Positions 1 to 64,000 of a stretch of DNA of 64,000 bases are shown here, in pieces. The translations under genes were made by a program, and so were the position numbers. Location of the stretch: the IMG/VR virus record IMGVR_UViG_3300020576_007607, positions 5,448-69,447 of that record, one strand, 5' to 3'. The notes below the pieces were generated by a model. The model worked only from the letters and a program-made list of their open reading frames with translations, did not search any database and had not been told where the DNA came from. The first letter of the stretch is position 1. Every line of letters starts with the position of its first letter. The stretch is from a virus (taxonomy: Duplodnaviria > Caudoviricetes).

Positions 1-6
1 GCGCGC

Positions 7-519
7 ATGAAAAGAGACCTGTCGGAATCCTGGTCACGTCTAACCAAAATTTTTGACGAAAATGACTTGGAAATAAACGATTATTATGACGTTTCAACCG
101 ATGGAATAAACAAAATAATATCGGACCTAGAGGAAATAAGCAGAAAAGACGGGAAGACGTATGAAAGGATAGTCGATATCTACAACACCATAAGGAAACA
201 AGACGATTTTGCAAGACTGCCCCAGGTACACCAGATTGAAGACGCTATTCTGAGTTTCATAGAAAACGAGAATTTCTACTTCCATCTACACATTTACTAC
301 TCAGGAACAAAACCATTTTACCTCTTATCGTTGAATTCAAAACCTGGGTCAGATCACACCCCCGAACAGCTCATCGAAACATTCAACAAAATTCAAAGGA
401 CAGTGAAAAAATTGAAGTTCCCAACTTGTCCAAACCCCTTTTTACAGAAAATCCAGTTATACAACTATGAACGAGAGGATTTAAAAAATTCAATCAGGAT
501 TGAAATCCTGATAAAATAG
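7..519 (+). CDS. hypothetical protein (true start may lie upstream of window)
   Basis: 170-aa ORF with phage-like composition; no recognisable motif. Confidence 0.55.
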   Translation: MKRDLSESWSRLTKIFDENDLEINDYYDVSTDGINKIISDLEEISRKDGKTYERIVDIYNTIRKQDDFARLPQVHQIEDAILSFIENENFYFHLHIYYSGTKPFYLLSLNSKPGSDHTPEQLIETFNKIQRTVKKLKFPTCPNPFLQKIQLYNYEREDLKNSIRIEILIK

Positions 520-562
520 TATAATAGGATATATATCATGATGTTGAATTTTTTCAGACAAA

Positions 563-1132
563 TCAATCGATGTTCAGATACGATTTAAGTTTCATTATCA
601 TGAACTCTGTAACGATATCTGAACAATTAAGAGTGTTCAGAAACTTGACGTCTATCTTGGCAGTCGACGAACGGTTTTCAACTTCGGACCCATCTCCCTT
701 CACGGCAATTTCGTGATAGTCATTTTCGTTCAGGGGAATGATACACGGATGAAATTTCATCGAAGAGAATTTTCCAATGAAAAGGGGCTTGTCGAATTCT
801 ATTTTGAAATTGTCCCGTAGCACAATCCCAGCTTCTTCTTGAAGTTCCCGTATCATAGCGACCTCGGGACTCTCACCCTGTTCTATGGCTCCTCCGACAC
901 AGTTCAGATGGAACTCTTGACCGTCCGCATATTTGAATGATGGGACATATTCCTGACGGATGATGAATTTGTTTAGTTCTATCAGATACGGGATGCAGAC
1001 AACCGAATCCCGTCCGGTAAGAACGGACCAATCCTCGTGTTTGATTATTTTAAGGAAATCGTCCTTGTAAAGGATGTCGTCCTTTTTGAAATTCTTCTCC
1101 TCTTCGGGTCTTATTCGTGAAAATCTCTGCAT
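563..1132 (-). CDS. NUDIX hydrolase
   Basis: Nudix box GGAIEQGESPEVAMIRELQEEAGI; TAATATATA motif at 1150-1158 upstream. Confidence 0.88.
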   Translation of the reverse strand: MQRFSRIRPEEEKNFKKDDILYKDDFLKIIKHEDWSVLTGRDSVVCIPYLIELNKFIIRQEYVPSFKYADGQEFHLNCVGGAIEQGESPEVAMIRELQEEAGIVLRDNFKIEFDKPLFIGKFSSMKFHPCIIPLNENDYHEIAVKGDGSEVENRSSTAKIDVKFLNTLNCSDIVTEFMIMKLKSYLNID

Positions 1133-1176
1133 GCTTATCTGTTTTTTGTTATATATTATTTTTAATATATACGTTT

Positions 1177-1716
1177 ATGGAACACAACTCATATGAAATG
1201 GACAAGGTAATGGAATACTGGAATGACATCACCCAGGACATCGGACTCATTTCCCAGGAACTCGAAATACCGGAAAACAAAGTTCGGGAAATTCTCACCC
1301 AATTACAAACCGAAAACAAAATTGACAATTTCGAGATCCTGGAATCAGTCGATCCGGAAACTGGAAACATCCTGAAACTGAAGCATTTCGGACCCGAATA
1401 TTCGTTCAGCAAACGGAAAATCAACAAGCTCTACGATGCACTCATATTCGAAATCGAGGTCAGAACCATGGAAGCCGACAACGAGTCGGTCGTCTTCGAC
1501 TGTGAGGTCAACTACAAGAACAGGAAATATTCTTTCCTGATTGTATATGACGCACAGGAAGAGGTATTCTACGGATCGAGGGACGGTGAGAAAACAGTAA
1601 GGGAACTCATGGAAGCCCTCGGTGAAAACATTGAAAGATTCCACCAGACCACCTTAAAAATAATAAACGAACTCCTCCCCGATGATTACTGGGAAGGAAA
1701 AAACAAACAGAACTAA
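1177..1716 (+). CDS. acidic hypothetical protein
   Basis: ATG at 1177 follows TAATATATA (1163-1171); the upstream extension in the ORF track overlaps the divergent gene. Confidence 0.7.
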   Translation: MEHNSYEMDKVMEYWNDITQDIGLISQELEIPENKVREILTQLQTENKIDNFEILESVDPETGNILKLKHFGPEYSFSKRKINKLYDALIFEIEVRTMEADNESVVFDCEVNYKNRKYSFLIVYDAQEEVFYGSRDGEKTVRELMEALGENIERFHQTTLKIINELLPDDYWEGKNKQN

Positions 1717-1884
1717 ATGAGAATCATGGATTTCAAAACATTCGAAGGAACCTCGGGATCAGGGGATGTCGCGGTGAAAACCCTGACCAAGGGAAAGAAA
1801 AGAGGCAAAATGGGAACCCCATCCCAGGTAAGCGATTTGAGGTTCCTGAAGAAATCAGGGGAAATAAAAAAGGTCACTGGGTGA
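1717..1884 (+). CDS. 55-aa basic protein with N-terminal tag (MRIMDFKTFE)
   Basis: ATG abuts the TAA of the previous gene; below the ORF-track cutoff; translated by hand. Confidence 0.6.
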   Translation: MRIMDFKTFEGTSGSGDVAVKTLTKGKKRGKMGTPSQVSDLRFLKKSGEIKKVTG

Positions 1885-1888
1885 CCTT

Positions 1889-2524
1889 TTAATACTTATA
1901 GTTTTTTGTCGGTTTCCTGAATTTCACCTGACTTTTTGAGTTGTTATCCTCCCTGTTACCAACCTCGAGTCTGGCATTTTTCCTTTTCAGGACCAACCCC
2001 TCAACCATGTCGATTTTCACAAGTTCGTCATACAGGTTCTTGAAATCCGAATAGTATGACCTTACCCGATATACGTTTTCGAAAACGGAATACAGATACG
2101 ATTTTTCCGATTCCCTTTTACCGAAAAGGGAATCAAGAAGGGAAATCCTTTCCTGAAAGGTCTGTCCGATAAGATATTCGGATTTGTAGACCAATATGTC
2201 GAATATCACAAGCTTGTGATTGAACGTTTCCCCCGTCTCATCCTTCTTTGACTTGTTGAGATATTCCCCATTCAGAACCATCCAACCCGATCCCGAGTAC
2301 AGTTTCAGCAAATCCTCTTTGACAAGGTCAAAATTGGTCATTCTCTGATTGTGTCGGTTATAGACATAAACATCACGTCCGTTCATGAATATGACCGAGT
2401 TCGAACCGTTCAGTTTCGGCTGGGCAATCATTATCCCATCATCCCAATTCGGGATTTCCTTTGGATCGACCGGATTTTTCGGACGAGGCGGATAGATGTA
2501 GCTGAAAGATTCGTATCTAATCAT
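1889..2524 (-). CDS. ATP-dependent ligase-like nucleotidyltransferase (adenylation domain only)
   Basis: Motifs AQPKLNG (KxxG), NGEYL, FDIL, EGLVLK; start set at 2524 just after TATCTTTG (2529-2536). Confidence 0.8.
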   Translation of the reverse strand: MIRYESFSYIYPPRPKNPVDPKEIPNWDDGIMIAQPKLNGSNSVIFMNGRDVYVYNRHNQRMTNFDLVKEDLLKLYSGSGWMVLNGEYLNKSKKDETGETFNHKLVIFDILVYKSEYLIGQTFQERISLLDSLFGKRESEKSYLYSVFENVYRVRSYYSDFKNLYDELVKIDMVEGLVLKRKNARLEVGNREDNNSKSQVKFRKPTKNYKY

Positions 2525-2549
2525 GATACAAAGATACTTAAAATCACCA

Positions 2550-3116
2550 TCAATTCCAAAGTCGGAGAACGTTTTCCACCTGTTTGAAAACCTCATCGGC
2601 AGTGGTTTCCCCGTCTATGACCACCAATCTGTTCCCACTCTTGTAGAAATCGACCAACGGTTCGGTTTCCTCCCTGTATTGTTTAAGTCTTTTCTCGGCG
2701 ATTTTAGGATCCTTGTCATCTTCCCTTCCGGACGATTTCCCCCTTGACTTAATCCTTTCCTTGGCGGTCTCGTCGGAAACGTCAATATACAGGACCAAAC
2801 CCACGTCTGTCACCTTATCAAGAAACTCTCCCTGGGCGACGGTTCTCGGGGTTCCGTCAATTATGACGGGTGGATTTACCGATTTGATCTTCTCCCTGAT
2901 GATTTCGAATATGATCTCATCGGGAACAAGATTTCCCTTTCCGAGGATGTCGTTTATCTTTTTCCCGATTTCGGAACCCGATTTCTTTTCCTCACGCAGG
3001 ATGTCCCCTGTGGATATGAGAGAGTATCCGTATTTGGAGACCAGGCTTTTAGCCAAGGTTCCTTTTCCGCATCCCGGTTTTCCGAGAAGAATTACATTTC
3101 CATTATACATATTCAT
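2550..3116 (-). CDS. adk: adenylate kinase
   Basis: GKPGCGKGT P-loop, STGDILR, GNLVPD, IDGTPR, GREDD, short LID type. Confidence 0.92.
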   Translation of the reverse strand: MNMYNGNVILLGKPGCGKGTLAKSLVSKYGYSLISTGDILREEKKSGSEIGKKINDILGKGNLVPDEIIFEIIREKIKSVNPPVIIDGTPRTVAQGEFLDKVTDVGLVLYIDVSDETAKERIKSRGKSSGREDDKDPKIAEKRLKQYREETEPLVDFYKSGNRLVVIDGETTADEVFKQVENVLRLWN

Positions 3117-3424
3117 TCCAATATTTTATTTATCTTATCATCCCTGTGATGATTCAACTGAATTGTCATTATCATGTAGACATCCTCATTCATAGGAATT
3201 CCATCCTTAACAAGGACCTGATCAGAGTCTCTGAACATACCCCTTATTCCCGTATTTGTTATTACAGCATATCCGACGGAATGACCATCGGGAGTATTGA
3301 TATTGAAACAATACCCACCTCCGGTCTTGAAATACGAACCGTCAGGTATAAGCATTCTATCAACACGGATATAACCTTTTCCTTTCAATGGAAGGACATA
3401 TTCATTATCCAAGAAAATAGACAT
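3113..3424 (-). CDS. hypothetical protein with C-terminal tag RDDKINKIL
   Basis: Overlapping stop/start with neighbours in a minus-strand operon. Confidence 0.7.
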   Translation of the reverse strand: MSIFLDNEYVLPLKGKGYIRVDRMLIPDGSYFKTGGGYCFNINTPDGHSVGYAVITNTGIRGMFRDSDQVLVKDGIPMNEDVYMIMTIQLNHHRDDKINKILE

Positions 3425-3429
3425 AAAAT

Positions 3430-3942
3430 TTATTTGAAAAAGTCCATAAAATCATCCAAATAAGCTTCCGTCGAAACATCTTCCTTAGGTTCCGATTTCA
3501 AACCAAGTTTTTCGAATTTCCTCCTTTGGTTTTCAGAGGACTTTATATTCGACCGTATCGACCCTTCCACCCATTTGACAACCTCATCGGAAGCATCCCC
3601 GCAGAAATTCCCCTTCTCGTCTATCTTATCGATTCGACCCTTGGAGAATATAAAGTTTCTGATGTCGGGATCAGGGGTGTCGAGAAGCTTGTTCAACTTG
3701 AAGTCCCGTTTTGACTGTTCGTCGAAAATGTTTCCCTCACAGAACTGGGCTCCCGTCAGCATATGGGAGTTCATTTTGATACCAAGTCTTTCGACGGCCG
3801 ACTTGAACGACTTGTATCGTTTCGCCTCGAACCAATTTTTGGAGAAAGAGTCCTCACATTTGTTCTTATATCCCACGAAATATCCATCTCCCTGGGTTGA
3901 ACTATATCTCTGGTAGGGGTTTTGCCAAACTATATACCACAT
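3430..3942 (-). CDS. hypothetical protein with internal tag RDFKLNKLL
   Basis: Operon context, 170 aa. Confidence 0.7.
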   Translation of the reverse strand: MWYIVWQNPYQRYSSTQGDGYFVGYKNKCEDSFSKNWFEAKRYKSFKSAVERLGIKMNSHMLTGAQFCEGNIFDEQSKRDFKLNKLLDTPDPDIRNFIFSKGRIDKIDEKGNFCGDASDEVVKWVEGSIRSNIKSSENQRRKFEKLGLKSEPKEDVSTEAYLDDFMDFFK

Positions 3943-3953
3943 ATCAAATTTTT

Positions 3954-4124
3954 TTACATGTAACCGTTCACATGAAGCCTGATATAAGCCTCACAGTCGG
4001 ATAGGGATCCGGAAAAAACCTTTTCCCACCAAACATCATCAACCAAAATTCCCGACTCCTCCATCAGTTCATAGACGGCGTAATCCCCGTCCCGCCAATA
4101 TTGGACCTTATATTTCTTATCCAT
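3954..4124 (-). CDS. 56-aa hypothetical protein (MDKKYKVQYW...GSLSDCEAYIRL...)
   Basis: Fills the gap between co-oriented genes; translated by hand. Confidence 0.6.
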   Translation of the reverse strand: MDKKYKVQYWRDGDYAVYELMEESGILVDDVWWEKVFSGSLSDCEAYIRLHVNGYM

Positions 4125-4132
4125 ATTTATAT

Positions 4133-4828
4133 TTAAAAATTCAAATCGAAAAAATAGAATTCCTTATCACCCTTAACCCTGAAACTGATATAAAGACAGT
4201 TCCATTTCATCTTATGTTGAGGCAAATCCTTCCTGAACTTAGCCTTATTCATATCTTCTATTGAGAAATCAGAAAAGTCAATTGTGGTCCGATATCCATA
4301 TTCATTCCCTTCAACATCATATTTGTATGACAGACTGATATATGGATCGAGAGTAGCGTATTTTTTCTCAAATTCACCCAAAGAAGATTTGATGTTATCT
4401 GGTGACAGGGTTTTCACTAGTTCATGAAACTCAGAAACCGCTTCCTCTGGTTTTGGAAATTCAATCGATTTCAGATTCCAAATTTTGGCTTCCTCATCCA
4501 CTATTTTACCTTCATCCTCAAACAGCCTCTTTATTCTCTTGGAAGGTTTCTCCAAATCATATTCACCCAAGTCGCCCCTTTCCATCAGCCTTGATTGGAC
4601 ATATCCGACGTTTTTTGACGTGAACGCCTCCGTCAGAAAGAAGTCCACGGCTTGGTCTATATCAGAGAACTTGGTCATACCGACATGATAAAAATTATCA
4701 TACTTATAGCATTTCAGTTCATCATACCAAGACGAAATACTTCCCTTGTGTGGGAACTGAAAGCTTATTCCCGATTCAAGGATTTCCTTGAGAGATTCTT
4801 TTTTAATCATCGCAACCCGATTCATCAA
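4133..4828 (-). CDS. hypothetical protein
   Basis: 231-aa ORF, stop/start overlap with upstream gene. Confidence 0.7.
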   Translation of the reverse strand: MMNRVAMIKKESLKEILESGISFQFPHKGSISSWYDELKCYKYDNFYHVGMTKFSDIDQAVDFFLTEAFTSKNVGYVQSRLMERGDLGEYDLEKPSKRIKRLFEDEGKIVDEEAKIWNLKSIEFPKPEEAVSEFHELVKTLSPDNIKSSLGEFEKKYATLDPYISLSYKYDVEGNEYGYRTTIDFSDFSIEDMNKAKFRKDLPQHKMKWNCLYISFRVKGDKEFYFFDLNF

Positions 4829-5226
4829 ATCTTAGATTTTACAAGTTCGGAAAGATGTTTCTTGTCGACAGGAAGATCAGCGAACGCCTTCATTACCGCA
4901 CCTATGTTGCTCGCGCCAGATGCGATGACCTCGTCTAGTTTGGCGATGATTTCGGCTTCCGACATCTGTTTCGGAAGATATGTTTCGATAATGGCGAGTT
5001 CTTCCTTTATCTTCTCATCATTGGTAAGCTTGATGGTCTCCTTCATGTTCTTGGCAAACTTGTTTAAGAGCTCCATAGATTTTTCATCTGAAAGGGCGTC
5101 AACATTCAGGACCTTTTTAAGGTTCTGCATCTCACCCTTAACCGTACCCAGAAGAGTCTTGACTTCCATGTTTCTTGACTTGAATGCGGACATGAAGTCC
5201 GTTTCAATGCGTTTTTCTATTGTCAT
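4825..5226 (-). CDS. GatB/YqeY-domain protein
   Basis: IETDFMSAFKSRN..KTLLGTVKGE..EELAIIETYLPKQMSEAEI..NIGAVMK pattern. Confidence 0.88.
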   Translation of the reverse strand: MTIEKRIETDFMSAFKSRNMEVKTLLGTVKGEMQNLKKVLNVDALSDEKSMELLNKFAKNMKETIKLTNDEKIKEELAIIETYLPKQMSEAEIIAKLDEVIASGASNIGAVMKAFADLPVDKKHLSELVKSKI

Positions 5227-5247
5227 AATTTTTTATTTTCCCTGTTA

Positions 5248-5388
5248 TTATTTACGGTTTGAAAGATAATAAATAAAATTAATCCCCGAAAGGAATAAAC
5301 TTATTCCACCTGAAACATAACTCGACTGAAAGATCTGATAAATCCCAGAAACCAGACAGATTAACGATAGTAATAGATTAAATTTCAT
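5248..5388 (-). CDS. 46-aa two-TM membrane protein
   Basis: MKFNLLLSLICLVSGIYQIFQSSYVSGGISLFLSGINFIYYLSNRK; overlaps the upstream small ORF stop. Confidence 0.5.
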   Translation of the reverse strand: MKFNLLLSLICLVSGIYQIFQSSYVSGGISLFLSGINFIYYLSNRK

Positions 5389-5512
5389 ATAAAAGATGAT
5401 TCATAAGTTCCTTAATTCGATAGTCAAAAACCATCGTCTGAAAATCCTGATATTGTTTCAGATTGTCCTGACTGAAATTTTCCCTGATGTATTCTATCGA
5501 TTGTTCGTCCAT
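5378..5512 (-). CDS. 44-aa hypothetical protein
   Basis: ATG 5 nt after TATCTTTG (5518-5525); translated by hand. Confidence 0.5.
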   Translation of the reverse strand: MDEQSIEYIRENFSQDNLKQYQDFQTMVFDYRIKELMNHLLYEI

Positions 5513-5530
5513 ATGGACAAAGATATGAAA

Positions 5531-5821
5531 TTATTTTCCTTTTTTCAAAGATTCTGGAAAAATATCCCCAAGTTTCGGATCCTTTTTCTCACCGAGTATC
5601 TCATCAATCTTCTCGTCCCGCAACCTTTCAGGATTTTCTAACCAATCATAATAAAATTCCGATGATCGGCATTTCTCATAAAGGTCATACTGACAGAAAT
5701 TATCCAAATCAGGATCGTCATGATATAAATATTTATAAAAATTGGACTTTAAGTTAAGGATATCCTCCCTAATTTCCTTTTCCACCTTCTTTGAGATCCT
5801 ATTCCGTTTCATCCTTTTCAT
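5531..5821 (-). CDS. hypothetical protein with tag RDEKIDEIL
   Basis: Operon context. Confidence 0.65.
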   Translation of the reverse strand: MKRMKRNRISKKVEKEIREDILNLKSNFYKYLYHDDPDLDNFCQYDLYEKCRSSEFYYDWLENPERLRDEKIDEILGEKKDPKLGDIFPESLKKGK

Positions 5822-6372
5822 AAAAGAATCTGTTTTATTCTGGAATCCCTGACCTCCTGTTTCAATTCACGGAGGAGAAATTCACGGTTGGACTGATTGT
5901 CACGTATGTGTATGACATCTTCCAATTCATATACACCATCAGTTCTTTCCCTCAGACACTCGAAAGTAGATATCTGGTTGTCATTAACACTATCCATAAC
6001 CCCCCGTTGATAAATATAACCATTAGTTATTTGGTTCCGACTGATTGACACTACAAAAAAATACCGGTTTTTTTCAGAAAGCATTCCTATAAACTCATTC
6101 AAGCCACAATCCGAATGAATCTGGTTAATATTGTCTATCACAACATCCCAAGAGTCGGTCATCGGCTTCAGCCACTGAAGTATTCCTTGATAGGTCGGGT
6201 TCTGCATGGTGACTTTCACAATCTTCCCTGATTTTACCGCCCTAGTGCCCCAACCGTTGTTCAAGTCGAAAAACAAACATTTCCTGTCCGATAGTTTGGT
6301 GAATTCCAAGGCAGCGGTTGTTTTTCCTGATCCTGCCTCCCCATAAATAAAATTAAACCTGTTTATATCCAT
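5818..6372 (-). CDS. P-loop NTPase with C-terminal tag RDSRIKQIL
   Basis: GEAGSGKTT Walker A; VVIDN Walker B. Confidence 0.75.
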   Translation of the reverse strand: MDINRFNFIYGEAGSGKTTAALEFTKLSDRKCLFFDLNNGWGTRAVKSGKIVKVTMQNPTYQGILQWLKPMTDSWDVVIDNINQIHSDCGLNEFIGMLSEKNRYFFVVSISRNQITNGYIYQRGVMDSVNDNQISTFECLRERTDGVYELEDVIHIRDNQSNREFLLRELKQEVRDSRIKQILL

Positions 6373-6373
6373 A

Positions 6374-6805
6374 CTATTGTTTTACAAGTTCCAATACCGA
6401 CAGGAATCGGTGGAATATCTTATCACGTCCTTCCTCATAGGTCAGGAAACCTGCCCAATCTATCTCCGAAGCCTGAAGCTGTTCCTTTGGGACAATTTCG
6501 GTTTCCAACCCTATCTCGGACAATTTGGATATCCAGACAACATAGACGTAAACCGTCTTGAACATAATCCCCCCTTTGTTGACATAATCGACCCGAATCG
6601 GATTTTTCGGGTTCGATATCTGAGAAGGATTTATTTCAATCCCAACCTCCTCACGACATTCTCGTATTGCCGCTTCCAAAAAACTCTCACCCAAATCAAC
6701 ACCACCTTTGGGAAGGGAAAATGAGTTGATCCAACGGTTGTTAGTCGGATGACAAAGAAGAAGTTTGTTCCGATATATTATAGCTATTCCTGCGCTTATC
6801 TTCAT
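6374..6805 (-). CDS. NUDIX hydrolase
   Basis: PKGGVDLGESFLEAAIRECREEVG; start at MKISAG, 1 nt after the upstream stop. Confidence 0.88.
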   Translation of the reverse strand: MKISAGIAIIYRNKLLLCHPTNNRWINSFSLPKGGVDLGESFLEAAIRECREEVGIEINPSQISNPKNPIRVDYVNKGGIMFKTVYVYVVWISKLSEIGLETEIVPKEQLQASEIDWAGFLTYEEGRDKIFHRFLSVLELVKQ

Positions 6806-6806
6806 A

Positions 6807-7271
6807 TTAGTCCAAATGTCTTGCGTCTTTATGACTTCCCTTTGGATGTTTGTTGTGAGTCCAAAGTCTGCAGAAAGGAGTTGTGAAATAATCGTTGTAT
6901 ATAAGGGTATCATCTATGTGAAGATCGATACTATGTTTGGCGCAGTACTCACCTTTTGTTTTGTCCCATTCATCATCTGATATCTGTGGAAACCCATATT
7001 TTGGATGAATTCCATTGGTTGGTGTTCCTTTTTCTCGGTGATAATCAGATATCGAGAAAAAATGAGTCCATCTTATCTTGTAATCCTCCAAAAGTTTGAC
7101 ATCTTTCTCCGACGTTCCACCAGTTATTATATGAACCTCTCCACCAGAGTCTATTATCGCCTTAGTGAAAAAAGAGAAGAATTCAGGCATTGAATCTATA
7201 ACACCGTGCAGATCTAGACCAACCTTGTAAGGTCTACCTAAACTCTCAGAGATTTTAGAAAACTTATACAT
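6807..7271 (-). CDS. HAD-superfamily phosphatase-like protein
   Basis: VGLDLHGVID motif I variant, IITGG motif II, HIDD motif IV. Confidence 0.7.
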   Translation of the reverse strand: MYKFSKISESLGRPYKVGLDLHGVIDSMPEFFSFFTKAIIDSGGEVHIITGGTSEKDVKLLEDYKIRWTHFFSISDYHREKGTPTNGIHPKYGFPQISDDEWDKTKGEYCAKHSIDLHIDDTLIYNDYFTTPFCRLWTHNKHPKGSHKDARHLD

Positions 7272-7292
7272 ATTTTACAAAAATAACAAATT

Positions 7293-7727
7293 TTATTTTA
7301 ACGGACAAAGGAATTCGAAATCTCCGAATGACAATTCCTTACCAGTTAAGTAACTGAAAAACTGAGAAAGCTCCTTTATCGAACTCTCATCCATACAGTA
7401 CCTTTCTGTCCCCCAAAATTTCTTTGGATCCTCAATTATCGAAATCATACCGTCCATTATGCTGAACGAGAATACCATGAAATCCCCACAGGTCATATCA
7501 ATATCTAGTTTTATGGAACCACCGACCGTAATCTTATAGATGTCAATCTCAAACGTATCAGGGAAACCATAGGTTGGATCTTCATAGGTTATCTGATATT
7601 GCATGTCAGAAGGTTCCATAATATTTCCTAACCTAAACGTATAGTTTTTCCCATCATGTAGTTTTATTTCCTTGGGAAGATGAGATTTCCAATCCCCTGA
7701 CCATTCGAAAAATTTTGATATTCTCAT
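7293..7727 (-). CDS. hypothetical protein with N-terminal tag (MRISKFFE)
   Basis: TAATATATA at 7733-7741. Confidence 0.7.
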   Translation of the reverse strand: MRISKFFEWSGDWKSHLPKEIKLHDGKNYTFRLGNIMEPSDMQYQITYEDPTYGFPDTFEIDIYKITVGGSIKLDIDMTCGDFMVFSFSIMDGMISIIEDPKKFWGTERYCMDESSIKELSQFFSYLTGKELSFGDFEFLCPLK

Positions 7728-7738
7728 TACATTATATA

Positions 7739-9022
7739 TTATTTCAACAATATCCTATTTGGCATCCCAGGCATGTATATCCCAATCAGATCCACCAACT
7801 CCTTCTTAACGACAGGAGTCAAGCTTTTCGATCTTTCCCTGTTCAGCAAGGTCATCCACTCACTGACCACCTTATTGAACTTGAACGACTCGGTATACCC
7901 GAATATCCTTTTCCTGAACTGGTCGACATCAATCGTGTCGTCACCTTCCCTGGACATCCATTCGGAAAAGCGGGAGACGAACCGCTCGACACCCGAGATG
8001 TTCCGATCCGACCAAACACCACCGTCAAAGAAATGAGAAATAAACATCAAATAGAATCTCATGATGTCAGAATCGTAGTCGTCTGGATTGACAACATTTC
8101 CTCTTGACTTTGACATCTTATTCCCATCACCCGCCAATATCATTCCGTTATGGATCAATTTTTTGAATGGTTCTTCACATGGAACTACACCAATGTCATA
8201 CAAAAACATATGTATGAAACGACTGTATATCAAATGATTAGTGGCCAATTCCACCCCGCAACAGTAGGTATCAACCTGTCTGTACTTCTCCATTGAACAG
8301 ATCTCATTTCGGTTTTCTGGATCACAATACCTGATGAAATAAAAAGATGAGTCCACAAAGGTGTCCAATGTATCAGTTTCACCTTCGATCGGTATCGGAG
8401 CCCCGAATTTCCTCTGCCTACCAACCGACCAATCTTTCAAATTTGTCAACCAGTTTCTCTGTATTTTCTTAGTAGATTCTGGATAGTCCAACCAATCCAA
8501 GTTTTTAATCAACCTCTCACGGTAATCTGTTATCCTAAAATACCACTGGTCCATCTTTCTGATCTCAATCCTTTCCGAACACCTCTCACATCTGTCATCC
8601 TTGCACTGCTCGTTGGCCAAGGCAGTCCCGCACGACGGGCACCAATTGACATCGCCGAATTTCTTGTAGGCCAACCCGTGTTCCTTCAATTTGGAGAATA
8701 TCCACTGGGTCCACCTCACATATTCGGGATCATGTGTGGAAAACATCATTTCATACTCGGTTCCCATCGATGACAACTGTCTTTTGAAATTTCGGATGTT
8801 GTCCCAGGCGACATCACTCGGATCCTTACCAACTTTTTGAGCATATAATTCGGTCGGCAATCCATGAGTATCGAATCCCATCGGTTGGAATACCTCATTG
8901 CCCTGATACCTCAAGTATCTGGCGTACGAATCCATAATCCCGTAGGAATAAGCGTGTCCCATGTGAAGAGCTGATGAACTAGGAAACGGAAAGGCTGAAA
9001 GTATATAAATTTGTTTTTTCAT
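7739..9022 (-). CDS. leuS: minimal leucyl-tRNA synthetase (no CP1 editing, leucine-specific or C-terminal domain)
   Basis: AFPFPSSSALHMGH (HIGH), PMGFDTHGLPTE, CPSC/CERC Zn knuckle, QWYFRIT, DTLDTFVDSS, KMSKSRGN; QRNW joined almost directly to DWSVGRQR. Confidence 0.92.
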   Translation of the reverse strand: MKKQIYILSAFPFPSSSALHMGHAYSYGIMDSYARYLRYQGNEVFQPMGFDTHGLPTELYAQKVGKDPSDVAWDNIRNFKRQLSSMGTEYEMMFSTHDPEYVRWTQWIFSKLKEHGLAYKKFGDVNWCPSCGTALANEQCKDDRCERCSERIEIRKMDQWYFRITDYRERLIKNLDWLDYPESTKKIQRNWLTNLKDWSVGRQRKFGAPIPIEGETDTLDTFVDSSFYFIRYCDPENRNEICSMEKYRQVDTYCCGVELATNHLIYSRFIHMFLYDIGVVPCEEPFKKLIHNGMILAGDGNKMSKSRGNVVNPDDYDSDIMRFYLMFISHFFDGGVWSDRNISGVERFVSRFSEWMSREGDDTIDVDQFRKRIFGYTESFKFNKVVSEWMTLLNRERSKSLTPVVKKELVDLIGIYMPGMPNRILLK

Positions 9023-9105
9023 ATCTTTATTTTTTTTAAATGTGAGCAAATTTCTTCTCTAAATCCATAATAACAAGCTGCTCCCTATGTGTAGGGATAT
9101 GGTTT

Positions 9106-9216
9106 TTAATTAAAAAAAGAACCATCGATACAACTAAGTCCTTTTTGAATACCCATTAGTTGATGAGATCCGGAACCGGAAGGATAAGGGAAGGCGACCA
9201 ATACATATTTTTTCAT
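9106..9216 (-). pseudogene. 36-aa ORF whose first 18 aa resemble a LeuRS N-terminus
   Basis: MKKYVLVAFPYPSGSGSH matches the LeuRS FPYPSGxGLH motif, then diverges. Confidence 0.65.
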
Positions 9217-9239
9217 AATTCTATTTTTTATTTTTGGCA

Positions 9240-9270
9240 CAAAAAAACCGGACCTTTTGAGTCCGGTTTT
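9240..9270 (-). terminator. attenuator terminator hairpin
   Basis: AAAACCGGAC-TCAAAAG-GTCCGGTTTTTTT on the minus strand. Confidence 0.85.
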
Positions 9271-9288
9271 CAGATGAAGCAAAATCAT

Positions 9289-9348
9289 TCACTTCCGAAC
9301 TCTGGTCGGGATTGAAAGTAGAGCAAGAAGCAATGAATTCTGTTTCAT
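9289..9348 (-). promoter_or_regulatory. leucine leader peptide MKQNSLLLALLSIPTRVRK
   Basis: TTG CTT CTT GCT CTA CTT (5 Leu in 6 codons); GAGTTCGG (9302-9295) can pair with the terminator arm CCGGACTC (9266-9259). Confidence 0.8.
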
Positions 9349-9356
9349 ATTGTTTG

Positions 9357-9624
9357 TGGTTCCACCGAGAATCGAACTCAGATCTGGAGATTAGCTTACC
9401 ACTATGATTTTCATCACCTTTCGTTTGTGGTCTGGACTTTACCTTTACCATATTGTTTCCAACTTAGGTAATCGCCATCAAGTCTCTACACCTTCTATTT
9501 TAATAGCTTGGCTCGGTATTGGCATTTTAAAGCGTTCACCGAATTTGACGATATCCAACAAATCAATTTCTTGATAAGTCGCTCCATTAAAAGTCACCCG
9601 TTTTATCCATTAAACTATGGAACC
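9357..9624 (-). tRNA. tRNA-Leu(UAA), intron-containing; exons 9624-9591 and 9411-9357
   Basis: Acceptor GGTTCCA/TGGAACC + A73, D-arm GTTT/AAAC, anticodon loop CTT^AAAA, 21-nt variable region, T-arm CTGAG-TTCGATT-CTCGG; CCA not encoded. Confidence 0.88.
9412..9590 (-). ncRNA. group I intron (IC3-like), 179 nt, no ORF
   Basis: P/Q/R/S cores GTCAAATTCGGTGAA, AATACCGAGCCAAGC, GAAGGTGTAGAGACTTGATGGCG, AAGGTAAAGTCCAG; P1 CTT/GAG; GAAA loops in P2, P8 and P9; terminal G. Confidence 0.9.
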
Positions 9625-9635
9625 GTTTGTTTTGT

Positions 9636-9652
9636 TATATATTACAAATATA
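9636..9652 (-). promoter_or_regulatory. tandem TATATTTG and TAATATATA motifs upstream of the tRNA
   Basis: Both recurrent motifs lie 12-28 nt before tRNA G1. Confidence 0.65.
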
Positions 9653-9748
9653 TCAACTTGTTTTCAAATGACCAAAATATTCGACAGGAAAAATTCGGCT
9701 ACCTCCCTACAATATTCCCTTTCTATTTCATAGAGATTCTTGTTCATA

Positions 9749-10150
9749 TCAGTAAACCAAGTCTCTCCAATATGGATCGGTTATTAGAACAACAAGACAA
9801 TTAGGGTTTGTGAATTGTATTACTTGAGATTCATACTCTGAGTTTTCAAAATGAACTTCTATTCCCAAATCCTGGATCTTCTTGTCTTTGAGTTCCCGAT
9901 TGGTGAAGTGGACTTCACTGATACCGAGGTCCAAGGCAATTTTGTAAACCTTATCTGTCTCACCCATACCAGATTCTGGTCCATATCTCTTGGTTATTAT
10001 ACAGACCTGTTTCCCTGATCGTATCAAGTTTCTACAGATTTCCTGTATTTCCTCCTTTACTGGATTGGTGGTCCCGTCGAAGTCGTCATCTAGGGTTCCG
10101 TCGAAATCAAAGGAAATTTTGTGCTCAACTATTTTGGGTTTGAATGCCAT
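9749..10150 (-). CDS. HAD-superfamily protein
   Basis: ISFDFDGTL, IITKR, K..KI, HFEN. Confidence 0.75.
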   Translation of the reverse strand: MAFKPKIVEHKISFDFDGTLDDDFDGTTNPVKEEIQEICRNLIRSGKQVCIITKRYGPESGMGETDKVYKIALDLGISEVHFTNRELKDKKIQDLGIEVHFENSEYESQVIQFTNPNCLVVLITDPYWRDLVY

Positions 10151-10151
10151 A

Positions 10152-10622
10152 TTAGATTATTCTGATGTTGGTGATTTCAATTTCTAGTTTTCCGGCGGGG
10201 ATATCAACCTCGATATGATCTCCGACTCTATGGTTCATAAGTGATTTTCCAATCGGGCTGTTTGGTGATATTTTTCCTTCCTTCAGGTTTATTTCATGCT
10301 CGGGAACAATCCTATATTCGGTTTCCTTTCCAGTTTTCTTATTTTTGAACTTGACCCATGTCAGAAGTTGGACAGTACCATCATCTATAACCCCTTCGAT
10401 TATCTGACAGTTGGAAAGTATCTTCCCAATCTTACTCATCTTGTCGTTTAAATCATCCAAAGCCTGTTTGGCCACATCATACTCTGCATTCTCACTCAAG
10501 TCACCCTTATCCCTAGCATCACTAAGATTTTGAAGACATTCCCTAAGATCAACACTCTTCATGTGTTGAAGTTCAGATTCCATTTTCAAATATCCCTCAC
10601 GGGTCATTGGTATTTTTTCCAT
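10152..10622 (-). CDS. greA: transcription elongation factor GreA
   Basis: MTREGY, ARDKGDLSENAEY, ISPNSPIGKSL. Confidence 0.93.
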   Translation of the reverse strand: MEKIPMTREGYLKMESELQHMKSVDLRECLQNLSDARDKGDLSENAEYDVAKQALDDLNDKMSKIGKILSNCQIIEGVIDDGTVQLLTWVKFKNKKTGKETEYRIVPEHEINLKEGKISPNSPIGKSLMNHRVGDHIEVDIPAGKLEIEITNIRII

Positions 10623-10655
10623 TTATTTTAAAATTTTAATGTTGGTTATATTATA

Positions 10656-11279
10656 TTACCTGTTAAAAGTTTTCTCATATAGACCCCTTATCGCCTTAAT
10701 TCCATTTGGAAGGATTTCCCTAGTTCCTATACCAGCAAAATCCTGAACTTGGATCTGGGGAATTCCTTCAAATTTAACGAATGACATAGAAGAATAGCTC
10801 CATCGGAACCACGAATCCCTAACCTGATCGAAGACTAAAAGATCTCTATTATTCAATACAGCACACATACAAGCATAACCCGTCCCACCATCAACCGACT
10901 GGTATTTAGATCGACAATAGAAACCCTTATTGGTCTTTTCACCTGGACTCACAATCGTCCCAACGGCGAAAACCTGTCTGGAATATTTCACCTGAGCCCA
11001 GTTTCTTGCAAGAAGGTTCATATACTTATCTATTCCCCAACGGTTGAGCCAATGGTTGGCCTTTCTTACCTGCATTATGCCTTCCTGGTAGTCGGCTTCC
11101 GATATCTCGACCTTGTTGGGAGATTTGTGCATGGGTGTCTTATAGGAATAGGCTTTTGTGGAGACACCGAATTCCTCCCCTATTTTTTCGAAATAGGTGT
11201 CCGACCCACCCGCTCCTCCGGAATGGCATGTGATTTTTTCCAGGTCCAAAGGAATTGGACCAAACAAATCTATTGTCAT
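10656..11279 (-). CDS. SLOG/DprA-like nucleotide-binding protein
   Basis: HSGGAGGSD, LARNWAQV, GGTG motifs. Confidence 0.6.
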   Translation of the reverse strand: MTIDLFGPIPLDLEKITCHSGGAGGSDTYFEKIGEEFGVSTKAYSYKTPMHKSPNKVEISEADYQEGIMQVRKANHWLNRWGIDKYMNLLARNWAQVKYSRQVFAVGTIVSPGEKTNKGFYCRSKYQSVDGGTGYACMCAVLNNRDLLVFDQVRDSWFRWSYSSMSFVKFEGIPQIQVQDFAGIGTREILPNGIKAIRGLYEKTFNR

Positions 11280-11280
11280 C

Positions 11281-11688
11281 TTATACTTCTTTTCTTCCGT
11301 GAGTAAGTGTCACATAACGGTCATTTCGATATTCCCTCCATGTGTCTGTCCAAGGTCCTCTGAGGGTTAGGGTGAATGTCTTCTCGTGGGAAATAACCTT
11401 GTGGAAATTGTCACGAGATGTGTATTTTGGTTTCAAGGAAGGAGAGTAGTCTTTTTTCTCGCCGTTCAGTTTTTCTTCGGTCACCAAACCTTTGATCCAC
11501 CAGGTCAGAGCGTTAAAAGCGTGACTATGGTAGGCCTCTCTAGATCCTTTATTGAATCGAAGAATCCCGATTGAGAATACAGGTTTCCATTCTATTAGGA
11601 AATAGGCCATAACTCCCGAGTCTTTCCCGCCATCCGATCTCACACAGAAGAATCTTGGAAACCATTTGCTGTTGAATAATTTTCTCAT
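11281..11688 (-). CDS. cupin-like protein
   Basis: YHSHAF...E...FHKV...TLTLRGP. Confidence 0.55.
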   Translation of the reverse strand: MRKLFNSKWFPRFFCVRSDGGKDSGVMAYFLIEWKPVFSIGILRFNKGSREAYHSHAFNALTWWIKGLVTEEKLNGEKKDYSPSLKPKYTSRDNFHKVISHEKTFTLTLRGPWTDTWREYRNDRYVTLTHGRKEV

Positions 11689-11690
11689 AT

Positions 11691-11996
11691 CTATTTTAGT
11701 ATTTTGCTTATCAGTTTTTCCCTCTGTATCACGGGTATGTCAAGATCGAGGTTCCTCATCAGCTGGTCCCCGAATTCGGGGTCCGGTATTTTTCCCCGAT
11801 AAAGGGCGACGAAAAACTCACGGCTGTTCTTCATGTATATTTCCTCAATCGTCCACGAACCCGAAGAATAGGTCATCACATAGGATCCGATCGTCGACCC
11901 AGGAACCGGTTTGGTTGTCCAAACCGAAGTATCATCGGGATAAAAAGGATCCGGAACAAATTGGTAGTCGGTTGGGTCGAATATGTAATCACTCAT
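11691..11996 (-). CDS. hypothetical protein with C-terminal tag REKLISKIL
   Basis: Operon context. Confidence 0.7.
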   Translation of the reverse strand: MSDYIFDPTDYQFVPDPFYPDDTSVWTTKPVPGSTIGSYVMTYSSGSWTIEEIYMKNSREFFVALYRGKIPDPEFGDQLMRNLDLDIPVIQREKLISKILK

Positions 11997-12264
11997 CCGT
12001 AATAGAATTTATGTTTTTTTCCCTCAAATGTTTTTTCCAATCATCCATTCCCCCAAAATAGGTTCCGGGTTTCGGATTCTCCCACCTTGATGTGGTTTGG
12101 TAGTATTCGTAATTGGCAAAAAAATCCACTTTTCCGAAGAAATCCGAGATTTCGACGGATGTTACCCTTACCCGAAAACATTTTTCCTGGTCCCGGATCC
12201 AGTCACCAAGGAACCCAATCACGTCATACCTATCCCAATTATCCGGCCATTCCATCGTCTTCAA
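11989..12264 (-). CDS. hypothetical protein with C-terminal tag REKNINSIT
   Basis: Operon context. Confidence 0.7.
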   Translation of the reverse strand: MKTMEWPDNWDRYDVIGFLGDWIRDQEKCFRVRVTSVEISDFFGKVDFFANYEYYQTTSRWENPKPGTYFGGMDDWKKHLREKNINSITDE

Positions 12265-12544
12265 TTAATTTGTCTATCTTGTTTTCCCTTATTTTGGAAA
12301 GAATCTCCGCCAAAAAGAAATCGAGAGTTTTGACGTTGGGGTCCCGTTTGATCATACCCTCGTTCATGACGGTCAACCCAAAAACAACCTCATCTATGTT
12401 TTTAGGATCATCACACATTTCTTCGTATCTCCCAATCAGATAATTTGTTTCTTCGATCAGGTCACCACTACAAGTAGTGTTCCATTCCCTCATGTAACCC
12501 AAATACGACCTGAGTATGTGTATTGTCATTCTCCTATCCTTCAT
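12239..12544 (-). CDS. hypothetical protein with C-terminal tag RENKIDKLI
   Basis: Operon context. Confidence 0.65.
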   Translation of the reverse strand: MKDRRMTIHILRSYLGYMREWNTTCSGDLIEETNYLIGRYEEMCDDPKNIDEVVFGLTVMNEGMIKRDPNVKTLDFFLAEILSKIRENKIDKLIEDDGMAG

Positions 12545-13148
12545 GGTGATCTATCAGGGAAACTCCTTTGGAATCCATTATTGTTTTCAAGTTATTGTAT
12601 GAAATCGGTGTGTAGTCAAGACCGTTGCATCCGACATCGATGACTTTCCTGTTGTAGAACCAAGCCATATCTGGGTTCTTTGTCAAAGACTGGTGGCAAT
12701 GCCCGTGAAGGTGCCATGCCCCGTGGTGATGCTTGTTCCACGAAAGGATCGGATAGTGAGAAAGTTCTATATGCTGCCAACCTCCCTTAACCGACTCGTC
12801 CCTGACCTGTATCTTTCCGGCACCCTGGACATCGTCATCACCCCATATTTTCACAAACCTGTTCAGGTTCCTGATATCCCGATATCGGTCATGGTTTCCC
12901 ATGAAAAAATGTATTTCCCCGTTGAGCTGTTCAACGAACCATTTCACGGTGCTGATGTGACACCTCATCGAAAGGTCCCCGAGATAAAACACGGTGTCGT
13001 CTTCCTTGACGACCGAGTTCCAATTTCTTACAAGGACATCGTGCATCTCGTTCACATCTCCGAAAGGACGGTTGTCGAACCGGATGACGTTGGTGTGTCC
13101 TATGTGGAAATCGGATATGAAGTGTATGTTTTGGTTTTCAATTCTCAT
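12534..13148 (-). CDS. calcineurin-like metallophosphoesterase
   Basis: SDFHIGH, LGDL, GNHD, SHYP, HGHCH; TATATTTG at 13154-13161. Confidence 0.9.
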   Translation of the reverse strand: MRIENQNIHFISDFHIGHTNVIRFDNRPFGDVNEMHDVLVRNWNSVVKEDDTVFYLGDLSMRCHISTVKWFVEQLNGEIHFFMGNHDRYRDIRNLNRFVKIWGDDDVQGAGKIQVRDESVKGGWQHIELSHYPILSWNKHHHGAWHLHGHCHQSLTKNPDMAWFYNRKVIDVGCNGLDYTPISYNNLKTIMDSKGVSLIDHHEG

Positions 13149-13221
13149 TTGGGCAAATATAAAACAAACATATGGTTAAATCAAATAATTATATATAATC
13201 AGACAAAAAATTTTATTTCCC

Positions 13222-15276
13222 ATGAAGAAAATACTAACACTGCTACTCGTCCTACTGAGTTTTGTCAGGATGTCCGGACAGACATGCCCTACCCTTACCG
13301 TATCGACCGGAACGGTCAGCTGCACCACACCATGCACAAGCTTGAACGCTTCCGCCAGCATGGTCAGGAACACCAATACATATACGGTAACACCGACACC
13401 ATACGCCCCTTATTCGTATGTCGCGGGAACTCCGATTCCGACCACCACCGACGACATATATTCGGGTGTCATAACGATGCCGTTCAGCTTCTGCTTTTTC
13501 GGGAACAGCTACAACCAGCTTATAATCGGATCTAACGGAAACGTCTCTTTCAACACGGCCCTTGCCGGACTTTTCGACCCGTGGTCCATATCAGGACCGC
13601 TTCCCGGAAGCTCGGGGAACGCCACCTATAACTCGATTTTTCTCTGGAAGGACATCTATCCACCCGGGGGTGGAGGAACCATCGTCTACAACACCTACGG
13701 AACAGCCCCGTGTAGGAAATTTGTCATATCTTACAACAACCTGCCGATGTTCATACCACCGACCTGCACAAACAGGGCGACACATCAGATAGTGCTCCAC
13801 GAATCCTCCAACATCATCGACATCTATATCGGGGATCACACACCCTGCTCCTCATGGAACTCGGGAAGGGCCATTACCGGTATACAGAGCCCGACCCCCG
13901 GGACTTTCTTCTTCACCGCTCCCGGACAGAACGGAACGGCTTTCACAGCGACAAACCAAGGATGGAGATTTTCACCCAACGGGGGAGTGGTGACCTGGAA
14001 CTATGTCTGGACAGGACCCACCGGAACCGTGGGAACAGGACCCAACGTCATAGTATGCCCGACCGTCACAACCACCTACACCGTTTCGGCAACCACCACG
14101 TCATGCGCCGGAGTCTCCCTGACGGAGACAACCACCGTGACATCGACAATCGCGACCATAAGCGTAATGGGGGATTCCTCGATATGCCAAAACGGTTCGA
14201 CAGTCCTTACTTCACCCATATCAGGAGGAACGTGGGTCAGTTCCAATCCGTCCGTGGCCACGGTCACATCGGGAAACGTTACCGGAGTTTCCCCAGGAAC
14301 CGCCGTCATAACATACGGACTCGGACCTGCCTGTCAGGGAACCAAGACGGTCACCGTCAATCCCGTCTACGACCAGTCTATATCGGACCATATCTGCCAG
14401 GGCGAAACATACGAGTGGATAGACACCACAGTGGACCAGGCCGGATCATACACCAAGAGATTTTCAAGCGTCCACGGATGCGATTCAATAGTGACACTCA
14501 ACCTGACGGTTTATCCCATACCGACCATAAAAATGTGGCTTGATCGCGATTATATGTGTCTTGGGGATAGCGTCTACCTGATGTGGGACACACCTGATTC
14601 GGGAACCACATACATTTTCCAGCCGTCATACATACCTACGTCAACGACGTCAGGATCACACCCACTGACCTGGAACATCGACGGCATCTTCACAGTTTCG
14701 GGTTTCGCCCAGACCGCCTGGTGCCATTCGGACACTGTCAGGAAGACGGTTCTCGTTTCCAAATTCCCGACCGTCAAAATAGACACGATTCCAGACAGGA
14801 TATGTTTCGGGGATGAGATACTGTTCCAGCCCGTGGAAAAATGCCAGGAATGCTTCTATCTTTGGCAGCCTCAGGCATACTTTCCCATCAGAACCGAAAC
14901 CAACGCGTTGGGGATAATAGACTCATCAAGGAAGGTGACACTGAGGGTGACCAACAAATGGGGATGTTCCGCAACCGATTCGATAAACGTGACGGGTGAA
15001 GACTGCTGCCAGTTCTTCCTTCCGAACGCGTTCACTCCGAACGGGGATGGAAAGAATGATTTGTTTAAACCTGTCGGTGGACATATAAGGATAGTGGACT
15101 TCAAGGTGTATAACCGTTACGGACAGCTGGTCCACGAATCGTTCGGATTAAGGGACGGATGGAACGGAAGGTTCAGGGGAGAGGAAGCCGACATGGGAAC
15201 ATACTACTGGCAGATACAATACGAATGCCACGGAAAGGTCCTATTCAAGAAAGGTGATGTCACACTTGTCAGATAA
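13222..15276 (+). CDS. secreted surface protein with T9SS type-B (gliding-motility/CHU_C) C-terminal domain and an Ig-like domain
   Basis: Signal peptide MKKILTLLLVLLSFVRMSG-Q; C-terminus FLPNAFTPNGDGKND...VYNRYG...WNG...GTYYW...KGDVTLVR; WVSSNPSVATV..G.VTGVSPGTA Ig-like segment. Confidence 0.88.
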   Translation: MKKILTLLLVLLSFVRMSGQTCPTLTVSTGTVSCTTPCTSLNASASMVRNTNTYTVTPTPYAPYSYVAGTPIPTTTDDIYSGVITMPFSFCFFGNSYNQLIIGSNGNVSFNTALAGLFDPWSISGPLPGSSGNATYNSIFLWKDIYPPGGGGTIVYNTYGTAPCRKFVISYNNLPMFIPPTCTNRATHQIVLHESSNIIDIYIGDHTPCSSWNSGRAITGIQSPTPGTFFFTAPGQNGTAFTATNQGWRFSPNGGVVTWNYVWTGPTGTVGTGPNVIVCPTVTTTYTVSATTTSCAGVSLTETTTVTSTIATISVMGDSSICQNGSTVLTSPISGGTWVSSNPSVATVTSGNVTGVSPGTAVITYGLGPACQGTKTVTVNPVYDQSISDHICQGETYEWIDTTVDQAGSYTKRFSSVHGCDSIVTLNLTVYPIPTIKMWLDRDYMCLGDSVYLMWDTPDSGTTYIFQPSYIPTSTTSGSHPLTWNIDGIFTVSGFAQTAWCHSDTVRKTVLVSKFPTVKIDTIPDRICFGDEILFQPVEKCQECFYLWQPQAYFPIRTETNALGIIDSSRKVTLRVTNKWGCSATDSINVTGEDCCQFFLPNAFTPNGDGKNDLFKPVGGHIRIVDFKVYNRYGQLVHESFGLRDGWNGRFRGEEADMGTYYWQIQYECHGKVLFKKGDVTLVR

Positions 15277-15278
15277 CG

Positions 15279-15309
15279 GAAAAGGGGAGACTAAATGTCT
15301 TCCCTTTTC
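15279..15309. terminator. bidirectional intrinsic terminator
   Basis: GAAAAGGGGAGAC-TAAAT-GTCTTCCCTTTTC between convergent genes. Confidence 0.75.
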
Positions 15310-15676
15310 AAATTTTGAACGAGTCGAAACTGTCATCGATTATGGATGATAGTTTTATATCCCTCAATATTGTTTCGTCAACCTTTTCCCCCTTTCCGAA
15401 ACAGACATACTCGAAATAATTGTCATATCTCCAAACATCCTCATGAACCGACTGTGATTCAATCCTCATATCAAACCAACCGGACTTGTTATTGAAGGTG
15501 ATTCGATTCCCCCTCGAAAGGTCGGAAACGAATGACTCGTAATGGGTCTTGGGTATAAGGAAACTCATCTTACCGACGCCCTTCGGATAAAGGGCGAAAT
15601 AGCGATGAGGCCTCCCATTCACATAAATATTGTTTTCACCGGCACCACCGTATGTGACATCCCTATACAAGTTCAT
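15308..15676 (-). CDS. hypothetical protein with tag RDIKLSSII
   Basis: TATTTTTG at 15682-15689. Confidence 0.7.
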   Translation of the reverse strand: MNLYRDVTYGGAGENNIYVNGRPHRYFALYPKGVGKMSFLIPKTHYESFVSDLSRGNRITFNNKSGWFDMRIESQSVHEDVWRYDNYFEYVCFGKGEKVDETILRDIKLSSIIDDSFDSFKI

Positions 15677-15726
15677 AACTACAAAAATAACAAAAAAAAA
15701 CGAAATCCAAAAATAATATATATCGT

Positions 15727-16317
15727 ATGAAATGGATAAAAAAATACGAAACGTTCGTCAACGACGACAACAGGGGTGAGGACACCCAATATCCGGAACT
15801 GAACCCGGTGATAAAAATGGAAGCCGCCGAATACGTCGACTCCAAGCTGAGATCAAACGAGTACGCCGAGATATTCAACGCCGTCGGCGTCGATCTTCCG
15901 CAGGATCTTGATTCCGACGAGCTCGAGAAGGCATTCGACCAGGTTCGCGAAAAAGCAATCCAGTATTACATACAGAATCCCGAGGAGATAAAATCCCCCG
16001 CGACACACCGGACATTCAAGGTAAATGCCGGAGACGGAATACCGAGAACCAACCGTGTCGGTGGAACCTCACAGGCGGCATCCCGAGTGGTCGGCGAAAG
16101 CAAGATCAACCTCGATGCCGAGATGGACATCACCGAGGATGAGATGGACCTGTTCAAAAGGGAAGAACCCCTTATAGATCTTATCCGTCAGGGAAAGGTC
16201 AGGATGTCCAACAAGAAGGTCCATTTCAGCGAAACCGACAAGGAAACAATCGAAACCCTCGACATGTATCTCGAGATGGACAAGAAAACACTGAAGTCAG
16301 ACAATGAAACACATTAA
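15727..16317 (+). CDS. hypothetical protein with N-terminal tag (MKWIKKYETF)
   Basis: TAATATATA at 15714-15722. Confidence 0.75.
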   Translation: MKWIKKYETFVNDDNRGEDTQYPELNPVIKMEAAEYVDSKLRSNEYAEIFNAVGVDLPQDLDSDELEKAFDQVREKAIQYYIQNPEEIKSPATHRTFKVNAGDGIPRTNRVGGTSQAASRVVGESKINLDAEMDITEDEMDLFKREEPLIDLIRQGKVRMSNKKVHFSETDKETIETLDMYLEMDKKTLKSDNETH

Positions 16318-16729
16318 GAGAATAGACGAGATTTTCGGGTTAGAAAATCCGTTCAAATCAACCCCGGATGATGATATAGCTGAGAAAATACTAAAACTAG
16401 TATCCGACAAAACAAGAATTGTTTTGAAACGTGTCGTCCGTGGAGAAGAGATACAATTTGAGGCAGATGTGGATGGATATGAAATCAATGTCGAAATAGT
16501 ATATTATACCATATCCGGTTTGCCTATAGATTTGGATCTGTTCAAACCAAAACAATTTGTTCCAAAAACCTACGAGATATCTATCGACGGAAAAAAGTTA
16601 AAAACATCCAACTATGTTAGTAAAAAGGTTTTTGATAAAATCAAAGAGATCTTCCACAAAGAGAAAGATAGAAACAGAGATGACTACGATCCCGTTCAGG
16701 ATTTCAGAATGGCGTTCCGAACCAGATAA
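16304..16729 (+). CDS. hypothetical protein with N-terminal tag (MKHIKRIDE)
   Basis: Overlaps the upstream gene end. Confidence 0.7.
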   Translation: MKHIKRIDEIFGLENPFKSTPDDDIAEKILKLVSDKTRIVLKRVVRGEEIQFEADVDGYEINVEIVYYTISGLPIDLDLFKPKQFVPKTYEISIDGKKLKTSNYVSKKVFDKIKEIFHKEKDRNRDDYDPVQDFRMAFRTR

Positions 16730-16731
16730 AA

Positions 16732-17304
16732 TCATATCTTTTTCAAATAAACACCATAGATGAGATCCCCATATTCGGTTCCCGAATCGGGATGGATATT
16801 GGTTTGGTTACTGAATTTTCTTTTTCTCGAACTTTCTTCTGTGATATAATTTCTGGTTTCTATTTCATAACCCCTGACCCGCCTCCTGATAGGAATCATC
16901 AAGGACTCCATTTCATCCGAAAGGTTATTAAGATAATCCGAATATTTCCTTGCCCTATCCGATTTGTCCGTGATATGGAGAACCCCTCCTTCACCATCAA
17001 TCCCCGCCTTCCAGAAAATATTGGAATTCACGAACATATTTACTTGGATCCCAGGTGTCATATCCCCCGATTTTATCCTTTCCAGATATTCGGGAATCAT
17101 CGAATCCGTCACGGAATAAATGGTGCTCCTCGGATTTCCAATCAAAACGAAATTGACGCTGACAGACAGCCTGAGATCATCCACGAAACGAATGAACAAA
17201 TCCTCGATCTCTTCCCTGGTGTAACCCCATATTCCCTTCGTATCTGTTATCTCGTCGGCTCTATAGAATTTGAAAAAATCCTCGAAAATCTTAATATGTC
17301 TCAT
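16732..17304 (-). CDS. hypothetical protein with N-terminal tag (MRHIKIFEDF)
   Basis: TAATATATA at 17311-17319. Confidence 0.75.
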   Translation of the reverse strand: MRHIKIFEDFFKFYRADEITDTKGIWGYTREEIEDLFIRFVDDLRLSVSVNFVLIGNPRSTIYSVTDSMIPEYLERIKSGDMTPGIQVNMFVNSNIFWKAGIDGEGGVLHITDKSDRARKYSDYLNNLSDEMESLMIPIRRRVRGYEIETRNYITEESSRKRKFSNQTNIHPDSGTEYGDLIYGVYLKKI

Positions 17305-17330
17305 ATACCCTATATATTAAAACAAAAAAA

Positions 17331-18053
17331 CTACTTTAGGCGGATTCGGTTTTTCAGGTTTTCCCACAATATCTGATGTATGTTTTCAACCTGGTCATAT
17401 CTTATCCTTATCAGGTCGATATAGTTGTCCTCACAGTATTCGGATTTGATCCTATCCTCATCAATAACCTTGCCATAGGCCGAACCCCCACCTAATTCCT
17501 CTACAGGCTGGTAATGATGTATCCCAAAATACTCAACAGCGATTCTCGAGTCGACTAGATAGAAATCAAATTCAATCCCATCGACGACCCATCTCTTTAT
17601 GTACCCGACATCATGCTTTTTCAGGAAGGATTCTATTTCGGAACGAATGTCCGATTCGGAATCCCTTATAGTTTCCCGCAGGACAGCCTCTTCCTTTTTC
17701 CTGAATTCGGGAGCCATTCCGGACAGATGGGAATTTGCCCTCTGTTCGTATACCACCCCGTCATATATTATTTTCACGGTGTTCAGGGATCCCGTATAGT
17801 CGACCAGTGAGTAATCATACTTGTTTCCCCAGACGAATCTCGATTTCTCTATGAACATATCCGTGGTCATCCTGTCCGTCCTTTTCTCGGGACATCTTCC
17901 CGAAAGGTGTTTCGAGACCGACTGCGTGTAGATTCCCCCGTCAAATTCCATCTGTATCCGGTCCTGCAGGGTTATCTTATCAGGCAAATCCACATACCTG
18001 TATTTGTACCCGTGCTTGTTTCTCGCCTTTTCCAAAAATTCCATTTTTCTCAT
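17331..18053 (-). mobile_element. putative homing endonuclease (HG.KYDY repeats + PD-(D/E)XK/Vsr-like domain)
   Basis: KHGYKYRY and WGNKYDYSLVDY repeats; EFDFYL..RIAVEYFGIHHY. Confidence 0.75.
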
Positions 18054-18067
18054 ACAGTATATATCGG

Positions 18068-18127
18068 GAAATCCGACCCCCTTTCAGGATTTTTTAAAAA
18101 GTTTCCCGAAAGGGGGGTCGGATTTTT
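18068..18127. repeat. GC-rich inverted repeat between divergent genes
   Basis: AAATCCGACCCCCTTTC...GAAAGGGGGGTCGGATTT. Confidence 0.7.
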
Positions 18128-18158
18128 TTATATATAAATAAAAAGAAACAAAAATAAC

Positions 18159-19391
18159 ATGGCAAAAGCAAGTAAGGAAATCAAGAAATTCGAATTCAGT
18201 AAAGTCGGAACTATAATAGATAATATAGCAAAGAATATTCCAATTTTAGTTGAAAAGGAAATAAAAGAAAAGACGTTCATAACTACTGGTGTTTATCTAG
18301 TAGATGCAGCAATGTCAGGAAGACTATTAAATGGTGGTATAGCAACTAATAGAATTTCAGTATTCGCTGGTGAGTCCGGAGCAGGTAAATCATTTATGTG
18401 TTATTCATGTGCTAAAAATGCTCAAAAAATGGGATACTCTGTTATCTATATTGACACAGAACAAGCTATTGATTTGGAAGATTTACCAAAATTCGGTGTA
18501 GATAACTCACTTGAAAAATTCAGACTAATCCGTTCAAATAAAGTAGAAGATGTTAATGTCCTACTTACTCAACTAATAGATGACTTAAAGACTCAAAAAC
18601 TTGAGGGTTATGAGTTACCAAAACTAATGATTGTGATTGACTCACTTGGTCAAATGGCATCAAACAAAGAAAAGTCAGACCTACTAAAAGGAGATATCAA
18701 ACAAGATATGACTAAAGCAAAAGCACTCGGATCCCTTTTTAGAAGCATAAATACCGACTTGGGATATTTAGACATTCCACTTTTAGTAGCGAACCATACC
18801 TATCTAACACTTGACATGTTTCCAAAAAGTGTCATGAAGGGCGGTAACGGTCTACTATACTCAGCTTCAGTAATTGGCATGATGAGCAAATCTCAGCTAA
18901 AAACCGGAGAAGAAGATGAGATGGATTTGGGATCATCTGGAATCACCGTATTGTTTAAAACCCAAAAGTCGAGATTAGCAAAACCAAAGAAAATCCGTTT
19001 TGATATATCATTCGCACACGGTATGAATCCATATACAGGTCTTGACGCTTTCTGCCGTCCCGAGTATTTCAACCAAATCGGAATAGCTCAGGGAAAAATG
19101 GAGGTGGACAAGTCGACGGGGGAAATGGTTTTCAAACCAGGCGGAAACAGATGGTATGTGTCACACCTCGACAAGTCGTTCACCACGAAACAGCTTTTCA
19201 CCAACCAAATATTCACGATGGATGTCCTGAAGAAAATGGAACCGATTGTGAACGACTATTTCCGATTCAAGTCTCTCGACGAGATCGAGGAAACCGAAAA
19301 ACAGTTCAACACCATGATAGGGGAAGAAGATGAGAATACGGACGAAAACGGATTTTCGGACAGCGTAGACGCGGATGATCTTTTCAACTAA
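18159..19391 (+). CDS. uvsX: RecA/UvsX-like recombinase
   Basis: ITTG...D, GESGAGKS, YIDTEQA, IVIDSLG, ANHTY, MKGGNGLLYSAS. Confidence 0.92.
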   Translation: MAKASKEIKKFEFSKVGTIIDNIAKNIPILVEKEIKEKTFITTGVYLVDAAMSGRLLNGGIATNRISVFAGESGAGKSFMCYSCAKNAQKMGYSVIYIDTEQAIDLEDLPKFGVDNSLEKFRLIRSNKVEDVNVLLTQLIDDLKTQKLEGYELPKLMIVIDSLGQMASNKEKSDLLKGDIKQDMTKAKALGSLFRSINTDLGYLDIPLLVANHTYLTLDMFPKSVMKGGNGLLYSASVIGMMSKSQLKTGEEDEMDLGSSGITVLFKTQKSRLAKPKKIRFDISFAHGMNPYTGLDAFCRPEYFNQIGIAQGKMEVDKSTGEMVFKPGGNRWYVSHLDKSFTTKQLFTNQIFTMDVLKKMEPIVNDYFRFKSLDEIEETEKQFNTMIGEEDENTDENGFSDSVDADDLFN

Positions 19392-19414
19392 TGGACAAAA
19401 ATTAATTTAATATT

Positions 19415-19633
19415 ATGAAATTCGACATAACAAAACCGGCATTCGCCGTTTACATAAACGTAAAATCATTACCCAAAGCAAGAGCCGAAGAAGCCATCGA
19501 AAAAGTGATGGTGGAATTAAAGACCGAAGACGCCAACATGTTTTTCTTCCCAATAACAGAAATGGACGAGGGATCGACCAGAATAGAGTGCATCTACAAC
19601 CCGACAATAAACCAAACAATCTACCGACCATGA
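19415..19633 (+). CDS. hypothetical protein
   Basis: 72-aa ORF after uvsX. Confidence 0.6.
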   Translation: MKFDITKPAFAVYINVKSLPKARAEEAIEKVMVELKTEDANMFFFPITEMDEGSTRIECIYNPTINQTIYRP

Positions 19634-19830
19634 GACAGATGATCTTGAGAATACTCCAGGAAAGGAACATGGATTTCAAAAACCATGAACTCCTTTACAA
19701 GGCTGGACTCGATAACATAATCAGCAACATCGAATTCTATTTCGACAAGCCGTATACCTGTGAATCGGTTTTTCGGGAGCTTTTCCGAAGAGGAGTGATC
19801 AACGAGATAAGAAAAACCCAATCAGACTGA
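19630..19830 (+). CDS. hypothetical protein
   Basis: ATGA overlap with the previous stop. Confidence 0.55.
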   Translation: MRQMILRILQERNMDFKNHELLYKAGLDNIISNIEFYFDKPYTCESVFRELFRRGVINEIRKTQSD

Positions 19831-19842
19831 TTGGGTTTTTTT
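19812..19842. terminator. bidirectional intrinsic terminator
   Basis: AAAAACCCAATCAG-A-CTGATTGGGTTTTTTT at a convergence point. Confidence 0.8.
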
Positions 19843-20226
19843 AATTGTTATAAATCTTGTCCGATATAGAAGGATGATATTGGATATGTTGACCATGAGA
19901 ATTCCAGAAATGCTCAGGACCTGCTTCGCAAGTCCTGATGGTAGGAGAATGGAACTGATGTTGATAATAAAGGAAACACCAATCAGAAACATATAAATAT
20001 GAGGATTCTTTATTATCCATCTCTTCAGTTTGGGAACATCAATCCTTGATCCCATGAGCATCCTTATAGATATGTCCCTCTTACATTGGACACACATGTC
20101 ATAATAATCCTTTTCATCTGATGCCTTTATAATCAGAACACTGTCCCTTACCACCTCGTCCATGGTGTGGATTTCGGACTTGCAGTTGTAACAGGCGAAT
20201 CCCTTTTTCAGTTGATAGGATATCAT
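19822..20226 (-). CDS. Zn-ribbon membrane protein with internal tag
   Basis: CYNC/CVQC, RDISIRMLM, two hydrophobic helices. Confidence 0.65.
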   Translation of the reverse strand: MISYQLKKGFACYNCKSEIHTMDEVVRDSVLIIKASDEKDYYDMCVQCKRDISIRMLMGSRIDVPKLKRWIIKNPHIYMFLIGVSFIINISSILLPSGLAKQVLSISGILMVNISNIILLYRTRFITIKKTQSV

Positions 20227-20310
20227 CTGTCTTTTTTTTGGATTCTCTCGCGGAAAGATAAATCCAAAAAAATGACAGGACAGTAAAAAACAAATGTATC
20301 AGAATAAATG

Positions 20311-20808
20311 TCATATCAATTTAAGAAGCTTTGTCAGTTTGATGTCCCTTTCCAACTGCTTGTTCATGACCATCCTGACGCATTCAGGACCGAATCCCGT
20401 ATCTATGGATGTGGGAACCGTCAGACGTTTCCCGCATTTCCCGCATCGTCCCGAGTGGTATATCTCGATGAATTCCGGAAGGGCGGTCTTAGCCGGTTCA
20501 GTATCGGTTGCGGGACTGACAATTGTCTGGATTCTTTTGAGGACCCAATCGAAAACCTTCACAGACTGGGCGTCCGCCCCAATCGGGGACTTAGGTGAGT
20601 GTCGGAACCTATTTTCCGATGTTATCAGACCGATATACGTGTAGATATCCGGCCCTGTAAGGACATTGACATAATAGATGTCCGACTTCTTGTGCTTGAC
20701 AACCTTATACGTGAAACGGTTTTGGGTGTTGGTGTTGACGAACGTCATGAACGCCTTGCCTGCCAATATGAAATTCAACGCCAAATCGTGTCTGAGTATC
20801 CCTGTCAT
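20311..20808 (-). CDS. DUF6011-like Zn-finger protein with C-terminal tag RDIKLTKLL
   Basis: CGKCGKRLTVPTSIDTGFGPEC; TATCTTTG at 20825-20832. Confidence 0.75.
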   Translation of the reverse strand: MTGILRHDLALNFILAGKAFMTFVNTNTQNRFTYKVVKHKKSDIYYVNVLTGPDIYTYIGLITSENRFRHSPKSPIGADAQSVKVFDWVLKRIQTIVSPATDTEPAKTALPEFIEIYHSGRCGKCGKRLTVPTSIDTGFGPECVRMVMNKQLERDIKLTKLLKLI

Positions 20809-21052
20809 TTATCGTTTGTTTATACAAAGATACGGAAAAAACACCGAATAAAAAACCTGTTCCCTTACATGAGGAACATTTTGGAATCCTCCCGTTTATA
20901 GTTGTGTCGCAATATCCGCTTCCGTTGCATGTCAGACATTTGACCATTTTCTTCCCATGGGTTTCAAGCCATTTTTCGGTTCTCAATTTTTTCCTTTCCT
21001 TCCAATCCATGTCTAAGGTATCATAATATTCAGAATACAGTTTCTCTTCCAA
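20705..21052 (-). CDS. small CxxCxGxG Zn-finger protein (3' end uncertain)
   Basis: CLTCNGSG, CSSCKGTG; the tail overlaps the next gene by about 100 nt. Confidence 0.5.
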   Translation of the reverse strand: MEEKLYSEYYDTLDMDWKERKKLRTEKWLETHGKKMVKCLTCNGSGYCDTTINGRIPKCSSCKGTGFLFGVFSVSLYKQTINDRDTQTRFGVEFHIGRQGVHDVRQHQHPKPFHV

Positions 21053-21243
21053 GCAACAGCTGTCCAGAAATTTTTCCCGATTAGGTTATTGAAGAAAGCT
21101 TCCGTATCCATGAAATACATCCTACCATCCTCCGTCAGGATGAAATCCTCTGCATATTTAGAAACCCGAATAATCTGGTTGTCCTTTAGGGTGGCGACGT
21201 GATCATGACCGAGAGTCCGGAAAATGTAGTCTTTGGCTGTCAT
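21013..21243 (-). CDS. hypothetical protein
   Basis: ATG 4 nt after TATCTTTG (21248-21255). Confidence 0.6.
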   Translation of the reverse strand: MTAKDYIFRTLGHDHVATLKDNQIIRVSKYAEDFILTEDGRMYFMDTEAFFNNLIGKNFWTAVAWKRNCILNIMIP

Positions 21244-21317
21244 ACGACAAAGATACCGAAAACCTCCGAAAAACAAAAAATTTTCGAGGGGAGACAACTT
21301 TCTAGATATATAATTCC

Positions 21318-22256
21318 ATGGAACTGAACTCTAAGATATTCGTCGCTGGACACAACGGAATGGTCGGATCGGCAATAATCAGGAAACTGAAATCGCTGGG
21401 ATATGAAAACATCATCGTCGCCGACAGGAACAAATACGACCTGAGAAGCCAGTTCGGGGTCAACGACTTCTTCTACTACAACAGGCCAGAATACGTTTTC
21501 CTCGCGGCCGCCAAGGTCGGGGGAATAAAGGCTAATAACGACTTCAAGGCGGATTTCATAACCGACAACATCCTGATACAGACCAACGTCATTTCGGCAT
21601 GCCACAGATACGGAGTCAGGAAACTGGTGTTTCTCGGATCTTCCTGCATCTACCCAAAAATGGCGGAACAGCCGATAAGGGAGGAATCACTGATGTCAGG
21701 ATATCTTGAACCCACCAACGACGCCTACGCGATTGCCAAGATTTCGGGAATCAAGATGTGCCAATCATACAACCAACAGTACGGCACCGATTTCGTCTCG
21801 GTTATGCCGTGCAACCTTTACGGAATCGGAGACAACTACCATCCAGAAAACTCACATGTCCTGCCATCGATAATCAGGAAACTCCACCAGGCCAAAAAGG
21901 ACGTGAGCGGAAGAATCGAACTCTGGGGAGACGGAACCCCATACAGGGAGTTCCTTTTCGCCGACGATCTGGCCGACGCCTGCCATTTCGTCATGACCAA
22001 CCGGACACCTGACCTGATAAACATAGGGTCGGGAAAGGACCAGACAATACGTGAACTTGCCGAGACGGCAAGGGACATCATAAACCCAGGATGTGGGGTA
22101 TCCTTCGATGGAAGGTCCGACATCAACGGAACCCCGAAGAAGCTTCTCGACGTCACCAAGATGGAACGGCTCGGGTGGAAGGCCAAAACCGGACTTTCGG
22201 AGGGAATAGGAATCGCCTATCAAGACTTTTTGAGAAGACATGAGAGCGCTGCTTAA
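21318..22256 (+). CDS. fcl: GDP-L-fucose synthase
   Basis: VAGHNGMVGSA, LAAAKVGGI, LGSSCIYPK, YAIAK, MPCNLYG, WGDGTPYREF. Confidence 0.95.
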   Translation: MELNSKIFVAGHNGMVGSAIIRKLKSLGYENIIVADRNKYDLRSQFGVNDFFYYNRPEYVFLAAAKVGGIKANNDFKADFITDNILIQTNVISACHRYGVRKLVFLGSSCIYPKMAEQPIREESLMSGYLEPTNDAYAIAKISGIKMCQSYNQQYGTDFVSVMPCNLYGIGDNYHPENSHVLPSIIRKLHQAKKDVSGRIELWGDGTPYREFLFADDLADACHFVMTNRTPDLINIGSGKDQTIRELAETARDIINPGCGVSFDGRSDINGTPKKLLDVTKMERLGWKAKTGLSEGIGIAYQDFLRRHESAA

Positions 22257-22584
22257 AATCGAGGCCGACATCCCCGACGGCATTTCACCGGGGGACGAAA
22301 CCAAGTTCGTATACCATTACGACAAGGCACACCTTATCTTCCCACTCGAGGACTGGGAAATGGCCTTCGAGACCGACAAGAAGAAGCTCGCCGAACACAA
22401 CACCAGAATGAAATACTATCGGGAGAACTACATTTCGGACAAGAAACTGTCCAGAAAATTCGATGGACGAGAAATGACCGGGATATTCCATTCCAGATCT
22501 AGAATCGACAGGATACCGATTTTCGACGTCGACATCAGCATATCCCAACTCAGGGACGACAAAATAAACGAGATACTCAAATGA
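22240..22584 (+). CDS. hypothetical protein with C-terminal tag RDDKINEIL
   Basis: Overlaps the end of fcl. Confidence 0.7.
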   Translation: MRALLKIEADIPDGISPGDETKFVYHYDKAHLIFPLEDWEMAFETDKKKLAEHNTRMKYYRENYISDKKLSRKFDGREMTGIFHSRSRIDRIPIFDVDISISQLRDDKINEILK

Positions 22585-22589
22585 ATTTT

Positions 22590-22620
22590 GTGGGAATACC
22601 CAAAATTGAGGTATTCCCAT
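22590..22620 (+). terminator. hairpin, probable terminator
   Basis: GTGGGAATACC-CAAAATTGA-GGTATTCCCAT. Confidence 0.6.
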
Positions 22621-22675
22621 TAAATCACCAACATGTGTTCTCTATTTTTGGTTTTCAAAAAATAATATATAAGAT

Positions 22676-23389
22676 ATGAATTATATTGGAATTGACATTA
22701 GTTTAAATTCAACAGCTATCTATATTGAGTCTAGTGAAGGTAAATTTATACTCTCCTATACCAATAAAAAAGATAATAATATCTACATAAAAGAATTAGA
22801 TAGATGTGGTGTTAAATTTTTTCACCACAACAGGATATCATCCAACGATTACTCTGAAAATGAAATCCTTAAAATCAAACACTATAATATGTTATCCGAT
22901 ATTATAATTTCAGACATATCAAGTCGGATAAACCCAAATGAAAACACATATTGTAATATAGAGGGGTATTCGTTTTCAAAGAATACATCATCCATACTAG
23001 ATATAGTGTCTCTGTCAACTTTAATAAGATCCAATTTAATTAAAACCTTCCCAAATATCGATATCTCAATATTATCACCATCCACCTTAAAAGTTGAGTC
23101 TTGTAAGATTTGCTACAAACCGATAAATGTCGGTATAAAAAAACCAAAGTACGAATATAGAAACAACCAAGGTATATCAGGAGGATCCTTTAAAAAACCA
23201 CAAATGTTCAGAGCTATGGTTGAGGGAAAAATAGATTCCCCAATCTATAAATTTTTGTTAGAATATAAGCACCTTATGGATAGAGATAAAATACCAAATC
23301 CGATAGAGGACATAATTGACTCGATTTTTGCATGTAAAATAAAAATTAATGAAAATGATATTAGACAAGGAAATTCCAATAAAAGTTAA
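22676..23389 (+). CDS. RuvC-like Holliday junction resolvase
   Basis: YIGIDISLNSTA, NIEGYSF, LKV, EDIIDS; TAATATATA at 22663-22671. Confidence 0.75.
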   Translation: MNYIGIDISLNSTAIYIESSEGKFILSYTNKKDNNIYIKELDRCGVKFFHHNRISSNDYSENEILKIKHYNMLSDIIISDISSRINPNENTYCNIEGYSFSKNTSSILDIVSLSTLIRSNLIKTFPNIDISILSPSTLKVESCKICYKPINVGIKKPKYEYRNNQGISGGSFKKPQMFRAMVEGKIDSPIYKFLLEYKHLMDRDKIPNPIEDIIDSIFACKIKINENDIRQGNSNKS

Positions 23390-24551
23390 ATCTTCTAAAA
23401 TAATCTTTAAACTAAAAGAAGTGGGGATACATTGTGAAATTGGAGAAGACGTAATTGTTCCCATAGAAAATTTATGGAAAGGATCTAATATGAAAGTCCT
23501 AGTAAAGTGTGATATATGTGGATTTGAAAAAACGTTATCGTATAACCTCTATAATAAAAATATTTCTAAATACAACATATACTGCTGTAGCAATGTATGT
23601 TCTTCGGTAAAAAACAAAATGACAAGCTTAAAAAATCATGGTGTTGAAAACTATGTAAATAAAGAAAAATCAAAGAAAACTAAACTTGAAAAATACGGCG
23701 ACGAAAATTATATCAATGTCGATAAAATAAAAGAAACAAAACTTAAAAAATATGGAGACGAAAACTACAATAATATGGATCAAATAATTGAGACTAATTT
23801 AATCAGATATGGAGTAAAATCAACTCTTCAGGTTGATGTTTTTTCCGAAAAAGCCAAAAAAACATCAATTGAAAAATACGGCACGACAGACTATAGAAAA
23901 TCCAACTTTATAAAAGAAAAAAGGAAGAAAACTAATATGGAAAAATATGGAGTTGAATCATACATGGAAACAAATGACTTCAGGGAAAAGTCTAAAAAAA
24001 CATCATTAGAAAAATATGGAGTAGATAGCCCAAATAAATCCGACTTAGTTAAACTGAAAAAAGTTACAAAAATGATCGAAAAATATGGATGCATATCAAA
24101 TTCGATGACCACCGAATGTAAAGAAAAAGTCAAAAAAACAAATATGGAACGATATGGTGTTGAATATCCAATGCAACTTTTAGAATTCGCTTCGAAGCAG
24201 TTTAAAAATTCGTTAAGTATAAAATATTTTAATGATAAACTATATTACCAGAGTAGTTATGAAAAACATTTTTTAGATTATATGTCATCAAAAGGATTTG
24301 AAAGTCTAGTAACAAGAGGGTTCCCAATAAAGTATACATTCCAAAATGAAATTAAAATACATTATCCTGACTTTTTCATCGGGAAACTCAATTTGATAAT
24401 TGAGATCAAATCTGACTATTTTTACAAAAAATTCATAGATAAAAACCTTTCCAAGATTAAGAAATGTGAAGAAATGGGTTATAATTATCTATTTATAATA
24501 AATAAAAACTATACACTATTGGATTTTTTTCTTGAACGCCTAAGCATATAA
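23349..24551 (+). mobile_element. putative homing endonuclease (K.K.T.LEKYG repeats + PD-(D/E)XK domain)
   Basis: About 8 EKYG-type repeats; HYPDFFI..IIEIKS; very AT-rich. Confidence 0.75.
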
Positions 24552-24558
24552 TCAGGAA

Positions 24559-25320
24559 TCAATACCATTCCTTCTCCAAGAACCAATAAAGCTCCTCCAC
24601 ATCGTCACAGATGAAATATTCCGAGCCCCCGTAACGGTCAGATCGGTTTATAGCGAACCAATAGTCGTCGAGCCTTATTATCTCGGTGCTAGAACTTTTG
24701 GAGAAAATCTCGACGAAATCGGAATTCATCGAATAATGGAAATTGAAATCCCTTGATTTTCTCGCATTGAGAATTTCCAAAATTCTCTTCCTTTCGGTAT
24801 TGGTGAAATCAACCATCCTGTGATCCCGCCTTTTTTCCATGAACTCCTCAGAACTGACCTTTTTGGGTTTCCTCGAATTTGACTCGTTGAATCTCCTTAT
24901 TTCCATACGGCTTTTGTTACCAACTTTTTTCATCCCATACATTGAGTACAGTCGTTTCAGTTTTTCCCGATATTCTTCCATGTTCTGATCCGTCAGATCC
25001 TTGAAACGGTTCGGACTCGGATAAGCGTAGAGGTTCAGTCCGGGGAAATGCCTTTCCACCGCATCGACTATTATCCTGTCTATGTTCCTGTTCCTATATC
25101 CCTCATTTATGTAAAACCTTCTCGCCTCAGCCCAATATCCATCATCCTTCTTCTTCAGATTCATGAGATAGAGCCTACCTACTACCTTATCAGAGGAAAT
25201 ATCCCTAACAGCAATCTTGTAGGAGCTCTCGGTCTTAGTGACCTCTAGCATGAAATCTCCGATTTTCTCGCTCACAGGGGAGAAATCCAAAAAGCCCTCG
25301 TTGAACCTTAATATTCTCAT
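24559..25320 (-). CDS. N-tagged protein: GNAT-like domain fused to a DD.WF...CD domain
   Basis: Start MRILRFNE after TAATATATA (25326-25334); FYINEGYRNRNI resembles GNAT motif A; second tag MEIRRFNE internally. Confidence 0.65.
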   Translation of the reverse strand: MRILRFNEGFLDFSPVSEKIGDFMLEVTKTESSYKIAVRDISSDKVVGRLYLMNLKKKDDGYWAEARRFYINEGYRNRNIDRIIVDAVERHFPGLNLYAYPSPNRFKDLTDQNMEEYREKLKRLYSMYGMKKVGNKSRMEIRRFNESNSRKPKKVSSEEFMEKRRDHRMVDFTNTERKRILEILNARKSRDFNFHYSMNSDFVEIFSKSSSTEIIRLDDYWFAINRSDRYGGSEYFICDDVEELYWFLEKEWY

Positions 25321-25366
25321 ATGTGTATATATTAAAAACAACATCCGAAATTTTAATATAAAACAT

Positions 25367-25912
25367 ATGAAAAAGAAAAACCTGAAGAAGATAATCAAAT
25401 CCTCATTCGAGGAACTGATGGCTCTCAAAGATAACCAAAACCAAGCAAATTTTATTTCGACAGATTCCTTTGGTTCGACCACTTATGAGGAAAAAAGAAA
25501 TCCTTATGACGAGAAACAGTCCCAAAGATTTCTCAAGATGGTGATCGGCCTCATGGAACAGAATGAGACCAGCGTTTCCATGATGTCATCGGGAACCGTA
25601 AACATACACCAAAACCTCCAAAACGGAGAGGAACTCCAGATCGTGGTCACCCAAAAAGGATACACAATCAACAAGTGGAAACCGAACACCATCACACTGG
25701 GAACCTTTCCCAGCAAGCCGGTCCCGAACCACCGCTACTCGGACGAAACCATTCTAGAAAAGATAATGCCTATTGTGCGGAAAAAGATGGAGGATTACCA
25801 ACAGAACGCATTCAACGACCTGATCGACGACATATATGTCCTGACAAAACTGTCGAGGGACAACAATTTGGAAGAGATTCTGAAAGATGAAAATAACGAC
25901 AATAAATGCTGA
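25367..25912 (+). CDS. hypothetical protein with tag RDNNLEEIL
   Basis: ATG 25367; overlaps the sbcC start. Confidence 0.7.
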   Translation: MKKKNLKKIIKSSFEELMALKDNQNQANFISTDSFGSTTYEEKRNPYDEKQSQRFLKMVIGLMEQNETSVSMMSSGTVNIHQNLQNGEELQIVVTQKGYTINKWKPNTITLGTFPSKPVPNHRYSDETILEKIMPIVRKKMEDYQQNAFNDLIDDIYVLTKLSRDNNLEEILKDENNDNKC

Positions 25913-27609
25913 TAAGCGAAATATCGATAAGGGGATTCAAGTCGTTCGGAAACAACGAACAGACCGTAAGACTCAACACCGAAAAGGGTGAGCTGATACT
26001 ACTGACCGGAAGCAACGGAAACGGAAAATCTTCATTCATCGAAAGCTTCGAATACGTCCTATACGGAAAGGTCAAGTCGATGAAAAAGAAAAAATGGGCC
26101 ACACTCTCGACCCTACCCAACAGGATAAACAACGAGCTCCAGAACAGGATAAGCTTCGTCTCCAACGGGACCGAGGTCAACGTGGTCCGCGGGATAAACC
26201 CGAACACCCTGAAACTGATAGAGAACGGCATTGAGAACGACAGGGCCGGAAAGTCAAACATCGACGAGAAGATTGAAAACTATATAGGAATGGACATTGA
26301 AACCTTCAAGTCGTTCATATCCATGTCAATAAACGACTTCAAAAATTTCATTTCCCTATCCAACGAGGAAAAGCAGCTTCTTCTGGACAAGCTTTTCAAT
26401 TTGGAGGTGATCAACATCCTGAACCAAATCCTGAAGGATCTGGTAAAGGCCAACAAGATCCAGATGACCAAATACGATTCCGAGATATCTACCCTCAACG
26501 ATTCGATCGAATCAATCAGGAGATCGATCGCAAAGGCCATCGAAAAGGAAAAGGAAAACATCCAGACCGAAATCGAAACTATAAAGCAGGAAATGGATTC
26601 CAAAAAGGACGAATACCTGGAACTGAAGGAAAAAGTCGAGAAGGTCAAGGCAAAAGAGGCCGAACTTAAAGCCGACCTCGATCGGGAAAAGGAACAGTAT
26701 ATAAACATAAACGGAGAGATAAAGTCCGCCCAGAAAGACATAGACCTTTACGATTCGGGAAAATGCCCGACCTGCGGAACCGATTTCGACAACGACCACT
26801 TCCATAACCTGAAGGATGTCCTTCTCGAAAAAAAGAAATCTTTAGAGGGACTTAGATCGGAAATCGAGAACAACATCAGGATGGTAAAGGAAAAACAGGC
26901 AAAGCTCCAGACCATTTCCGACAACGTCAACCGAGCATTCAACGACATCACCTATCTCCTGAAGAACTACAAGAGCCAAATCGAAAGGCTTCAGACACAG
27001 AAGGAAAAGGAAGACGGAAAGTCGAGCCTGAACATACAGGAGTTCGAAAATACGATTTCCGAACTCGAGCAGAAAAGGGGAATCAGTGTCGAATACACAA
27101 CGGTATGTAAGGAAAAGGAAATCTATTACAAGGAACTTTCCAAGGTTTTCGGGGAGGACGGAGTCAAGAAAACGATCATCTCAGGCATAATAAAGCCGAT
27201 CAATTTCTTCATTTCGGAGAACATAAAGAAGATGAGACTCCCGTTCCAGGTCGAACTCGATGAGACGTTCACCGCCCAAATCAAAAGTTTCGGGAACCCG
27301 ATCGACCATGACAGTCTCTCTACCGGAGAAAACAAGAAAATCTCAATTTGTATACTACTCGCTTATTTAGAACTGATTCGAACCAAGAAGAATATAAATA
27401 TTCTTTTTTTAGACGAGGTCTTTTCATCGATTGACATAGAGGGGATAGAAAACATATTGCATATACTAAAAGATTTTTCGAATAAATATAGAATTAGCAT
27501 TTTTGTAATACACCATGCCATAATGAATCAAGAATACTTTGATAGAATAATAAGAGTAGATAAAGAAATTTTCACCAATTTGGTTGAGATAGACTGTCAG
27601 GGTCAATAA
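25906..27609 (+). CDS. SbcC/gp46-like recombination ATPase
   Basis: GSNGNGKSS, coiled coils, CPTC hook, LSTGE signature, LFLDE. Confidence 0.92.
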   Translation: MLISEISIRGFKSFGNNEQTVRLNTEKGELILLTGSNGNGKSSFIESFEYVLYGKVKSMKKKKWATLSTLPNRINNELQNRISFVSNGTEVNVVRGINPNTLKLIENGIENDRAGKSNIDEKIENYIGMDIETFKSFISMSINDFKNFISLSNEEKQLLLDKLFNLEVINILNQILKDLVKANKIQMTKYDSEISTLNDSIESIRRSIAKAIEKEKENIQTEIETIKQEMDSKKDEYLELKEKVEKVKAKEAELKADLDREKEQYININGEIKSAQKDIDLYDSGKCPTCGTDFDNDHFHNLKDVLLEKKKSLEGLRSEIENNIRMVKEKQAKLQTISDNVNRAFNDITYLLKNYKSQIERLQTQKEKEDGKSSLNIQEFENTISELEQKRGISVEYTTVCKEKEIYYKELSKVFGEDGVKKTIISGIIKPINFFISENIKKMRLPFQVELDETFTAQIKSFGNPIDHDSLSTGENKKISICILLAYLELIRTKKNINILFLDEVFSSIDIEGIENILHILKDFSNKYRISIFVIHHAIMNQEYFDRIIRVDKEIFTNLVEIDCQGQ

Positions 27610-27647
27610 ATCAACTTTTTTTGTTTCCCAAACTTAATATATATGTT

Positions 27648-28898
27648 ATGGAAAACAAATTTATAGACGAATATCGCAAAGCTCATGGAAACAAATATGA
27701 CTATTCCTTGGTAGATCTGAGAGAAAAGAAAATAAAAATAATATGTCCTATACACGGATTATTCGAACAAAACAAATTCTCACACAAAAAATATGGGTGT
27801 TGGAGATGCTCGGTGGAATACCGAGCATCAATCCAATCATTAGGAAAGGACGACTTTGTTAAAAAATCTGTAGGTATTCATGGAGATAAATATGACTACT
27901 CATTAGTTAAGTATAAGAATAACAATACGAAAGTAGAAATAATATGTCCTATACACGGATTATTCGGACAAACACCTGGTTCACATATGTCTGGAAATGG
28001 ATGTTCGAAATGTGGAACCACTTCGATGGCTTCGAAACAAAGTTATGACACGGAGAAATTTATCGAAAAGTCAAAAAAAATACACGGGGACAGATATGAT
28101 TATTCCTTATCTAAATATATCAATAATCATACCATGATCGACATAATATGTCAAAAACATGGATCATTTAAACAGTCTCCTCAAAATCATATGACTGGAC
28201 AAGGTTGTCCAAAATGTGTAGGTAAATCACTAACAAAAGAAGAAATATTGGACAGGTTTAAAAATAAACACGGAGATAAATATGACTATACAAACTTCAC
28301 TTACTCAACCGAAGAAAAAATAGAGATAATTTGTAAAAAACATGGTGTTTTTAAGCAAAAAATATCCAACCATCTATTTGGACAAGGCTGTCCAAAATGT
28401 GTAGGATTAAAAAAAAATACCTCCGATTTCATTGACGAGTGCATTAACATACATGGAAATATTTATAATTATTCGAAAACAGAGTATAAATCAGCCAAGG
28501 AAAAAGTCATAATCATATGCCAAAAACATGGAGAATTTAAACAAGCTCCAACACATCACCTATCAGGTCAAGACTGTCCAAAATGTAAATGTTCAAAGGG
28601 GGAGAAAAAAGTGAACAACATTTTATTAGAAAATAATATTAACTTTATACATCATTATGAGTTTCCCGATCTAAAAGATCACGAATTTGACTTTTTCATA
28701 CCAGATAAAAACATATGCATAGAATATGACGGAGTTCAGCATTTTAGACCAGTTGCCTTTTTTGGTGGAAAAAATACATTTGATGTCCAAAAAGAAAGGG
28801 ACCGAATAAAAGACGAGTATTGTTTGTTAAAAAATATCACCCTTATAAGGATTGCTTATTTTGATAACATAATGGAAAAAATTAAAAGTGTATTATAA
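27648..28898 (+). mobile_element. putative homing endonuclease (about 5 Zn-ribbon HG.KYDY..C..HG.F.Q..H..G.GC..C repeats + PD-(D/E)XK)
   Basis: Repeats visible; EFDFFIP..CIEYDGVQHF; TAATATATA at 27635-27643. Confidence 0.8.
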
Positions 28899-29156
28899 AT
28901 GGAAAAGGAACTCATCGAAAAACTGGAAAAGATGCCGATACAGGTTCTTCGGGAACTTTCTGACATAAGGATCAAGAAACGCGAATCCGTCCAGAGGATG
29001 AGATTCGAGGATGCCCTTGATTTCAGAACGAAGGAAAGGGAGATTCTCGTAAAATACGGTATCCCAGGCAACGCCAAATTCGATACCGACATATTCACCT
29101 TTATGAGGGACAGAAAACTTGGAATTTTGACAGATGAAAACATTCAAGACCGATGA
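28899..29156 (+). CDS. UVR-like small protein with tag RDRKLGILT
   Basis: KKRESVQRMRFEDA..R helix; operon context. Confidence 0.65.
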   Translation: MEKELIEKLEKMPIQVLRELSDIRIKKRESVQRMRFEDALDFRTKEREILVKYGIPGNAKFDTDIFTFMRDRKLGILTDENIQDR

Positions 29157-29337
29157 ATGGGTCTGTCACAGCCATATTCACGGAAGGAAATTCAAAATCG
29201 TCAGGGAAATAACACCTTCCCAATATGAGATTTCGGATCCAACCGACGGAAAAACATACATAGAACCGACAGACTGCCTGTTGGGACTTGAAGAATCAAG
29301 AGATAACCTTTTAAAATTCTTATTGGATGAAAATTGA
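29134..29337 (+). CDS. hypothetical protein with tag RDNLLKFLL
   Basis: Operon context. Confidence 0.65.
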   Translation: MKTFKTDEWVCHSHIHGRKFKIVREITPSQYEISDPTDGKTYIEPTDCLLGLEESRDNLLKFLLDEN

Positions 29338-29593
29338 AAACATCAAAAAACCGTTTGTCCTTATCGGACTCGGACTGGTAAACATACTTCATGGAGGACT
29401 GCATCTGATTCAGTTCTTGCAGTCGATCCTGCTTGTCAACGAATCGGTGACACACCACGATTCCGGATTGGACAGGATACTCCACAATCCGATTTTCGCC
29501 CTTGTTTGGGGTTTGGTCGGACTCATGACCCTTTACATAGGAATAAAGGATTACATACACCACAGAAAATGCAAGCACAAACATGGCTATTAA
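29327..29593 (+). CDS. His-rich two-TM membrane protein
   Basis: Two hydrophobic helices; HGGLH, HHD, HHRK. Confidence 0.65.
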   Translation: MKIENIKKPFVLIGLGLVNILHGGLHLIQFLQSILLVNESVTHHDSGLDRILHNPIFALVWGLVGLMTLYIGIKDYIHHRKCKHKHGY

Positions 29594-29816
29594 ATTGGAC
29601 GATTTAAGCAAATACAAGAGCCCTGGAGTCTACACCGTCGAATACGACGTAAGCGATTTCCGCCCACACATTACGGAAAACATCGTCAACCACATCAACT
29701 CCCTGTACAGGATGTTGGGATCAGACATGACATTCTCCAAATGGAATTCCATGACGGATTCCGAACAGAAAAAATTCGAACGGGACCTTAAAATCAGAAA
29801 ACTATTGGACATATGA
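29583..29816 (+). CDS. hypothetical protein with tag RDLKIRKLL
   Basis: Operon context. Confidence 0.65.
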   Translation: MAIKLDDLSKYKSPGVYTVEYDVSDFRPHITENIVNHINSLYRMLGSDMTFSKWNSMTDSEQKKFERDLKIRKLLDI

Positions 29817-30112
29817 AGCAAAATCCAGCAAAAACCGGAGATCCCGCATTAATCAGGGAAACCCAAAAAGAGGAAAGGGTTGTCCGATCCTATGGAAAGA
29901 CGAAGATTTCAATCGACTTTAAACTTGACGGATTCGAATCCGAACTCGTTGAGACGACAGTCATGAAATTCAAAAAGGAATGTCCCGACGACAGGATTGA
30001 CGGATGGTATTACACCCTTTCCGACGGAAAGGAATACCATGAGAACGATCTCATAATCGGAAGGGAGGAAATAAGGGACCATAAAATACAAAAGCTGGAT
30101 GGGATTCAATAA
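29813..30112 (+). CDS. hypothetical protein with tag RDHKIQKL
   Basis: Operon context. Confidence 0.65.
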   Translation: MKQNPAKTGDPALIRETQKEERVVRSYGKTKISIDFKLDGFESELVETTVMKFKKECPDDRIDGWYYTLSDGKEYHENDLIIGREEIRDHKIQKLDGIQ

Positions 30113-30500
30113 GAAATACGTGGATCGGGGTTCGATACTCAGCAATCTCGAAAGGATAGACACCTTTTTCGATTCGGCAGACACCATCATATGCATGGAC
30201 AGCTGGTCGTCGAATTTCCTGTCAAACTACTTTCCCAAAGAAAGGGACATAAAAAGGAGAATCGAGGAAAAATTCCGTTTCGATTCGGGTGTTTCGTATC
30301 ACACCGATCAGGAATACAAATCCTTGAAATCGGTCAGCGACTGCCTGATAGGACTCTCAACCCAACCGACTTGGTTGGAAATCAATCTGACCATAGACAT
30401 CCTGAAACTGACACCCGATCCGGAAACCGAGTCGGGAAAGTTTGACATACTCAAATCAAAATGTTTGCATGCCATTATAGAACATTTTGACAAAAATTGA
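30099..30500 (+). CDS. hypothetical protein (MGFNKKYV...DSWS)
   Basis: Operon context. Confidence 0.65.
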   Translation: MGFNKKYVDRGSILSNLERIDTFFDSADTIICMDSWSSNFLSNYFPKERDIKRRIEEKFRFDSGVSYHTDQEYKSLKSVSDCLIGLSTQPTWLEINLTIDILKLTPDPETESGKFDILKSKCLHAIIEHFDKN

Positions 30501-30541
30501 TTTTTTTTTATAATATATAGTATTATAAAAAAAAAAAGGAT

Positions 30542-31024
30542 ATGAAACACATTAAAAAATTCAAGATTTTTGAGACAGAGGAAATAGAATTCGACAGATA
30601 TGGAAGATCCAATCCGAACGAAACCATCAGACAGGATGTGATGGATTTCATCGACGATATTTCAGAAGTCATCAATTATTATTATGAAGAAGGATACAAA
30701 GCAAGAGACTTCGAAATCCGACTTCGTATGATGATTCAGGAGGAGGGATGGTCATTCAGAAAAGGTGTTAACGAATCCATTATTGGAAAAGCTAAAGAAT
30801 GGTGGAATAAACGCAAACCTGAACCTCATGGTGAGGAAGAAATTGAGTTTGACAGATATGGAAGGACCAATCCTAACCAACCAATCAGACAAGACATCAA
30901 GGATTTCATTGATGATATGTATACCCACAAACTTATTCGGTTTGATGAAGACTACACAGCTAGAGGATTCATTCGATCTTTGATAAAAACGATACAGGAT
31001 AAAGGATGGACAATGTCCAAATAA
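30542..31024 (+). CDS. N-tagged protein with an internal duplication
   Basis: MKHIKKFKIFE; EEIEFDRYGR.NPN..IRQD occurs twice; TAATATATA at 30511-30519. Confidence 0.75.
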   Translation: MKHIKKFKIFETEEIEFDRYGRSNPNETIRQDVMDFIDDISEVINYYYEEGYKARDFEIRLRMMIQEEGWSFRKGVNESIIGKAKEWWNKRKPEPHGEEEIEFDRYGRTNPNQPIRQDIKDFIDDMYTHKLIRFDEDYTARGFIRSLIKTIQDKGWTMSK

Positions 31025-31083
31025 TAATCAAAAAGACTTGATACATTCATCAAGTCTTTTTTCATTACGATCATATAACCCAT

Positions 31084-31809
31084 ATGGATCTCAACAAAGA
31101 CTACTATTCCATATTGGGGGTTTCCAAAAATTCCGACACCAAGGAAATCAAGAAATCATACTACAAGCTTTCATTCTCCCTGCACCCGGACAAAGGAGGG
31201 GATCCCATCCTTTTCGGCGAGATAACCGAGGCGTATGATGTCCTTACCTCGGACACAAGATCAGAATACGACCGAAAAAGCAAATGGGGATCGGAGTATG
31301 ACGAGAAAACCGAAATCCTCAATTTCGAATTCAACAACATGGCCAAATCATGGGACGAGGACAAGCTGAATGCCTGGATAAACCAAAACCAGCTCAACAT
31401 CCTGATATACGTCGACGACAAGTTCAACGGAAAAATTGAATACGAGAGATGGGTGATATGCAAGGACTGCGGGGGTGACGGAAAAGACACCACGTCGAAA
31501 ATCGAGATAAAGGACGAGAACGGAAACCTGCTCAAGCTTTTCGAAGGAGCCGACGGATGTGACTTCTGCGAAGGAAGCGGCAAGAACTGGAATGGAGATC
31601 CCTGCTTTTTCTGCGGTGGAAAAGGAGAGGTCGGATGGACCGACTGCAAGACCTGCAAAGGACAGAAAAGAATTCTCGGAAAACAGAAACTTTCGGGCAT
31701 CAAATTCCCCAAAAAGGAAAAGGCCCATGAGGTTAAGAACATGGGACACTTTTCACAATTTGACATAGGAAAGGTCGGAAGCGTCTGGCTTATCCGGAAA
31801 ACTGAATAA
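31084..31809 (+). CDS. DnaJ-like co-chaperone
   Basis: J-domain DYYSILGV...HPDKGG; CxxCxGxG repeats. Confidence 0.88.
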   Translation: MDLNKDYYSILGVSKNSDTKEIKKSYYKLSFSLHPDKGGDPILFGEITEAYDVLTSDTRSEYDRKSKWGSEYDEKTEILNFEFNNMAKSWDEDKLNAWINQNQLNILIYVDDKFNGKIEYERWVICKDCGGDGKDTTSKIEIKDENGNLLKLFEGADGCDFCEGSGKNWNGDPCFFCGGKGEVGWTDCKTCKGQKRILGKQKLSGIKFPKKEKAHEVKNMGHFSQFDIGKVGSVWLIRKTE

Positions 31810-31861
31810 TATTTTTCCCATTTTCCCAAAGTAATATATATGTTAAAACTAATATGAATTT

Positions 31862-32392
31862 ATGAGACATTTGAAAAGGATATTCGAATCAGGATGGGAA
31901 AGTAATACTAGTAAATACTATACCGAAATCACTCCGTCAGAGTTTTTTAGTTTGGATGGTTCGTCAACCCTGACCCAGTCCAAGGCATTGGAAAAAGTTG
32001 CTAAAAGTCTCAATCCCGAGTTCGAGTCTGAAACACACCGTTCCGAAATCACGGTTTGGAGAAAGCCGAAATCCAAATTGCATACCAATTTGGGACTCAA
32101 ATTCCGGAATTGGATCGTAAACCCAATTCGGGGAAAAACCGATCTGAGCGAACCAGATATCCAGAAAAGGATGTTTGAGATCCAGAATTCTGATGTTTAT
32201 TATAGGATCAAGGAAGTGGATGACCAGTGGTTCATCGTCGAGAAAGTCAACCATAAATATCCAGGTTACCTTCCCGGTTTAGAAGTTTCCGACCTGATCG
32301 AATCACCCGAGGATTATCCGTGGTTTGAGTTTTACAAATGTGACCAAAAGGAGGGTCTCATGATTTTATTAAAAAAAGAAGGCCTTTTATAA
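31862..32392 (+). CDS. N-tagged protein, DD.WF...CDQ family
   Basis: MRHLKRIFE; VDDQWFIV...FYKCDQKEGL; TAATATATA at 31832-31840. Confidence 0.75.
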   Translation: MRHLKRIFESGWESNTSKYYTEITPSEFFSLDGSSTLTQSKALEKVAKSLNPEFESETHRSEITVWRKPKSKLHTNLGLKFRNWIVNPIRGKTDLSEPDIQKRMFEIQNSDVYYRIKEVDDQWFIVEKVNHKYPGYLPGLEVSDLIESPEDYPWFEFYKCDQKEGLMILLKKEGLL

Positions 32393-32420
32393 AAAAAGGG
32401 TTCGGAAACGAACCCTTTTT
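32393..32420. terminator. bidirectional intrinsic terminator
   Basis: AAAAAGGGTTCG-GAAA-CGAACCCTTTTT. Confidence 0.85.
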
Positions 32421-32423
32421 CTT

Positions 32424-35400
32424 TTAGAAGAAACTCGAACCTCCCGAAGCAGCACCGCTTGTATCGATGGTGGCACTTGCCATAGACGAATAAATCGATG
32501 ACGCTGCCGCTCCTAATGGAAGAGCCGTTATGCTACCCAGGGATGTCGCGTCCAATCTGAACGATACCGCCGACAGATAGTTGTTATAGACGAAATCAGT
32601 CGAGAAATTTATGAACGGAGCCGTCGCCTTCCAAGGAGCCATTATCGACTTGTCGACATTCGACTCGGTGGTGTATTGGAAGAACGGAATCCTATCAACC
32701 TCGTACAGGGAGACATTCGACAACCTAACTTCCCTTGGGGATGTCGCCCCTGTGAAAAATACATATAACCCCAAATCAGGCTTGTTGAAATAATACTCTT
32801 TACCATTACTTCCCGATGCCGCGTAGTTTATAAAGTTTGATGGACCACCAAATAGAGAATACGTCGCCTTGGTGTAAGAAGTATAAACATAGGTGGACGG
32901 ATAATCTATATAAGAAACCCCAACATCAATCATCGTATACCGTTCGGGTAAAACAGTCACATTTGTCGGGTTATCCAATTTGAATCCATCAGAATAAGTG
33001 GATGTCAATTTGAACGTATCTTCCGAAATAGCCGCCTCATATTCAAATGACGTTGATGTTGTAAGGGAAAATACCCATCCGTCATTAATGAAATTATCGG
33101 TCCCTGGAGGGTCCAACAAACTACTAAAAGCGTTTGTGAAATTACCATCATTTGGCAGGAACTGATCCAATATCGTATACTTTGTTCCAAGACTCAAGGT
33201 TCTTAATGTGCTCCTGTTACCCTTTCTGAAAACTGATGTGCTTGATAGGATATCATTAGTTATGTATCCGTTCAGATCAATCCTTGATGTTCTCGACGGA
33301 GAGGTGGCTGCCGCGAACCAAGCGGCATCACTATCACTCTGTGTTGACCATATTGACCCATCTCCTATGTTTGTCATGGATGTAGATGTCCAGTTGATAT
33401 CCATCCAAGACTGATATGTGAACTGATAAGGTCTCGCCACGTTGTTGTCCCTGAAATCCATATTCTGGACAAGACCCGTGTGATACGAATAGGTTATTCC
33501 GCTGTATGTGTATGAATCAATTCCGGATATGAAATGGCCACCGTCGAACTTACCATCCACCCAATAAGTCTTATCCATTTTGGTTATGTAAGGATATCCC
33601 TTGAACCACCCGCTGTTCCAAACACCAGTAAAATACCCGTTCAGGAAGACACCAGTCATCCACATGTTCTTGGTGACATAAACTATGTGATCCGAAGAAT
33701 CGACCTCAATCCTTTTCAGCGGGAAATTGTTGATGTATTCCACTATAAGATAATCGCCTCCGACCACAATCACACGGAACTTGTTCCACAACAGGACTCT
33801 TTTCTCGTCGATGTCTATTCCGACAAGGTTTCCGCATGTGACCCAATTTCCGACCCTGAACTGGGACAGTCTGGTGATGTCGTTGTCGACCACGGTAAGG
33901 AACATTCTGTGTGTGGTCTTGTTGAGAGAAATGTAGTTCGCCGATGTGTTCACTATGAACTTGGTAACTGTAGTATCGTCTCTCCAACCGTTATTCCAAA
34001 CTCCGTTCTCCCATATTCCGGATTTGAAAACACCGTTTCCGAATCTGGTGGAAACCCTCTGATAAGCGTTATTGACAGGATTATCCGATGTTGCCTCAAG
34101 AACGGTCAGTGTCGTCGGTAGTGACGCGGTTGAACCTACACTCGCCGAAACACCAGGATACAGCTTATTGTTGTAGGTCGGATAGTAGTTGATGTCCTGC
34201 TTGTCGACACTAATCGAAAATATGTTAGTCGTCAAACTTGTTGAGGAATAAACTTTAAATTTAAGATTAGAAGGAGAAGGACCTGTTTCAAAAGTAAAGG
34301 TCTGTATATTACCAGGGTCTCCAGACGGCCATATAAAGGGTCCTCCCCCACCAGCTCCTGGGGGCCATACTCCTATCCGACTTGATGTCGATCCAGAACC
34401 ATAATCTATATTCAGAATAGAGGTAAGGGTGGACGACAGTGGGACTCCAGATATCAAAGATCTAAAAGTCACAGTATATTTTGTGTTAGGATCGAGAGAC
34501 AAGGGAGAACTTGCTGAGGCAACAGTCAGTTCTCTAGAGTTGGATCCGTTCGTTGTCACCTTCAAATTATTCAAAAAAACCGTTCCAAACGGACCCGAGT
34601 AAGTCGAAGAGAACGACCATGCGGTCCCACTAAGAGACTGAATCAAGTCAGTCCCGATCGGATTTGATGCAAGGCTTATATTCTTCACAGAAACAACACT
34701 CCCAGTGAAGGCATTTATTATGTGGATGTTGTTCGAAGACGCGGCCTGAGCCACGTTCGACATCAACAGGGAAACCTTCTTCACGACCTGGTTCGATCCG
34801 GTAAGAGAATCGACCCCATAAGGAGATCCGTCCCAGTTTCCGTTTCTCCACAACCCGGTTTCCCAATAGATGTTCTCGGCAGTTCCGTAGTTCCACGTAC
34901 CGTTTCTCCATATGGCACCCGACATCAATCCGTTCTGGAAAACCCCCTTTTTCCACTCAGACATGTAAAACGAACCCGATGCGAAGACACCGTCGTTCCA
35001 AACCGAGGATTGGGTGTTGAACGAAGAGTTGGCGGTAACCCCCGCGAATTGACGGTCAACAAACGGATTGAAAACACCTCCGTCGAAAGTCCCCCGATTG
35101 AAACTTCCTCCCAACCAAAGGGAATTGTTCAAATTTCCCTGTTGATGGCTGAACGTACCCGACAGCCATAGAATGTTGTTGAGCTTCGCCTGATTCCTCT
35201 GGATCACTATGTTGTTGCCCTTATAGAGATTTGAAGCCTGAACCTGATAATCGTTCATCATGGGAAGGCTTTCAGCAACCCATCCGTCCTTCCAGAGACC
35301 GTAATAGTCTGTCCTGAACGAATCGGCATACAGAAATTCGGGAGATGATTGTGTTGTCGTGAGGACACCACTTCCGTTGAAGGATCCGTTCCTGAACAGA

Positions 35401-38400
35401 CCGTATCTCCAGAACCTACCCTGGAATATGCCTCCGTTGAATTCCCCATCGAACCAAACCGAGTTGGTCGCGGTAGATGCGTTTCCGAACTCACCACCGT
35501 TGAATCTTCCGAATTCCCACGCGTAGTCAGAAGCCACATTGGAAGACTGTGTCGGTGAGACATTTCCGATTCCGTAATACGACGTGAATTTTCCCCCATT
35601 GAACTTTCCGTTTTTCCACCTTGCCAGTCGCATAAACTTACCACCGTTGAACTCCCCGTCATACCATATGCTTTCGTTTGAGGAAACCGTCCCGTAACTG
35701 GTGAATTCCCCGTTGTTGAACTTTCCGTTGTACCAATAAACCGATCCGCTTCCTCCGACAACCGCGTTTTCAACCACCCCGTCCTTCCATACGGTGTAGG
35801 TCGCACTGTCGGTGACCGGATCGAGGAATCCCATTGTGGTGACCTCAGGCTGAAGATTGATGAGACCGAGTATGCCGTTGTTCCACAGTCCCCCATACCA
35901 GGTCGAATTGTAGAATCGTCCGTTGTTGAAAGTCCCATTGAGCCAAATCGACTTCTCGAAATAACCCAAATCGAATTTCCCATCCATCCACAGTTTTTTC
36001 CTCGGGGACAGATCGTAGTCAAACATCGTCGGCGTCGGATTCGAGGAATTGATGAAATATCCACTGCTGAAAGTTCCTGTCAACCAAGAAACGTTGTTGG
36101 CTACTCCGCTTCCGAATTTCCCCCCGTTCCATATCGAATTGTAAACCAATCCCCCCGTAAACGTATCGTCGACGAAATGGGACTTATATACCAATCCAGA
36201 CTGTATGTCGTTTCCGGTACGGCTGAACACCGTATTTACAATCCTCAGCTTTTCAACATTCGTGAAGGTTATGTTCTTGTCGGTGTTGTCAAATTCCGTA
36301 TTCGAGAATTTTGTATTCCTGAAAGAGGTATTTTTGAAAAGACCCCCGTTTACAGTGGAATTGCTGATAATAAAATTATTGATCGACACATATGAGTTCT
36401 GGGTGGCCCCAGGAACGTAATAGGAACCACCTAGCAAGTTAAGTGTTCCGATGTCAAGATCCGAATCCTTTTTCTCTATTAGGAATTTGGAATATGAAAA
36501 TGACGAAACTGGAGGTGTCGAATAGGTCACTCCGACAATCTTGTATCTACCGTCAAGATTGACCGACGTGGCACCATAAACGGTGGAATTGGTGGCATAG
36601 GTTATAGAGTTCAACCATATGTAATCACCAACCTGGTTATCAAAGTCATCAATCCGATAATCGAAATTCAGAGGGGAATAATCCGTGAATACAGAGATCC
36701 GATTCGGATCAAATGAAGGCTCAAGATTGAGACTTCCATCCGCAACGAATGATGTCGATGACGACGGTCTCAGAATCCTATTGGATTGGTAGTTGATATT
36801 GCCGCCGCTTACCCACTTGGAACCCTCAAAAACACCCTTCCGGAAATCACCGTCAGTAATGAGACAATTCAAAAAGACATTGTTGACATTGTCCAATCCT
36901 ATGGGAGAAAGATTGTAATAGCTCGAATACGTCACTTTGGTCGAGTCGAAAGACGAGACATAAGCGGTTTCCAAGTCACTGTAGTAATAGGCAAACTCCC
37001 TACAGTCTATATCTATGGACGCGTAGATGAAAGGGTTTGGAATTACGGAGTTCACCCCGTTTCCACCACTGTCCCTCGTGACAACCACCTTATACCTGTT
37101 ACTTGACTTGTTCTTGAGACTGACCTTTATCCGGTCAGAACTGAACTGGTCGAGATATGAATCCAAGACAAACCTGGTTTCTATGGGAAGAAGAACCTGT
37201 TGGTCCTTATCCAAGGATGAAAGTATGAACTGCTTGTTTATCCTAGTTATGTAGAAAACATCACCTATTACCAATTTCTCCAAATCCGAATCGGAAATGT
37301 AAAGCTTCAAAATACCTCTTATCGTGGATGATGGAAGAGGAGATCCCGAAATCTCATCGTATGACCACAGGTCGGCCCCCAAAATTTTTATACCGCTGTT
37401 GGTGTTGAATTCGGAATTTCCCGATGCCGAAGATCTTATCACCTGAGAGTTTATAAGTTTGGTTCCCGATATGTTGCTGTTGTAAATGTTGGTGTTTGTC
37501 AGAATGGCGTTCGAAACCTTTGAATCGAGAAAATCACACAGGAAGAACTGTCCGCCGTTTACGGTGATCGATTGGGATTGGGTGATTCCGTAATAGTTGT
37601 CCAAAGCCCCAAATCCAGATGAGATTCCAACATTGCAGTTTTCAAAGTTGCCGTTGTTGATTGTTCCAGCCCTGAACGTGGAATCTATCATGAAATTCAA
37701 TCCCCGACCGATGTTGTTGGAAAGATCCACTGTCTGAACTATCTTTCCGTTTGCCAGGCTTGCCCTGTAGACGGTCTCGCCTATCGAGGATTTTGAGTTC
37801 ATTATTCCGGTTATCCAATCCACATTCAGCATCAGTCCAGAATTCCAAGAACCACCAGTCCATCTCACAGATTTCATGTCTGTTCCGAAAACACCATCAT
37901 TGTGGACTCCCGAGAACCTGCCCGACCTGAAATTCAGTTTGGAAATCATCGGAGTCTTGAATTTCGATTCTATCTTCCAACCGCCGTCGTACCGGTACGA
38001 AACCCTTTGCTTGAAAAGCTGTCCGTTGTAAGTGAAATCCTCACCCACGACATAGATAAATCCACCGGTATAGTCGGGATTCGCCGACACCATCTTGTTT
38101 ACGGAGAATTGTGAGGAAATATCCCTCCAAATCGAAGAATCATCCTTGACCCAGAATCCCGGAGTCACTGAACTGAAAGTGCCTGACGAATATATGATCT
38201 GATTGTTGTACAAGGATACCGTACCCCCAACCACCGAATACTCCCCAAAAAATTGGGACCACACCCCATTCGAGTGAACAGAGAAGGATCCTGTCTGCAG
38301 GGGAACCTGCAGGCCATCGACATAGTCGAACTCCCTTTGGCTCGAAACGTGGGTGACACGTATGTAGTCGGAACCTCCGATCTCAAGCTCCTGATATGGA

Positions 38401-38735
38401 AGAATACCGGTGTAGTCAATATCAAGTATGATCCTGCACCCGTCAACCCCCAAGACGCGATACCCGTCAGTGAAAACCGCATACTTGTCCTGTGAGATGT
38501 ATGCGTTGGAATCATAGTTCCCATTGATCACAAACACCCTGTCACCAACGTTGAAATTGGTTCCGTATTCGGTATAGAACACGGTTTTTACAAAACCTCC
38601 GATGTTGACCGACTCAACATAGTTGAGAATTTTCGACGTGTAGAATTTGGTGTTGGTCCGGGAAACCGATTTCAAGTAGGTCGGGTCCTGGGACAGGACG
38701 GAATTGTTCAGGATTGATGGGATAACGGAAGCCAT
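32424..38735 (-). CDS. 2103-aa probable virion structural protein with W/F-x-x-G pentapeptide repeats
   Basis: Size, Gly/Asn/Ser/aromatic richness, repeats such as WLNGTFNNGRFYNSTWYGGLWNNG; TAATATATA at 38758-38766. Confidence 0.7.
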   Translation of the reverse strand: MASVIPSILNNSVLSQDPTYLKSVSRTNTKFYTSKILNYVESVNIGGFVKTVFYTEYGTNFNVGDRVFVINGNYDSNAYISQDKYAVFTDGYRVLGVDGCRIILDIDYTGILPYQELEIGGSDYIRVTHVSSQREFDYVDGLQVPLQTGSFSVHSNGVWSQFFGEYSVVGGTVSLYNNQIIYSSGTFSSVTPGFWVKDDSSIWRDISSQFSVNKMVSANPDYTGGFIYVVGEDFTYNGQLFKQRVSYRYDGGWKIESKFKTPMISKLNFRSGRFSGVHNDGVFGTDMKSVRWTGGSWNSGLMLNVDWITGIMNSKSSIGETVYRASLANGKIVQTVDLSNNIGRGLNFMIDSTFRAGTINNGNFENCNVGISSGFGALDNYYGITQSQSITVNGGQFFLCDFLDSKVSNAILTNTNIYNSNISGTKLINSQVIRSSASGNSEFNTNSGIKILGADLWSYDEISGSPLPSSTIRGILKLYISDSDLEKLVIGDVFYITRINKQFILSSLDKDQQVLLPIETRFVLDSYLDQFSSDRIKVSLKNKSSNRYKVVVTRDSGGNGVNSVIPNPFIYASIDIDCREFAYYYSDLETAYVSSFDSTKVTYSSYYNLSPIGLDNVNNVFLNCLITDGDFRKGVFEGSKWVSGGNINYQSNRILRPSSSTSFVADGSLNLEPSFDPNRISVFTDYSPLNFDYRIDDFDNQVGDYIWLNSITYATNSTVYGATSVNLDGRYKIVGVTYSTPPVSSFSYSKFLIEKKDSDLDIGTLNLLGGSYYVPGATQNSYVSINNFIISNSTVNGGLFKNTSFRNTKFSNTEFDNTDKNITFTNVEKLRIVNTVFSRTGNDIQSGLVYKSHFVDDTFTGGLVYNSIWNGGKFGSGVANNVSWLTGTFSSGYFINSSNPTPTMFDYDLSPRKKLWMDGKFDLGYFEKSIWLNGTFNNGRFYNSTWYGGLWNNGILGLINLQPEVTTMGFLDPVTDSATYTVWKDGVVENAVVGGSGSVYWYNGKFNNGEFTSYGTVSSNESIWYDGEFNGGKFMRLARWKNGKFNGGKFTSYYGIGNVSPTQSSNVASDYAWEFGRFNGGEFGNASTATNSVWFDGEFNGGIFQGRFWRYGLFRNGSFNGSGVLTTTQSSPEFLYADSFRTDYYGLWKDGWVAESLPMMNDYQVQASNLYKGNNIVIQRNQAKLNNILWLSGTFSHQQGNLNNSLWLGGSFNRGTFDGGVFNPFVDRQFAGVTANSSFNTQSSVWNDGVFASGSFYMSEWKKGVFQNGLMSGAIWRNGTWNYGTAENIYWETGLWRNGNWDGSPYGVDSLTGSNQVVKKVSLLMSNVAQAASSNNIHIINAFTGSVVSVKNISLASNPIGTDLIQSLSGTAWSFSSTYSGPFGTVFLNNLKVTTNGSNSRELTVASASSPLSLDPNTKYTVTFRSLISGVPLSSTLTSILNIDYGSGSTSSRIGVWPPGAGGGGPFIWPSGDPGNIQTFTFETGPSPSNLKFKVYSSTSLTTNIFSISVDKQDINYYPTYNNKLYPGVSASVGSTASLPTTLTVLEATSDNPVNNAYQRVSTRFGNGVFKSGIWENGVWNNGWRDDTTVTKFIVNTSANYISLNKTTHRMFLTVVDNDITRLSQFRVGNWVTCGNLVGIDIDEKRVLLWNKFRVIVVGGDYLIVEYINNFPLKRIEVDSSDHIVYVTKNMWMTGVFLNGYFTGVWNSGWFKGYPYITKMDKTYWVDGKFDGGHFISGIDSYTYSGITYSYHTGLVQNMDFRDNNVARPYQFTYQSWMDINWTSTSMTNIGDGSIWSTQSDSDAAWFAAATSPSRTSRIDLNGYITNDILSSTSVFRKGNRSTLRTLSLGTKYTILDQFLPNDGNFTNAFSSLLDPPGTDNFINDGWVFSLTTSTSFEYEAAISEDTFKLTSTYSDGFKLDNPTNVTVLPERYTMIDVGVSYIDYPSTYVYTSYTKATYSLFGGPSNFINYAASGSNGKEYYFNKPDLGLYVFFTGATSPREVRLSNVSLYEVDRIPFFQYTTESNVDKSIMAPWKATAPFINFSTDFVYNNYLSAVSFRLDATSLGSITALPLGAAASSIYSSMASATIDTSGAASGGSSFF

Positions 38736-38798
38736 TTAAACTTTCTAATCTTTTTGTTATATATTAAATAATCCACCATTCTATTCAATCATTTTGAC

Positions 38799-39041
38799 AT
38801 GAATCCAGAACTGCCCCAAGTCATTCAATACCTATTTGAAACCGAGGACAGGAAATACCCCCACCACAAGGTTATCAACATAGAGGTGATAAGCTCAAAC
38901 AACGGATACCGATACCGCTCCGAGATAATGTCCTCGATCTCGTCCAAGTACAAACTGTGGAAACCATGGCAGGAAATAGACGAGGAAACAATAACCCTCG
39001 AACTCAGAGAAAGAAACATCGACCAGATTTTGGGGATTTAG
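38799..39041 (+). CDS. hypothetical protein with tag RERNIDQIL
   Basis: 80-aa ORF divergent from the structural gene. Confidence 0.65.
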   Translation: MNPELPQVIQYLFETEDRKYPHHKVINIEVISSNNGYRYRSEIMSSISSKYKLWKPWQEIDEETITLELRERNIDQILGI

Positions 39042-39079
39042 TTTTTTCATATATTTTTACATTTCAAAATTGAATAAGA

Positions 39080-40168
39080 ATGTCAACCTTTAAAGTTTCA
39101 AAGCAGAAAATATCTCTGTTTACTCATTCCAACGCCGATTCTCTGGTACTCGGAAAGGTCGGATCATATCAGCTCGTTGTCCAAAAAGGACTTTATAACG
39201 ACGGAGATGAAGTCGTTTTCGCACCGGAAAAATCCGTCCTTACGGGACAGATCAAGACCGAGTTCGAGAAATACCTGGTCGGTCCCAATCATGACAGGGT
39301 TAAGGCCGTACGCCTTCGTGGGGAAATATCGAGCGGGATAATCATACCCAAAGATCTGGTTCCCGATTTCGACCAAGTCCCGATTGATGAGGACATTTCG
39401 GAAAAGCTCGGGATTTCAAAATACGAACCACCGATTCCAGCACAACTTGCCGGAAAGGTCAAGACATTCGACATGCCGTTTGTCGGACACCACGACTGCG
39501 AACACGCGGGAGTTTATGTCAACGAACTTATCGACGGGGAAAGAGTTGTCGTGACCGAAAAAGTACATGGGTCCCAATTCATACTCGCACACAACACCGA
39601 TGCTGGAGATACCATAATCTCCTCAAAGGGTCTTCTGAAAAGGGGACTTACCATCGAGGAGTCCGACTCCAACCTTTATTGGATGGCATCCAAAAACGAT
39701 AAGGTGGTCGAAAAGATCCGACACAATTGGACTGGAGGAATCGTACAGGTATTCGGGGAAGTCATACCCATCCAGACAGGATACTCCTACGGACAGAACA
39801 AGCCTACGGTGAGAGTTTTCGATATCAGACTGAACGGTGTTTCAATCCCGTATGACCAGGTTCCGCGGGATTTCAGGGATCTGTGGGTTCCTGTTATTTT
39901 TGACGGGACACTCGAACTTGACAAAAAAGAAGTGGTTATCTATTCAGATCCGGAAAAGGGAATCCTGAAGACCAAGACCGATTACCTGCTTCCGAAGGCG
40001 ATTGTCGACCTCTGCAAGGGAAACGAAACCGTTTCGGGAAAATCGGAACACATCCGGGAAGGTGTGGTTCTCCGTCCGTACATAGACCGTCTGGCCACCG
40101 ACGGGACACAGATCAGGCTGAAGATAATCAATCCGGCCTATAAGGAATCGGGCGAGGAAATCAATTAA
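39080..40168 (+). CDS. RNA ligase, DRB0094-like
   Basis: N-terminal OB-like segment (HSNADSL...VVQKG..RLRGEISSG); TEKVHG, FGE, FDI, EGVVLR, LKIINP. Confidence 0.85.
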   Translation: MSTFKVSKQKISLFTHSNADSLVLGKVGSYQLVVQKGLYNDGDEVVFAPEKSVLTGQIKTEFEKYLVGPNHDRVKAVRLRGEISSGIIIPKDLVPDFDQVPIDEDISEKLGISKYEPPIPAQLAGKVKTFDMPFVGHHDCEHAGVYVNELIDGERVVVTEKVHGSQFILAHNTDAGDTIISSKGLLKRGLTIEESDSNLYWMASKNDKVVEKIRHNWTGGIVQVFGEVIPIQTGYSYGQNKPTVRVFDIRLNGVSIPYDQVPRDFRDLWVPVIFDGTLELDKKEVVIYSDPEKGILKTKTDYLLPKAIVDLCKGNETVSGKSEHIREGVVLRPYIDRLATDGTQIRLKIINPAYKESGEEIN

Positions 40169-40206
40169 AAAACATCTTCTATGCCTTAAACATAGAAGAT
40201 GTTTTT
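40168..40206 (+). terminator. intrinsic terminator
   Basis: AAAAACATCTTCTATG-CCTTAAA-CATAGAAGATGTTTTT. Confidence 0.8.
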
Positions 40207-40224
40207 CCATACATACATAACAGT

Positions 40225-40446
40225 ATGGTAGTTTGTCTTCATGATTTTAAAATAGAAAGCTTAGGATTTCATCACCTTTTCATAAAAGGACACAAATATG
40301 CCTTCAGATTGGAATATTTTGATTTCATCTGTGACGAGATGATAACCATTTACGTCAACAACATACCGATCACAACATCCACATTCAAGGAAAATTTCAT
40401 CCGTCTCGAGGACTGGAGACACCAACAGATAAACAAGGTAATATGA
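40225..40446 (+). CDS. hypothetical protein with tag RHQQINKVI
   Basis: Operon context. Confidence 0.6.
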   Translation: MVVCLHDFKIESLGFHHLFIKGHKYAFRLEYFDFICDEMITIYVNNIPITTSTFKENFIRLEDWRHQQINKVI

Positions 40447-40988
40447 AAGCAAAGGAAATGTTCGAGGGCGACATCAGACACTTAAAACTCCAAATGATAC
40501 TTGGTGAAACACCAAACCTCGAACCTGACATAAAACGGATCAAACGGGGTGATAATTGGATTCTCAACAAGCCTTACTGGAAATGGATCGAAAAGTGGAA
40601 GGGTGAATCTGTGATAACAGGATCACTTTCACTACACGCCTTCGGCCTTCTCGAAAGGACCCCGACAGATCTTGATTTTCTGGTCAGAAAAGTCCCAGAT
40701 GGGATTACCCTATATCAAAACATATATATAGGAATGGAGGCAGAGGTGGATCTGTTGGGTTATTTTCCCGACAGATCGGCAAACATGAACATCGATTTTT
40801 TCCAACTGAAAGAATCGGATCAGATAATCGAAAAAGACGGGTATCTTTTTCACCATCCCTACCAGATAATGGAATGCAAGATGAGGATCTCGGAAAAGAG
40901 GTGGAACGATTCAAAGGATTTTTGGGACATCCACAGCTGTCTTAAAAAATTAATTCCCAATTATCAAGATCCGTTTGCCAGAAAATAA
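40443..40988 (+). CDS. nucleotidyltransferase-like protein
   Basis: ITGSLSL..FGL.ER..TDLDF; K..D..D at the C-terminus. Confidence 0.7.
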   Translation: MKAKEMFEGDIRHLKLQMILGETPNLEPDIKRIKRGDNWILNKPYWKWIEKWKGESVITGSLSLHAFGLLERTPTDLDFLVRKVPDGITLYQNIYIGMEAEVDLLGYFPDRSANMNIDFFQLKESDQIIEKDGYLFHHPYQIMECKMRISEKRWNDSKDFWDIHSCLKKLIPNYQDPFARK

Positions 40989-41011
40989 TATATATGTAAA
41001 AATCGGAAGTC

Positions 41012-41386
41012 ATGTCTATAAAAAGATTCGAAATAAGCAAAGAGGAATATAAGAAATCCCATTTAACTAGGGCGGAATATCTAATCATCAGATATAAGGA
41101 CTATATCAGAAACTTGTCTTTCATGTCGGGACTTACTCCTGATGTCATTGAGTTGGCATTCGGAAAATCCGATTTCAAATATCAGGGGGAATACAATTGC
41201 GATTGTTGGGGTCTTCAGTTGGATGGAGTTAGATTTATGATTATATCAGCAGATGGTAGAGGAACCACTGTCGAAAGCGAAACTGGGAATGTCGATATCA
41301 TAAAAAAATTCTATAAAGAAATTTTGGACATTTTCCTTAAAATAGACAACCCGAAAATTGAAACTTTAAAGATTTTCCTAAAATAA
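41012..41386 (+). CDS. hypothetical protein with N-terminal tag (MSIKRFE)
   Basis: TAATATATA at 40986-40994. Confidence 0.65.
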   Translation: MSIKRFEISKEEYKKSHLTRAEYLIIRYKDYIRNLSFMSGLTPDVIELAFGKSDFKYQGEYNCDCWGLQLDGVRFMIISADGRGTTVESETGNVDIIKKFYKEILDIFLKIDNPKIETLKIFLK

Positions 41387-41516
41387 TATATATTTGCATC
41401 ATGAATCAGTTTCAAAAAATATCCAAATCGGCTCAGCCTTGAGCTTTCTTGTAGTTTCAGTCCGCAACTATCTGGACTATTCATATCCATTATGAACAAA
41501 AACAAAAACTACAAAA

Positions 41517-42203
41517 ATGAAACAAGAATCAATAATACTCGAAATAAGAGCCGGAGAAGGCGGAATCGACGCCAAACTCCTGGTCAAGGACCAACTCAAC
41601 ATCTATATCAAATCGGCCAAAACCCAAGGGTTCGAATTCAAGATAGCCGAAGAAAGGGAAGCCTTTTCCTCAATCTGACTAACTGGAAAAGGTGTCAGGA
41701 AATTCTATTCCAACGAATCGGGATGCCATCGTTGGATCAGAATCCCACCGACCGAGAGAAACGGAAGAACACAGACCTCGACCATCACCGTCGCCATCAT
41801 AGATCCGAACCAGGAATTCAAGGTCAGTTTCGACCGTAAGGATGTCGAAAGGAAATACATCCGAAGCGGCGGAAACGGGGGACAGAACGTGAATAAGGTA
41901 TCAAGCTGCGTCCAACTGTTCCACAATCCGACAGGAATCCAAATAAAGTGTCAGGATACCAGAGACCAAAAGAAAAACGAGGAAATCGCCTGGAAACGTC
42001 TTGAGGACAGAATCGCGGAAATCCAAAGGAAATCTTTCGACGAGTCCGTATACAACCAAAGGTTCGACCAAATCGGATACTCACAGAGATCCGACAAGAA
42101 AAGAACATACAGGATAAAGGAAGATATGGTGATAGATCATGAAACGGGAAAAACAACAACCTTCGGAAACATAACCAAAGGTAGAATAGAACTCCTCAAA
42201 TAA
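41517..42203 (+). CDS. RF1-like peptide chain release factor lacking domain 1, with in-frame UGA at codon 54 (41676-41678)
   Basis: [12 protein letters not shown] before the stop; [26 protein letters not shown] (PxT) and [12 protein letters not shown] after it, same frame. Confidence 0.88.
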
Positions 42204-42205
42204 TA

Positions 42206-42231
42206 AAAACCCTCTCGATTGAGAGGGTTTT
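42206..42231. terminator. bidirectional intrinsic terminator
   Basis: AAAACCCTCTC-GATT-GAGAGGGTTTT. Confidence 0.85.
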
Positions 42232-42664
42232 ATATTTTATGGACACCAGGTTCTTCCGATCCGTCGAATGTTCTTCCCAATTTCACCATACAAGGGAAAT
42301 TGCCGATCTCATGGGCCGATTTGACACCGGTAATCCATTTCTCTGGTATGTCACCAACGGTATAACAAACCCTTATTTTTGGATCATCTATACCGAGACT
42401 TTCGAACATCGAGACAAATTCCTGATGGATCTCATTTCCGATCAACCCGATTGTTTCGGGAGTGGCGACGCATCCGGGAACTATCCTGAAATCGATCGGA
42501 ACAATCAGATCCTTTTCGAATCTTGAATTCAGCCCGTCAATAAGGGATTTCAATTCCGATTTCAAATCCTTGGGAAGGATATTGGTTAGAGCGCAATGGG
42601 AAAGCCAGTGGAGTCTGTGACTCCTTGGAAAACATGGTTTGGCATAAAGGATTCCAACATCCAT
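42230..42664 (-). CDS. hypothetical protein
   Basis: Operon context. Confidence 0.6.
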   Translation of the reverse strand: MDVGILYAKPCFPRSHRLHWLSHCALTNILPKDLKSELKSLIDGLNSRFEKDLIVPIDFRIVPGCVATPETIGLIGNEIHQEFVSMFESLGIDDPKIRVCYTVGDIPEKWITGVKSAHEIGNFPCMVKLGRTFDGSEEPGVHKI

Positions 42665-42666
42665 AA

Positions 42667-42873
42667 CTACCTTACAAAATATTTGGACAGGACCATCTCC
42701 ATCGCGTTGTGGATGTTGGATTCCAACTCTTTCGCCCCATCCTCATCCAATTCAAGATTGAAGGGAAGTTCGACATTGCATGAAACAGACCTATCCCCAA
42801 TTTTTATATTATATACAGCATCAGGTGTCTGACACTCGGTTTCCATCGCTTCGAATTTCTTAATCCGCATCAT
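42667..42873 (-). CDS. small protein with N-terminal tag (MMRIKKFE)
   Basis: Operon context. Confidence 0.65.
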   Translation of the reverse strand: MMRIKKFEAMETECQTPDAVYNIKIGDRSVSCNVELPFNLELDEDGAKELESNIHNAMEMVLSKYFVR

Positions 42874-42874
42874 T

Positions 42875-43441
42875 TTAATAATTTTTTTTGACCCAATCGA
42901 TCAGCTTCAGAAGATTCTCGGTGTTGTTGGGATACTTGTCCAAAAGGGACTCGAGGAATTTAAGACGTCCTTCCTTATACATCTCGTTCCCATAAACCGA
43001 GTATTCCTCATGGATTCCCTGTTCCCATTTCAACAGCTGGTCGAAATCCCTCTCGACTATCCTCATATCAAACCTGTTGAAGGATTCGGAAAGAGGGGTT
43101 GACGACCGATGTGTCTTGGTGTCGAGTATCGCGTCCCGTATCTCAAGAATGTCTGGATTTTGCTTATCCTCACAGAGGTTAATCAGAAACTCGGCGCTTC
43201 TTTCTTCATTGTCCTGCCTTGTCGGTTCGTATACGATGTCATGGAAAAGGGCGGTCAGTATCAGTTTCTCGGCTTTCTCCACTCCGATATCACCCGATTC
43301 GAAAGATTCGTTGATCTGATCGATGATGTCGGTAAGATGGTCCAGGTTGTGGAAGCTTCTGTGGGACTCATTCCAAATGTCGAGAAGCATGTTGATGTCG
43401 GCCCTTATTCCGTATTTGTTGAGCAATTCCTGTGAGTACAT
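42875..43441 (-). CDS. HD-superfamily phosphohydrolase
   Basis: RSFHNLDHL, ALFHDIVY..NEERSA, ILDTKTH, D. Confidence 0.85.
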   Translation of the reverse strand: MYSQELLNKYGIRADINMLLDIWNESHRSFHNLDHLTDIIDQINESFESGDIGVEKAEKLILTALFHDIVYEPTRQDNEERSAEFLINLCEDKQNPDILEIRDAILDTKTHRSSTPLSESFNRFDMRIVERDFDQLLKWEQGIHEEYSVYGNEMYKEGRLKFLESLLDKYPNNTENLLKLIDWVKKNY

Positions 43442-43468
43442 ATGTCGTGTTTTATTTTGTAAAATTAG

Positions 43469-44578
43469 TTATTTTTCTCCGAATTCGGTTTTATCATAAG
43501 ACAAATAAAATTTGTCGAAGTCGAAATATTTATCATAGATATCCATAACGCCATCATACGTGACCTCCTTCAGAATGGTGTGAATGTTCCATTCGGGCGG
43601 GCTTATCCATCTCATCACGTTGGCGTATCTGTTTATCTTTTCCTTTTCCACCTTTATAAGAAGGGAATTCTTTATTGTATTGAATCTTTCCTTGGTCATG
43701 AATTTTTTCGGATTTCCCAAAACGAACCTAACCGCGTCGTAAACCTTCTCGACATTGTCCGAACTTGTCTTGGTCGATATCGAAACAACCCCTTGGTTGT
43801 TGTATCTGGTCTGCCCGCATCTTATCGAATAAACCAATCCTTTATTTTCCCTCACCTCAGTGTAAAGAGGAGAAGAAAGTCCTACCGAAAGCATAGATGA
43901 CAGGAAAGTTATGTAGTTGAAATCAGATTCGTATATGGGAGAAACCATTATGATTGAAGCCTTGTCTCCGAAATCGGATCTTTTTTCCAATGGAACGTCG
44001 TCAAACGGACCGAACTCATACTTCTTGTCGGATTTGAGATCCGAAAAGTCTATGTCCATCTTGAGTGGGGTTTTCGAAACGTTTATTATTTTGGTGGGGT
44101 TCCTGAACTGTTTCTCATAGAATTTCATGACATCCATGAACTTCAGGCCCTCCAAGTCCTTCCTGAGACCGATCGGATCGTAGTCCCGAAAAAGCTTTCT
44201 GGCCAGGTTGAGCTGATGGGAAGACTGTTGGTCGGCGAAATAACTGTTGTACTCCTGAAGAACGATATTCTTCTCATTCTCGAACTGTTCCTTGGTGATC
44301 TTGAAATCTGTTATTAGATCGACTAGTCCCTCCCTGTATTTATTCAGGTTCTTCTCAAGACCCGTGAAGTAGAAAACTATGTTTCCAGAAGAAGTATAAG
44401 CGTTCCAATCGATTCCATTACTTTCCAACTCATCCCTCAAATGTTCGAAATTCTTGCACTGAAGGTGTTCCATAAGATGACTGGTGCCATATGTACCAGG
44501 AGTTTCGATGTATGTCGATCCGTCGAAGACGATGTAGAAACCCGACATGTCCGTCATTGATTTAAGATTTACAATCAT
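43469..44578 (-). CDS. M16 (insulinase-type) zinc peptidase
   Basis: GTSHLMEH (HxxEH), NAYTS, EKNIVLQE, LYTEVRENKGLVY; TAATATATA at 44584-44592. Confidence 0.88.
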   Translation of the reverse strand: MIVNLKSMTDMSGFYIVFDGSTYIETPGTYGTSHLMEHLQCKNFEHLRDELESNGIDWNAYTSSGNIVFYFTGLEKNLNKYREGLVDLITDFKITKEQFENEKNIVLQEYNSYFADQQSSHQLNLARKLFRDYDPIGLRKDLEGLKFMDVMKFYEKQFRNPTKIINVSKTPLKMDIDFSDLKSDKKYEFGPFDDVPLEKRSDFGDKASIIMVSPIYESDFNYITFLSSMLSVGLSSPLYTEVRENKGLVYSIRCGQTRYNNQGVVSISTKTSSDNVEKVYDAVRFVLGNPKKFMTKERFNTIKNSLLIKVEKEKINRYANVMRWISPPEWNIHTILKEVTYDGVMDIYDKYFDFDKFYLSYDKTEFGEK

Positions 44579-44625
44579 GATGATATATATTAAATTTCAA
44601 TTCCGTAAGTTTAATATATAACCAT

Positions 44626-45090
44626 ATGAGACTAATAAAGTTATTTGAGGATTTCGAAAGACCATACAGGAAAATCGGTCCCAACTTTTCCGAAGATGAA
44701 ACCATGGATATCGGAAACACACTTATTTCGGTCCTTGACGATTTCTGTGAAAAAATGGCGGCAGGAAACCAAAATATCTCACACGATGAGATCTCGATAG
44801 TGGGTGATAGGGACTACTACAAAACCAGTGGTCCAAAAATACAATGGTTCGTATATACTCCCATGAACCTAACAATAGACATCTATACAACATCCAAGGT
44901 GGTTTTGGACGAGCTTTACAGTTTCCTTGACCAAAAATTCGTGAAAAGACTGAAAACCAAGTTTCACATCTTCACATTCAAAAAATACGAAAGACATTCC
45001 GACATTGACATAAGATCGATAAACGACCAAGGTCAGGTTATGCCGAATGTTTGGATTGGACAGATAGCCATAGTAATCGGAAAAAACTAA
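44626..45090 (+). CDS. N-tagged hypothetical protein (MRLIKLFEDF)
   Basis: TAATATATA at 44612-44620. Confidence 0.75.
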   Translation: MRLIKLFEDFERPYRKIGPNFSEDETMDIGNTLISVLDDFCEKMAAGNQNISHDEISIVGDRDYYKTSGPKIQWFVYTPMNLTIDIYTTSKVVLDELYSFLDQKFVKRLKTKFHIFTFKKYERHSDIDIRSINDQGQVMPNVWIGQIAIVIGKN

Positions 45091-45096
45091 ACAAAT

Positions 45097-45459
45097 ATGA
45101 GACACATAAGAACATTCAACGAGGGTAAAACGGAAGAGGAATCTTGGAACCAGATTTATGATTCGATATGGGAAATTATGGACGATTTCGGAATAAAAGA
45201 AGAACCAGAAGAAGAGGTTATAGACGGATTCGGCCATTACATAGATGATGTTGACTATCCGTTCTTCGAAATGAGTTATAATGCAGACGGATCGATAAGA
45301 GGTATCAACATCACCAATCTCCAATCAAAGCCAAAAGCACAGGAAATCCTGAAAAGACTTAAAGAGATAAAACACACATGTGAGATTAGATCAAAACTGA
45401 AACTAGAAATTTGGTATTCGATTTCCGACGAATCCATCTTCATAAGAAAAAAGAGATAG
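45097..45459 (+). CDS. N-tagged hypothetical protein (MRHIRTFNE)
   Basis: Operon context. Confidence 0.72.
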   Translation: MRHIRTFNEGKTEEESWNQIYDSIWEIMDDFGIKEEPEEEVIDGFGHYIDDVDYPFFEMSYNADGSIRGINITNLQSKPKAQEILKRLKEIKHTCEIRSKLKLEIWYSISDESIFIRKKR

Positions 45460-45460
45460 T

Positions 45461-45937
45461 ATGAAACACATAAGAACATTCAACGAGGACATAAATCTGT
45501 TTGAGACATTTTCCGAACCAACATACTACCTGAAAATTTTTGAAGAATTTAAAGACAGTGACTATTTCAAAGAATTAGACGATAATGAAAAGAAAAAATT
45601 TTTTAATTCTAGATCTGAATTTAGAAAAAAAAACGAATATCTTTTTAATCAAAAAGAATATGAAAAATTAGAAAATTTCTTTGAAGAAGAAAACATAAAA
45701 TGGGCATCATATAGAAAACTTGGATATGATAGATACAATCGCGTTGTATTTTATCACAATGACAATAAAGCAGTATGCATTAGTCCAATATCAGATGATT
45801 ATTTTATAGTTTATAGTGACCTAAATAGCGTGTTTAATACTTCCCAAGTGAGGAGAAATGATCCTCTATTTCGGAAGGTTTTCAAGTGTGACCAAATAGA
45901 TGGTCTGATCTATCTAATAAAAAAAATATTTCTATGA
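45461..45937 (+). CDS. N-tagged protein (MKHIRTFNE), DD.F...CDQ family
   Basis: SDDYFIVY...FKCDQIDGLIYL. Confidence 0.72.
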   Translation: MKHIRTFNEDINLFETFSEPTYYLKIFEEFKDSDYFKELDDNEKKKFFNSRSEFRKKNEYLFNQKEYEKLENFFEEENIKWASYRKLGYDRYNRVVFYHNDNKAVCISPISDDYFIVYSDLNSVFNTSQVRRNDPLFRKVFKCDQIDGLIYLIKKIFL

Positions 45938-45995
45938 AATACCTACAGTTTATAAAGGATATGTCTTTGAAAATCCAAAATAAATAAGATGAGGG

Positions 45996-46157
45996 TCACT
46001 CATTTTCTGACACGTATTTTCTCAGAAGAAATTCAATAAGCCTTGATTTCTTGTAGAATCTATTTTTTATAATCTCATCTATCTTCTTATTTAATTCAGG
46101 ATCGATGCTTATCGATAACTTAACTTTTTTTTGTTCTTCCGACATTCTGTTACTCAT
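45996..46157 (-). CDS. ribbon-helix-helix DNA-binding protein (53 aa)
   Basis: KVKLSISIDPELNKKID...KSRLIEFLL; translated by hand. Confidence 0.7.
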   Translation of the reverse strand: MSNRMSEEQKKVKLSISIDPELNKKIDEIIKNRFYKKSRLIEFLLRKYVSENE

Positions 46158-46243
46158 AAACTATTTTATTTTTTTTTCTAAAAAAGTTAGAAAAAAGTAT
46201 GATGAAAGTAGTATTTTTTTATATATAAAATAAAAAGATAAAT

Positions 46244-47029
46244 ATGGATTGGTATGTATACGGACATATAAGAGAAGATAAGGATCAATTTTTTTATATA
46301 GGGATCGGAACACAAAAAAACTTTGGAAGAGCATTCACAAAAAAAGGAAGAAATGAAATTTGGGAAAGAATAACAAATAAAACATCTTATAAAATTGAAA
46401 TTCTTTTTAATGAACTTACCGAAGAACAAGCGAAGGAAATAGAGAAGGAACTGATAAAAAAATATGGAAAAATAAAAGATGGTGGAACACTATCAAATAT
46501 AACGGATGGTGGTGATGGGACATCCGGACTAAAACACACCGACAAGACAAAATCTATAATAAAGGAAAAAAGAAAAAATCAAATTTTTAGTGAAGAAACT
46601 AAAAAAATGTGGTCACAGAACAGATTTGGAAATTCTTTTGCCAAAGGAAAAGAACACTCAAATGAACTAAAAGAAGAAAAGTCAAAAAGACAACGGGGTA
46701 AATTTGGGGGCATTATAGTAAGGAAAGATGTTGAAGGAAATGTTTTGGAATTTAAAAGCATCAAAGATGCTGGGGATTCAATAGGAGTATCATACAAAAG
46801 CATATGGCATGCTTGTGTGAACAGAAATGGTAAACTATTTTACGGATATTACTGGGAGTATAAGGATGGGGAGAGACAGAAAAAAAATAAAGAAACACCA
46901 ACAAAAGAATATCTACACAACGAATATATTGTTAATAAAAAATCAGGAGAAAAAATTGGACAGGAATTAAATTGCTCTGGGAATAAAATATATAGATTAT
47001 TAAAAAAATATAAAATCATAAATGATTAA
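46244..47029 (+). mobile_element. GIY-YIG homing endonuclease with NUMOD3/NUMOD1-like tail
   Basis: YVYGH...FYIGIG...GRA...E...NITDGGDG; HTDKTK; FKSIKDA. Confidence 0.85.
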
Positions 47030-47804
47030 ATATAATCTTTTTTTGAAAGAACACAAGTTCTGGGGAAAAACCAACCGAGAGTTTTTAGAATGGATGAAAA
47101 CTAAGAGTGATAGAACATTTGTATTCTTGGATTGTGAGTCGACCGGCTTACCATCGGATCCCTATGAAATCCAACTGACACAGGTCAGCTGTCTCGTAAC
47201 CGAATATGATTTCAGTTCCAACCGATTCGAGGAAATCGACTCCTACGACAAAAAGATCAAACTGACACCGGAAACCCTCGGCCTCATGAACGACCCGACG
47301 ACAAGAATTAAAAAGGTCCTATCATTCAACCACTACGGCAAAAAGGGAGTCGAATACCATCCCGAGGGAGAAGTCCTTGAGGACTTCTTCAAGATGATTT
47401 CCAAGTACCGGAATCCGATGCTGGTCATACAGAACGCCGAATTCGACATGAGATTCCTCAACACCAGAAACCCTATCGTCAGGTTCGAAAACGAGGTTCT
47501 GGACACCAAGCAGGTCGCCCAGCTTTTCTACCTTCCGACCTTACAGAAACTTTCGGAAACCGAAACATCAGCGGCCGAAATGATTAGGAAGATCGGAACA
47601 TCCGACAGGGACAACGGACTCATCAGCTCATCCCTGAGCAAGATCGGACCGGCTTTGGGAATAAACATGACCAACTATCACGATGCCCTTACCGATTGTC
47701 GTCTGGCAGTCCAGATGCTCGAAAGGATGATCGATTTCATCAAGGACCATCAGGATGTGGACATCAGGAAATACCAGGCGGAAAGAATAATGACTAAAAG
47801 ATGA
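47022..47804 (+). CDS. DEDDh 3'-5' exonuclease with N-terminal tag-like start
   Basis: FLDCESTG, QNAEFD, YHDALTD; start MIKYNLFLKE. Confidence 0.85.
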   Translation: MIKYNLFLKEHKFWGKTNREFLEWMKTKSDRTFVFLDCESTGLPSDPYEIQLTQVSCLVTEYDFSSNRFEEIDSYDKKIKLTPETLGLMNDPTTRIKKVLSFNHYGKKGVEYHPEGEVLEDFFKMISKYRNPMLVIQNAEFDMRFLNTRNPIVRFENEVLDTKQVAQLFYLPTLQKLSETETSAAEMIRKIGTSDRDNGLISSSLSKIGPALGINMTNYHDALTDCRLAVQMLERMIDFIKDHQDVDIRKYQAERIMTKR

Positions 47805-48358
47805 TGCGGATTCTGAAATACGAAAGATTCACGGAATCGGTCCTGTTAAGACTTTCCGACAACGTGGATTATGAAATGGTCTCAAAGATCGAATCCCTTG
47901 TGGATCCACCAACCAAAATATTGGAAATATCCTGTGGGAATGGGGCTGACTCGATTTACCTGAAAAAAAGGGGATATGATGTTACATGCACTGACAACAA
48001 TCTCGATTATGTCGAAAACGCCGAAAGAAATGGACTGAAATCAGTAATACACGATACTTCGGAACCTTTCCCGTTTGAGGATGAGTCTTTCGATCTGATA
48101 TATTCCAGACTGGGACTACATTATTTCACGGAAGAGGTTTTGGATCGAATATTTTCGGAACTGAAAAGGATGACTAAAAAATACCTTGTGTTTTCCGTCA
48201 AGACCCTAAACGACATACAGACGGGAAAGATAATCCTGACTCCGGACAAATGGAGGGAAATAGTCAAAAGGCATTTCGACGTCTTATCATTTGAAGAAAA
48301 ATCGGGCATGCTTTACGACAACCCAAGCCAGTGGATTGAAATAACAGCAGAAAAATAG
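47801..48358 (+). CDS. class I SAM-dependent methyltransferase with N-terminal tag
   Basis: ILEISCGNG, CTD, PFEDESFDLIYSRLGLHYF; start MMRILKYERFTE. Confidence 0.85.
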   Translation: MMRILKYERFTESVLLRLSDNVDYEMVSKIESLVDPPTKILEISCGNGADSIYLKKRGYDVTCTDNNLDYVENAERNGLKSVIHDTSEPFPFEDESFDLIYSRLGLHYFTEEVLDRIFSELKRMTKKYLVFSVKTLNDIQTGKIILTPDKWREIVKRHFDVLSFEEKSGMLYDNPSQWIEITAEK

Positions 48359-48469
48359 ATTTCATTCCAAATCCCATCCGCAGTCACTGTCGTTCATGTC
48401 CTTTCCAAAATTTTAGGTATATATTATTCTGTTTGAGAAAAAAATACTATTTTTGAGAAAAGATTGCAA

Positions 48470-49123
48470 ATGATAAAAGTAGGACTCACAGGAAATTTTT
48501 GGTCGGGACACAACGAGGTGGCTGAACTTTTCGAAGAAAAGGACATCAAGGTTTTCGACGCTGACCTTGTCTTGAAATTCATACTTCTCTATTCACAGGA
48601 ACACATCACCAAAATACAGTCCAAATTCGGAAAGGAAATCTACCAGTCGGGTCTACTTGACCTCAAATACTTTGATGACAACCGAAAATTCAACCAGCTT
48701 TTCGACATCGTCCAGTTGGATCTGATAAAGGCGTATGAGAAATGGAGAATAAAAAATTGGAACTCGGTCTATACAATTTTCAAATCATCAGTTCTTTTCG
48801 AGCGTGATATGGACAAACATATGAACTTCACCATTTCGGTCTACAGACCTTCAAGTCTAAGGAAATGGGACCTAACACAGAACAGTCAAATCAACAAACA
48901 TACCATAGATTTTATTCTAGATAATGAGATGGATGAAGCAGTCAAAAATACGAAATCCACCTACCAAGTAAATAATTACTCTTCGATGGAGATATCATAT
49001 TCCGATAGAACGGAGAATCTAAAGAGACAGATCGAAAACATTCATTCGGCATTACTCAAGAAAAATCAAAACAACTTTCATGAGTACAACCGAACTGAAA
49101 GTTATAAGAACATGTTCATGTAA
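48470..49123 (+). CDS. dephospho-CoA kinase-like protein with a degenerate P-loop
   Basis: MIKVGLTGNFWSGHNEV, VFDAD, FG, VLFE; TATTTTTG at 48448-48455. Confidence 0.7.
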   Translation: MIKVGLTGNFWSGHNEVAELFEEKDIKVFDADLVLKFILLYSQEHITKIQSKFGKEIYQSGLLDLKYFDDNRKFNQLFDIVQLDLIKAYEKWRIKNWNSVYTIFKSSVLFERDMDKHMNFTISVYRPSSLRKWDLTQNSQINKHTIDFILDNEMDEAVKNTKSTYQVNNYSSMEISYSDRTENLKRQIENIHSALLKKNQNNFHEYNRTESYKNMFM

Positions 49124-49125
49124 GC

Positions 49126-49383
49126 TTATTTAACGTTGATTGTGAAGTCTTCACCAGCATCAACCTTTTCTTTGAAACATGTAAGTGCCTTTGCGATCAG
49201 GTAACGATCCAAGTCGTTAAAATGATCTTTATCGTATGATGCTTGAACTGCGCTTATCAAGATATTCATTGATGTGTTTGGGTCAAGTTTTTCAGCTTTG
49301 ATTAGTTCATTTATTTCTTCTATTCTTGCCTGCTCTTCAGGAGATATTTGGGACATATCCATTTCTTGCTGTTGGTTTTCCAT
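49126..49383 (-). CDS. hypothetical protein
   Basis: 85 aa; ATATATA motif upstream. Confidence 0.65.
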   Translation of the reverse strand: MENQQQEMDMSQISPEEQARIEEINELIKAEKLDPNTSMNILISAVQASYDKDHFNDLDRYLIAKALTCFKEKVDAGEDFTINVK

Positions 49384-49456
49384 ATAAGTATAGTTTTTTA
49401 GTTATATATCGGGAAACCGATTTGTTTCTCATCTATTTTCTTTTTATTTTTGTAGT

Positions 49457-49912
49457 ATGTCGGATATAAAAAAATTTTATTATTACGGAACTAGTTTGAT
49501 CATCTTAAAGACAGGAACCAATAAATTAAATTTGGTCAAAGCCATTAAACTTTTTTCAGGAATGGGACTGAAAGAATCTAAGGAAGTGGTGGATAAGGTA
49601 TCCATGGGTATCGAACAGGTTATTAAGGTGGAAACGTCTACTAGCTTATCTCTCATATCAGCGGTCAGAGAAATTCTATCCGAATGTGACGGGTGCGTAT
49701 GGAGACTCAGCGACCAGGAACAGATAAGAAACAAGAAACTGATAGACTTGGGCATGGGAACCAAGGAAGACCTGGTCGAATACCTGGTGGAAAAGGATCT
49801 TTTCGAAATACTCGAAAACGACAAAAGCTATGATGCGATATACCAAATCCTGAAATCGAGATACGACCAATTTTCTGAAAACACATTGAACCAAATCCTC
49901 AACATATGCTAG
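49457..49912 (+). CDS. protein with a ribosomal L7/L12 C-terminal-like motif and internal tag
   Basis: KLNLVKAIKLFSGMGLKESKEVVD; RNKKLIDLG; TATTTTTG at 49445-49452. Confidence 0.65.
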   Translation: MSDIKKFYYYGTSLIILKTGTNKLNLVKAIKLFSGMGLKESKEVVDKVSMGIEQVIKVETSTSLSLISAVREILSECDGCVWRLSDQEQIRNKKLIDLGMGTKEDLVEYLVEKDLFEILENDKSYDAIYQILKSRYDQFSENTLNQILNIC

Positions 49913-50730
49913 TAACCTGCAAAAAACCGAACAAATATACCGTAAAGGGGGTCACCTACAAAGTCCTGTTTCTCAACAACAAGAAAGACCCATCATCACG
50001 TTGGTTCTATCCTAGGATTATGATGGAAATAAAACCAGGGATCACCTCTACCTATTCCCCGAAAAACTTCACGATGACCGACGGGACACCGATACCCGAG
50101 ATCAACTACCAATCCACCGAATACAATCCCGAGTCTTGGAAAGACGGACTTATAAGCGAGGAGAACATGGTCAAGAAAGGGGACTATGTAGTATACCGAT
50201 ACGGCAGTTCCAAATTCATGGAAAAAGGAAAGACATACAAGGTTGAGGATGTCAGGGTCACACGACACAAATCCACATCTTCCACATGGGTCAACATCAC
50301 AATCAAGATTGAGAAAAACCCGAGGTGGATTTCAAGCACCTCATTCCGGAAACTATCCGACCAGGAATCAAGGGACATCAGCCTATCCGAACTTCTGGAC
50401 CAACCGGTTCCGGTTTCCGAAATCGACAAGTCGACAAGAAAATTCGACCAGATGAACAAGGATGACCAACATAGGACACTCCTGTCGACCTTGGCATCCG
50501 CGATGGTGGACGTGACGAGAAACAATATGAGCATCATAGATTGGGCTTGTGAGAAGATCGGAAAAAAATACGATTTGAAACCTGATGATTTCAAACCGAT
50601 ATTGAAGAAATCACTCAATACCCTCATTAAGGAGAGGGAACAAAAAAAGGAGGTCTTTCGACCTCCTTTTTTTGTTAGGAAACACTCAGATATATTTTCC
50701 TTGACATTCGATCGACCGCGATCACCTTGA
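49906..50730 (+). CDS. hypothetical protein with internal tag RDISLSELL
   Basis: 274 aa; the 3' end runs through a terminator hairpin. Confidence 0.65.
   Translation: MLVTCKKPNKYTVKGVTYKVLFLNNKKDPSSRWFYPRIMMEIKPGITSTYSPKNFTMTDGTPIPEINYQSTEYNPESWKDGLISEENMVKKGDYVVYRYGSSKFMEKGKTYKVEDVRVTRHKSTSSTWVNITIKIEKNPRWISSTSFRKLSDQESRDISLSELLDQPVPVSEIDKSTRKFDQMNKDDQHRTLLSTLASAMVDVTRNNMSIIDWACEKIGKKYDLKPDDFKPILKKSLNTLIKEREQKKEVFRPPFFVRKHSDIFSLTFDRPRSP
50642..50673. terminator. bidirectional intrinsic terminator
   Basis: AAAAAAAGGAGGTC-TTTC-GACCTCCTTTTTTT. Confidence 0.8.
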
Positions 50731-51760
50731 CCTTGACGATTTCACCCGTAGTGACCCTCTTGGTGGTCTTTTCAAGTTCAGATGTGTGGATCAGACCGTT
50801 GGTCTCATCATCAAGGATTACCAAAGCACCGAATGGTTTGATGTCCCTTACCTTACCACTAATCACCTGACCAACTTTGATGGTATCCCAAAGAGACTCA
50901 CGAAGGATTTGAGTAAGGATGATCTTATCCTTGATAATTTCCTTGATGTAGAATTCAATTTCAAATCCAGGAGATATAGATGTCAGTCGGTTGGCCCATT
51001 CAGGATCAATGTTAGTCTTATGGATCATACCAGTCAGACATTCATTGAACTCGATGAACACTCCGAAGTCTGTTGTTCCAGTGACATGACCCTTGTAAAC
51101 CTTACCATATTCCAACTGCTTGATTGCTTGTGGGATCAGAGTCTGGAGATATTTCCTTCTGCTTACGATATAAGTTCCCTCTTCCCTTGAGAACGATTCG
51201 ATCATGACATTGAATGTCTGTCCGAGAATCGTGGATGTATCATGAAGCTTGTTGATTCCAGCCAATGTGTTCGGCATGAATCCCGGCAGTGTAACACCTT
51301 CGTATTGGATGTCGACATTGTAACCCGCCGGTGTGAGTTCCCGTACGAAAGCCATTACCGAAACACCTTCCTCAAGTGAGGTCAGTGACCTGCGAGCCTT
51401 GCTTTCATAGATTTCCGAAATGCTTCCACGTATGATGAAATCACGATTGTTGATCTCAACAATGTAAACGTCGACCACATCACCTATATTGGTGTTTTTC
51501 AGGTATTTGGATTCTTGTGGACGGTTTTCAATCCTAACGAAATCTTTAAAACCACCATCAAAAACAAGATATTTTCCACTTACGCCAAGATAGTTTACAC
51601 TAACAACCTTCCCTTCTGTTGGGAATTTGACAGTGTATCCATCATACACCAAGGATTCCTTTTCTCTTCTTTCCTGATACCTCTGGACTGCATCCGAGTC
51701 GAGAACATCAATTCCGAGATCCATTTTCCTAGGATCTCCATAGTTTATTTTTTTACCCAT
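50675..51760 (-). CDS. ribosomal protein S1-like multi-S1-domain protein
   Basis: GHVTGTTDFGVFIEF..GMIH, GKVRDIKPFGALV..GLIHTSEL..KVIAVD plus upstream S1-like repeats. Confidence 0.85.
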   Translation of the reverse strand: MGKKINYGDPRKMDLGIDVLDSDAVQRYQERREKESLVYDGYTVKFPTEGKVVSVNYLGVSGKYLVFDGGFKDFVRIENRPQESKYLKNTNIGDVVDVYIVEINNRDFIIRGSISEIYESKARRSLTSLEEGVSVMAFVRELTPAGYNVDIQYEGVTLPGFMPNTLAGINKLHDTSTILGQTFNVMIESFSREEGTYIVSRRKYLQTLIPQAIKQLEYGKVYKGHVTGTTDFGVFIEFNECLTGMIHKTNIDPEWANRLTSISPGFEIEFYIKEIIKDKIILTQILRESLWDTIKVGQVISGKVRDIKPFGALVILDDETNGLIHTSELEKTTKRVTTGEIVKVKVIAVDRMSRKIYLSVS

Positions 51761-51824
51761 ATATGTTTTTTTAAAAAGTTACAAGTTATTGTATTAGAGG
51801 AAAAATGAAAGTTTACTATTCAAT

Positions 51825-52223
51825 CTAATTTCTTTTGATGTTGTGTTTGACCATATAATCCCGAATCCTAATCGCATCCTCGTATCTTTCCTCCTTGAGG
51901 TACTGATCGAGCTTTTGGTTTAACTCTTCCGGAGAAAGAGAAGATATTGGTTTTTTCTTTGTTCCAGTATCATCCATAAGGGAATTGAAGAATTCGTTCA
52001 TTTGAGTGATGTCGACAAAATAGACAGCCTTGATAAGAGACTTGGATTCCGTTTTACCGAGTTGATTCAGTTTGTCACTTTCAAGAATTTTCCTGATGAA
52101 GTCGGGATTGAAAGCGTTATTCTCAATAAGATATTTGGCCAAATGATAAGGCCTGTTCTTAAAAATCTTTAAAATAGACAGAAGGTTCTGGTATAGCTGT
52201 TCGTTATTCTGAAAATCTTCCAT
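51825..52223 (-). CDS. UVR-domain protein
   Basis: C-terminal LDQYLKEERYEDAIRIRD; ATG at 52223. Confidence 0.7.
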   Translation of the reverse strand: MEDFQNNEQLYQNLLSILKIFKNRPYHLAKYLIENNAFNPDFIRKILESDKLNQLGKTESKSLIKAVYFVDITQMNEFFNSLMDDTGTKKKPISSLSPEELNQKLDQYLKEERYEDAIRIRDYMVKHNIKRN

Positions 52224-52252
52224 AAATAATATATATTCCAATCCGAAAATGT

Positions 52253-52942
52253 TTAAATCTTCTCGAAAAAAAGATTGTAGTAATATTTGAAATTGTACTG
52301 GGATGACTGATCAGGCTGAGCAAATTTGACACGGAGATTCGACTCCTGGGGATCCGATTGGACCTCCAGCTTCGAAAACAGACAATCGGGCGATTCTATC
52401 GAACTGTCGAAAGTATTGGAAAACTGAAGGGCATTCGAGGTTTTCAAATCCACCGACTTGATGTAAAATTCTATTTTGGAAAACCTATACCTTCCCAAGA
52501 GATTGGTGACCACATATTCGCTTACGGCCGCACTCACATTGTTGTTCAAAGTCATCGAATTTCCCACTCCCTCAAATGTCCTCCACTTCTTGAGGACAGC
52601 TGAAAGATATCCATTCAGGACCGTTTTCATCTGTATGTCGAGAATCCACCTTGTGTACCCGTTTTTCTGATACTCGGATTGGGAATCGTCAAGAAACAGA
52701 ACATGTGTCTTTGATTTCTCGTCAACGGTATTGAATATCCTGGACGGGAAAAACCTTTCCGACTCAAGGTCAATCTGCTCACCATTCTCATTCTGGTAAT
52801 AGACTATACTTTCGTTTCCTATCGTAATCGAGTTTTCAATCGACAACATCTTAGATCCGAAAAAGGAACTCTGCTCTTTCATGTTGAATGTCCCATGAAC
52901 CTTCTCATAGACAAATTCGGGTGATATGTAGTTTCTGCGCAT
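52253..52942 (-). CDS. probable virion structural protein
   Basis: Co-transcribed with two large structural-type genes. Confidence 0.55.
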   Translation of the reverse strand: MRRNYISPEFVYEKVHGTFNMKEQSSFFGSKMLSIENSITIGNESIVYYQNENGEQIDLESERFFPSRIFNTVDEKSKTHVLFLDDSQSEYQKNGYTRWILDIQMKTVLNGYLSAVLKKWRTFEGVGNSMTLNNNVSAAVSEYVVTNLLGRYRFSKIEFYIKSVDLKTSNALQFSNTFDSSIESPDCLFSKLEVQSDPQESNLRVKFAQPDQSSQYNFKYYYNLFFEKI

Positions 52943-52956
52943 CCTAAAAAATTATT

Positions 52957-55900
52957 TTACAAATAGCTTGCCGTCGGGGATATCAAGGTCTCATTGCTAA
53001 CCACAGGCAACTCCGAAGGAGCTTCCTGACATTCGGTATAATAACGGTAATCCCATGTCGATCTGAAAACAAAAGAATCAGTCACATGATATCCGAACTC
53101 ATCAATCATCGGATATTGCGATTTCAAATCCGAATCGTTTCTAAGCCTCAATACGTTACCTCTCCGATTGACCTTGCTGACCAGCCTTTCCCTTATCTTT
53201 CCAAAATCGGTGAGTTCCGTGTCGAAACGGCTTCCCTGATAGTTCCTGTCGGAAGTCGTCGACATGAAAAGCGGAATCTCATGAAATATAACATCATAAT
53301 AACCGCTGTGCCTGTATGTCGAATTATAAACTATATTGATGTTCCCGTTGTAGTTTGGAATCGTGACCGGATCAATTCTGTTTCTCTCGACCGAGGTAGA
53401 AAGGCTTATTCCCGAATACCAGTTCAGCTGATCCAACGTGGTTATGTTTGAATTACTGAGCTGCCTGACCGACCTTATCCTGTTCTGGTCCGGAGAAACA
53501 GGTTTAACTATGTTCGAATTGACCCTACTGGAAACCTGATCTGGATATTCGCATGACACAAGGTAAGGCAGATTGACAATGCTGTTGAAGTTTCCGAAAT
53601 CGTAAACGTTCAGGCTGCCATCGACGTTCACGACCACATACCTGACATTGTCACTGAACTGATACTTGTTCAGCGGGTCGTTTATGTAGTTCATGAAATT
53701 GTTGGCGGTCAGCTTCCGATAGACATCCGAATAAAGAACGTCCCGATTGGCGTTGGAAAGGTTATCAAAGGTATTGTCATTGACATAGATATTTATCAGT
53801 ACGTTGTTCCACTTCTTGTTTATGTAGATATCGGCTCCGTTTTCCAAAGTCCTGTTCTGGTTCGAATATGTGGACGACGCAATCTCAACACACGAGTAAT
53901 ACCTGTTGTTCATATGTATGATGCTGTTGCCGGATATGGTCACCCCATATTGGTATCCGGTATCGGGAACCATACTGTAAACCCTTTTCCAAACACCGTC
54001 GGCCGCAGGTGCCAATCCCAACGAAGATGTCCCGACTGTCATGTAAACCGTGTCGTTATATACCACATAATGACCAGGATCGAACAGAGTCGTATTCCAT
54101 GTCGTATTGGATTGACCATATGACTTGGACTCGTTCCACAATTCCACCGGACTCCAGATAGACGAATATGTTGTCGATCTTATCCAATAATTATTGAATA
54201 TGTTGTCGGTCGTGTCTATCAGGAACGTGTTGCTCGAAGTCTGCGAAACCCATATCTCGTTCTTGAACAGAACCGGATCACCAACATTGTAAACCCCGTA
54301 AGGATTCCAAAAAGGAGCCTCCATTCCAGGAACAGCCTGAGTTCCAGTCGAATAGTAATACTCCCCCGTATTATAGACCAATGGTGGTATGTTCTCTGGA
54401 AACAGACCCCACATGTTGTTCGACGATGTCGGATTTTCGCCATTGTAATAATTGGGCGACCAGAATATGGTCTTCAATTCGGATGCGGTCCATCCAGTAC
54501 TTGTCGATGGGTCGATCGAAGGATCGTCGATTTTGATGTCCTGTGTGGATTTCCAAAGTATGTCATACCAATTGGCGACACTTCCCGAAGCGTATGTCTG
54601 GTTGAGTTTCCAATCGTCGACTATCTGCCATCTCAGGACATTGTCGGTTTGAGAGAGGGTTCCCGAATTTATGCTTTCGGGGAGGGAATTGACAACCCAA
54701 CTGTTCTTAGTTAGAACGATGCTGAATTTCCAATTCTCAAACTCATTAGATGACTTTACGTTTATCTTTTCCACCTGCCCGTTCGAAACCTGAACCGAAT
54801 CGACGTTCTTGATAGAGAATTTTATCCCCTTCCAAAGCGTCTGGTTCGGAACCACCGTGTCACCCGATACGAAATACGAGTACTTGGAGGTGTTTGACAC
54901 TATCCGGCCGCTGTCGAAGACCGACTTCTTACCAAAAAAGTAACTGAAATAATCCACTTTCGAGTTCAAATACTGACTCAGATCAAAGTTGAATCCCGGA
55001 GTCAGGTGATCCTCGACATGAAGACTGTGATGGACGTATGATGAGGTGAATGAGTTTACAGTCAGGAAATAATCCAAATTTCTCAGATTCCTCTCAGGCA
55101 GACCATTCCAAACATCGACCGACTTGTTAGACTCCTCCGACAGGAATGAATTGTTCAGAAGATACGGATAGTCGTTTGATGAAAGGGAACCCTTATATCC
55201 CCACTTGAGCCTTACCGGGTTCTTTCTCCACAGGGGATTCAGCTGACCGTCCTCCAAACGGAAAGTCTCGCTGTTTGCCGTATATTCCGAGGAACACGGT
55301 ATATTAACCTCGGTTCCGTTTATCTGATACCTGTTCAATTCCAAAGGCTGCGTTTTAGAGTCGAGGTTTGTCGTAAACATTTTGGGCTCGTCTGTTTCGG
55401 TAAGCTGGTTTCCCATCTCATACTCGAACTTCGAAAATTGCGTCTCGACAATATCCGTGTCAAAATCCTTGACCGGCGAAAATCGACATCGGTAAAGACC
55501 GAATTTCTTCGGAGGGTTATTTTCGTCTATGACAAGACTCAATTTCGTCCTGTATGACGGATCGGAACCGTTGATGTAGTATTCAAACGTCTCCTCGGTC
55601 TGGGAAAACCCATAATCGGTGTTTATGAAATACTGACCGTCCCTGTACATCACATTGTGATATTTTCCGTCTATCTCAATCATCCAAACGTCATAGTCGG
55701 AAAAATCCGCGATGGAAAAGGAACCCCCGTCGATATACGAGAGTATGCTCGTGTTGTCCGATTGGGTGGTTATTCTTATGATGTTTTTGTTTATTTCCGA
55801 TTCCCTGCCCTGAAGACCCACATCGGATATAATCTTGTACCTGGCCGTCAAAATGTCCCCAACCGCCTCGACAGACACAGAACCAGACAGACTTACGGTG

Positions 55901-56940
55901 GTGTTCCCCTGGGTAGTCTCTGTCACCGTCTCCACGACGTATAGATTGCCTCCAATCTCGACATACGGTGTCTTTTGATCGAGATACGAGTCCCTGAAAG
56001 GATTTCCGTGTGTCGGACTGGTCAGATAGTTGTTGGAATCTATGACCACATCGTCCCAAACCTCGGGAAGCCGATAAGGACTCAGATAAGTGACCAGATC
56101 GAGACTGTCCATGTAGAAACCCATATATCTGTTGAGAGACCACTTTCGGATCGAATCAGGTGTTGCTGGAGTGTCGTTGAACAGAAAGCTGAAATTGATT
56201 ATGTTCGGATAGACAACACGGTTGTTCTTATACCCATCGATAACCATTTTCTCAAGGTCGAAATAGGTGTTCTCATATTCGAGAACCGAGTCCATCAGAA
56301 AACTCTTTTCGGTATATCCGCCGTTGTCGTAATCGATTCCTGTCCATGACGAAAACTCGTTTTTCCTGAAATCCACATAGAGACTGTTTTTCGGATAGGA
56401 AGGGTTTTTGGTTATGTTGGTGTCGAGCCATTCCCCGATTGGTGTTGTCCTGCTCAAATCGATCACCCTGACGCATTTCAGCTTGTCCAAAATTTCGGAC
56501 CTGAAATTTTCCCGGTCTAAGCTTACCAGACCAGGACCGTCGACCCTGAATATCACGAAATTGGACGGCAGATTTCCCTTGACGATATAAAGCGGGGCGA
56601 AATACTCATAATCCTCACCATAGTTCTTGTTGTCCACTATGTTCCTTGCCCCGTATTCGTAAAGGTCGTCATATTGCTTGGAAAAATCAGAACCCATGTT
56701 TTCGGCGTCGCCGTCGTACTTGATCGAAAAGGCAATCTCGGTAGGAGTGTTCTTGAAGAAATAAGGAACCATCTCATCAAAAAAACTTTCCTTTGTGAAT
56801 TGGACTTTCTTATACCTGTTGTCGTCCAATTGGGGAATCGACAGGATCGATTCCAGGTAAATGCTGTAATCCTGGGAAACGACAAGTTTTACATTTCCCG
56901 TCAATCCGACGTTTGTTCTGAGTATACCGTGACTTTTCAT
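52957..56940 (-). CDS. 1327-aa probable baseplate/tail protein with CBM5/12-like repeats
   Basis: WKLNQTYASG, WNPYGVYNVGDPVLFKNEIW, WNESKSYG...VVYNDTVY. Confidence 0.6.
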   Translation of the reverse strand: MKSHGILRTNVGLTGNVKLVVSQDYSIYLESILSIPQLDDNRYKKVQFTKESFFDEMVPYFFKNTPTEIAFSIKYDGDAENMGSDFSKQYDDLYEYGARNIVDNKNYGEDYEYFAPLYIVKGNLPSNFVIFRVDGPGLVSLDRENFRSEILDKLKCVRVIDLSRTTPIGEWLDTNITKNPSYPKNSLYVDFRKNEFSSWTGIDYDNGGYTEKSFLMDSVLEYENTYFDLEKMVIDGYKNNRVVYPNIINFSFLFNDTPATPDSIRKWSLNRYMGFYMDSLDLVTYLSPYRLPEVWDDVVIDSNNYLTSPTHGNPFRDSYLDQKTPYVEIGGNLYVVETVTETTQGNTTVSLSGSVSVEAVGDILTARYKIISDVGLQGRESEINKNIIRITTQSDNTSILSYIDGGSFSIADFSDYDVWMIEIDGKYHNVMYRDGQYFINTDYGFSQTEETFEYYINGSDPSYRTKLSLVIDENNPPKKFGLYRCRFSPVKDFDTDIVETQFSKFEYEMGNQLTETDEPKMFTTNLDSKTQPLELNRYQINGTEVNIPCSSEYTANSETFRLEDGQLNPLWRKNPVRLKWGYKGSLSSNDYPYLLNNSFLSEESNKSVDVWNGLPERNLRNLDYFLTVNSFTSSYVHHSLHVEDHLTPGFNFDLSQYLNSKVDYFSYFFGKKSVFDSGRIVSNTSKYSYFVSGDTVVPNQTLWKGIKFSIKNVDSVQVSNGQVEKINVKSSNEFENWKFSIVLTKNSWVVNSLPESINSGTLSQTDNVLRWQIVDDWKLNQTYASGSVANWYDILWKSTQDIKIDDPSIDPSTSTGWTASELKTIFWSPNYYNGENPTSSNNMWGLFPENIPPLVYNTGEYYYSTGTQAVPGMEAPFWNPYGVYNVGDPVLFKNEIWVSQTSSNTFLIDTTDNIFNNYWIRSTTYSSIWSPVELWNESKSYGQSNTTWNTTLFDPGHYVVYNDTVYMTVGTSSLGLAPAADGVWKRVYSMVPDTGYQYGVTISGNSIIHMNNRYYSCVEIASSTYSNQNRTLENGADIYINKKWNNVLINIYVNDNTFDNLSNANRDVLYSDVYRKLTANNFMNYINDPLNKYQFSDNVRYVVVNVDGSLNVYDFGNFNSIVNLPYLVSCEYPDQVSSRVNSNIVKPVSPDQNRIRSVRQLSNSNITTLDQLNWYSGISLSTSVERNRIDPVTIPNYNGNINIVYNSTYRHSGYYDVIFHEIPLFMSTTSDRNYQGSRFDTELTDFGKIRERLVSKVNRRGNVLRLRNDSDLKSQYPMIDEFGYHVTDSFVFRSTWDYRYYTECQEAPSELPVVSNETLISPTASYL

Positions 56941-56948
56941 TCCTTATC

Positions 56949-59900
56949 TTATAAATTTGCTGACAGATTGTTAGGAGCGGAAGCTATCGCCTGATTCGCA
57001 GCCGAAACGTTGACGTTGACCGACAAGTCATTCAAACCCAACCTATCTCTTGTGCTGACCACCTTTTTCTGCCTGTTGATCCTGAATATCAGTGAGAAAA
57101 CGAACGACCTGTTGTCAGCCTCGTTCTCCAACAGGAATTTGATCTTCTTGATGTGAGTGGTCGGAGGCTTCGGATCGTTCAGGTTGACATACTGATAGTC
57201 GGCTCCGGTCCTGTTCGGATCAAGCGCGTTCAACTTGAAATAAATCCTGATTGGTATAACGATGTCGTTTTCCTGTCCTCCCTTGACGGTCCTGACCTTG
57301 TCGGAATTGGTTTCCTGGATCTTTGTCAGTTCCTGGACCATCGGGTGAACCGATGTAAGGAGCTTGTTTGTCGAGATGGCCGACTGCGAAACATCGATCC
57401 ACTTCCTCTTGTCCGTAAGGGACAAATCATTTCCGACGAAGGAAAGAATGGCGTTCTCGTTATATCCGAGATTGTAGCTGTTCGAAGAAAGGACAGTCGT
57501 AAGAGAGTTGTTGTTGTCGGCAACGAAATTGTTGCCTATATTTTCAGAAAGCTTGTCGATCGTTGTCTGATTGACATTGTCATAGTTGATCGACCACAAA
57601 TACTGATAGTCAATCTGGGTTTTTGTGACACCGGTGGTGTTCGAAACAATTAGCTCATCCGATTGGTTCACCCAAAAGACCTGAGGGGTAGCCGAATTGT
57701 AAGACTGGGCGTTGCTGACCGGATCATAAGTCCTGTTCGACAGGAGACCCAAGTCGGATTCCTGAGACTTGTTGCTTATGACCACACTGAACTCCTTCAC
57801 CACATAGACGTTGTTCGGATAAACCCGTCCGCTCGGAACACCCGGACTTACGAATTTCTCCTTGATGTAATCCTCACACTCTACAATATAAGTTGTTTCG
57901 GATCCGTTCTTGAGAACAGTCGGAACATTGTTTCGATAAACGACAACCTGTAGCTCTCCCTTGACGCGGGATATCTTTTCCTCAAGAGATCTGACCCTGT
58001 TTTCCAACCTGGTCAGATAGTCAAGCAGACTGAGAACCAACCCGTTCTCATCCTTGAACCCGGAAAGAATCCTGTCCGTGTTGTGCAGATAGTTGATGTT
58101 GTTGACTATGACCTGCTCAGAAAGGTGATCGTCCAATCCCTTGGCCGACAGATCGCTCTGTATCGAAACCCTGAGATCTTCCTTGGAAGCCTCCTGGAGA
58201 ATGAAATCTGTCTCGTTCAGGACATTGTTCAGGGAGTCCGGAAACTCCACCGAAAGGGTTTCGCTCCAATCGGACTCGACTGGAGAATCGGGATATCCGA
58301 CCTCGGATATAGATTTTATCCTGACCTCAACCTTCTCGTTCGGCCTGATCGGAATGTCCAACTGGTTTATGTTTGGAGTGTCGGCGTCGGATACATCCTC
58401 AATCTTCCAGGTGTATGTGCCGGTTGCGGCATTGAACAATCTCTGACGGACATCCGACTTGAATTCTATCCAGTTCGAAAAGGCCCCGTTTTTCAGGGTG
58501 CTCGCCGCATTTGCTGGAGCGTCCGCCAATTTGAAGGTCTCAACCGGAGATTCATTTCCGTCCTTGCTCAGATAACGGTACTGAACCCTGAACTGTATGA
58601 TTTCCTGAGGCTTGGTTCCCCTGGTCTGGACCGCTTCGGGTATAGACCAAAAACCCCTCAATCTGAATTCGGGAGAGACACCAGTGTTTCTCGGGGCCAC
58701 ATTAAGATTGGACGTGTTTATGATCTGCTTGTTCACCGACGCCAAAAGGTTCGACTTGCTGACACGCTGACGGTTCAGGCTATCCAAATCGTTCAGGCTC
58801 TGCTTTCTTGCTGCTTCCGACGTGAATCTCGTCGACCTGATGAGTTTATTCTTGTCCTGTATGGAATCGTTTATCTGGGTAATCTCCGACTTCAGAGTCT
58901 GGACCTGATTGTACATAGCCTTTATATCCATCGAGTTGCTGCTGGGGTTGAGATGTTGGTTTATTCGGACGACCTTGAAATTCGCAGAATTCAGAACCAC
59001 CGTGTTCGGGGTTCCAGCCAAAACGTTGGGTGTCTTCTTGGCCACCAAGTCCTTGAGAACCATACCATAATCGTAAACCTGACTGCTGTAATAGTCGGAA
59101 AGAGAAAGACTGTTGTCCTTATTTATGAGCTCGTTGGTGAAATAACCTATTCCCTTGCTCCAATTCTTGGACAGTATGTAATTGTCCATATCCAGGGATT
59201 TGACAAAGACCACGTTTCTCTCGTTATAACCGATGCTGACCCTTACCTTCTTGTTGTATATCACTGGGGAGTATATCTTGAGACCACCGACAATCCCTAT
59301 CGGGGGAGCCTCAAAACCCTCAATTGTCTCCAATCTCACCCTAGGGAGGGACTGAGACGTCGATATCTCGATAATCGAATACCTTGTGGTCGAAGCTCCT
59401 ATAACATTTACTATAAGTTCGTCACCCACAGCCAATTGCCTCTCCTGCTGGACATATGTGACACCATCCGACTGAAGTATATTCCTCACGTAAGACAGCT
59501 TGTCAAGTACATACCACGACTTCCTGTTGAGAGTGTCATCCTGAAATTGGGTTACCGTGAAGGTTCCGTCATATTCGAGCCTGTTCGGCTGAAGGTCAAA
59601 CATCTGCTCATCATAGTTCGGCCTCAGAGGCTCAACCAATCCCGGTGTGTTCCTATGCCAATTCTCATAGTCCTCCAAAGTGAACGAGTTCTTGCTCTTG
59701 AATAGGGCGTTGAAACTGTTGATGGCCTGAACACCAAGAGGAGTGGCGTTCCCATTGGTGTCGGTAGCGAATTCGGGTATGTATCTCCTACACAGTATTT
59801 TCCTGACATTATACTCAATCTGTCCTGTCAAATCCAATTCTATCGAAAGGGTCGGATTCATAAGACCGTCGAAAATCCAGTTCTTGTCGGTGACGAAAGT

Positions 59901-60248
59901 GGTGGGAGCTGTAAGGCTCGAAATGTCATTGGGTTCCCTGTTGAGGCTGACGGTGACCACTTTCTTGAACTGTGTCCCGTTGGAAGGCTGAATAAGTGCC
60001 GAACCGTAGTTGAGACTGTATATCGATTTAATACTGTTTTCAAGAGTCTTTATCTGAGACTGCAAATAGTTGAAAGAAGGTATGTTCAGCAGAGACGAGG
60101 TAAGTCCCGCAGAGTCGGTAACCTTGACGGCAATCGAACTGTCTGTGGTTTTCATGGCCTGGTCGATGCCGCTTAATATGTTTATGACGTTGGTATTGTA
60201 GTTTACTATCTGATCCGCAACTTGACTGAATGAACTTTGAACTGCCAT
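56949..60248 (-). CDS. 1099-aa probable virion structural protein
   Basis: Size, coiled-coil segments; TAATATATA at 60270-60278. Confidence 0.6.
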   Translation of the reverse strand: MAVQSSFSQVADQIVNYNTNVINILSGIDQAMKTTDSSIAVKVTDSAGLTSSLLNIPSFNYLQSQIKTLENSIKSIYSLNYGSALIQPSNGTQFKKVVTVSLNREPNDISSLTAPTTFVTDKNWIFDGLMNPTLSIELDLTGQIEYNVRKILCRRYIPEFATDTNGNATPLGVQAINSFNALFKSKNSFTLEDYENWHRNTPGLVEPLRPNYDEQMFDLQPNRLEYDGTFTVTQFQDDTLNRKSWYVLDKLSYVRNILQSDGVTYVQQERQLAVGDELIVNVIGASTTRYSIIEISTSQSLPRVRLETIEGFEAPPIGIVGGLKIYSPVIYNKKVRVSIGYNERNVVFVKSLDMDNYILSKNWSKGIGYFTNELINKDNSLSLSDYYSSQVYDYGMVLKDLVAKKTPNVLAGTPNTVVLNSANFKVVRINQHLNPSSNSMDIKAMYNQVQTLKSEITQINDSIQDKNKLIRSTRFTSEAARKQSLNDLDSLNRQRVSKSNLLASVNKQIINTSNLNVAPRNTGVSPEFRLRGFWSIPEAVQTRGTKPQEIIQFRVQYRYLSKDGNESPVETFKLADAPANAASTLKNGAFSNWIEFKSDVRQRLFNAATGTYTWKIEDVSDADTPNINQLDIPIRPNEKVEVRIKSISEVGYPDSPVESDWSETLSVEFPDSLNNVLNETDFILQEASKEDLRVSIQSDLSAKGLDDHLSEQVIVNNINYLHNTDRILSGFKDENGLVLSLLDYLTRLENRVRSLEEKISRVKGELQVVVYRNNVPTVLKNGSETTYIVECEDYIKEKFVSPGVPSGRVYPNNVYVVKEFSVVISNKSQESDLGLLSNRTYDPVSNAQSYNSATPQVFWVNQSDELIVSNTTGVTKTQIDYQYLWSINYDNVNQTTIDKLSENIGNNFVADNNNSLTTVLSSNSYNLGYNENAILSFVGNDLSLTDKRKWIDVSQSAISTNKLLTSVHPMVQELTKIQETNSDKVRTVKGGQENDIVIPIRIYFKLNALDPNRTGADYQYVNLNDPKPPTTHIKKIKFLLENEADNRSFVFSLIFRINRQKKVVSTRDRLGLNDLSVNVNVSAANQAIASAPNNLSANL

Positions 60249-60318
60249 TTGGATGGTTTTATTTTTGATTATATATTAATAATTTCAGGTTCTCAAATCG
60301 ATTTCATACATTTGTTGG

Positions 60319-60798
60319 ATGAATTACATCAAAAAAATAAAATCGATGGGCTTCCGAAAAATCAAACACCCTCTGGTAATCTATGAGGTCAACGATTACG
60401 GCAACAACATCCTTTATTCCGAGATAAAAGAAGCCAACACACTTATAATGGAAAGGACAGTCAAGAACAAAAGAAACCCGACTCAACCGATCCGAATCTA
60501 TGAGATGGGAATCACACTCACCAAAGAAACCATAGACACCCTTTCAACATACGCCTGGAAAGTAAACAGAAACCTGACCATATACCTGACCATACACAAC
60601 CAAGGGTTCACATGTTTCGGGGAAGACACCGAAGCCCCACCTATCATAACCGATGGATTCATATCCCCACACATAGAGAAAAAAGACAAGTTTTTCATAA
60701 TGCAACATGGAAAACTCAGTGAAACCTTTTGGAAGGATATTGTAAACGAGATGCCCTTGAAATACAAAAGGGAAATACTCCTAAATCAGATAATTTAA
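60319..60798 (+). CDS. hypothetical protein with tag REILLNQII
   Basis: TACATTTG at 60307-60314. Confidence 0.7.
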   Translation: MNYIKKIKSMGFRKIKHPLVIYEVNDYGNNILYSEIKEANTLIMERTVKNKRNPTQPIRIYEMGITLTKETIDTLSTYAWKVNRNLTIYLTIHNQGFTCFGEDTEAPPIITDGFISPHIEKKDKFFIMQHGKLSETFWKDIVNEMPLKYKREILLNQII

Positions 60799-62643
60799 AG
60801 ACTGTGACTCCCGTGTAACGTACACATAGGGATCCTCCCTGAAAATATGGTTGACCGAGTTCTCCTCCTCACCGAAACGGCTTTCCACCCACGTCGGGTT
60901 TTCCGGATTTCCCTGATAGGCCCAATCGTTCTTTCCCAACTCCTCAAACCTCTTTTTAATGTCAAGGTTGTAATGCCTCGAAATGCTCCTGACCCTCCTC
61001 TGTATGTCGGCACGGGTCTGGTTCTGGGTGTTGGAATTGTGATAGTACTGTAAATAAAGCATCTTGGGAATCCTGACCATTCTCGTTTTCAGAAAAGTCC
61101 GGACTATCAGCTCATAATCGTCGGCAATCGGAAGCCTCCGGTTGTGGCCCCCTATCGAATGGTAGAAAAACCTGTCCCAGGCCCTGAAATGGTTTGGAAC
61201 CCCGACTATATGGCGTATGGTCTTCGGATTTATGTTCGACGTGTTCATCGCCTTGTAGGTCCTTCCCTGATAAGTCTCATCCCTATACGAACCGTATCCG
61301 AACGAAAATCCGGGTTCGTAGGTTAGTGACTGGTGATTCTCATATATCTCGGCACAGTCGGAATAGACGAATTTGGCGTCGGGATACTTCCTAAAAGCCT
61401 CAACCATCCAATGAACCGCATCATGGGTAAGAGCATCGTCATGGTCGAGCTCCATAAGGTAAATGCCGCTACACAGGGAAGCAGCCCTGTATTTCGACTC
61501 ACCGACAACACCACCGGTCTTTTCCCGAAAATCGTAAACCCTGACACGGGGATCCGATTTGGATATTTCCTGGGCCACACGAAGAGTCTTTCCACCATCA
61601 TTCGAATCGTTGACCAGAACCCACTCCCAATTGGAATACGATTGGTTCCTAACCGACTGATAGGTCCTGACCAGCTTATCTCCGGTATTGAAAATCGGGG
61701 TGAAAAGGCTGACCAAGGGATTGTCCCTGTAGAAAGGATTCAGGATGAAATTCATCGAACACTGATAAGCGGCTTCCCCGACCGAATCGGTCAGGCCGGG
61801 AAAATGGATCCATCTTTTCCTGATGCCATACGGCTGCTTTGAAAGGTTCGGAAAAAGATTCCAAGTCTCACCAACGGTTATCACCGCGTCGGGATCGGAT
61901 TCGGAAAGGACCCGATAGACATCCGAATCGTCGGCACGGCAAACCATATCGAGATGGTCCGACTCATATCCGGCAACCTTGATGGATTTAAGATCGGCCT
62001 CACCCCCGATGAGCAGTACGGTCGGAGACGAACACCAGGTCGGGGAAAGACGGTTGTAATACGACAGGACCCGATTCACAAGGACAAAACTTTCAGGTTC
62101 GGATTTGAACCTTTCCTCTATGAAAAACCCGTCAAACGCGTAAGTGACCTGGAACCTTTCGACGAAATCCCTCCTGACGACAAACTGGGCGGAATCGACA
62201 CCCTGAAACCTCATGTTCTCGGGAATGGCTTCCCTGACATCCAATCCGGTGAAATCCCTTTTCCCGACATCCTGGGAAAAAACTATGGCCTTTTTGCCCT
62301 CAAGATCCATCTTCCCGATTTCCTTCCAGAAATCCGGGTGAAGGATGTTGTCGTCGTCAAGTATGTGAATCCATTCCTCGGGACCGATCTCGGGAAGGAT
62401 CTGGTTTATCATGTCAATCCCGCATGAGTTGTCGGATTCGGATTTCATGAATCTAATCTCGGTCGGGATGTCAGAAGAGTAAAGTCCGGATAATATGTCG
62501 ACATCTATTTCCCTGACGGAGTTCCTGTCGAACAGGACCCACCATCTAACGGATCCGATTTGGTTTTCCGAAATCGAATTCCTAACTTTATCGAGATTGT
62601 GGGGCCTCGTACATCTTGTAATAAGGTTCAGTATCATTTCCAT
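60781..62643 (-). CDS. two-domain GT-A (GT2-like) glycosyltransferase
   Basis: N-terminal HILDDDN; C-terminal SLFTPIFN..WEWVLVNDS..ELDHDD..IADDYEL. Confidence 0.85.
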   Translation of the reverse strand: MEMILNLITRCTRPHNLDKVRNSISENQIGSVRWWVLFDRNSVREIDVDILSGLYSSDIPTEIRFMKSESDNSCGIDMINQILPEIGPEEWIHILDDDNILHPDFWKEIGKMDLEGKKAIVFSQDVGKRDFTGLDVREAIPENMRFQGVDSAQFVVRRDFVERFQVTYAFDGFFIEERFKSEPESFVLVNRVLSYYNRLSPTWCSSPTVLLIGGEADLKSIKVAGYESDHLDMVCRADDSDVYRVLSESDPDAVITVGETWNLFPNLSKQPYGIRKRWIHFPGLTDSVGEAAYQCSMNFILNPFYRDNPLVSLFTPIFNTGDKLVRTYQSVRNQSYSNWEWVLVNDSNDGGKTLRVAQEISKSDPRVRVYDFREKTGGVVGESKYRAASLCSGIYLMELDHDDALTHDAVHWMVEAFRKYPDAKFVYSDCAEIYENHQSLTYEPGFSFGYGSYRDETYQGRTYKAMNTSNINPKTIRHIVGVPNHFRAWDRFFYHSIGGHNRRLPIADDYELIVRTFLKTRMVRIPKMLYLQYYHNSNTQNQTRADIQRRVRSISRHYNLDIKKRFEELGKNDWAYQGNPENPTWVESRFGEEENSVNHIFREDPYVYVTRESQSLNYLI

Positions 62644-62699
62644 TATATTTTGATCCGTATTTTTTGTTTTGAACCAAATTTTTTCCTATATTTGTTTTT

Positions 62700-64000
62700 A
62701 TGATTAAGGAACTCGCATCGAAAATCAGCGCAGCCAACCAGGCATACCGAATCGGAAACCCTATAATGTCCGATTCCGAATACGACCAACTTGTCGACGA
62801 ACTCCGAATTTTGGATCCCGACAACGAAATACTGAACCAAATCGGCCTATCCGTCGCCGACGAATCCCGCAAACGGAAGCTTCCTATTCAGATGAGATCG
62901 ATGAACAAGGTAAAGACCCTTGACGAAATCAAGGATTGGTTCAGGCTAAAAAACATACCCATCCAGACCGATCTGGTCATAACCCCTAAATACGACGGAC
63001 TGTCCCTCTGCGTCAATGAAACCACGGGAGAGGCCTGGACCAGGGGAGACGGTGAGTACGGACAGAAATCCGACGAGCACTACAAACTTATCGGAAACCA
63101 TTTCCATTCCGACGGACACTTTCCTTTCACACATACCTTCGGAGAAGTCATGATGCCGAAGAAAACCTTCGTCGACAAATACTCAAACGACTTCGCCAAT
63201 CCGAGGAACCTGGTAGCCGGACTACTAAACTCGAAAGAGGTGACCGAACCCCTCAAGGATCTCCTGTTCATCAAGTACGGAGTCGATTCGATGACGACCT
63301 ATTTCAAATCGGACATCCTTGACCGTCTCAACGCAGGACAGGAAACCAAGGTCCCTTACGAGGTAATCAAACTCGGGGAAATAAGCGAGGAACACCTCCA
63401 CGGACTGTTCAAGAAATGGTCGGAAGATTTCGAAATCGACGGACTAATAATAGAGGTGAACAACATGTCCCTACAGGACAGCCTGGGAAGGGAAACATCC
63501 TCAAACAATCCCTGTTGGGCGAGAGCATACAAATCACCACAGTTCGAGCAGACCGCCGAGACCGAAATCATAGGAATCTCATGGAACATATCGAAACAGG
63601 GATATCTGAAGCCGACCCTTCACGTCAATCCGGTCAAACTGGACGGGGTGACGGTTTCCAACGTGACCGGAAACAATGCCAGGTTCGTAAAGGATCTCGG
63701 ATTGGGAGTCGGAGCCAAGGTTCTCATCAAGCGTTCGGGAATGGTAATACCGATCATATACGAGGTTACATCGCCGGTCGAATTCCAAATGCCGACCATC
63801 CCAAACATCACATGGAACGATAACGGGGTTGAACTGATGACCATCGGGGAAACCGAGGACCAGAAGTTCAAGCAGCTGGTATCGTTTTTCGAAATCCTGG
63901 AATGCGACAATTTCGGCGAAGGTGTGATCTCACAGCTTTGGGAATCGGGATACAAAACCGTGAAGGACATAGTAAGCCTGACCAAATCCGATTTGGAGAA
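62700..64000 (+). CDS. ligA: NAD-dependent DNA ligase (partial, runs off the window)
   Basis: AY..G.PIMSD.EYD, PKYDG, TRGDGEYG, FGEV, NPRNLVAG, EIDGLII, RAYK, W.ISK.G.LKP; TATATTTG at 62687-62694. Confidence 0.93.
   Translation, partial: MIKELASKISAANQAYRIGNPIMSDSEYDQLVDELRILDPDNEILNQIGLSVADESRKRKLPIQMRSMNKVKTLDEIKDWFRLKNIPIQTDLVITPKYDGLSLCVNETTGEAWTRGDGEYGQKSDEHYKLIGNHFHSDGHFPFTHTFGEVMMPKKTFVDKYSNDFANPRNLVAGLLNSKEVTEPLKDLLFIKYGVDSMTTYFKSDILDRLNAGQETKVPYEVIKLGEISEEHLHGLFKKWSEDFEIDGLIIEVNNMSLQDSLGRETSSNNPCWARAYKSPQFEQTAETEIIGISWNISKQGYLKPTLHVNPVKLDGVTVSNVTGNNARFVKDLGLGVGAKVLIKRSGMVIPIIYEVTSPVEFQMPTIPNITWNDNGVELMTIGETEDQKFKQLVSFFEILECDNFGEGVISQLWESGYKTVKDIVSLTKSDLE

Follow-up and report, generated by a model that had tools for sequence, protein, structure and literature searches.

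A short N-terminal tag on unrelated proteins of Mahaphage-type huge phages resembles the T4 capsid-targeting sequence

About one fifth of the genes on this contig, a 69-kb piece of an uncultured freshwater huge phage of the 'Mahaphage' type, begin with a common N-terminal peptide of 9-12 residues. The window denotes the whole 64,000-nucleotide stretch analyzed here, and its UvsX is 76-80% identical to the UvsX of 634- and 642-kb genomes. The tag is real, strictly N-terminal and selected at the peptide level. By sequence comparison with relatives, the tag is carried by more than 100 unrelated families and is retained while its dialect changes. The best explanation appears to be a short unstructured N-terminal address, a putative lineage-specific version of the T4 capsid-targeting sequence (CTS). 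Capsid targeting is the best reading of the tag, with chances that we judge to be roughly even.

The tag consensus in this phage is M, K/R, H/Y, L/I, K/R, x, F/Y, an optional N and E, usually followed by S or N. The sequence-only reading had listed 15 tagged N-termini in the window and all 15 are present where it placed them (Table 1; members are named by their start coordinate, and those at 7727, 17304, 25320 and 42873 lie on the minus strand). Every one of these tags begins at the first ATG after an in-frame stop located 2-14 codons upstream. Nine distinct sites on the contig match a stringent pattern (M, K/R, x, I/L, K/R, x, F/Y/I, x, E) compared to 0.33 expected from Markov-2 simulations, and all nine are at ORF starts with none at an internal methionine. 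Immediately upstream of the window the contig encodes three further tagged members, one of which is the true start of the ORF entering the window at 1-519. IMG/VR has 70 occurrences of the exact peptide M-K-H-L-K-K-F-N-E, all of them at ORF starts and mostly on large contigs, and the density of core tag motifs at N-termini is 8-19 times that elsewhere. Synonymous codons differ at every tag position, and this freedom to vary indicates that the peptide rather than the RNA is under selection.

Table 1. Tagged proteins of the window and neighboring features discussed in the text (profile class: grade by profile score).
Feature	Position	Strand	Profile class	Details
3' part of tagged gene	1-519	+		start 131 nt upstream of window; type-B-like N-terminus M-I-K-G-W-K-T-F-Y-E; type-B profile rank 5 on contig
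55-aa ORF, weak tag	1717-1884	+	weak	outside profile matches; no Pfam match
144-aa tagged protein, weak tag	7293-7727	-	weak	promoter-like ATAATATATA at 7733-7742
196-aa tagged protein	15727-16317	+	strong	type-B profile E 0.0011; promoter-like motif at 15713-15722
141-aa tagged protein	16304-16729	+	strong	type-A profile E 4.6e-5
190-aa tagged protein	16732-17304	-	strong	TTAATATATA at 17311-17320
UvsX/RecA-like recombinase	18159-19391	+		examined as tag member, rejected
253-aa tagged protein	24559-25320	-	moderate	TTAATATATA at 25326-25335; C-terminal module common with 31862 and 45461
Internal second tag copy in 25320 protein	24880-24906	-		M-E-I-R-R-F-N-E-S; type-A profile E 0.031
160-aa tagged protein	30542-31024	+	strong	type-A E 0.013, type-B E 0.0049; motif at 30510-30519
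176-aa tagged protein	31862-32392	+	strong	C-terminal D-D-x-W-F ... C-D-Q module; profile E 6e-5
124-aa ORF, weak or shortened tag	41012-41386	+	weak	profile E 3.5; motif at 40985-40994
68-aa tagged protein	42667-42873	-	moderate	profile match
M16 zinc peptidase	43469-44578	-		intact H-x-x-E-H; beside tagged cluster; candidate partner
154-aa tagged protein	44626-45090	+	moderate	TTAATATATA at 44611-44620
120-aa tagged protein	45097-45459	+	strong	profile E 8e-5
158-aa tagged protein	45461-45937	+	strong	C-D-Q C-terminal module; profile E 7.9e-6
260-aa DEDD/RNase T-like exonuclease	47022-47804	+	moderate (another dialect)	RNase_T E 3.6e-4, below family cut-off; type-B E 0.039
185-aa SAM methyltransferase	47801-48358	+	moderate	tag, then indel-rich linker

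Apart from the C-terminal module in three of the window proteins, the carrier bodies are mutually unrelated by BLASTP, as the sequence-only reading had described them. Pfam returned no match for 12 of the 15 window members and PHROGs gave little information on the large window ORFs. Megablast searches with the tagged cluster yielded no match among cultured and deposited phages, and an IMG/VR search for relatives with protein 45461 found none. A word-based homologue search with 31862 retrieved two proteins only. The protein at 15727 has seven tagged homologues in related loci, and the exonuclease at 47022 has a tagged homologue in the related genome G002. The TTAATATATA elements listed in Table 1 support the strand and start of the 17304 gene, and favor the ATG at 25320 over an upstream GTG. 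The second tag copy inside the 25320 protein looks like the result of two fused tagged genes, or like an internal start. UvsX had been proposed as a borderline member and was dropped, because its K-K-F-E-F begins only at residue 8 and matches a conserved N-terminal segment of UvsX in distant orthologues.

The methyltransferase at 47801 illustrates how the tag relates to its carrier. The tag is kept in all of the methyltransferase homologues listed (at least 120) and the linker following it is rich in indels. In the AlphaFold model of the tagged methyltransferase, pLDDT is 38 for residues 1-10 compared to 90 overall, and the tag is predicted to be disordered and to lie outside the fold of its carrier.

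Profiles of the tag, proposed along with the sequence-only reading, were used to grade the N-termini of the contig (Table 1). Among relatives, 268 tagged proteins were collected, falling into 129 unrelated families. The tagged share of genes reaches 9.9% in G002, 8.5% in LR756501 and 6.1% in LR756504, compared to 1.8% in Lak-A2, which represents the background level, and 2.3% in T4. Unbiased N-terminal enrichment showed that LR756504 and LR756501 carry other dialects. Dialects are lineage-specific, several can coexist within one genome, and homologous proteins bear different dialects in different lineages. The tag usually ends in x-N-E, with S or N following the Glu in 64 of the 129 families. 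The main dialect (type A) ends in F-N-E or F-E, and its P3 residue is F rather than L/I; the type-B dialect and window member 47022 end in I/L/V-x-E. Tagged genes are dispersed and also form tandem arrays. Most tagged proteins are small, accessory and without assigned function, and the tagged enzymes have unrelated folds, including methyltransferases (MTase), ADP-ribosyltransferases (ART), HNH, DEDD exonuclease and PCD. Stand-alone ART-PolyVal ADP-ribosyltransferases are among the tagged proteins. Transmembrane segments are scarce (7 of 268 proteins compared to a background of ~10%) and the tagged proteins are acidic, with D+E at 19-22% versus 13-15%. Some carriers would be unlikely cargo, including a PQ-loop membrane protein, an OmpA-domain protein with a membrane anchor, a pterin-4a-carbinolamine dehydratase and a clade-wide core methyltransferase. 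A promoter-like TAATATATA motif is enriched before tagged genes (27/63 versus 87/573, p = 9e-7) and also precedes the portal gene and many genes encoding more than 1000 aa. No description of the tag was found in the literature under motif strings or 'Mahaphage'.

The likeness to the T4 CTS goes beyond chance for the type-B profile. The T4 sequence MKTYQEFIAE cited in the sequence-only reading is confirmed (10.1101/2021.01.19.427310). Targeting in T4 depends on CTS residues 4 and 7, and processing depends on residues 8 and 10 (PMC9026906). The conserved hydrophobic positions of the huge-phage tag, L/I at 4 and F/Y at 7, coincide with the T4 targeting determinants (Y and F in T4). The N-terminus of 47022 is in the T4 register, with Y at 4, F at 7, L at 8 and E at 10. 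A type-B profile built solely from huge-phage tags of one dialect ranks the T4 proteins gp61.1, IPIII and IPII 1-3 among 1580 candidate T4 starts, and the resemblance recognized in the sequence-only reading holds. The type-A profile fails to pick the T4 CTS, which ranks at ~120-140 of T4 starts.

Head genes of relatives are likewise of T4 type. Their protease matches gp21 (E 5e-4, His and Ser motifs aligned), their major capsid protein (MCP) matches gp23 (E 2e-8), and portal (gp20-type) and protease PHROGs were found in complete relatives. The 69-kb contig itself has no head genes and no match to PF03420. In five genomes, a hydrophobic-N-E-(S/N) motif is found where the protease domain ends and again within the MCP propeptide, and the x-N-E end of the tag followed by S/N resembles these conserved sites. 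The T4 likeness and the T4-type head genes of relatives give the capsid-targeting reading partial support, to which the promoter-like motif in common with the portal gene, the scarcity of transmembrane segments and the tagged ADP-ribosyltransferases add. Against it count the acidic composition of the tagged proteins, the membrane and metabolic carriers, the F at P3 of the main dialect and the high tagged share of genes. A related idea was that the tag is one copy of a 14-residue scaffold repeat. The protease-scaffold protein has 11 of 65 internal matches to aromatic-x-x-aromatic-I/L-x-E, the most of any G002 protein. The idea was rejected because tag profiles rank no repeats among the best 25 internal matches, which leaves a likeness of tag and scaffold repeat at the pattern level only.

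As the tag matches key positions of the T4 tag, the phage head probably takes up dozens of unrelated proteins. We infer docking, cleavage, packaging and ejection of tagged proteins as follows. Through its hydrophobic positions 4 and 7, the tag would attach a freshly synthesized protein to the scaffold core while the prohead assembles. A gp21-type prohead protease would then cleave after the tag Glu and the tag would depart. The cargo would remain in the head and enter the host together with the DNA. For nearly all tagged proteins, the label of effector used in the sequence-only reading is putative. In its broadest form, the proposal is that the largest known phages load ~40-100 proteins (6-20% of genes) into the capsid through a T4-derived tag with lineage dialects, and that the cargo, including methyltransferases, ADP-ribosyltransferases and nucleases, is delivered with the DNA. 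This broad form is tentative and falls somewhat short of an even chance.

A conserved disordered linear motif would suit any docking partner, and the tag might thus dock proteins onto another phage hub, such as a chaperone or J-protein, a processing peptidase (M16, compare presequence peptidases) or an intracellular compartment. An M16 peptidase with intact H-x-x-E-H adjoins the tagged cluster, a J-domain protein is encoded between two tagged genes, and the tagged membrane and metabolic proteins are more easily reconciled with a cytoplasmic hub than with a capsid. The four Mahaphage genomes have tags, scaffold repeats and M16 together and all three are missing from Lak-A2, but this co-occurrence is uninformative because it covers just five related genomes and is confounded by phylogeny. 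A RiPP-like leader peptide would call for one modifying enzyme family encoded next to the tagged genes; the M16 peptidase, the family examined for this, is encoded once or twice per genome, away from most of the dispersed tagged genes. A different hub would leave unexplained both the match to T4 CTS positions and the Glu-Ser/Asn end common with head-protein sites, and we consider this reading unlikely. The tag could instead be an N-terminal degron or timing signal, through which a host or phage protease would clear accessory proteins at a defined point in the infection. Among the signals known to be recognized by proteases are N-terminal motifs of the M-basic-hydrophobic type, and the small, unassigned accessory proteins predominating among carriers would fit. 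However, a clade-wide core enzyme retains the tag, and tagged genes do not stand apart as a class but have a promoter motif in common with the portal gene and large genes of virion type. A degron has a slim chance.

Translation offers a further possibility, given that the tag might be an expression aid through AT-rich early codons or a nascent peptide boosting translation in Bacteroidota hosts lacking Shine-Dalgarno sequences. The genome is AT-rich without visible Shine-Dalgarno sequences, and where codon 2 of the tag encodes Lys it is AAA in 30 of 31 cases. From codon 3 onwards synonymous codons vary freely though, and highly expressed genes, those for capsid and portal among them, are untagged. 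Lak-A2, at 26% GC and with a Bacteroidota host, remains at background, and the dialects are lineage-specific. An expression aid has a marginally slimmer chance than a degron. Finally, the common start could be merely inherited, either from one ancient family that diverged past recognition or from cassettes recombined at a common 5' end. The tandem arrays and the module common to three window proteins are consistent with such an origin. The 129 families have no detectable similarity though, include enzymes of unrelated folds and share no nucleotide-level conservation able to act as a recombination site, so that simple inheritance is very improbable.

Were the tag a capsid address, the proteins injected by an entire clade of uncultured 400-735-kb phages could be recognized from sequence alone by one short motif. 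Since most tagged proteins have no known function, the motif would flag candidates for host takeover or anti-defense in the first minute of infection. Capsid addressing would also show the T4 CTS mechanism to be ancient and scalable, and provide a ready-made tag for putting foreign proteins into large capsids. A cargo of ~40-100 proteins, if true, would far exceed the pre-packaged protein arsenal of any other virus and could be read from the genome. Should the partner be something other than the prohead, more than 100 unrelated families would still carry a conserved disordered tag of undescribed function.

Three kinds of known system come closest to the tag. Encapsulin cargo-loading peptides and bacterial microcompartment encapsulation peptides are short and amphipathic, and with a flexible linker they take unrelated enzymes into a protein shell, which in encapsulins has the HK97 fold. 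The encapsulin peptides are mostly C-terminal, and the peptides of both systems are uncleaved. Having no sequence relationship to the tag, they provide a functional analogy only. The giant phages phiKZ, 201phi2-1 and SPN3US are large, with a gp21-related protease cutting after Glu and dozens of proteins packaged and ejected. In one ejection protein of SPN3US, the propeptide is followed by a transmembrane segment (PMC5694885). A propeptide of these three phages mostly spans 20-130 residues, belongs to one protein family and is cleaved at small-x-E motifs, rather than being one short tag common to the whole proteome. The tag was rejected as a head propeptide of the phiKZ/SPN3US type, because it has 9-12 aa and is common to 129 families rather than long and family-specific.

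The third counterpart is the T4 CTS of IPII and IPIII (similar in IPI), which is cut by the prohead protease gp21 and, as here, takes up some 10 residues at the N-terminus of otherwise unrelated proteins. Both share the M-K start, hydrophobic or aromatic residues at 4 and 7 and the terminal Glu, and the protease, capsid and portal genes of the phages are homologous. Tagged genes lie in variable tandem arrays in both, and the tagged ADP-ribosyltransferase parallels T4 Alt. In contrast to T4, the cargo is acidic rather than basic as in the T4 internal proteins, the main dialect ends in F-N-E-S rather than I-A-E-A, several dialects coexist per genome, membrane and metabolic proteins occur among the carriers, and the huge-phage system is known from sequences alone. 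The same pattern is found on 40-60 or more genes per genome here, compared to three internal proteins and gp61.1 in T4. To our knowledge, a tagged share of 6-20% of genes far exceeds that of any known CTS system.

The N-terminal tag, a peptide of 9-12 residues common to unrelated proteins, is confirmed and was found across the whole clade. All 15 N-termini quoted in the sequence-only reading were located at their coordinates, four of them on the minus strand. A strict tag pattern has nine distinct matches on the contig compared with a mean of 0.33 in Markov-2 simulated sequence. Each of the nine falls on the first ATG of an ORF 67 or more codons long, and a stop in the same frame lies 2-14 codons before it. 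Membership is graded by profile score, with 1717, 7727 and 41012 (proteins named by start position) being weak. The profile scan proposed in that reading recovered further members on the contig. Three extra tagged genes lie directly upstream of the window. One of them encodes an HNH-domain protein, and another of the three provides the true start of the ORF entering the window at 1-519. Tagged genes number about 19 of roughly 92-100 on the contig. The protein bodies, described as mostly unrelated, generally lack BLASTP similarity, except that 25320, 31862 and 45461 have a C-terminal module in common. These form a small paralogous family in which the tag precedes every copy of the module, including an internal tag in 25320, where two tagged genes appear to have fused. 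A strong internal type-A tag in the complete 476-kb relative G002 is probably explained by another gene fusion or by an overlooked internal start. Among the 15 members, Pfam assigns only 47801, as a SAM methyltransferase, and 47022, as a weak match to a DEDD exonuclease. UvsX, suggested as a borderline member, was rejected, as its motif begins at residue 8 and matches a UvsX segment conserved in distant orthologues.

The contig (69,447 bp, with the window at 5448-69447) has a CheckV completeness of 13%, which implies a genome of about half a megabase. Its UvsX shares 80% identity with LR745206 (634,780 bp) and 76% with LR756502 (642,428 bp), both uncultured phage genomes, 56% with LR756504 (636 kb), 47% with LR756501 (735 kb) and 31% with Prevotella Lak phages. 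These large freshwater genomes belong to the "Mahaphage" clade (PMC7162821). Related loci in IMG/VR number 78, some from near-complete contigs of 436-508 kb. No Shine-Dalgarno sites are visible in the sequence, and one encoded protein has a Bacteroidota-style secretion signal. A description of the tag was not found in the literature searched on the motif and on Mahaphage.

The tag occurs in lineage dialects. Type A ends in F-N-E or F-E. When over-represented N-terminal patterns were sought without bias, a second form emerged, type B (M-I-K-K-F/Y-x-x-F/Y-I/V/L-x-E), which dominates the 735-kb genome, occurs too in G002 and is carried by window gene 47022. In the 636-kb genome the tag takes a longer, hybrid form. 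Homologous proteins differ in dialect between lineages. The methyltransferase of the window carries type A, and a homologue with 35% identity in LR756501 carries type B. One type-A protein of G002 has three homologues of type B. Under one loose core-motif definition for all genomes, the tagged gene fraction is 9.9% in G002, 8.5% in LR756501, 6.1% in LR756504 and 1.8% in the Lak phage genome Lak-A2 (26% GC, Bacteroidota host). The fraction in T4 is 2.3%, and four of the six matches are IPI, IPII, IPIII and gp61.1. The density of core motifs at N-termini is 8-19 times that in the rest of these proteins.

A back-translated search of IMG/VR for exact M-K-H-L-K-K-F-N-E gives 70 matches. Every match is at an ORF start, most are on large contigs, and dozens of different sequences lie downstream. 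The 268 tagged proteins gathered from all loci fall into 129 families without between-family similarity at E < 1e-5 once the tag is removed. Few carry Pfam domains, which include two stand-alone ART-PolyVal ADP-ribosyltransferases, methyltransferases, a 2'-5' RNA ligase, a C39 peptidase plus GNAT domain, a pterin-4a-carbinolamine dehydratase, a PQ-loop membrane protein and an OmpA-domain protein. Tagged proteins contain 19-22% D+E compared with 13-15% in other proteins, and transmembrane segments are found in 7/268 against a background of about 10%. A few families have, after the tag, a short acidic linker, then a hydrophobic stretch resembling a signal or anchor, and finally a PQ-loop or OmpA domain. 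Such proteins would sit in a membrane with their tag facing the cytoplasm. A gene for a J-domain (DnaJ-like) protein is flanked by two tagged genes.

Codons were compared in a fixed register over 37 non-redundant tags. Synonymous variation occurs at every position save codon 2, fixed as AAA (His CAC 13, CAT 10; Lys at position 5 AAA 19, AAG 11; Phe TTT 14, TTC 9; Asn AAC 14, AAT 8; five different Leu codons). It is therefore the peptide that is under selection. The promoter-like motif (T/A)TAATATATA has 25 copies in the window (5.4 expected) and lies directly upstream of 8/15 tagged window genes. Copies end either 4-7 nt or 19-28 nt before start codons. From the short spacing, the mRNAs may be leaderless or nearly so. 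In G002, 114 of 143 copies are found no more than 45 nt ahead of a start codon, at two favoured spacings, and the genes behind them include the portal gene and many genes for proteins longer than 1000 aa. Tagged genes of G002 are enriched behind the motif (27/63 versus 87/573, Fisher p = 9e-7). The motif resembles the T4 late promoter, TATAAATA.

The mechanism with most support for the tag is capsid targeting in which the peptide is cut off after Glu, at about even odds of being correct. The main rival, in which the tag docks its carriers to another phage hub, appears rather improbable. At least 155 proteins are homologous to the methyltransferase of the window, each about 185 residues long, and the tag is present in one dialect or another in 120 of the 120 listed, followed by an indel-rich linker and an invariant body. 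AlphaFold2 on this alignment gave a mean pLDDT of 90 and a pTM of 0.87, with residues 1-10 at pLDDT 38 and without secondary structure. In this model the tag, conserved yet unstructured in the monomer, looks like a docking motif. A capsid would be an unexpected place for membrane and metabolic proteins. However, one SPN3US ejection protein also has a transmembrane segment after its propeptide (PMC5694885).

Complete relatives encode a T4-type head module of portal, protease-scaffold and capsid proteins. The protease-scaffold protein (700-800 residues) matches the T4 prohead protease gp21 in its N-terminal domain (E 5e-4) with His and Ser motifs aligned, and the capsid protein is homologous to gp23 (E 2e-8), N-terminal propeptide included. 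A hydrophobic-N-E-S/N motif is conserved in five genomes at the end of the protease domain and in the capsid propeptide. The propeptide copy aligns with T4 K-I-F-E-N. S or N directly follows the tag Glu in 64 of 129 families. The scaffold part has about 11 tandem 14-residue repeats (Y-S-E-Y-I/L-A-E-N-L-D-K-N-I), and every repeat contains an I/L-A-E site of the T4 type. Downstream of them is an acidic stretch of low complexity. The repeats match a loose pattern common to the T4 capsid-targeting sequence (CTS) and type-B tags, and were not highly ranked by the tag profiles. An M16 peptidase is conserved in four Mahaphage genomes, with two copies in the 735-kb genome. Tag, peptidase and repeats occur together in these four and are all missing from Lak-A2, a co-occurrence that says little because it covers five genomes only. 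The peptidase is a possible tag partner and may serve to remove or process peptides from the tag and scaffold.

Coordinates of features in the window, related loci and T4
Feature	Position	Strand	Detail
(T/A)TAATATATA copies	1162-1171, 7733-7742, 15713-15722, 17311-17320, 25326-25335, 38758-38767, 44584-44593, 44611-44620, 60270-60279, and others
Genes with the paralogous C-terminal module	24559-25320 (-), 31862-32392 (+), 45461-45937 (+)		D-D-x-W/Y-F ... Y/F-x-C-D-Q/D-x-x-G/E-L
Second, internal tag in 25320	24880-24906	-	Profile scoring
Internal type-A tag	G002 109079	-	Residues 209-219 of 299-aa ORF
J-domain protein gene	31084-31809	+
M16 (pitrilysin/MPP-family) peptidase	43469-44578	-	369 aa; intact H-L-M-E-H (H-x-x-E-H); adjoins tagged cluster
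Tagged PQ-loop/OmpA-type families	L026:7721-8416, L023:6034-6927, L136:6397-6873
Prohead protease fused to scaffold-like repeats	L079:1435-3351 (G002 59876-62038); also L177-L180
T4 gene 61.1	NC_000866 18966-19130 (L208)	-	54 aa, hypothetical; starts M-K-T-F-K-E-F-I-K-E

The proposed resemblance to the T4 CTS was borne out by a type-B profile built from 32 N-termini of huge phages only. Among 1580 N-termini of ATG-started T4 ORFs, it ranked gp61.1 first, IPIII second, IPII third and IPI 32nd. The type-A profile did not rank the CTS proteins at the top of the T4 starts. The gp61.1 N-terminus is nearer to the type-B tag than the CTS of IPII and IPIII is, and this likeness suggests that gp61.1 may be an unrecognised CTS-bearing head protein. 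The internal proteins of T4 are basic, whereas the tagged cargoes of huge phages are acidic. The T4 CTS is MKTYQEFIAE (bioRxiv 10.1101/2021.01.19.427310), and suppressor experiments assigned targeting mainly to residues 4 and 7 and processing to residues 8 and 10 (PMC9026906). The huge-phage tag keeps the hydrophobic position 4, the aromatic position 7 and the terminal Glu.

Follow-up and report, generated by a model that had tools for sequence, protein, structure and literature searches.

About one in five genes on the 64,000-nucleotide stretch of phage DNA analysed here (the window) encodes a small, otherwise unrelated protein that bears the same short peptide, with the core motif R-x-x-K-[IL]-x-x-[IL]-[IL]. 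This motif is a portable peptide tag that is selected at the protein level and probably acts as an address or docking label for one common reader. What is new here is that the tag exists in genome-specific versions, each of which is common to dozens of unrelated proteins. In some of the largest known phages roughly one tenth of the genes are labelled in this way, or about one sixth if a second, N-terminal tag is counted. Knowing the reader would give hundreds of proteins that currently cannot be annotated a common fate (packing, turnover or docking) and would reveal how such phages put newly acquired genes to immediate use.

A C-terminal peptide is enriched among the proteins of the contig

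The window belongs to a 69-kb contig from a megaphage of the Mahaphage type, which has LR756502 and LR745206 as relatives. The version of the tag found in this phage reads [h]-R-[DE]-x-K-[IL]-[ND]-x-[IL]-L and is usually followed by zero to three polar residues and the stop codon; the consensus over the tag instances is R-[DE]-x-K-[IL]-[ND]-x-[IL]-L-[KDNG]. The original prediction had listed 18 such peptides, and all 18 were found in real ORFs, either at the C-terminus or close to it, with four of them (RNCILNIMI, REKNINSIT, RHQQINKVI and REILLNQII) being weak variants. It had also named internal or N-terminal copies in five genes; those in genes 3430 and 49906 are good matches, while genes 19822, 40443 and 49457 have poor matches that may be due to chance. 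The tags are listed below by their own coordinates, with those of the gene or ORF in brackets where given.

3119–3145, minus strand: RDDKINKIL, 1 residue before the stop of a 103-aa protein (3113–3424)
3682–3708, minus strand: internal tag RDFKLNKLL at residue 79 of 170, ahead of a D/P-rich linker (3430–3942)
5594–5620, minus strand: RDEKIDEIL, 20 residues before the stop of a 96-aa protein (5531–5821)
5824–5850, minus strand: RDSRIKQIL, ending a Sak4-like AAA_24 ATPase of 184 aa (5818–6372)
11697–11723, minus strand: REKLISKIL (11691–11996)
11998–12024, minus strand: weak tag REKNINSIT (11989–12264)
12263–12289, minus strand: RENKIDKLI (12239–12544)
15338–15364, minus strand: RDIKLSSII, downstream neighbour on the opposite strand (15308–15676)
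20323–20349, minus strand: RDIKLTKLL after a DUF6011 zinc ribbon in a 165-aa protein (20311–20808)
21019–21045, minus strand: doubtful tag RNCILNIMI in a weakly coding ORF (21013–21297)
22552–22578, plus strand: RDDKINEIL (22240–22584)
25856–25882, plus strand: RDNNLEEIL, 9 residues before the stop of the ORF (25238–25912)
29106–29132, plus strand: RDRKLGILT (28899–29156)
29299–29325, plus strand: RDNLLKFLL (29134–29337)
29781–29807, plus strand: RDLKIRKLL (29583–29816)
30074–30100, plus strand: RDHKIQKL(D) (29813–30112)
39006–39032, plus strand: RERNIDQIL (38799–39041)
40417–40443, plus strand: weak tag RHQQINKVI at the extreme end of the gene (40225–40446)
50371–50397, plus strand: internal tag RDISLSELL at residue 156 of 274, ahead of a P-rich linker (49906–50730)
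60769–60795, plus strand: weak tag REILLNQII at the extreme end of a gene with no co-directional gene after it (60319–60798)

Two further tagged genes lie on the contig outside the window, close to its edge. The tag of gene 29583–29816 is kept in the orthologues of LR756502 and of the IMG/VR contig G002, and the LR756502 orthologue of gene 29813–30112 has RDYKVNKLID as its end.

Enrichment was assessed on the 97 called proteins of the 69-kb contig using 200 within-protein shuffles. The strict motif R[DE].[KN][IL]..[IL][IL] was observed 10 times versus 0.085 expected from shuffled sequence (maximum 1), which bears out the original observation; nine of these ten copies lay within 30 residues of the C-terminus, where 0.01 were expected. 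With the looser pattern R[DE]..[IL]..[ILV][ILV], 17 copies were observed in the same proteins versus 0.875 expected after shuffling. Several "internal tags" in large conserved proteins were rejected as chance matches; their orthologues lack them. Full-text literature searches found no description of the C-terminal motif, and an ESM Atlas search with a tagged tail gave no lead.

Selection acts on the protein sequence of the tag

Conservation at the protein level, as opposed to a DNA repeat, had been proposed from the codons, and this view held. The tag codons differ (the tag arginine is encoded by AGA, AGG, CGG and CGT), and selection therefore acts at the protein level. Codon usage within the tags equals that of the genome, and pairwise identity at the conserved tag residues is 0.81 at codon positions 1 and 2 versus 0.37 at position 3. 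The codon data already contradict the reading of the tag as a by-product, whether as the trace of a DNA or RNA signal where genes end (one that loads ribosomes onto the following gene or serves as a recombination handle) or as the remnant of a single expanded paralogue family, and we consider this reading barely credible: translational coupling to the next gene is more frequent in tagged genes (63% versus 39%) and the tag codons are A-rich in AT-rich genomes, but synonymous codons vary freely, isoleucine and leucine replace each other despite their different first codon base, 26% of the tagged genes are not closely followed by a gene in the same direction, the distance from tag to stop ranges from 0 to 9 residues, internal copies exist, and the bodies of the tagged proteins are unrelated. 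A DNA repeat or ribosome-loading by-product was rejected on the free synonymous variation and the unlinked gene ends, and a paralogue family on the tag-masked comparison and the clustering described next.

The tag is portable among unrelated carriers

With the tag masked, no pair of carriers fell below E = 0.09 in BLASTP, in agreement with the claim that the carriers are unrelated, and the 85 tagged proteins of LR756502 fell into 81 clusters. Almost without exception the carriers are small, soluble, fast-evolving proteins without a known family, and in pI, hydropathy and length they are no different from other small proteins. A Pfam match was obtained for only 4 of 92 carriers, and searches of ten carriers against Pfam and PHROGs matched only AAA_24/Sak4-like and DUF6011. 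A riboflavin kinase and a Sak4-like ATPase are among the carriers; 96% have no recognisable replication function.

The tag is portable: one and the same protein family can have members with and without it. Some members of the DUF6011/phrog_20259 family end directly after the zinc ribbon, while others add the tag; the PHROG profile of the DUF6011-type carrier stops short of the tag, and homologues of this carrier in cultured alphaproteobacterial phages end before the tag position. A search of its fold against the PDB returned nothing at E ≤ 0.001. In the AlphaFold2 model of the carrier, residues 141–164 form a helix with a pLDDT of 62–74, versus >90 for the body. According to this model, the tag makes up the final two to three turns of a C-terminal helix that is exposed, and R1, K4, I5, I8 and L9 are predicted to lie on one face of it. 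In 101 of 124 instances 0–9 residues separate the tag from the C-terminus, and in 73 (59%) only 0–2 do so. One orthologue group keeps the tag with 41–53 residues after it, which argues against threading from the free end.

Related megaphages carry genome-specific versions of the tag

The tag labels about 9–20% of the genes in this clade of Bacteroidota-type megaphages. In LR756502, 85 of 946 proteins end in the tag versus 0.8 expected, and 51 do so in LR756504 versus 0.66 expected. A degenerate DNA pattern was found 67 times in LR756502 and 78 times in LR745206, compared with 7 and 6 matches, respectively, for the reversed control. The strict DNA pattern RDDKINxIL gave 14 matches in IMG/VR versus a rough chance expectation of about 13; three of them were C-terminal tags, and through these the contigs G001, G002 and G003 were reached, in which 9, 19 and 4 proteins are tagged versus 0.04–0.13 expected.

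The sequence of the tag differs between genomes, reading R-K-x-K-I-[EDK]-x-L-L in LR756504 and K-R-T-K-L-[IM]-D-x-M-L in LR756501. Position 2 is Asp or Glu in 65 of the 85 tags of LR756502 (76%) and never Lys or Arg, whereas in LR756504 it is Asp or Glu in 3 of 51 tags and Lys or Arg in 24 (p = 3.6e-19; p = 3.5e-17 with one tag per cluster). Position 5 is Ile or Leu in LR756502 and Ile alone in LR756504, and position 8 is mainly Ile in the former and mainly Leu in the latter. None of 196 orthologue pairs between these two genomes is tagged, and the versions are therefore not inherited with the protein bodies. That the shift strikes dozens of unrelated proteins together implies one shared, co-evolving reader; the genome-specific versions could also be driven by different hosts.

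A second, N-terminal tag and promoter motifs in the same genomes

An N-terminal tag, MKH[LI]K.F.E, which ends in Glu and which we take to resemble the T4 capsid-targeting sequence, is present in the same genomes. As the original prediction had stated, the N-tagged proteins lack the C-terminal tag: no protein of the contig carries both, and among 1511 proteins of five genomes only 2 do, versus 10 expected (p = 0.003). Phage PAU has the N-terminal tag and lacks a clear C-terminal one.

Many carriers had further been placed in operons behind TAnnTTTG promoters, and the tag had been proposed to address early proteins. TAnnTTTG motifs do occur 5–32 nt upstream of genes 15308, 20311 and 60319 and of the 12239/11989/11691 operon, but the motif is as frequent as in shuffled sequence (64 versus 63.1); support for the promoter claim is weak. 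The designation as early proteins has as its basis only a few host-type promoter motifs and the small-gene neighbourhoods.

Candidate readers and processing enzymes

We propose that the tag helix would plug into a groove on one common reader; a reader that co-evolved with the tag would most likely be phage-encoded. The earlier idea of an amphipathic helix that directs proteins to one hub fits the helical AlphaFold2 model, the portability and the joint change from genome to genome. As to the hubs that had been suggested, a strongly conserved host machine is less likely because the tag versions are genome-specific, while a degron or processing role is circumstantially supported, given that the phages have Clp and M16 protease genes of their own; a phage compartment would be a further putative hub. 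The genome-specific versions offer a handle, as the reader would be expected to show a matching charge swap facing tag position 2.

If the motif is an address tag, a possible function is hand-over to phage proteolysis or processing, with timed removal or trimming of accessory proteins. The machinery would be ClpP together with a ClpC-like unfoldase that has a VGF loop, and/or the following peptidase of the window.

43469–44578, minus strand: candidate reader or processing enzyme, an M16B-type zinc peptidase of 369 aa with an HLMEH motif

Under the same premise, procapsid loading, as with the T4 capsid-targeting sequence, and docking on a phage or host replication or transcription machine are each a slightly less likely candidate, with other roles making up the rest.

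LR756502, LR745206, LR756504, LR756501 and G002 encode a Clp unfoldase with two rings and 705 aa, which carries a VGF loop and lacks a Clp_N domain, and ClpP was found in four of these five genomes, LR756501 being the exception. The tag shares with the C-terminal degrons and adaptor-tethering tails of AAA+ proteases (ssrA LAA, MuA-type RRKKAI, the SspB tail) that it is a short signal, in most cases close to the protein end, that a second, mutually exclusive N-terminal signal exists in the same phages, and that a ClpC-like unfoldase with a ClpP-docking loop is phage-encoded together with ClpP. In sequence it is unlike every known degron class: degrons of the ssrA or ClpX C-motif type have non-polar LAA-type or basic RRKKAI-type tails, whereas the tag is a charged amphipathic helix and is kept in orthologues in which 41–53 residues follow. 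The phage Lak-C1 has Clp genes and no clear C-terminal tag.

The M16 peptidase is present in LR756502, LR745206, LR756504, LR756501, G002 and this contig, and it is kept in every examined tag-bearing genome that is complete or covers the region. It is absent from the relatives PTm1, PAU and Lak-C1, all of which lack a clear C-terminal tag. However, 28 families (27 besides M16) show the same clade-specific pattern, and the link of Clp and M16 to the tag is therefore confounded by shared descent. The closest solved relatives of the M16B peptidase are the "processing protease" 3hdi and MPP-beta. Presequences cleaved by such enzymes resemble the tag, as modelled, in being amphipathic, Arg-containing helical address peptides on many unrelated proteins; they differ in being N-terminal, longer and without a fixed motif. 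A complex prediction of two M16 peptidase copies with residues 126–165 of the DUF6011 carrier reached a score of 0.27 (mark 0.32), which does not bear on binding in either direction.

An extended version, which we regard as improbable, is a sorting system of the phage's own, in which two orthogonal terminal tags would be recognised by a co-evolving phage receptor and the M16B peptidase would remove the tag after delivery. An M28/M42 aminopeptidase would then act alongside the dedicated M16B processing peptidase. Such a system would be like presequence import into organelles, and infected cells would then have to contain a compartment or sorted destinations.

Alternative readings: possible capsid loading, host docking or self-association

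Taken as a reading in its own right, loading of the procapsid or virion is rather unlikely. The helix would dock on the scaffold or the inner capsid shell, and a large, changeable collection of accessory proteins would be packed and ejected with the DNA. C-terminal peptides of scaffold proteins and of encapsulin cargo bind the inside of HK97-fold shells; these are portable as well, the tag differs from them in sequence, and its docking on a capsid is putative. T4 internal proteins are basic, whereas the carriers are mildly acidic, as are other small proteins. A close parallel is the T4 capsid-targeting sequence of IPI-III and Alt, where very diverse bodies share only a conserved, portable terminal peptide (PMC3012670), just as the tag is the sole element shared by unrelated, hypervariable proteins. 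The T4-like N-terminal tag of the same genomes and weak matches to a T4 gp21-type protease in LR756502, LR756504 and LR756501 also favour loading. Yet the T4 peptide starts at Met1 and is cleaved after Glu by the prohead protease on a handful of proteins, while the tag is C-terminal, has a different sequence and occurs on about 85 proteins per genome. No conserved cleavage site precedes it, as a search for the prohead-protease site (L/I)-x-E revealed no conserved Glu or h-x-E at positions -14 to -1 (≤0.66 bit). The carriers also have replication and recombination genes as neighbours, some of them follow promoter motifs of the host type, and they include the Sak4-like ATPase and the riboflavin kinase.

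Small, fast-evolving carriers in early-type neighbourhoods would also fit take-over proteins that dock on a conserved host machine (RNA polymerase, ribosome, sliding clamp, SSB or membrane), and two annotated carriers are DNA-metabolism proteins; still, we consider this reading unlikely. A strongly conserved host surface would hardly accommodate a change from acid to base at position 2 together with the further differences between related phages. For the sliding clamp, the C-terminal location and the h-x-x-h-h spacing of the tag recall PIP-box-type and phage clamp motifs. The PIP-box, however, reads Q-x-x-[ILM]-x-x-[FY]-[FY], whereas the tag has Asp or Glu at the position aligned with Gln and lacks the aromatic pair; positions 8 and 9 are I, L, V or M in 124 of 124 instances, which the search pattern itself demanded. 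For the membrane, a MinD-type helix has a broad hydrophobic face, basic flanks and no conserved acidic residue, whereas the tag offers three hydrophobic positions and has Asp or Glu at position 2 in 76% of the LR756502 copies. Since a long uncharged run is present in only 5% of the carriers and the tag conserves an acidic residue, a membrane anchor was rejected.

Self-association, in which tag helices would bind one another or the N-terminal tag to give oligomers or mixed assemblies, is very improbable. It would agree with the modelled exposed helix and with two tags that share genomes but hardly ever a protein, but the tag has only three hydrophobic positions and no heptad register running upstream, the indiscriminate pairing of about 150 different proteins would have no obvious use, and PAU has the N-terminal tag alone.

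An address label with its own reader, the reading that we prefer, would also be of practical interest, as a short, portable and orthogonal tag–reader pair could be put to use for targeting proteins in Bacteroidota.

Other features of the window and occurrence of the phages

A tRNA scan of the window found no tRNA, and a megablast search with the gene for a 2103-aa protein against phage records gave no match. In a search of sequencing runs, no RNA run was listed with these phages; the DNA matches, most of them with small shares, came from freshwater and aquaculture metagenomes.

A real, proteome-scale C-terminal peptide tag

All 18 peptides of the original prediction were found in the window (18/18), which covers bases 5448-69447 of a virus contig that is 69,447 bases long; two additional carriers lie on the contig beyond it. 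The strict pattern R[DE].[KN][IL]..[IL][IL] occurred 10 times in the contig's 97 called proteins compared with 0.085 in shuffled proteins, and 9 of the 10 copies lay within 30 residues of the C-terminus (0.01 expected from the same control). The tag is thus a real peptide tag at the scale of the proteome. Across five genomes, 124 instances gave the consensus [KLVI]-[SQ]-x-[IL]-R-[DE]-x-K-[IL]-[NDS]-x-[IL]-L-[KDNG], with the stop codon 0-2 residues past the tag in 73 of them. Full-text literature searching found no published description of it.

It had been proposed that the carriers are unrelated and that the tag is conserved at the protein level, and both claims held. Masking the tag left no similarity between any two carriers (best E = 0.09). 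The arginine is encoded by AGA, AGG, CGG or CGT, codon usage in the tags equals that of the genome, and codon identity among tags is 37% at third positions compared with 81% at positions 1 and 2. The tag does not fit the definition of a PIP-box. It is not a membrane anchor, since only 5% of carriers have a long uncharged run and the tag keeps an acidic residue, and it is not a paralogue family, since the carrier bodies are unrelated in masked comparison and clustering. The codon data, the I/L interchange, the 26% of tagged genes without a close co-directional neighbour and the variable distance from tag to stop show that it is neither a DNA repeat nor a side effect of loading ribosomes onto the following gene.

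Gene calls conflict at 24559-25912 of the window, at one tag-bearing frame:
24559-25482, - strand: open reading frame of 307 aa
25238-25912, + strand: tag-bearing open reading frame, overlapping the former and abutting an SbcC-like gene at 25906

The tag as an extension of the protein body

The 165-aa window protein at 20311-20808 belongs to the large DUF6011/phrog_20259 family, whose PHROG profile stops short of the tag. Among 120 metagenomic homologues, some end directly past the zinc ribbon and most bear ...R-D-x-x-L-x-x-I-L; homologues from cultured alphaproteobacterial phages terminate before the tag position. In an AlphaFold2 model (61 sequences), the body has a pLDDT above 90 and the tag ends a long C-terminal helix (residues 141-164) with a pLDDT of 62-74, as would be expected for an exposed extension. 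The tag is an add-on to the protein body.

The tag is a clade-wide system

Over 98% of their length, the large window proteins are 43-44% identical to proteins of two uncultured megaphages, LR756502 (642 kb) and LR745206 (635 kb); weaker matches were to LR756501/LR756503, LR756504, Lak phages, Sphingomonas phage PAU and Tenacibaculum phage PTm1. The host is probably a member of the Bacteroidota, because an encoded T9SS CHU_C domain protein and TAnnTTTG motifs directly upstream of some genes fit such a host.

Matches to a degenerate DNA pattern of the tag numbered 67 in LR756502, 78 in LR745206, and 9, 16 and 10 in three IMG/VR contigs; the reversed control gave 7, 6 and 0-2, respectively. Analysis of the whole LR756502 genome placed R..[KR]h..hh at the end of 85 of its 946 called proteins compared with 0.8 expected, and these fall into 81 sequence-unrelated clusters. 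The tag is a clade-wide system. Only 4 of 92 tagged LR756502 proteins had a Pfam match (riboflavin kinase, DUF6011, DUF2158, zinc ribbon). Carriers are soluble, mildly acidic and slightly below average length, and they concentrate where small genes cluster, at either end of the record. The genes of these end regions (0-40 kb and 600-642 kb) are very small, with a median length of 115-124 aa, tightly packed and inward-reading, and 31 of the 85 tags lie there.

The tag is kept wherever carrier orthologues exist. Orthologue pairs involving it numbered 3 of 41 between this contig and LR756502 and 0 of 196 between LR756502 and LR756504; carriers turn over fast.

Genome-specific versions point to one shared reader

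The main new result is that the tag exists in genome-specific versions. LR756504 seemed tag-less by the strict pattern, but de novo counting revealed 51 C-terminal tags (0.66 expected) of the version R-K-x-K-I-[EDK]-[NED]-L-L; LR756501 has 15 tags of the version K-R-T-K-L-[IM]-D-x-M-L. Position 2 is D/E in 65/85 and K/R in 0/85 tags of LR756502 versus 3/51 and 24/51 in LR756504 (p = 3.6e-19; p = 3.5e-17 with one tag per body cluster), and positions 5, 6 and 8 also differ between genomes. The LR756504 gene at 415901 (65 aa) ends in the tandem tags RKSKIDRIF and RQHKIEELL.

Because the bodies that bear tags in one genome are unrelated to each other, and none of them occurs among the LR756502-LR756504 orthologues, the shift was not inherited with the proteins, and dozens of tags must therefore have moved together. 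This points to one shared reader, a partner recognising the tag, that would have changed alongside it; the versions imply a single co-evolving reader. Host differences may instead drive the versions; a phage-encoded reader is the simplest fit to them.

Candidate readers

A two-ring Clp unfoldase of ~705 aa is encoded in LR756502, LR745206, LR756504, LR756501 and the IMG/VR contig G002, with AAA, AAA_lid_9, UVR motif, AAA_2 and D2-small but no Clp_N domain. Its VGF loop sits where ClpA and ClpC have the ClpP-docking loop.

L161:253-2370 (G002): ClpC/ClpE-like unfoldase, acidic N-terminal stretch
L157:238-2361 (LR756502): ClpC/ClpE-like unfoldase, acidic N-terminal stretch

Bona fide ClpP, in up to three copies per genome, is encoded by LR756502, LR745206, LR756504 and G002; unlike these, LR756501 yielded no ClpP. 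Neither gene was found in PTm1 or PAU, and Lak-C1 has both, yet no clear C-terminal tag. Signals for AAA+ proteases are typically terminal, at either protein end. A docking helix would fit the tag better than a threaded tail, because one orthologue group keeps it both terminally (LR756504, 65 aa) and, as a single tag, with 41-53 residues after it (G002, LR756502). The tag may serve proteolysis or processing, procapsid loading, or docking on a hub.

Of the LR756502 families, a phyletic filter retained 28 that LR756504, LR756501 and G002 share and that Lak-C1, PTm1 and PAU lack. The named ones are an M16B zinc peptidase, an M28/M42 aminopeptidase, NusG, bS21, GluRS, an RNA ligase, a NUDIX protein and two homing-endonuclease-type proteins.

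Window 43469-44578, - strand: M16B zinc peptidase, 369 aa, HLMEH motif, orthologue of the LR756502 family
LR756502 323871-324068: ribosomal protein bS21, clade-specific conserved gene
LR756502 502846-503394: NusG, likewise
LR756502 408566-410038: Glu/Gln-tRNA synthetase, likewise
LR756502 491690-492961: T4 Rnl1-type RNA ligase, likewise

Profile searches found no M16 family member in PTm1, PAU or Lak-C1. Hundreds of megaphage contigs, up to 658 kb long, encode the M16B peptidase at 54-78% identity (>500 metagenomic proteins), which makes it a core gene under strong conservation in this megaphage clade; its closest solved relatives are the bacterial 'processing protease' 3hdi and MPP-beta. It is an attractive candidate reader, because the address peptides that M16B enzymes recognise are amphipathic and contain Arg, with its co-occurrence with the tag confounded by shared descent.

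The N-terminal tag

A separate start-of-protein motif was present in every genome with the C-terminal tag. No N-tagged protein had been seen to carry the C-terminal tag, and the two co-occur on very few proteins, well below expectation (2 of 1511 proteins versus 10; p = 0.003). The N-terminal tag is the wider-spread: PAU has MKT[LI]S.LYE on 13 proteins and lacks a clear C-terminal tag, making this cultured phage a possible system for testing the N-terminal one.

Window gene starts 16304, 16732, 31862, 44626, 45097, 45461: N-terminal tag genes

Its versions are MKH[LI]K.F.E (window phage, LR756502), MI[KR].FK[LI]FE (LR756501, 16 proteins) and MKT[LI]S[KQ]LYE (PAU, 13/288). It ends in h-x-E, which we take to resemble the T4 prohead-protease site.

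Further observations in the window

18159-19391, + strand: RecA/KaiC-type ATPase, 410 aa, acidic tail with terminal aromatic residue (...DADDLFN; relatives ...DADDIFG), presumably similar to the partner-binding tails of SSB, T7 gp4 and T7 gp2.5
49457-49912, + strand: N-terminal part (...AIKLFSGMGLKESKEVVDK...) like the ribosomal protein L7/L12 C-terminal domain, judged by eye

Follow-up and report, generated by a model that had tools for sequence, protein, structure and literature searches.

The window, a 64,000-nucleotide stretch of a 69-kb viral contig, carries on its minus strand a gene (7739-9022) encoding a 427-residue leucyl-tRNA synthetase (LeuRS) of bacterial type, and the evidence supports the view that this protein, which we call mini-LeuRS, is a natural, minimized phage enzyme. 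Judging from the sequence and a predicted structure, we put at roughly 55% the probability that it is a working, editing-free minimal LeuRS of a huge phage, tied to leucine decoding; the contig represents ~13% of a huge-phage genome of an estimated ~0.5 Mb. The reading frame runs from an ATG at 9022 to a stop codon at 7739-7741; a TTG at 9049 is a possible earlier start that would add nine residues, and homologues begin at the ATG. The best-matching profile was TIGR00396 (leuS_bact; 378 bits, E 1e-112), compared with 174 bits for the ValRS profile, and the score lies below the equivalog cut-off of 548 bits because half of the model is unmatched. The top solved sequence was the LeuRS of Mycoplasma mobile (PDB 3ZIU, E 1.7e-82), the CP1-less enzyme that an earlier note on this DNA had cited and which is the closest described one. 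A literature search for a half-size phage LeuRS found no paper describing one, and Al-Shayeb 2020 mentions phage tRNA synthetases in general terms only. The signature of a sub-lineage that we term type B, to which mini-LeuRS belongs, a codon bias towards TTG confined to leucine and the clusters of tRNA-Leu genes beside family members are new here.

The synthetic machinery of LeuRS is complete, comprising the Rossmann fold, the HIGH and KMSKS signatures, the D80 loop and the zinc knuckle ZN1. The HIGH signature, here HMGH (H20-H23, 8954-8965; this and the gene parts and upstream elements given below all lie on the minus strand), and KMSKS (K302-S306) are invariant in the family, and the four-cysteine knuckle CPSC...CERC (C128xxC131...C145xxC148), with a TALANEQ motif, was located at 8579-8641, so that the three elements that the earlier note had described as intact are all in place. 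Alignment places the leucine-pocket strand and loop, together with the HIGH signature (AFPFPSS...HMGH), at 8954-8995, where the substitutions M40A and, in this copy, Y43F are found (substitutions are given in E. coli numbering), and the D80 loop, GFDTHGLPTELYA, at 8840-8878, where D51 (E. coli D80) is kept and the type B changes F82H, A86T and N88L occur. D80, E532, H537, Y499, Y527, E169 and R178 are retained in type B and in the remainder of the family, type A, alike, and W223 and F493 are likewise common to phage and canonical bacterial LeuRS. In the ZN1 region, mini-LeuRS keeps E138 (E169) and R147 (R178) and has Glu in place of W177, a position that is Glu or Asp throughout the phage family; in the E. 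coli enzyme, replacement of W177 by Ala lowers the kcat of activation 800-fold (PMC13454842). The residues of E. coli LeuRS that bind leucyl-adenylate are L41, H52, D80, E532 and H533, the last by a hydrogen bond to the leucyl-adenylate analogue (PMC13454842); the first four have their counterparts in F11, H23, D51 and E258, while H533 is replaced by Leu259.

The AlphaFold (AF2) model of mini-LeuRS has a pLDDT of 93.9, and VIA overlays on the LeuRS structures of Thermus thermophilus, E. coli, Neisseria gonorrhoeae and M. mobile gave a Z of 38 and an rmsd of 1.8-2.0 Å, with 424-427 of the 427 residues aligned. In these overlays the model spans only residues 31-775 of the E. coli enzyme, 29-793 of the T. 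thermophilus enzyme and 34-554 of the M. mobile enzyme. Foldseek likewise returned M. mobile LeuRS as the first match (E 1e-40, TMq 0.93). The canonical bacterial enzymes (860 residues in E. coli, 878 in T. thermophilus) share the same catalytic body, at 1.8-2.0 Å over ~424 residues, and the phage protein also has the greater part of the helical domain that binds the anticodon. The phage protein differs from them in having Glu or Asp for W177 and in lacking CP1, the ZN2-like insert, the leucine-specific domain (LSD) and the C-terminal domain.

Bacterial LeuRS is thought to require its C-terminal domain for charging and CP1 as a safeguard against mistranslation, and LeuRS catalysis itself is known, from urzymes and CP1-deletion constructs, to survive loss of appended domains. 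The deletions, mapped by alignment to E. coli LeuRS, bear out those that the earlier note had read from the letters, as does the overall size, about half that of the bacterial enzyme. Residues 225-416 of the E. coli protein, containing CP1, are reduced to two residues at the junction QRNWL-TN-LKDWSVGRQR (8411-8461), which the note had given as QRNW-LTNLK-DWSVGRQR. The collapsed segment that follows (8363-8404) is a direct joining of GAPIPIEG to ETDTLDTF, with E. coli 437-485, the ZN2-like insert, missing. The absent LSD (E. coli 574-617) is replaced by an AGDG linker that leads into KMSKS (8105-8146). The helical bundle is shortened by small deletions, and the chain stops at about E. coli 775 (C-terminal segment at 7742-7780), without residues 776-860, a segment that includes the tRNA-elbow domain. 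Deletion of the C-terminal domain abolishes aminoacylation by the E. coli and T. thermophilus enzymes (PMC3561953), whereas charging is kept when the LSD is replaced by a G-x-D-G tetrapeptide and CP1 by a short linker (PMC3643597, PMC3561953). The loss of the LSD is not special to mini-LeuRS, because the M. mobile and Bacillus subtilis enzymes also lack that domain, M. mobile LeuRS having GKDG in its place (PMC3643597).

M. mobile LeuRS (637 residues), the described natural 'minimal' LeuRS, resembles the phage protein in being of bacterial type, in lacking CP1 and in its G-x-D-G tetrapeptide. The phage protein is nevertheless 210 residues shorter, being without the C-terminal tRNA-elbow domain, the GxPIP-ETDT insert and the ~30 N-terminal residues that the M. 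mobile enzyme has; CP1 is replaced by two residues rather than by a nonapeptide (PMC3643597, PMC3561953), and the four-cysteine ZN1 knuckle, unlike that of M. mobile LeuRS, is kept. The suggestion of the earlier note that the reduction approaches that of urzymes was overstated. Urzymes of aminoacyl-tRNA synthetases have 120-130 residues and the engineered LeuRS urzyme, an excerpt of the catalytic core, ~130, whereas the phage protein is natural, three times that size and keeps the whole catalytic body, with ZN1, the CP core and the SC fold, as well as the larger part of the helical, anticodon-binding domain. If our reading is true, the phage protein would be the smallest natural LeuRS, showing which tRNA contacts suffice, with a bearing on the evolution of synthetases and on compact orthogonal pairs for expansion of the genetic code.

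A 144-residue open reading frame (7293-7727) lies immediately downstream, tightly coupled to the mini-LeuRS gene. The alpha-beta LeuRS of Aquifex offers a model of a split enzyme, in which this product might supply the missing tRNA-binding part, but the frame has no relevant Pfam match, was found by tblastn in none of 52 relatives and, in protein clustering, belongs to a family that is downstream in only six of 88 loci. Nor was there any conserved neighbour protein able to supply a C-terminal domain, the commonest neighbour occurring in 13 of the 88 loci.

The same architecture recurs widely. Phage contigs of up to 780 kb yielded over 120 clusters of sequences 410-440 residues long, with the same length and domain boundaries, and in each of five family-bearing phage genomes that are 97-100% complete the LeuRS gene is single copy; GenBank phage records contained one mini-LeuRS only, of type A. 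If these proteins act as we propose, the C-terminal, CP1, LSD and ZN2-like parts are all done without in a large and conserved family of phage proteins. The phage forms make up a separate clade in the tree (support 100), with a 530-residue form that retains a ~110-residue CP1 stump as its sister, which may be read as a sign of stepwise reduction. The cellular LeuRS forms of 570-640 residues group among full-length enzymes rather than with the phage forms, and the likeness to the Mycoplasma enzyme thus does not appear to reflect common descent. Other class Ia synthetases of the same phages are also shortened, namely a half-size ValRS and a short IleRS, and these siblings suggest that unedited charging is generally tolerated, or made use of, while the phages infect.

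One link to leucine is in the coding of the gene itself. TTG accounts for 23 of the 28 leucine codons of mini-LeuRS, compared with 19% in the other long reading frames of the window, and in a chi-square codon test leucine alone deviated (p 3e-13; p >0.07 for each other amino acid). The confinement of the deviation to leucine rules out foreign origin as its cause, and the protein is not depleted of leucine (6.6% versus 7.2% in other reading frames, p 0.64). Of the 55 distinct loci compared, about 40 spell leucine by one codon, mostly TTG and in three CTG; the trait has been maintained across deep divergence and switched to CTG in some lineages, and our literature search found no earlier report of single-codon coding of a synthetase's own amino acid. 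TTG is readable by tRNA-Leu(CAA), an isoacceptor limited to UUG, so synthesis of mini-LeuRS can run largely on one tRNA. Under a supply-and-demand model of isoacceptor charging, reportedly set out by Elf in 2003 and Dittmar in 2005, a TTG-rich message would stay translatable when heavily used leucine tRNAs are uncharged. If true, this is control at the level of the gene, with production of the synthetase linked to a single isoacceptor. In addition, tRNA-Leu genes make up 87 of the 335 tRNA genes flanking family members and are often clustered immediately upstream.

The enzyme may be error-prone, tRNA-restricted or repurposed, as the earlier note had proposed; a codon bias confined to leucine and the proximity of tRNA-Leu genes to family members make a part in the decoding of leucine more probable than an unconnected function, for example the synthesis of Ap4A. 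In the mechanism that we propose, mini-LeuRS would activate leucine and transfer it to tRNA-Leu of the phage, the host or both, binding the tRNA mainly through its acceptor end and contacts with the main body, without proofreading. It would thereby boost or secure the supply of Leu-tRNA for a phage whose tRNA-Leu genes often adjoin that of the synthetase, and would itself be made, through its TTG coding, largely with one tRNA-Leu isoacceptor. Several observations count against this reading: the C-terminal domain is missing, W177 is lost throughout the family, H533 is Leu in type B, and neither the window nor the rest of the 69-kb contig has a tRNA-Leu gene.

The first two of these observations, and the loss of H533, would suit a LeuRS paralogue that activates leucine without charging tRNA and that makes or retains Leu-AMP, or binds tRNA-Leu, in the service of sensing, regulation or dinucleotide-polyphosphate synthesis, since the C-terminal domain is needed for charging by the E. 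coli and T. thermophilus enzymes. There is a precedent in LeuRS-I of the Sulfolobaceae, a protein that makes leucyl-adenylate and binds tRNA-Leu without aminoacylating it; like LeuRS2 of haloarchaea, it is a LeuRS derivative with altered editing or C-terminal parts and perhaps a role beyond bulk charging (PMC9437257). Those proteins are, however, full-size cellular duplicates (LeuRS-I being archaeal), whereas the phage protein is of bacterial type, half-size and the product of the sole LeuRS gene of its genome. A NUDIX hydrolase gene (6374-6913), two genes downstream, also fits such a role and is present in the syntenic relative L006, but this link is based on that single relative. Against a non-charging protein, KMSKS, E169, R178 and E532, which have a part in transfer or keep hold of the CCA end, are all invariant, and the adjacency of tRNA-Leu clusters and the TTG-only spelling suit a role in translation at least equally well. 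We therefore regard this alternative as rather unlikely.

The replacement of H533 belongs to a wider set of changes. As the earlier note had observed, the conserved GGxEHA is changed, to CGVELA at residues 255-260, and this is the signature of a conserved, monophyletic sub-lineage, type B (19 of 120 clusters, the other 101 being type A), rather than a private lesion. The remodelled 'priming loop', VDTYCCGVELATNHLIY (8225-8275), carries I528C, G529C, H533L, I535T and M536N and keeps E532 and H537. Position 533 is His in all 120 LeuRS representatives and all 101 type A clusters, and Leu in all 19 of type B. Among 123 diverse LeuRS sequences, position 82 is Phe and position 88 is Asn or Gln in 122 each, where type B has His (F82H) and Leu (N88L). 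Ala at position 40 is found in 19 of 19 type B clusters (Met in 96 of 101 of type A), and M536N is also fixed. Only two further type B loci came from a scan of IMG/VR and metagenomes: L095, on a 4-kb contig, in which TTG supplies 22 of 25 leucine codons, and L089, on a 17-kb contig.

These changes raise the question of whether type B has acquired another amino-acid substrate, or resists a leucyl-adenylate mimic, through M40A, F82H, N88L, H533L and M536N. The positions concerned are invariant, or nearly so, in other LeuRS and the changes fixed in all 19 type B clusters; M40 is among the E. coli LeuRS positions altered for non-canonical amino acids (PMC6610526), H533 contacts the adenylate analogue (PMC13454842), and the self-immunity LeuRS AgnB2 has changes near its active site (PMC5059758). 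However, Y499, Y527 and H537, which form the remaining walls of the leucine pocket, have not changed, nor have D80 and E532, and the leucine-specific TTG bias of type B is kept at saturated synonymous divergence. In L006 the corresponding locus is occupied by a type A gene, which suggests that one orthologue has replaced another and not that a new function has arisen, and some of the changes (A40 with T86, or I529) are already present in sister type A sequences, so that the shift to type B was gradual. On balance we consider such re-specification improbable and read type B as a derived clade whose active site has probably been retuned and is still leucine-linked, because the TTG-only spelling has been kept; it amounts to a natural active-site experiment on residues conserved in the other LeuRS sampled. 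It is doubtful that three bolder propositions hold together: natural charging from the acceptor end alone, with neither reading of the elbow and variable arm nor proofreading, as a living counterpart of the proposed 'operational code' enzymes; a type B site re-specified by F82H, N88L, H533L and M40A for another substrate or for resistance to an adenylate mimic; and synthesis largely on one tRNA-Leu through TTG.

The mini-LeuRS gene is under strong purifying selection and is not decaying. The earlier note had taken a dN/dS near 1 among relatives as the mark of a decaying gene, but this copy and another type B gene differ by a pN of 0.17 at a pS of 0.87, where synonymous sites are saturated, and type A pairs have dN/dS values of 0.08-0.12. 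A decaying or truncated fragment, or an assembly artefact, to which the half length, the TIGR00396 score below the cut-off, the LeuRS remnant upstream and the type B relative L089, frameshifted and without TTG bias, might have pointed, is refuted by the size and uniform domain boundaries of the family, this selection, the maintained codon bias and the compact, very confident model.

The remnant upstream is a reading frame of 36 codons (9106-9216), beginning MKKYVLVAFPYPSGSG, which is a remnant of the 5' end of a LeuRS gene because it matches mini-LeuRS N-termini in 35 loci by tblastn; the DNA alignment covers the A-rich leader, and the LeuRS frame is lost at the first His of HxGH. A leucine leader peptide was considered and rejected, since the frame has only three leucine codons, all different, and matches the LeuRS N-terminus. 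Between the remnant and a tRNA gene sits a hairpin resembling an intrinsic terminator (9240-9272), with a 12-bp stem and U7 (RNA fold -19.9 kcal/mol, z -3.9). The tRNA gene (9357-9624) contains a group I intron after U34 (~9395-9590; Rfam RF00028, 57.7 bits), and splicing in silico gave a tRNA-Arg(tct) in ARAGORN, that is, a tRNA-Arg(UCU) whose variable loop is short, and not a tRNA-Leu. A related intron, with 80% identity, is found in the tRNA-Leu(UAA) gene of the 735-kb phage LR756501.1.

The mini-LeuRS open reading frame (window 7739-9022, - strand) translates to a product of 427 aa; an upstream TTG at 9049 could add nine residues, but the start of the homologues matches the ATG instead. 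Pfam detected class I synthetase domains, and the NCBIfam profile for bacterial LeuRS, TIGR00396, scored 378 bits, compared with 174 or less for the ValRS, MetRS and IleRS profiles and with its own equivalog cut-off of 548 bits, which was not reached; the top sequence match among solved structures was the Mycoplasma mobile LeuRS (3ZIU). Deletions were mapped by alignment to E. coli LeuRS (sequence from NC_000913), whose numbering we use. Absent are residues 1-30, 225-416 (the editing domain CP1, with two residues left in place), 437-485 (the insert separating GxPIP from ETDT), 574-617 (the leucine-specific domain), several short segments of the helical domain and 776-860, the last including the C-terminal domain; HMGH, KMSKS and the CxxC...CxxC knuckle are kept, and CGVELA stands in place of GGxEHA. 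This bore out the anatomy described in the earlier note: both motifs and the Zn knuckle kept, CP1 and the leucine-specific domain lost, and CGVELA. An AlphaFold2 model (input of 130 sequences) was very confident, with pLDDT 93.9 and pTM 0.91, and in VIA (Foldseek was also run) 424-427 of its 427 residues superposed on solved LeuRS structures with Z ~38 and rmsd 1.8-2.0 Å, over residues 29-793 of the T. thermophilus, 31-775 of the E. coli and 34-554 of the M. mobile enzyme. Mini-LeuRS thus consists of the main body of LeuRS, namely the catalytic domain, ZN1 and the greater part of the anticodon-binding domain, all appended modules being gone.

A search of 5.8 billion proteins gave more than 120 mini-LeuRS clusters of 58-75% identity, all of ~410-440 aa, on contigs as long as 780 kb, and each of five phage genomes (97-100% complete, 476-608 kb) carries exactly one such gene. 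When full-length and mid-length LeuRS were included in a tree, the mini-LeuRS sequences formed one clade (support 100). Their sister, a 530-aa form, shares all the other deletions but retains a stump of ~110 aa in the place of CP1, suggesting stepwise reduction. Between the window gene and its relative at L095, of the same sub-lineage (type B), pN was 0.17 at a pS of 0.87, where synonymous sites are saturated, and less diverged pairs from the other sub-lineage (type A) gave dN/dS of 0.08-0.12; the value near 1 that had been proposed as the sign of a decaying gene was not found. Mini-LeuRS is a large conserved family rather than a broken gene. The interpretation in the earlier note is supported in part: the picture of a naturally minimised phage LeuRS holds, but its likeness to engineered urzymes was overstated, mini-LeuRS being three times their size. 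Several members are annotated by JGI plainly as leucyl-tRNA synthetase; we found no publication on a half-size phage LeuRS family in the literature searched, Al-Shayeb et al. 2020 (PMC7162821) treating phage tRNA synthetases in general terms only, and the family is apparently undescribed there. The contig holding the window is 69 kb long and 13% complete (CheckV, IMG/VR record) and the window DNA matches records of uncultured phages of 635-735 kb; its source is therefore a huge phage.

The leucine codons of the window gene are unusual: TTG makes up 23 of 28, against 19% in the other window ORFs of at least 200 aa, and codon usage deviates for Leu only (p 3e-13; p > 0.07 for every other amino acid); the protein itself is not Leu-depleted. 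Leu is encoded by essentially a single codon in about 40 of 55 distinct mini-LeuRS loci, and the median share of the preferred codon is 0.76 in the gene and 0.15 in the flanks. That codon is TTG in most biased loci, even in genomes of 27-35% GC, and CTG in three lineages; the L095 gene has TTG at 22 of 25 Leu codons despite the saturated synonymous divergence. This Leu-only, single-codon spelling is striking and open to testing. Under the supply-and-demand model reportedly put forward by Elf and Dittmar, use of a low-demand codon readable by a dedicated isoacceptor should keep a message translatable while the heavily used Leu tRNAs are uncharged. Alternatively, the bias might reflect timing by a phage tRNA-Leu(CAA). 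One type B gene, frameshift-split on a 17-kb IMG/VR contig (L089:7995-9276, + strand), has lost the bias (TTG at 3 of 29 Leu codons); this copy is either decaying or belongs to a lineage that lacks the bias and was split by a sequencing error.

In flanks of 8-10 kb around mini-LeuRS genes, those for tRNA-Leu make up 87 of the 335 tRNA genes (anticodons UAA 29, CAA 25, UAG 19, AAG 10, GAG 3 and CAG 1) and are often crowded immediately 5' of mini-LeuRS; none was found on the 69-kb contig of the window. At L058, L062, L085, L160 and other loci, three to seven of them cluster 0.1-2 kb upstream, some just 74-77 nt long and without the long variable arm. The sole tRNA-Leu(CAG) of these flanks lies at L062, where CTG makes up 19 of the 20 Leu codons of the LeuRS gene (on a contig shared with L012).

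The most likely reading, to which we give a probability of roughly 55%, is that mini-LeuRS is a working, editing-free minimal LeuRS, the window copy being derived, with a retuned active site. The absent C-terminal domain is at odds with what is known of bacterial LeuRS: its deletion abolishes charging by the E. coli and T. thermophilus enzymes (PMC3561953). No conserved neighbour protein that might substitute for it was found, the commonest neighbour family occurring in 13 of 88 loci, and a downstream 144-aa ORF was ruled out as a stand-in, not being conserved. Mini-LeuRS might instead form adenylates with no part in charging, for which Sulfolobaceae LeuRS-I is a precedent (PMC9437257); we consider this unlikely. 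The codon bias and the tRNA-Leu neighbourhood are two independent links to leucine decoding, and we argue from them that the selected role of mini-LeuRS concerns Leu-tRNA and that type B is still in that role.

Motif tabulation and the family alignment divided 120 clusters into type A (101) and type B (19, including the window gene). Type A has Met40, Phe82, Ala86, Asn88, Val528 (Ile in a few), Gly529, His533, Cys535 and Met536, where type B has, (nearly) invariantly, Ala40, His82, Thr86, Leu88 (Ile or Met in a few), Cys528, Cys or Thr529, Leu533, Thr535 and Asn536. In the tree, type B is a single clade (support 99) inside type A, and some of its changes are already present in the nearest type A sequences. 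Type B has thereby lost residues that did not vary among the remaining LeuRS sampled: of ~120 diverse cellular LeuRS, all 120 compared at position 533 have His, and of the 123 compared at positions 82 and 88, 122 have Phe at the former and 122 have Asn or Gln at the latter. In the E. coli enzyme, Leu41, His52, Asp80, Glu532 and His533 hold the adenylate analogue and residues 531-536 make up a 'priming loop' that is mobile and where Met536 flips (PMC13454842), and Met40 is among the positions altered to re-target it to non-canonical amino acids (PMC6610526). By alignment, type B keeps the pocket walls Tyr499, Tyr527 and His537, as well as Asp80, Glu532, Glu169, Arg178, Trp223 and Phe493. Trp177, whose replacement by Ala in E. 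coli costs 800-fold in activation kcat (PMC13454842), is Glu or Asp throughout the family. CGVELA is the mark of a sub-lineage in which the synthetic site has been remodelled. An altered substrate, or resistance to an inhibitor, would be another explanation of type B, and an improbable one.

Upstream of mini-LeuRS, on the same strand, lie in order promoter-like sites, an intron-split tRNA gene, a strong terminator-like hairpin and a 36-codon ORF. The split gene (window 9357-9624, -), which ARAGORN missed in the unspliced sequence, contains, between U34 and C35, a group I intron of ~196 nt that Rfam scored at 57.7 bits; splicing in silico yielded tRNA-Arg(UCU), ruling out a tRNA-Leu. In the 735-kb phage LR756501.1 (L180), tRNA-Leu(UAA) is interrupted at the corresponding site of the anticodon loop by a relative of this intron (80% identity), and a capsid gene of Pelagibacter phage HTVC120P (L181) contains another; the intron appears to be mobile between targets. 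The 36-codon ORF (MKKYVLVAFPYPSGSG...; window 9106-9216, -) is a 5' remnant of mini-LeuRS, including its A-rich leader, that loses frame at the first His of HxGH, which suggests that the resident LeuRS gene was replaced or partly duplicated through recombination.

The closest syntenic relative of the window locus, L006, shares a 207-aa protein, GreA, a HAD-like protein, a 154-aa protein, NUDIX and an AAA protein with it and has a type A gene in the same place, so type B seems to be an orthologous allele that has been retuned, and not an additional paralogue. In the window, the GreA-type transcript-cleavage factor gene (10152-10622, -) lies upstream of mini-LeuRS and the NUDIX hydrolase gene (6374-6913, -) two genes downstream; the latter, found in one relative only (L006), is a weak hint toward the dinucleotide-polyphosphate idea.

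Further synthetase genes occur in complete relatives of 508-519 kb, namely for two ValRS-like proteins (450 and 509 aa), one IleRS-like protein (655 aa) and a MetRS of 484 aa (L175:391-1740 (+), L177:396-1922 (+), L178:210-2174 (-) and L176:499-1950 (+)). The ValRS-like and IleRS-like forms lack CP1 or the editing part of their profiles, so that the class Ia synthetases of these phages seem in general to have shed their editing and appended domains. Near mini-LeuRS at L065:3348-4190 (+) and at six other loci there is also an ORF of ~284 aa with a class II synthetase-like N-terminus, which may be another catalytic-core-only synthetase relative.

Follow-up and report, generated by a model that had tools for sequence, protein, structure and literature searches.

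A predicted leucine attenuator upstream of minimal leucyl-tRNA synthetase genes in a clade of huge phages

Leader-peptide attenuation belongs to the textbook repertoire of bacteria; the documented cases are biosynthetic operons and a small number of synthetase genes. At the pheM-pheST locus of E. coli, a Phe-rich leader peptide controls phenylalanyl-tRNA synthetase, and a shortage of charged tRNA raises transcription of the synthetase. For leucyl-tRNA synthetase (LeuRS), classical attenuators have been predicted computationally in two bacteria, Streptomyces avermitilis and S. coelicolor, ahead of the leuS gene (PMC1262725), and our literature search found no published case of leader-peptide attenuation in a phage or any other virus. 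Naturally reduced forms of the enzyme are also on record: the LeuRS of Mycoplasma mobile has no CP1 domain and carries a short peptide at the site of the Leu-specific domain (PMC3643597). In bacterial LeuRS, the C-terminal domain has an important part in tRNA binding (PMC3561953).

Here we describe a locus in a 64,000-nucleotide stretch of a Caudoviricetes record (IMG/VR IMGVR_UViG_3300020576_007607, positions 5,448 to 69,447; hereafter the window) in which a promoter box, a split tRNA-Leu(UAA) gene, a Leu-rich leader, a hairpin with a U7 tract and a LeuRS gene follow one another, contiguous and co-oriented, on the minus strand (Table 1). This order had been claimed in a preliminary description of the DNA, as had a leader ATG 8 nt past the tRNA discriminator, and the sequence bears out both points, with every listed element present. 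We think it likely that a ribosome-mediated Leu attenuator of the trpL/leuL/pheM type gates transcription of the phage's minimal LeuRS. Across the clade, a Leu attenuator on the mini-LeuRS gene is well supported in silico, because the leader and terminator are conserved, the spacing from terminator to LeuRS is short, the alternative pairings covary and the region folds into three states. The sequence elements and their conservation, covariation and geometry are direct observations; what they predict is that read-through at the terminator would depend on leucine.

Table 1. Features of the mini-LeuRS locus, in window coordinates.
Feature	Coordinates	Strand	Details
Promoter-like box	9635..9652	-	TAnnTTTG-type -7 element, then TAATATATAA
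tRNA-Leu(UAA) 5' exon	9591..9624	-	Ends CUU; from ARAGORN on the spliced sequence and junction homology
Group I intron	9412..9590	-	179 nt, between U34 and A35; from Rfam RF00028 and the junction
tRNA-Leu(UAA) 3' exon	9357..9411	-	21-nt variable region, T arm, acceptor strand, discriminator A9357
Leader ORF (putative)	9289..9348	-	MKQNSLLLALLSIPTRVRK; 19 codons and stop; 5 Leu in 6 consecutive positions (codons 9333-9316)
Hairpin A (segments 1:2)	9274..9348	-	Leu codons in one arm, sequence surrounding and following the stop codon in the other
Segment 2 core	9295..9302	-	GAGUUCGG; antiterminator partner of the terminator 5' arm CCGGACUC
Intrinsic terminator (predicted)	9241..9270	-	10-bp stem 9270-9244, 7-nt loop, U7 at 9247-9241
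Stump of earlier LeuRS start	9160..9216	-	ATG 24 nt past the U run; similar to the N-terminus of P0009
Remnant of second-subtype terminator (3' arm) and downstream sequence	9095..9139	-	L094 1288-1335: 83% over 48 nt, E = 1.4e-8
Remnant of GIY-YIG endonuclease-like gene (3' end)	9023..9082	-	Homologous to L094 and L093
Mini-LeuRS	7739..9022	-	427 aa; HIGH (H20-H23), four-Cys zinc module and KMSKS (302-306) kept

The putative promoter consists of a TAnnTTTG-type box at 9652-9645 with an exact 14-mer, TTTGTAATATATAA, at 9648-9635. The 14-mer has a single exact occurrence in the window, where related boxes are enriched (12 matches with up to two mismatches versus 0.85 expected), and in five relatives (L008, L009, L094, L096 and L097) a matching box precedes the leader ATG by 7-17 nt. 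A megablast search of the region against deposited phage genomes gave no match. Downstream of the tRNA, the leader region folds into a long hairpin, whose 5' arm contains the Leu codons, followed by the terminator, with a minimum free energy of -37.6 kcal/mol (z = -4.5; none of 200 shuffles folded as stably). The main terminator was identified from RNAfold; a simple terminator scan missed it because the stem runs into the U tract, and the same terminator subtype occurs in L013.

We folded the window and ten relatives with parts of the RNA masked by a ribosome, and all three of the classical states appeared in the window and in most relatives. In the window, a stall on the Leu codons gives a 2:3 antiterminator at -14.3 kcal/mol that takes 6 of the 10 nt of the terminator 5' arm, and this duplex is absent when the ribosome sits at the stop codon. 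The antiterminators are far weaker than the terminators (about 5-10 bp and -6 to -14 kcal/mol versus stems of 10-13 bp), and in L008, L014 and L097 the antiterminator is already present in the no-ribosome fold. Neither the Rfam leader families (Leu, Phe and other) at E up to 10, nor a T-box covariance model applied upstream of the synthetase, whether at the gathering threshold or with E up to 10, matched the region.

Comparison with related loci is central to the argument. The comparison set comprised ten other loci whose mini-LeuRS is 63-75% identical to that of the window, and a Leu-run leader followed by a terminator precedes the gene in the window and in L008, L009, L013, L014, L094, L096, L097, L099, L220 and L222. 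The relatives' units have a window-type promoter box, a leader of 13-29 codons with its Leu run, and the terminator; just two sampled clade members, L011 and L221, lack the leader and terminator. The unit was found in none of 11 more distant loci (48-59% identity); among six IMG/VR loci (about 50% LeuRS identity) and nine additional metagenome relatives, leader and tRNA are both missing from the distant ones. As a control, any Leu-rich short ORF plus terminator was found upstream of LeuRS in 1 of 70 ordinary bacterial loci, as a weak match, and the arrangement exceeds what chance would give. In seven relatives, the end of the terminator and the LeuRS ATG are 19-32 nt apart, which leaves no room for a separate LeuRS promoter.

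The leaders themselves are constrained in one respect. The Leu frame alone is open in 11 of 11 loci, and Leu makes up 57 of the 175 leader residues across them (33%, compared with 7.2% in long ORFs of the window), drawing on all six Leu codons, with variable flanking residues. Translation of the leader ORF is a prediction from these sequences. We also considered whether the window leader avoids UUA because the co-transcribed tRNA decodes that codon, and rejected this explanation: TTA accounts for 7% of Leu codons genome-wide, CTT being the commonest, and the TTA-rich leaders of relatives track the lower GC content of those relatives.

Covariation points the same way as the folding. For hairpin A plus terminator, 75.6% of cells in alignment A2 are paired versus 39-51% in slid controls, and for the antiterminator 76.6% versus 31-44%, both comparisons being inflated by structure strings taken from one member (L009). 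The covariation score of hairpin A plus terminator (0.225) was reached in 0 of 500 shuffles; that of the antiterminator is modest and was reached in 33 of 500. The 2:3 duplex is stronger than in shuffles in eight of the nine parsed loci and varies jointly with the terminator sequence. A search with the covariance model (R1) found a single copy in the window's record, none in 80 intron-motif loci and weak matches elsewhere. The Leu attenuator that the preliminary description placed before the synthetase is thus upheld by a unit found in ten other loci, by covarying alternative pairings and by seven loci with no space for another promoter.

The enzyme encoded downstream lacks the CP1 editing domain, the Leu-specific domain and the C-terminal domain. 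It scores 378 bits against TIGR00396, below the full-length equivalog cutoff of 548 because entire domains are missing, and LeuRS models and structures score far above those of ValRS, IleRS and MetRS. The mini-LeuRS family is large, with thousands of members, its proteins are 412-442 aa long, and H20, G22, H23, K302, M303 and K305 are invariant. An alignment to T. thermophilus LeuRS omits residues 226-417, 437-489 and 580-635 and stops near residue 770 of 878. The M. mobile enzyme (PDB 3ziu), a natural LeuRS without CP1, is the best match in both sequence and fold (AF2 pLDDT 85.4; TM 0.90-0.92 to 3ziu), and the phage enzyme resembles it in lacking CP1 and in having a short peptide where the Leu-specific domain would be. 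It is 210 residues shorter, however, and the distal anticodon-binding region and C-terminal tRNA-binding domain are missing from it as well. The mini-LeuRS may charge tRNA-Leu, and the absence of the C-terminal domain counts against such an activity.

In the window, 217 nt separate the attenuator from LeuRS. Judged by homology, what looks like a duplicate N-terminus is a recombination scar made of the start of a former LeuRS, one half of a second terminator and the end of a GIY-YIG gene. The stump of the LeuRS start is identical to the N-terminus of P0009 at 15 of 17 residues (E = 1e-9), and its 24-nt spacing agrees with the terminator-to-LeuRS gap of the relatives. Homology then runs unbroken through to the LeuRS start from position 2365 of L094 and position 519 of L093. 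L094 has a whole gene between attenuator and LeuRS, and the gene in L095 matches Pfam GIY-YIG with 29.1 bits (cutoff 22.6). The scar holds a translatable 36-codon stump but no further minus-strand terminator, no unusual structure (z = +0.9) and no copy of the phage's recurrent promoter box. Coupling of the attenuator to LeuRS is likely in the window, if less certain than in the relatives, and the scar could still harbor a cryptic promoter.

The feature peculiar to the window is the tRNA. The split gene (9624-9357, minus strand) has a 7-bp acceptor stem, the discriminator A9357 and no encoded CCA, and is flanked on either side by a CAAAC direct repeat. ARAGORN misses it at default settings and reads the spliced sequence as tRNA-Leu(taa) with a score of 109.5. 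The intron matches the core of Rfam RF00028 at 57.7 bits (gathering score 50; E = 4.9e-12), is about 80-82% identical in its core to IMG/VR tRNA introns, and is predicted to splice; it is 179 nt long, versus 186-263 nt in other sampled viral tRNA-Leu introns. Because its splice junction (CUU / ...G / AAAAUC) is the same in 20 of 20 distinct viral tRNA-Leu(UAA) introns, we assign the intron to 9590-9412 and the anticodon to UAA (Leu). Insertion between U34 and A35, the U at -1 and the terminal G place it in the IC3 / Leu.3Ug type, for which we found no paper describing an occurrence in phages.

Group I introns in tRNA-Leu(UAA) are frequent in viral contigs whatever the context: in 53 of 80 sampled viral matches to the intron core motif, ARAGORN called a tRNA with an intron, and 29 of these were tRNA-Leu(UAA). 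Two further ideas of the preliminary description, that the intron may hide the anticodon and that the module may counter anticodon nucleases, are speculative. An exact search for the T-arm/acceptor pattern in viral contigs gave no match. The link between this tRNA and the attenuator is confined to our phage. No relative has a tRNA between promoter and leader, and among 120 other viral loci with the intron core motif (29 being tRNA-Leu(UAA) by ARAGORN) none has a LeuRS (by tblastn) or this attenuator. The preliminary description envisaged an integrated module of promoter, tRNA, attenuator and synthetase, and had made its case depend on synteny in relatives; the order leader-terminator-LeuRS is indeed shared, the position of the tRNA is not, and the module is not supported as a conserved arrangement. 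The proposal that the pre-tRNA trailer is the attenuator mRNA is supported. The tRNA lies upstream of the terminator in one transcription unit, and the leader would therefore be transcribed as its trailer. By its gene content, L222 is an independent case of tRNA-Leu genes recruited to a mini-LeuRS locus, with five (Rfam) or six (ARAGORN) lying between terminator and LeuRS.

Several other readings of the locus deserve consideration. The identity of the tRNA could be disputed, since the intron mode of ARAGORN detects the gene, sets the splice site two bases later and labels the product tRNA-Stop(tta), with the higher score of 114.7 versus 109.5. An ochre suppressor with anticodon UUA is nonetheless the least credible of the alternatives. 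It would require position 26 to hold two nucleotides and the anticodon stem to close with a C-A mismatch, whereas the junction shared with all 20 viral introns is the classical CUU/...g/AAAA type (bioRxiv 10.1101/2020.01.27.920355) and Rfam puts the splice-site U on the tRNA-Leu base; we rejected the label on junction homology and tRNA geometry. It is also very improbable that the U7 hairpin is simply the terminator of the tRNA, with the Leu-rich ORF a by-product of a pyrimidine-rich arm and LeuRS expressed independently. Terminators past tRNA genes are ordinary, C/U-rich sequence readily gives Leu codons, and codons within a base-paired arm could be constrained by RNA structure alone. Against this, the unit recurs in ten relatives with no tRNA at that place, every relative keeps a Leu frame from ATG to stop while other residues vary and all six codons serve, seven loci have no space for a second promoter, and the control rate is low. 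We give marginally less weight still to a functional hydrophobic micropeptide, or a small regulatory RNA formed by the hairpin and terminator, with no leucine sensing. The leaders do look like a short hydrophobic segment, and the terminated transcript, about 110 nt, would be a stable structured RNA, but in most loci 13-19 residues are too few for a membrane span, conservation is confined to the Leu run, and the unit always lies directly upstream of LeuRS or, in L222, of tRNA-Leu genes. Conserved alternative pairing with the terminator arm would also be left unexplained.

A more serious rival, though still an unlikely one, accepts the attenuator family as real and holds that the scar has uncoupled it in the window, so that the terminator merely ends the tRNA transcript and LeuRS uses an unrecognized promoter in or near the scar. 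The mosaic nature of the 217 nt (stump ORF, half terminator, endonuclease-gene remnant) favors this view, as do a spacing unlike that of the relatives, a TTTG-containing stretch about 30 nt upstream of the LeuRS ATG, and the LeuRS of L094, which is likewise set apart from its attenuator, by one whole gene. What counts against such a relic is that the leader ORF, hairpin A, segment 2 and terminator are intact and the three-state switch folds correctly. The promoter-like box of the endonuclease gene in L094 has been deleted in the window, and the scar offers neither a terminator or stable structure to block read-through nor a copy of the recurrent promoter box.

The preferred reading, a ribosome-mediated Leu attenuator acting on LeuRS, would work as follows. 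Transcription would begin at the conserved promoter box, and the leader would be translated while it emerges. With ample charged tRNA-Leu, the ribosome would reach the stop codon and mask segment 2, allowing the terminator to form and transcription to stop at U7. When charged tRNA-Leu is short, the ribosome would stall on the Leu run and mask segment 1, segment 2 would pair with the terminator 5' arm, and RNA polymerase would continue into the LeuRS gene. If the leader were untranslated, hairpin A and the terminator would both form. The attenuator unit would be ancestral to this clade of huge-phage mini-LeuRS genes, and two later events may have shaped the present locus. In one, tRNA-Leu(UAA) with its U34^A35 group I intron would have been inserted between promoter and leader; the tRNA would therefore come from every transcript, regardless of attenuation, with the leader mRNA as its 3' trailer. 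After 3' processing of the tRNA, that mRNA would have a 5' UTR of 8 nt, resembling the relatives, whose UTRs are also very short, although a folded tRNA so close to the ATG could hinder the prompt ribosome loading that coupling requires. In the other, recombination with a lineage in which a GIY-YIG gene lies between attenuator and LeuRS would have replaced the original LeuRS, and read-through transcripts would now cross the scar before reaching the present gene.

A broader interpretation is possible, and we offer it tentatively, as something we would not yet bet on. Huge phages may possess a feedback-controlled leucine-decoding unit, in which the attenuator senses Leu-tRNA on the host ribosome and induces a minimal LeuRS and, in L222, a set of tRNA-Leu genes as well. 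In the window's phage, tRNA and sensor would share a primary transcript, 3' processing of the tRNA would yield the near-leaderless sensor mRNA, and the enzyme, free of editing and C-terminal domains, would be specialized for the phage's unusual tRNA-Leu. This could be one case of a general, amino-acid-matched gating of translation genes in large phages.

We see several reasons for interest in this system, beginning with the presence of a predicted attenuator conserved across a phage clade (contig class of about 0.4-0.8 Mb) before a naturally minimized LeuRS. If it works as predicted, these phages would monitor the translation capacity of the infected cell and supply a specific charging activity on demand, and a small reporter would allow a direct test of what large phages gain from their tRNAs and synthetases, a long-standing question. 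With its 427 aa, the LeuRS is also a natural experiment in how far a class Ia synthetase can be reduced, and it could serve orthogonal translation systems. The locus also appears to record its own history, in a scar with a GIY-YIG remnant and in two independent recruitments of tRNA-Leu.

The intron shares its U34^A35 site, junction and conserved core with the cyanobacterial and plastid tRNA-Leu(UAA) group I (IC3) intron of type Leu.3Ug, whereas the phage copy is shorter, has a minimal P1 and lies inside a regulated phage transcription unit. The leader shares its 1:2, 2:3, 3:4 architecture with E. coli leuL and with trpL, hisL, pheL and ilvL; as in leuL-type leaders, the run of regulatory codons lies in segment 1 and the stop codon near segment 2. 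Those leaders control biosynthetic operons, whereas the leaders in the phages, at 13-19 codons in most loci, are shorter and lie on nearly leaderless mRNAs. T-box riboswitches on leuS in Firmicutes serve the same goal, sensing uncharged tRNA-Leu and inducing LeuRS by antitermination, but they bind the tRNA directly and do not need translation, and the phage unit has no T-box match. Closer in logic is pheM-pheST of E. coli, in which a leader rich in the cognate residue and a terminator/antiterminator switch likewise lie directly upstream of the cognate synthetase, although amino acid and enzyme differ, the gene is cellular, no sequence relationship exists and the transcript contains no tRNA gene. 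The predicted attenuators of Streptomyces leuS differ in belonging to GC-rich actinobacterial chromosomes and full-length LeuRS, and homology is not expected. With a Leu-codon leader ORF, an antiterminator and a terminator before LeuRS, they are the nearest functional precedent for the phage unit.

As the preliminary description had listed them, a promoter box, an intron-bearing tRNA, a Leu leader, a hairpin with U7 and a gene for a leucyl-tRNA synthetase-like protein (mini-LeuRS) all lie on the minus strand, and the short spacing that it gave between tRNA and leader ATG is verified in the sequence. The source record is a 69-kb IMG/VR virus entry that CheckV places at ~13% completeness, which suggests a phage genome of several hundred kb.

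Features of the mini-LeuRS locus in the window
Feature	Position	Strand	Basis
Promoter box, TAnnTTTG-type then TAATATATAA	9652-9635	minus	sequence reading
tRNA with group I intron inside	9624-9357	minus	sequence reading, ARAGORN intron mode, Rfam (intron)
Leader ORF, 19 codons, 5 Leu in 6 positions	9348-9289	minus	starts 8 nt past tRNA
Hairpin, 10 bp, and U7	9270-9241	minus	sequence reading
ORF, 36 codons, LeuRS N-terminus-like	9216-9106	minus	sequence reading
LeuRS-like gene, 427 aa	9022-7739	minus	sequence reading

Boxes of the TAATATATA type, kin to the promoter box, occur at 12 sites in the window versus 0.85 expected (for example, 1145-1172, 25325-25338, 30507-30520 and 38753-38770) and probably mark one phage promoter class. 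Just upstream of the module (10152-10622, minus strand) the phage also encodes a complete transcript-cleavage factor of the GreA/GreB type, and downstream of the module (6374-6913, minus strand) a NUDIX hydrolase.

The case for an attenuator rests on conservation and structure. We fetched DNA around 30 loci of mini-LeuRS relatives, 24 of them distinct once near-duplicates were merged. Within the clade of at least 63% identity, 11 distinct loci (the window, L008, L009, L013, L014, L094, L096, L097, L099, L220 and L222) have, 5' of LeuRS, a short ORF that includes a run of Leu codons and, after it, a hairpin and U run; L011 and L221 have no such leader and terminator, and the L093 contig is truncated. 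None of the 11 more distant loci (48–59% identity) has this leader and terminator, and of 70 ordinary bacterial LeuRS loci taken from the same scan as a control, one has a Leu-rich short ORF with terminator upstream, a weak match. The window-type promoter box stands 7–17 nt 5' of the leader ATG in several of the eleven loci. In L014 (2359-2380) and L222 (765-780) only 7 nt separate its TTTG from the ATG, and these mRNAs would be leaderless or almost so. In seven of the eleven, the gap from U run to LeuRS ATG is only 19–32 nt, so LeuRS there can be transcribed only by reading through the terminator. The Leu frame is the sole open frame in 11/11 leaders, and Leu makes up 57 of their 175 residues, versus 7.2% of residues in long ORFs of the window. 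The leaders use every one of the six Leu codons and the residues flanking the run vary, the pattern expected if codon identity, not RNA structure alone, is under selection.

The window leader folds into hairpin A, with the Leu codons in its 5' arm and the stop codon surrounded by its 3' arm (segment 2), followed by the terminator (z = -4.5); most relatives have the same pair of hairpins as their minimum-energy fold. With structure strings taken from one member of a ten-sequence alignment, hairpin A plus terminator was paired at 75.6% versus 39–51% with slid partners, and the antiterminator, segment 2 with the terminator 5' arm, at 76.6% versus 31–44%. Their covariation scores were matched by 0/500 and 33/500 shuffles, respectively. 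The antiterminator duplex was better than shuffles in eight of nine parsed loci, and its sequence varies in step with that of the terminator across loci. When nascent transcripts were folded, cut before the terminator 3' arm and with a ribosome-sized mask applied, the terminator arm was free with no ribosome or with one at the stop codon, and was captured by segment 2 when a ribosome was stalled at the Leu codons; in the window, GAGUUCGG then pairs with CCGGACUC at -14.3 kcal/mol. These modelled outcomes follow classical three-state logic. Antiterminators are weaker than terminators, and in three relatives folding gives the antiterminator even without a ribosome. Taken together, these in silico results strongly support a Leu attenuator controlling mini-LeuRS, as the preliminary description had proposed.

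In the window, 217 nt separate terminator and enzyme. Here the 36-codon ORF starts 24 nt past the U run, where relatives' LeuRS begins, and its N-terminal 17 residues agree at 15 positions with the N-terminus common in the family. This duplicate N-terminus belongs to a mosaic scar, in which 9139-9095 resembles (83%) a stretch of L094 made up of the 3' arm of a terminator of the other subtype and the sequence following it, and 9082-9023 resembles the 3' terminal part of a gene for a GIY-YIG endonuclease-like protein (29.1 bits in Pfam). L094 has such a gene between attenuator and LeuRS, and its LeuRS shares the window enzyme's distinctive N-terminus. The simplest history would be that recombination with an L094-like lineage replaced the LeuRS originally behind the attenuator and that the endonuclease gene was then lost by deletion. 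We found no terminator, unusual structure or copy of the phage promoter box within the scar, so transcripts reading through the attenuator should reach LeuRS; less probably, an unrecognised promoter there may drive the window LeuRS. A palindromic 16-nt hairpin (9082-9097) lies where the half-terminator and endonuclease remnants meet; the scan tool flags it as terminator-like, but for the plus strand alone. A separate TAATATATA-type box precedes the L094 gene (1382-2419, same as L095). In one gene call this gene is broken in two by an in-frame TAA that follows codon 166 and falls within the GIY-YIG domain match, so it may be decaying or recoded.

The tRNA is the other feature peculiar to this phage. 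The preliminary description had joined it to the attenuator and enzyme in one module, a reading that is supported in part: the order leader, terminator, LeuRS is kept in the clade, but no relative examined has a tRNA between box and leader, and the tRNA's place in a conserved module is not supported. The suggested role in defence is speculative. With CAAAC on both flanks, it looks like an insertion into a short 5' UTR. Because it lies upstream of the terminator, every transcript would yield the tRNA, with the leader necessarily its 3' trailer; 3' processing would leave the leader mRNA a UTR of 8 nt, similar to those inferred for relatives, which are also very short.

Default ARAGORN finds no tRNA in the entire 64-kb window, and Rfam scores the intron at 57.7 bits. 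When viral contigs were scanned for the core motif of the intron, we obtained >120 stretches; no LeuRS homologue lay at 120 of these loci, and a covariance model scan found no attenuator at 80. ARAGORN called an intron-bearing tRNA in 53 of 80 stretches examined, 29 of them tRNA-Leu(UAA), so a group I intron in a viral tRNA-Leu is not rare per se. The junction ...GACUU / intron ...G / AAAAUC... is common to all 20 distinct viral tRNA-Leu examples; the window is identical to it, and it is of the classical cyanobacterial and plastid type, CUU/a...g/AAAA (bioRxiv 10.1101/2020.01.27.920355). The window intron is therefore 9590-9412, 179 nt against 186–263 nt in the others sampled, and the tRNA is Leu(UAA): its anticodon stem has the canonical 5 bp, its variable region spans 21 nt and its discriminator is A. 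On the junction comparison we rejected a stop-codon anticodon (UUA), which ARAGORN intron mode had scored slightly above the Leu product. We found no support for the intron masking the anticodon for a locus-specific purpose. Group I introns also split many viral tRNA genes other than tRNA-Leu, for Arg(UCU), Arg(CCG), Lys, Ala, Pro, Thr, Ser, Asn, Phe and Gln (IMG/VR loci L100-L179); some carry stop-codon anticodon calls (tca, cta), and calls in this set need checking because the window's own tRNA was miscalled.

L222, whose LeuRS is 65% identical, has a window-like leader and terminator followed by a spacerless tandem tRNA array (931-1500) adjoining the LeuRS start. ARAGORN calls six tRNAs (anticodons UAA, UAG, GAG and CAA) and Rfam confirms five, all but the first (931-1007); the one at 1094-1176 has a 6-nt anticodon loop and, per ARAGORN, a two-base anticodon. 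Downstream of the terminator, they would be gated together with the enzyme. In sequence they show no relationship to the window tRNA, so tRNA-Leu genes joined mini-LeuRS loci at least twice, at different positions. On a 455-kb contig, the more distant mini-LeuRS of L018 (1-5800; 54% identical) has no Leu leader and lies within a tRNA-rich stretch with eight ARAGORN calls, including Leu(GAG), Leu(CAA) and a Leu(UAA) called with a 71-nt insert.

Mini-LeuRS is far more similar to bacterial LeuRS than to ValRS, IleRS or MetRS, and its TIGR00396 score (378 bits) is under the 548-bit full-length cutoff. Its alignment to Thermus thermophilus LeuRS (878 residues) skips the CP1 editing domain (226-417), residues 437-489 and the Leu-specific domain (580-635) and stops at about residue 770, which leaves no C-terminal tRNA-binding domain. 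HIGH, the four-Cys zinc module and KMSKS are retained and invariant across the family, a large one (412–442 aa, 58–75% identity) with several members on contigs of 375–780 kb. The AlphaFold model is confident (pLDDT 85.4) and has a TM score of 0.90–0.92 against the closest solved structure, the CP1-less Mycoplasma mobile LeuRS 3ziu. That enzyme is a precedent for loss of CP1 and the Leu-specific domain (PMC3643597); mini-LeuRS additionally lacks the C-terminal domain. Because this domain, important for charging in bacterial LeuRS (PMC3561953), is lost, charging is unproven and the protein is a putative synthetase. That huge phages carry tRNAs and synthetases is known from a paper in which neither attenuators nor introns are mentioned (PMC7162821).

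No curated Rfam leader family or T-box matched, and we found no paper reporting an attenuator of this kind in any phage, or for a synthetase or tRNAs of phage origin. The leader-peptide attenuator is itself a textbook mechanism, and pheM-pheST is a known case of one acting on a synthetase, as we propose for mini-LeuRS. For leuS, there are predicted attenuators in two species of Streptomyces (PMC1262725). The phage Leu attenuator is a variant of this regulator in a viral setting with no published case that we could find, and it is of interest because a virus has it, a clade of huge phages conserves it, it goes with a minimal synthetase and it is directly testable.
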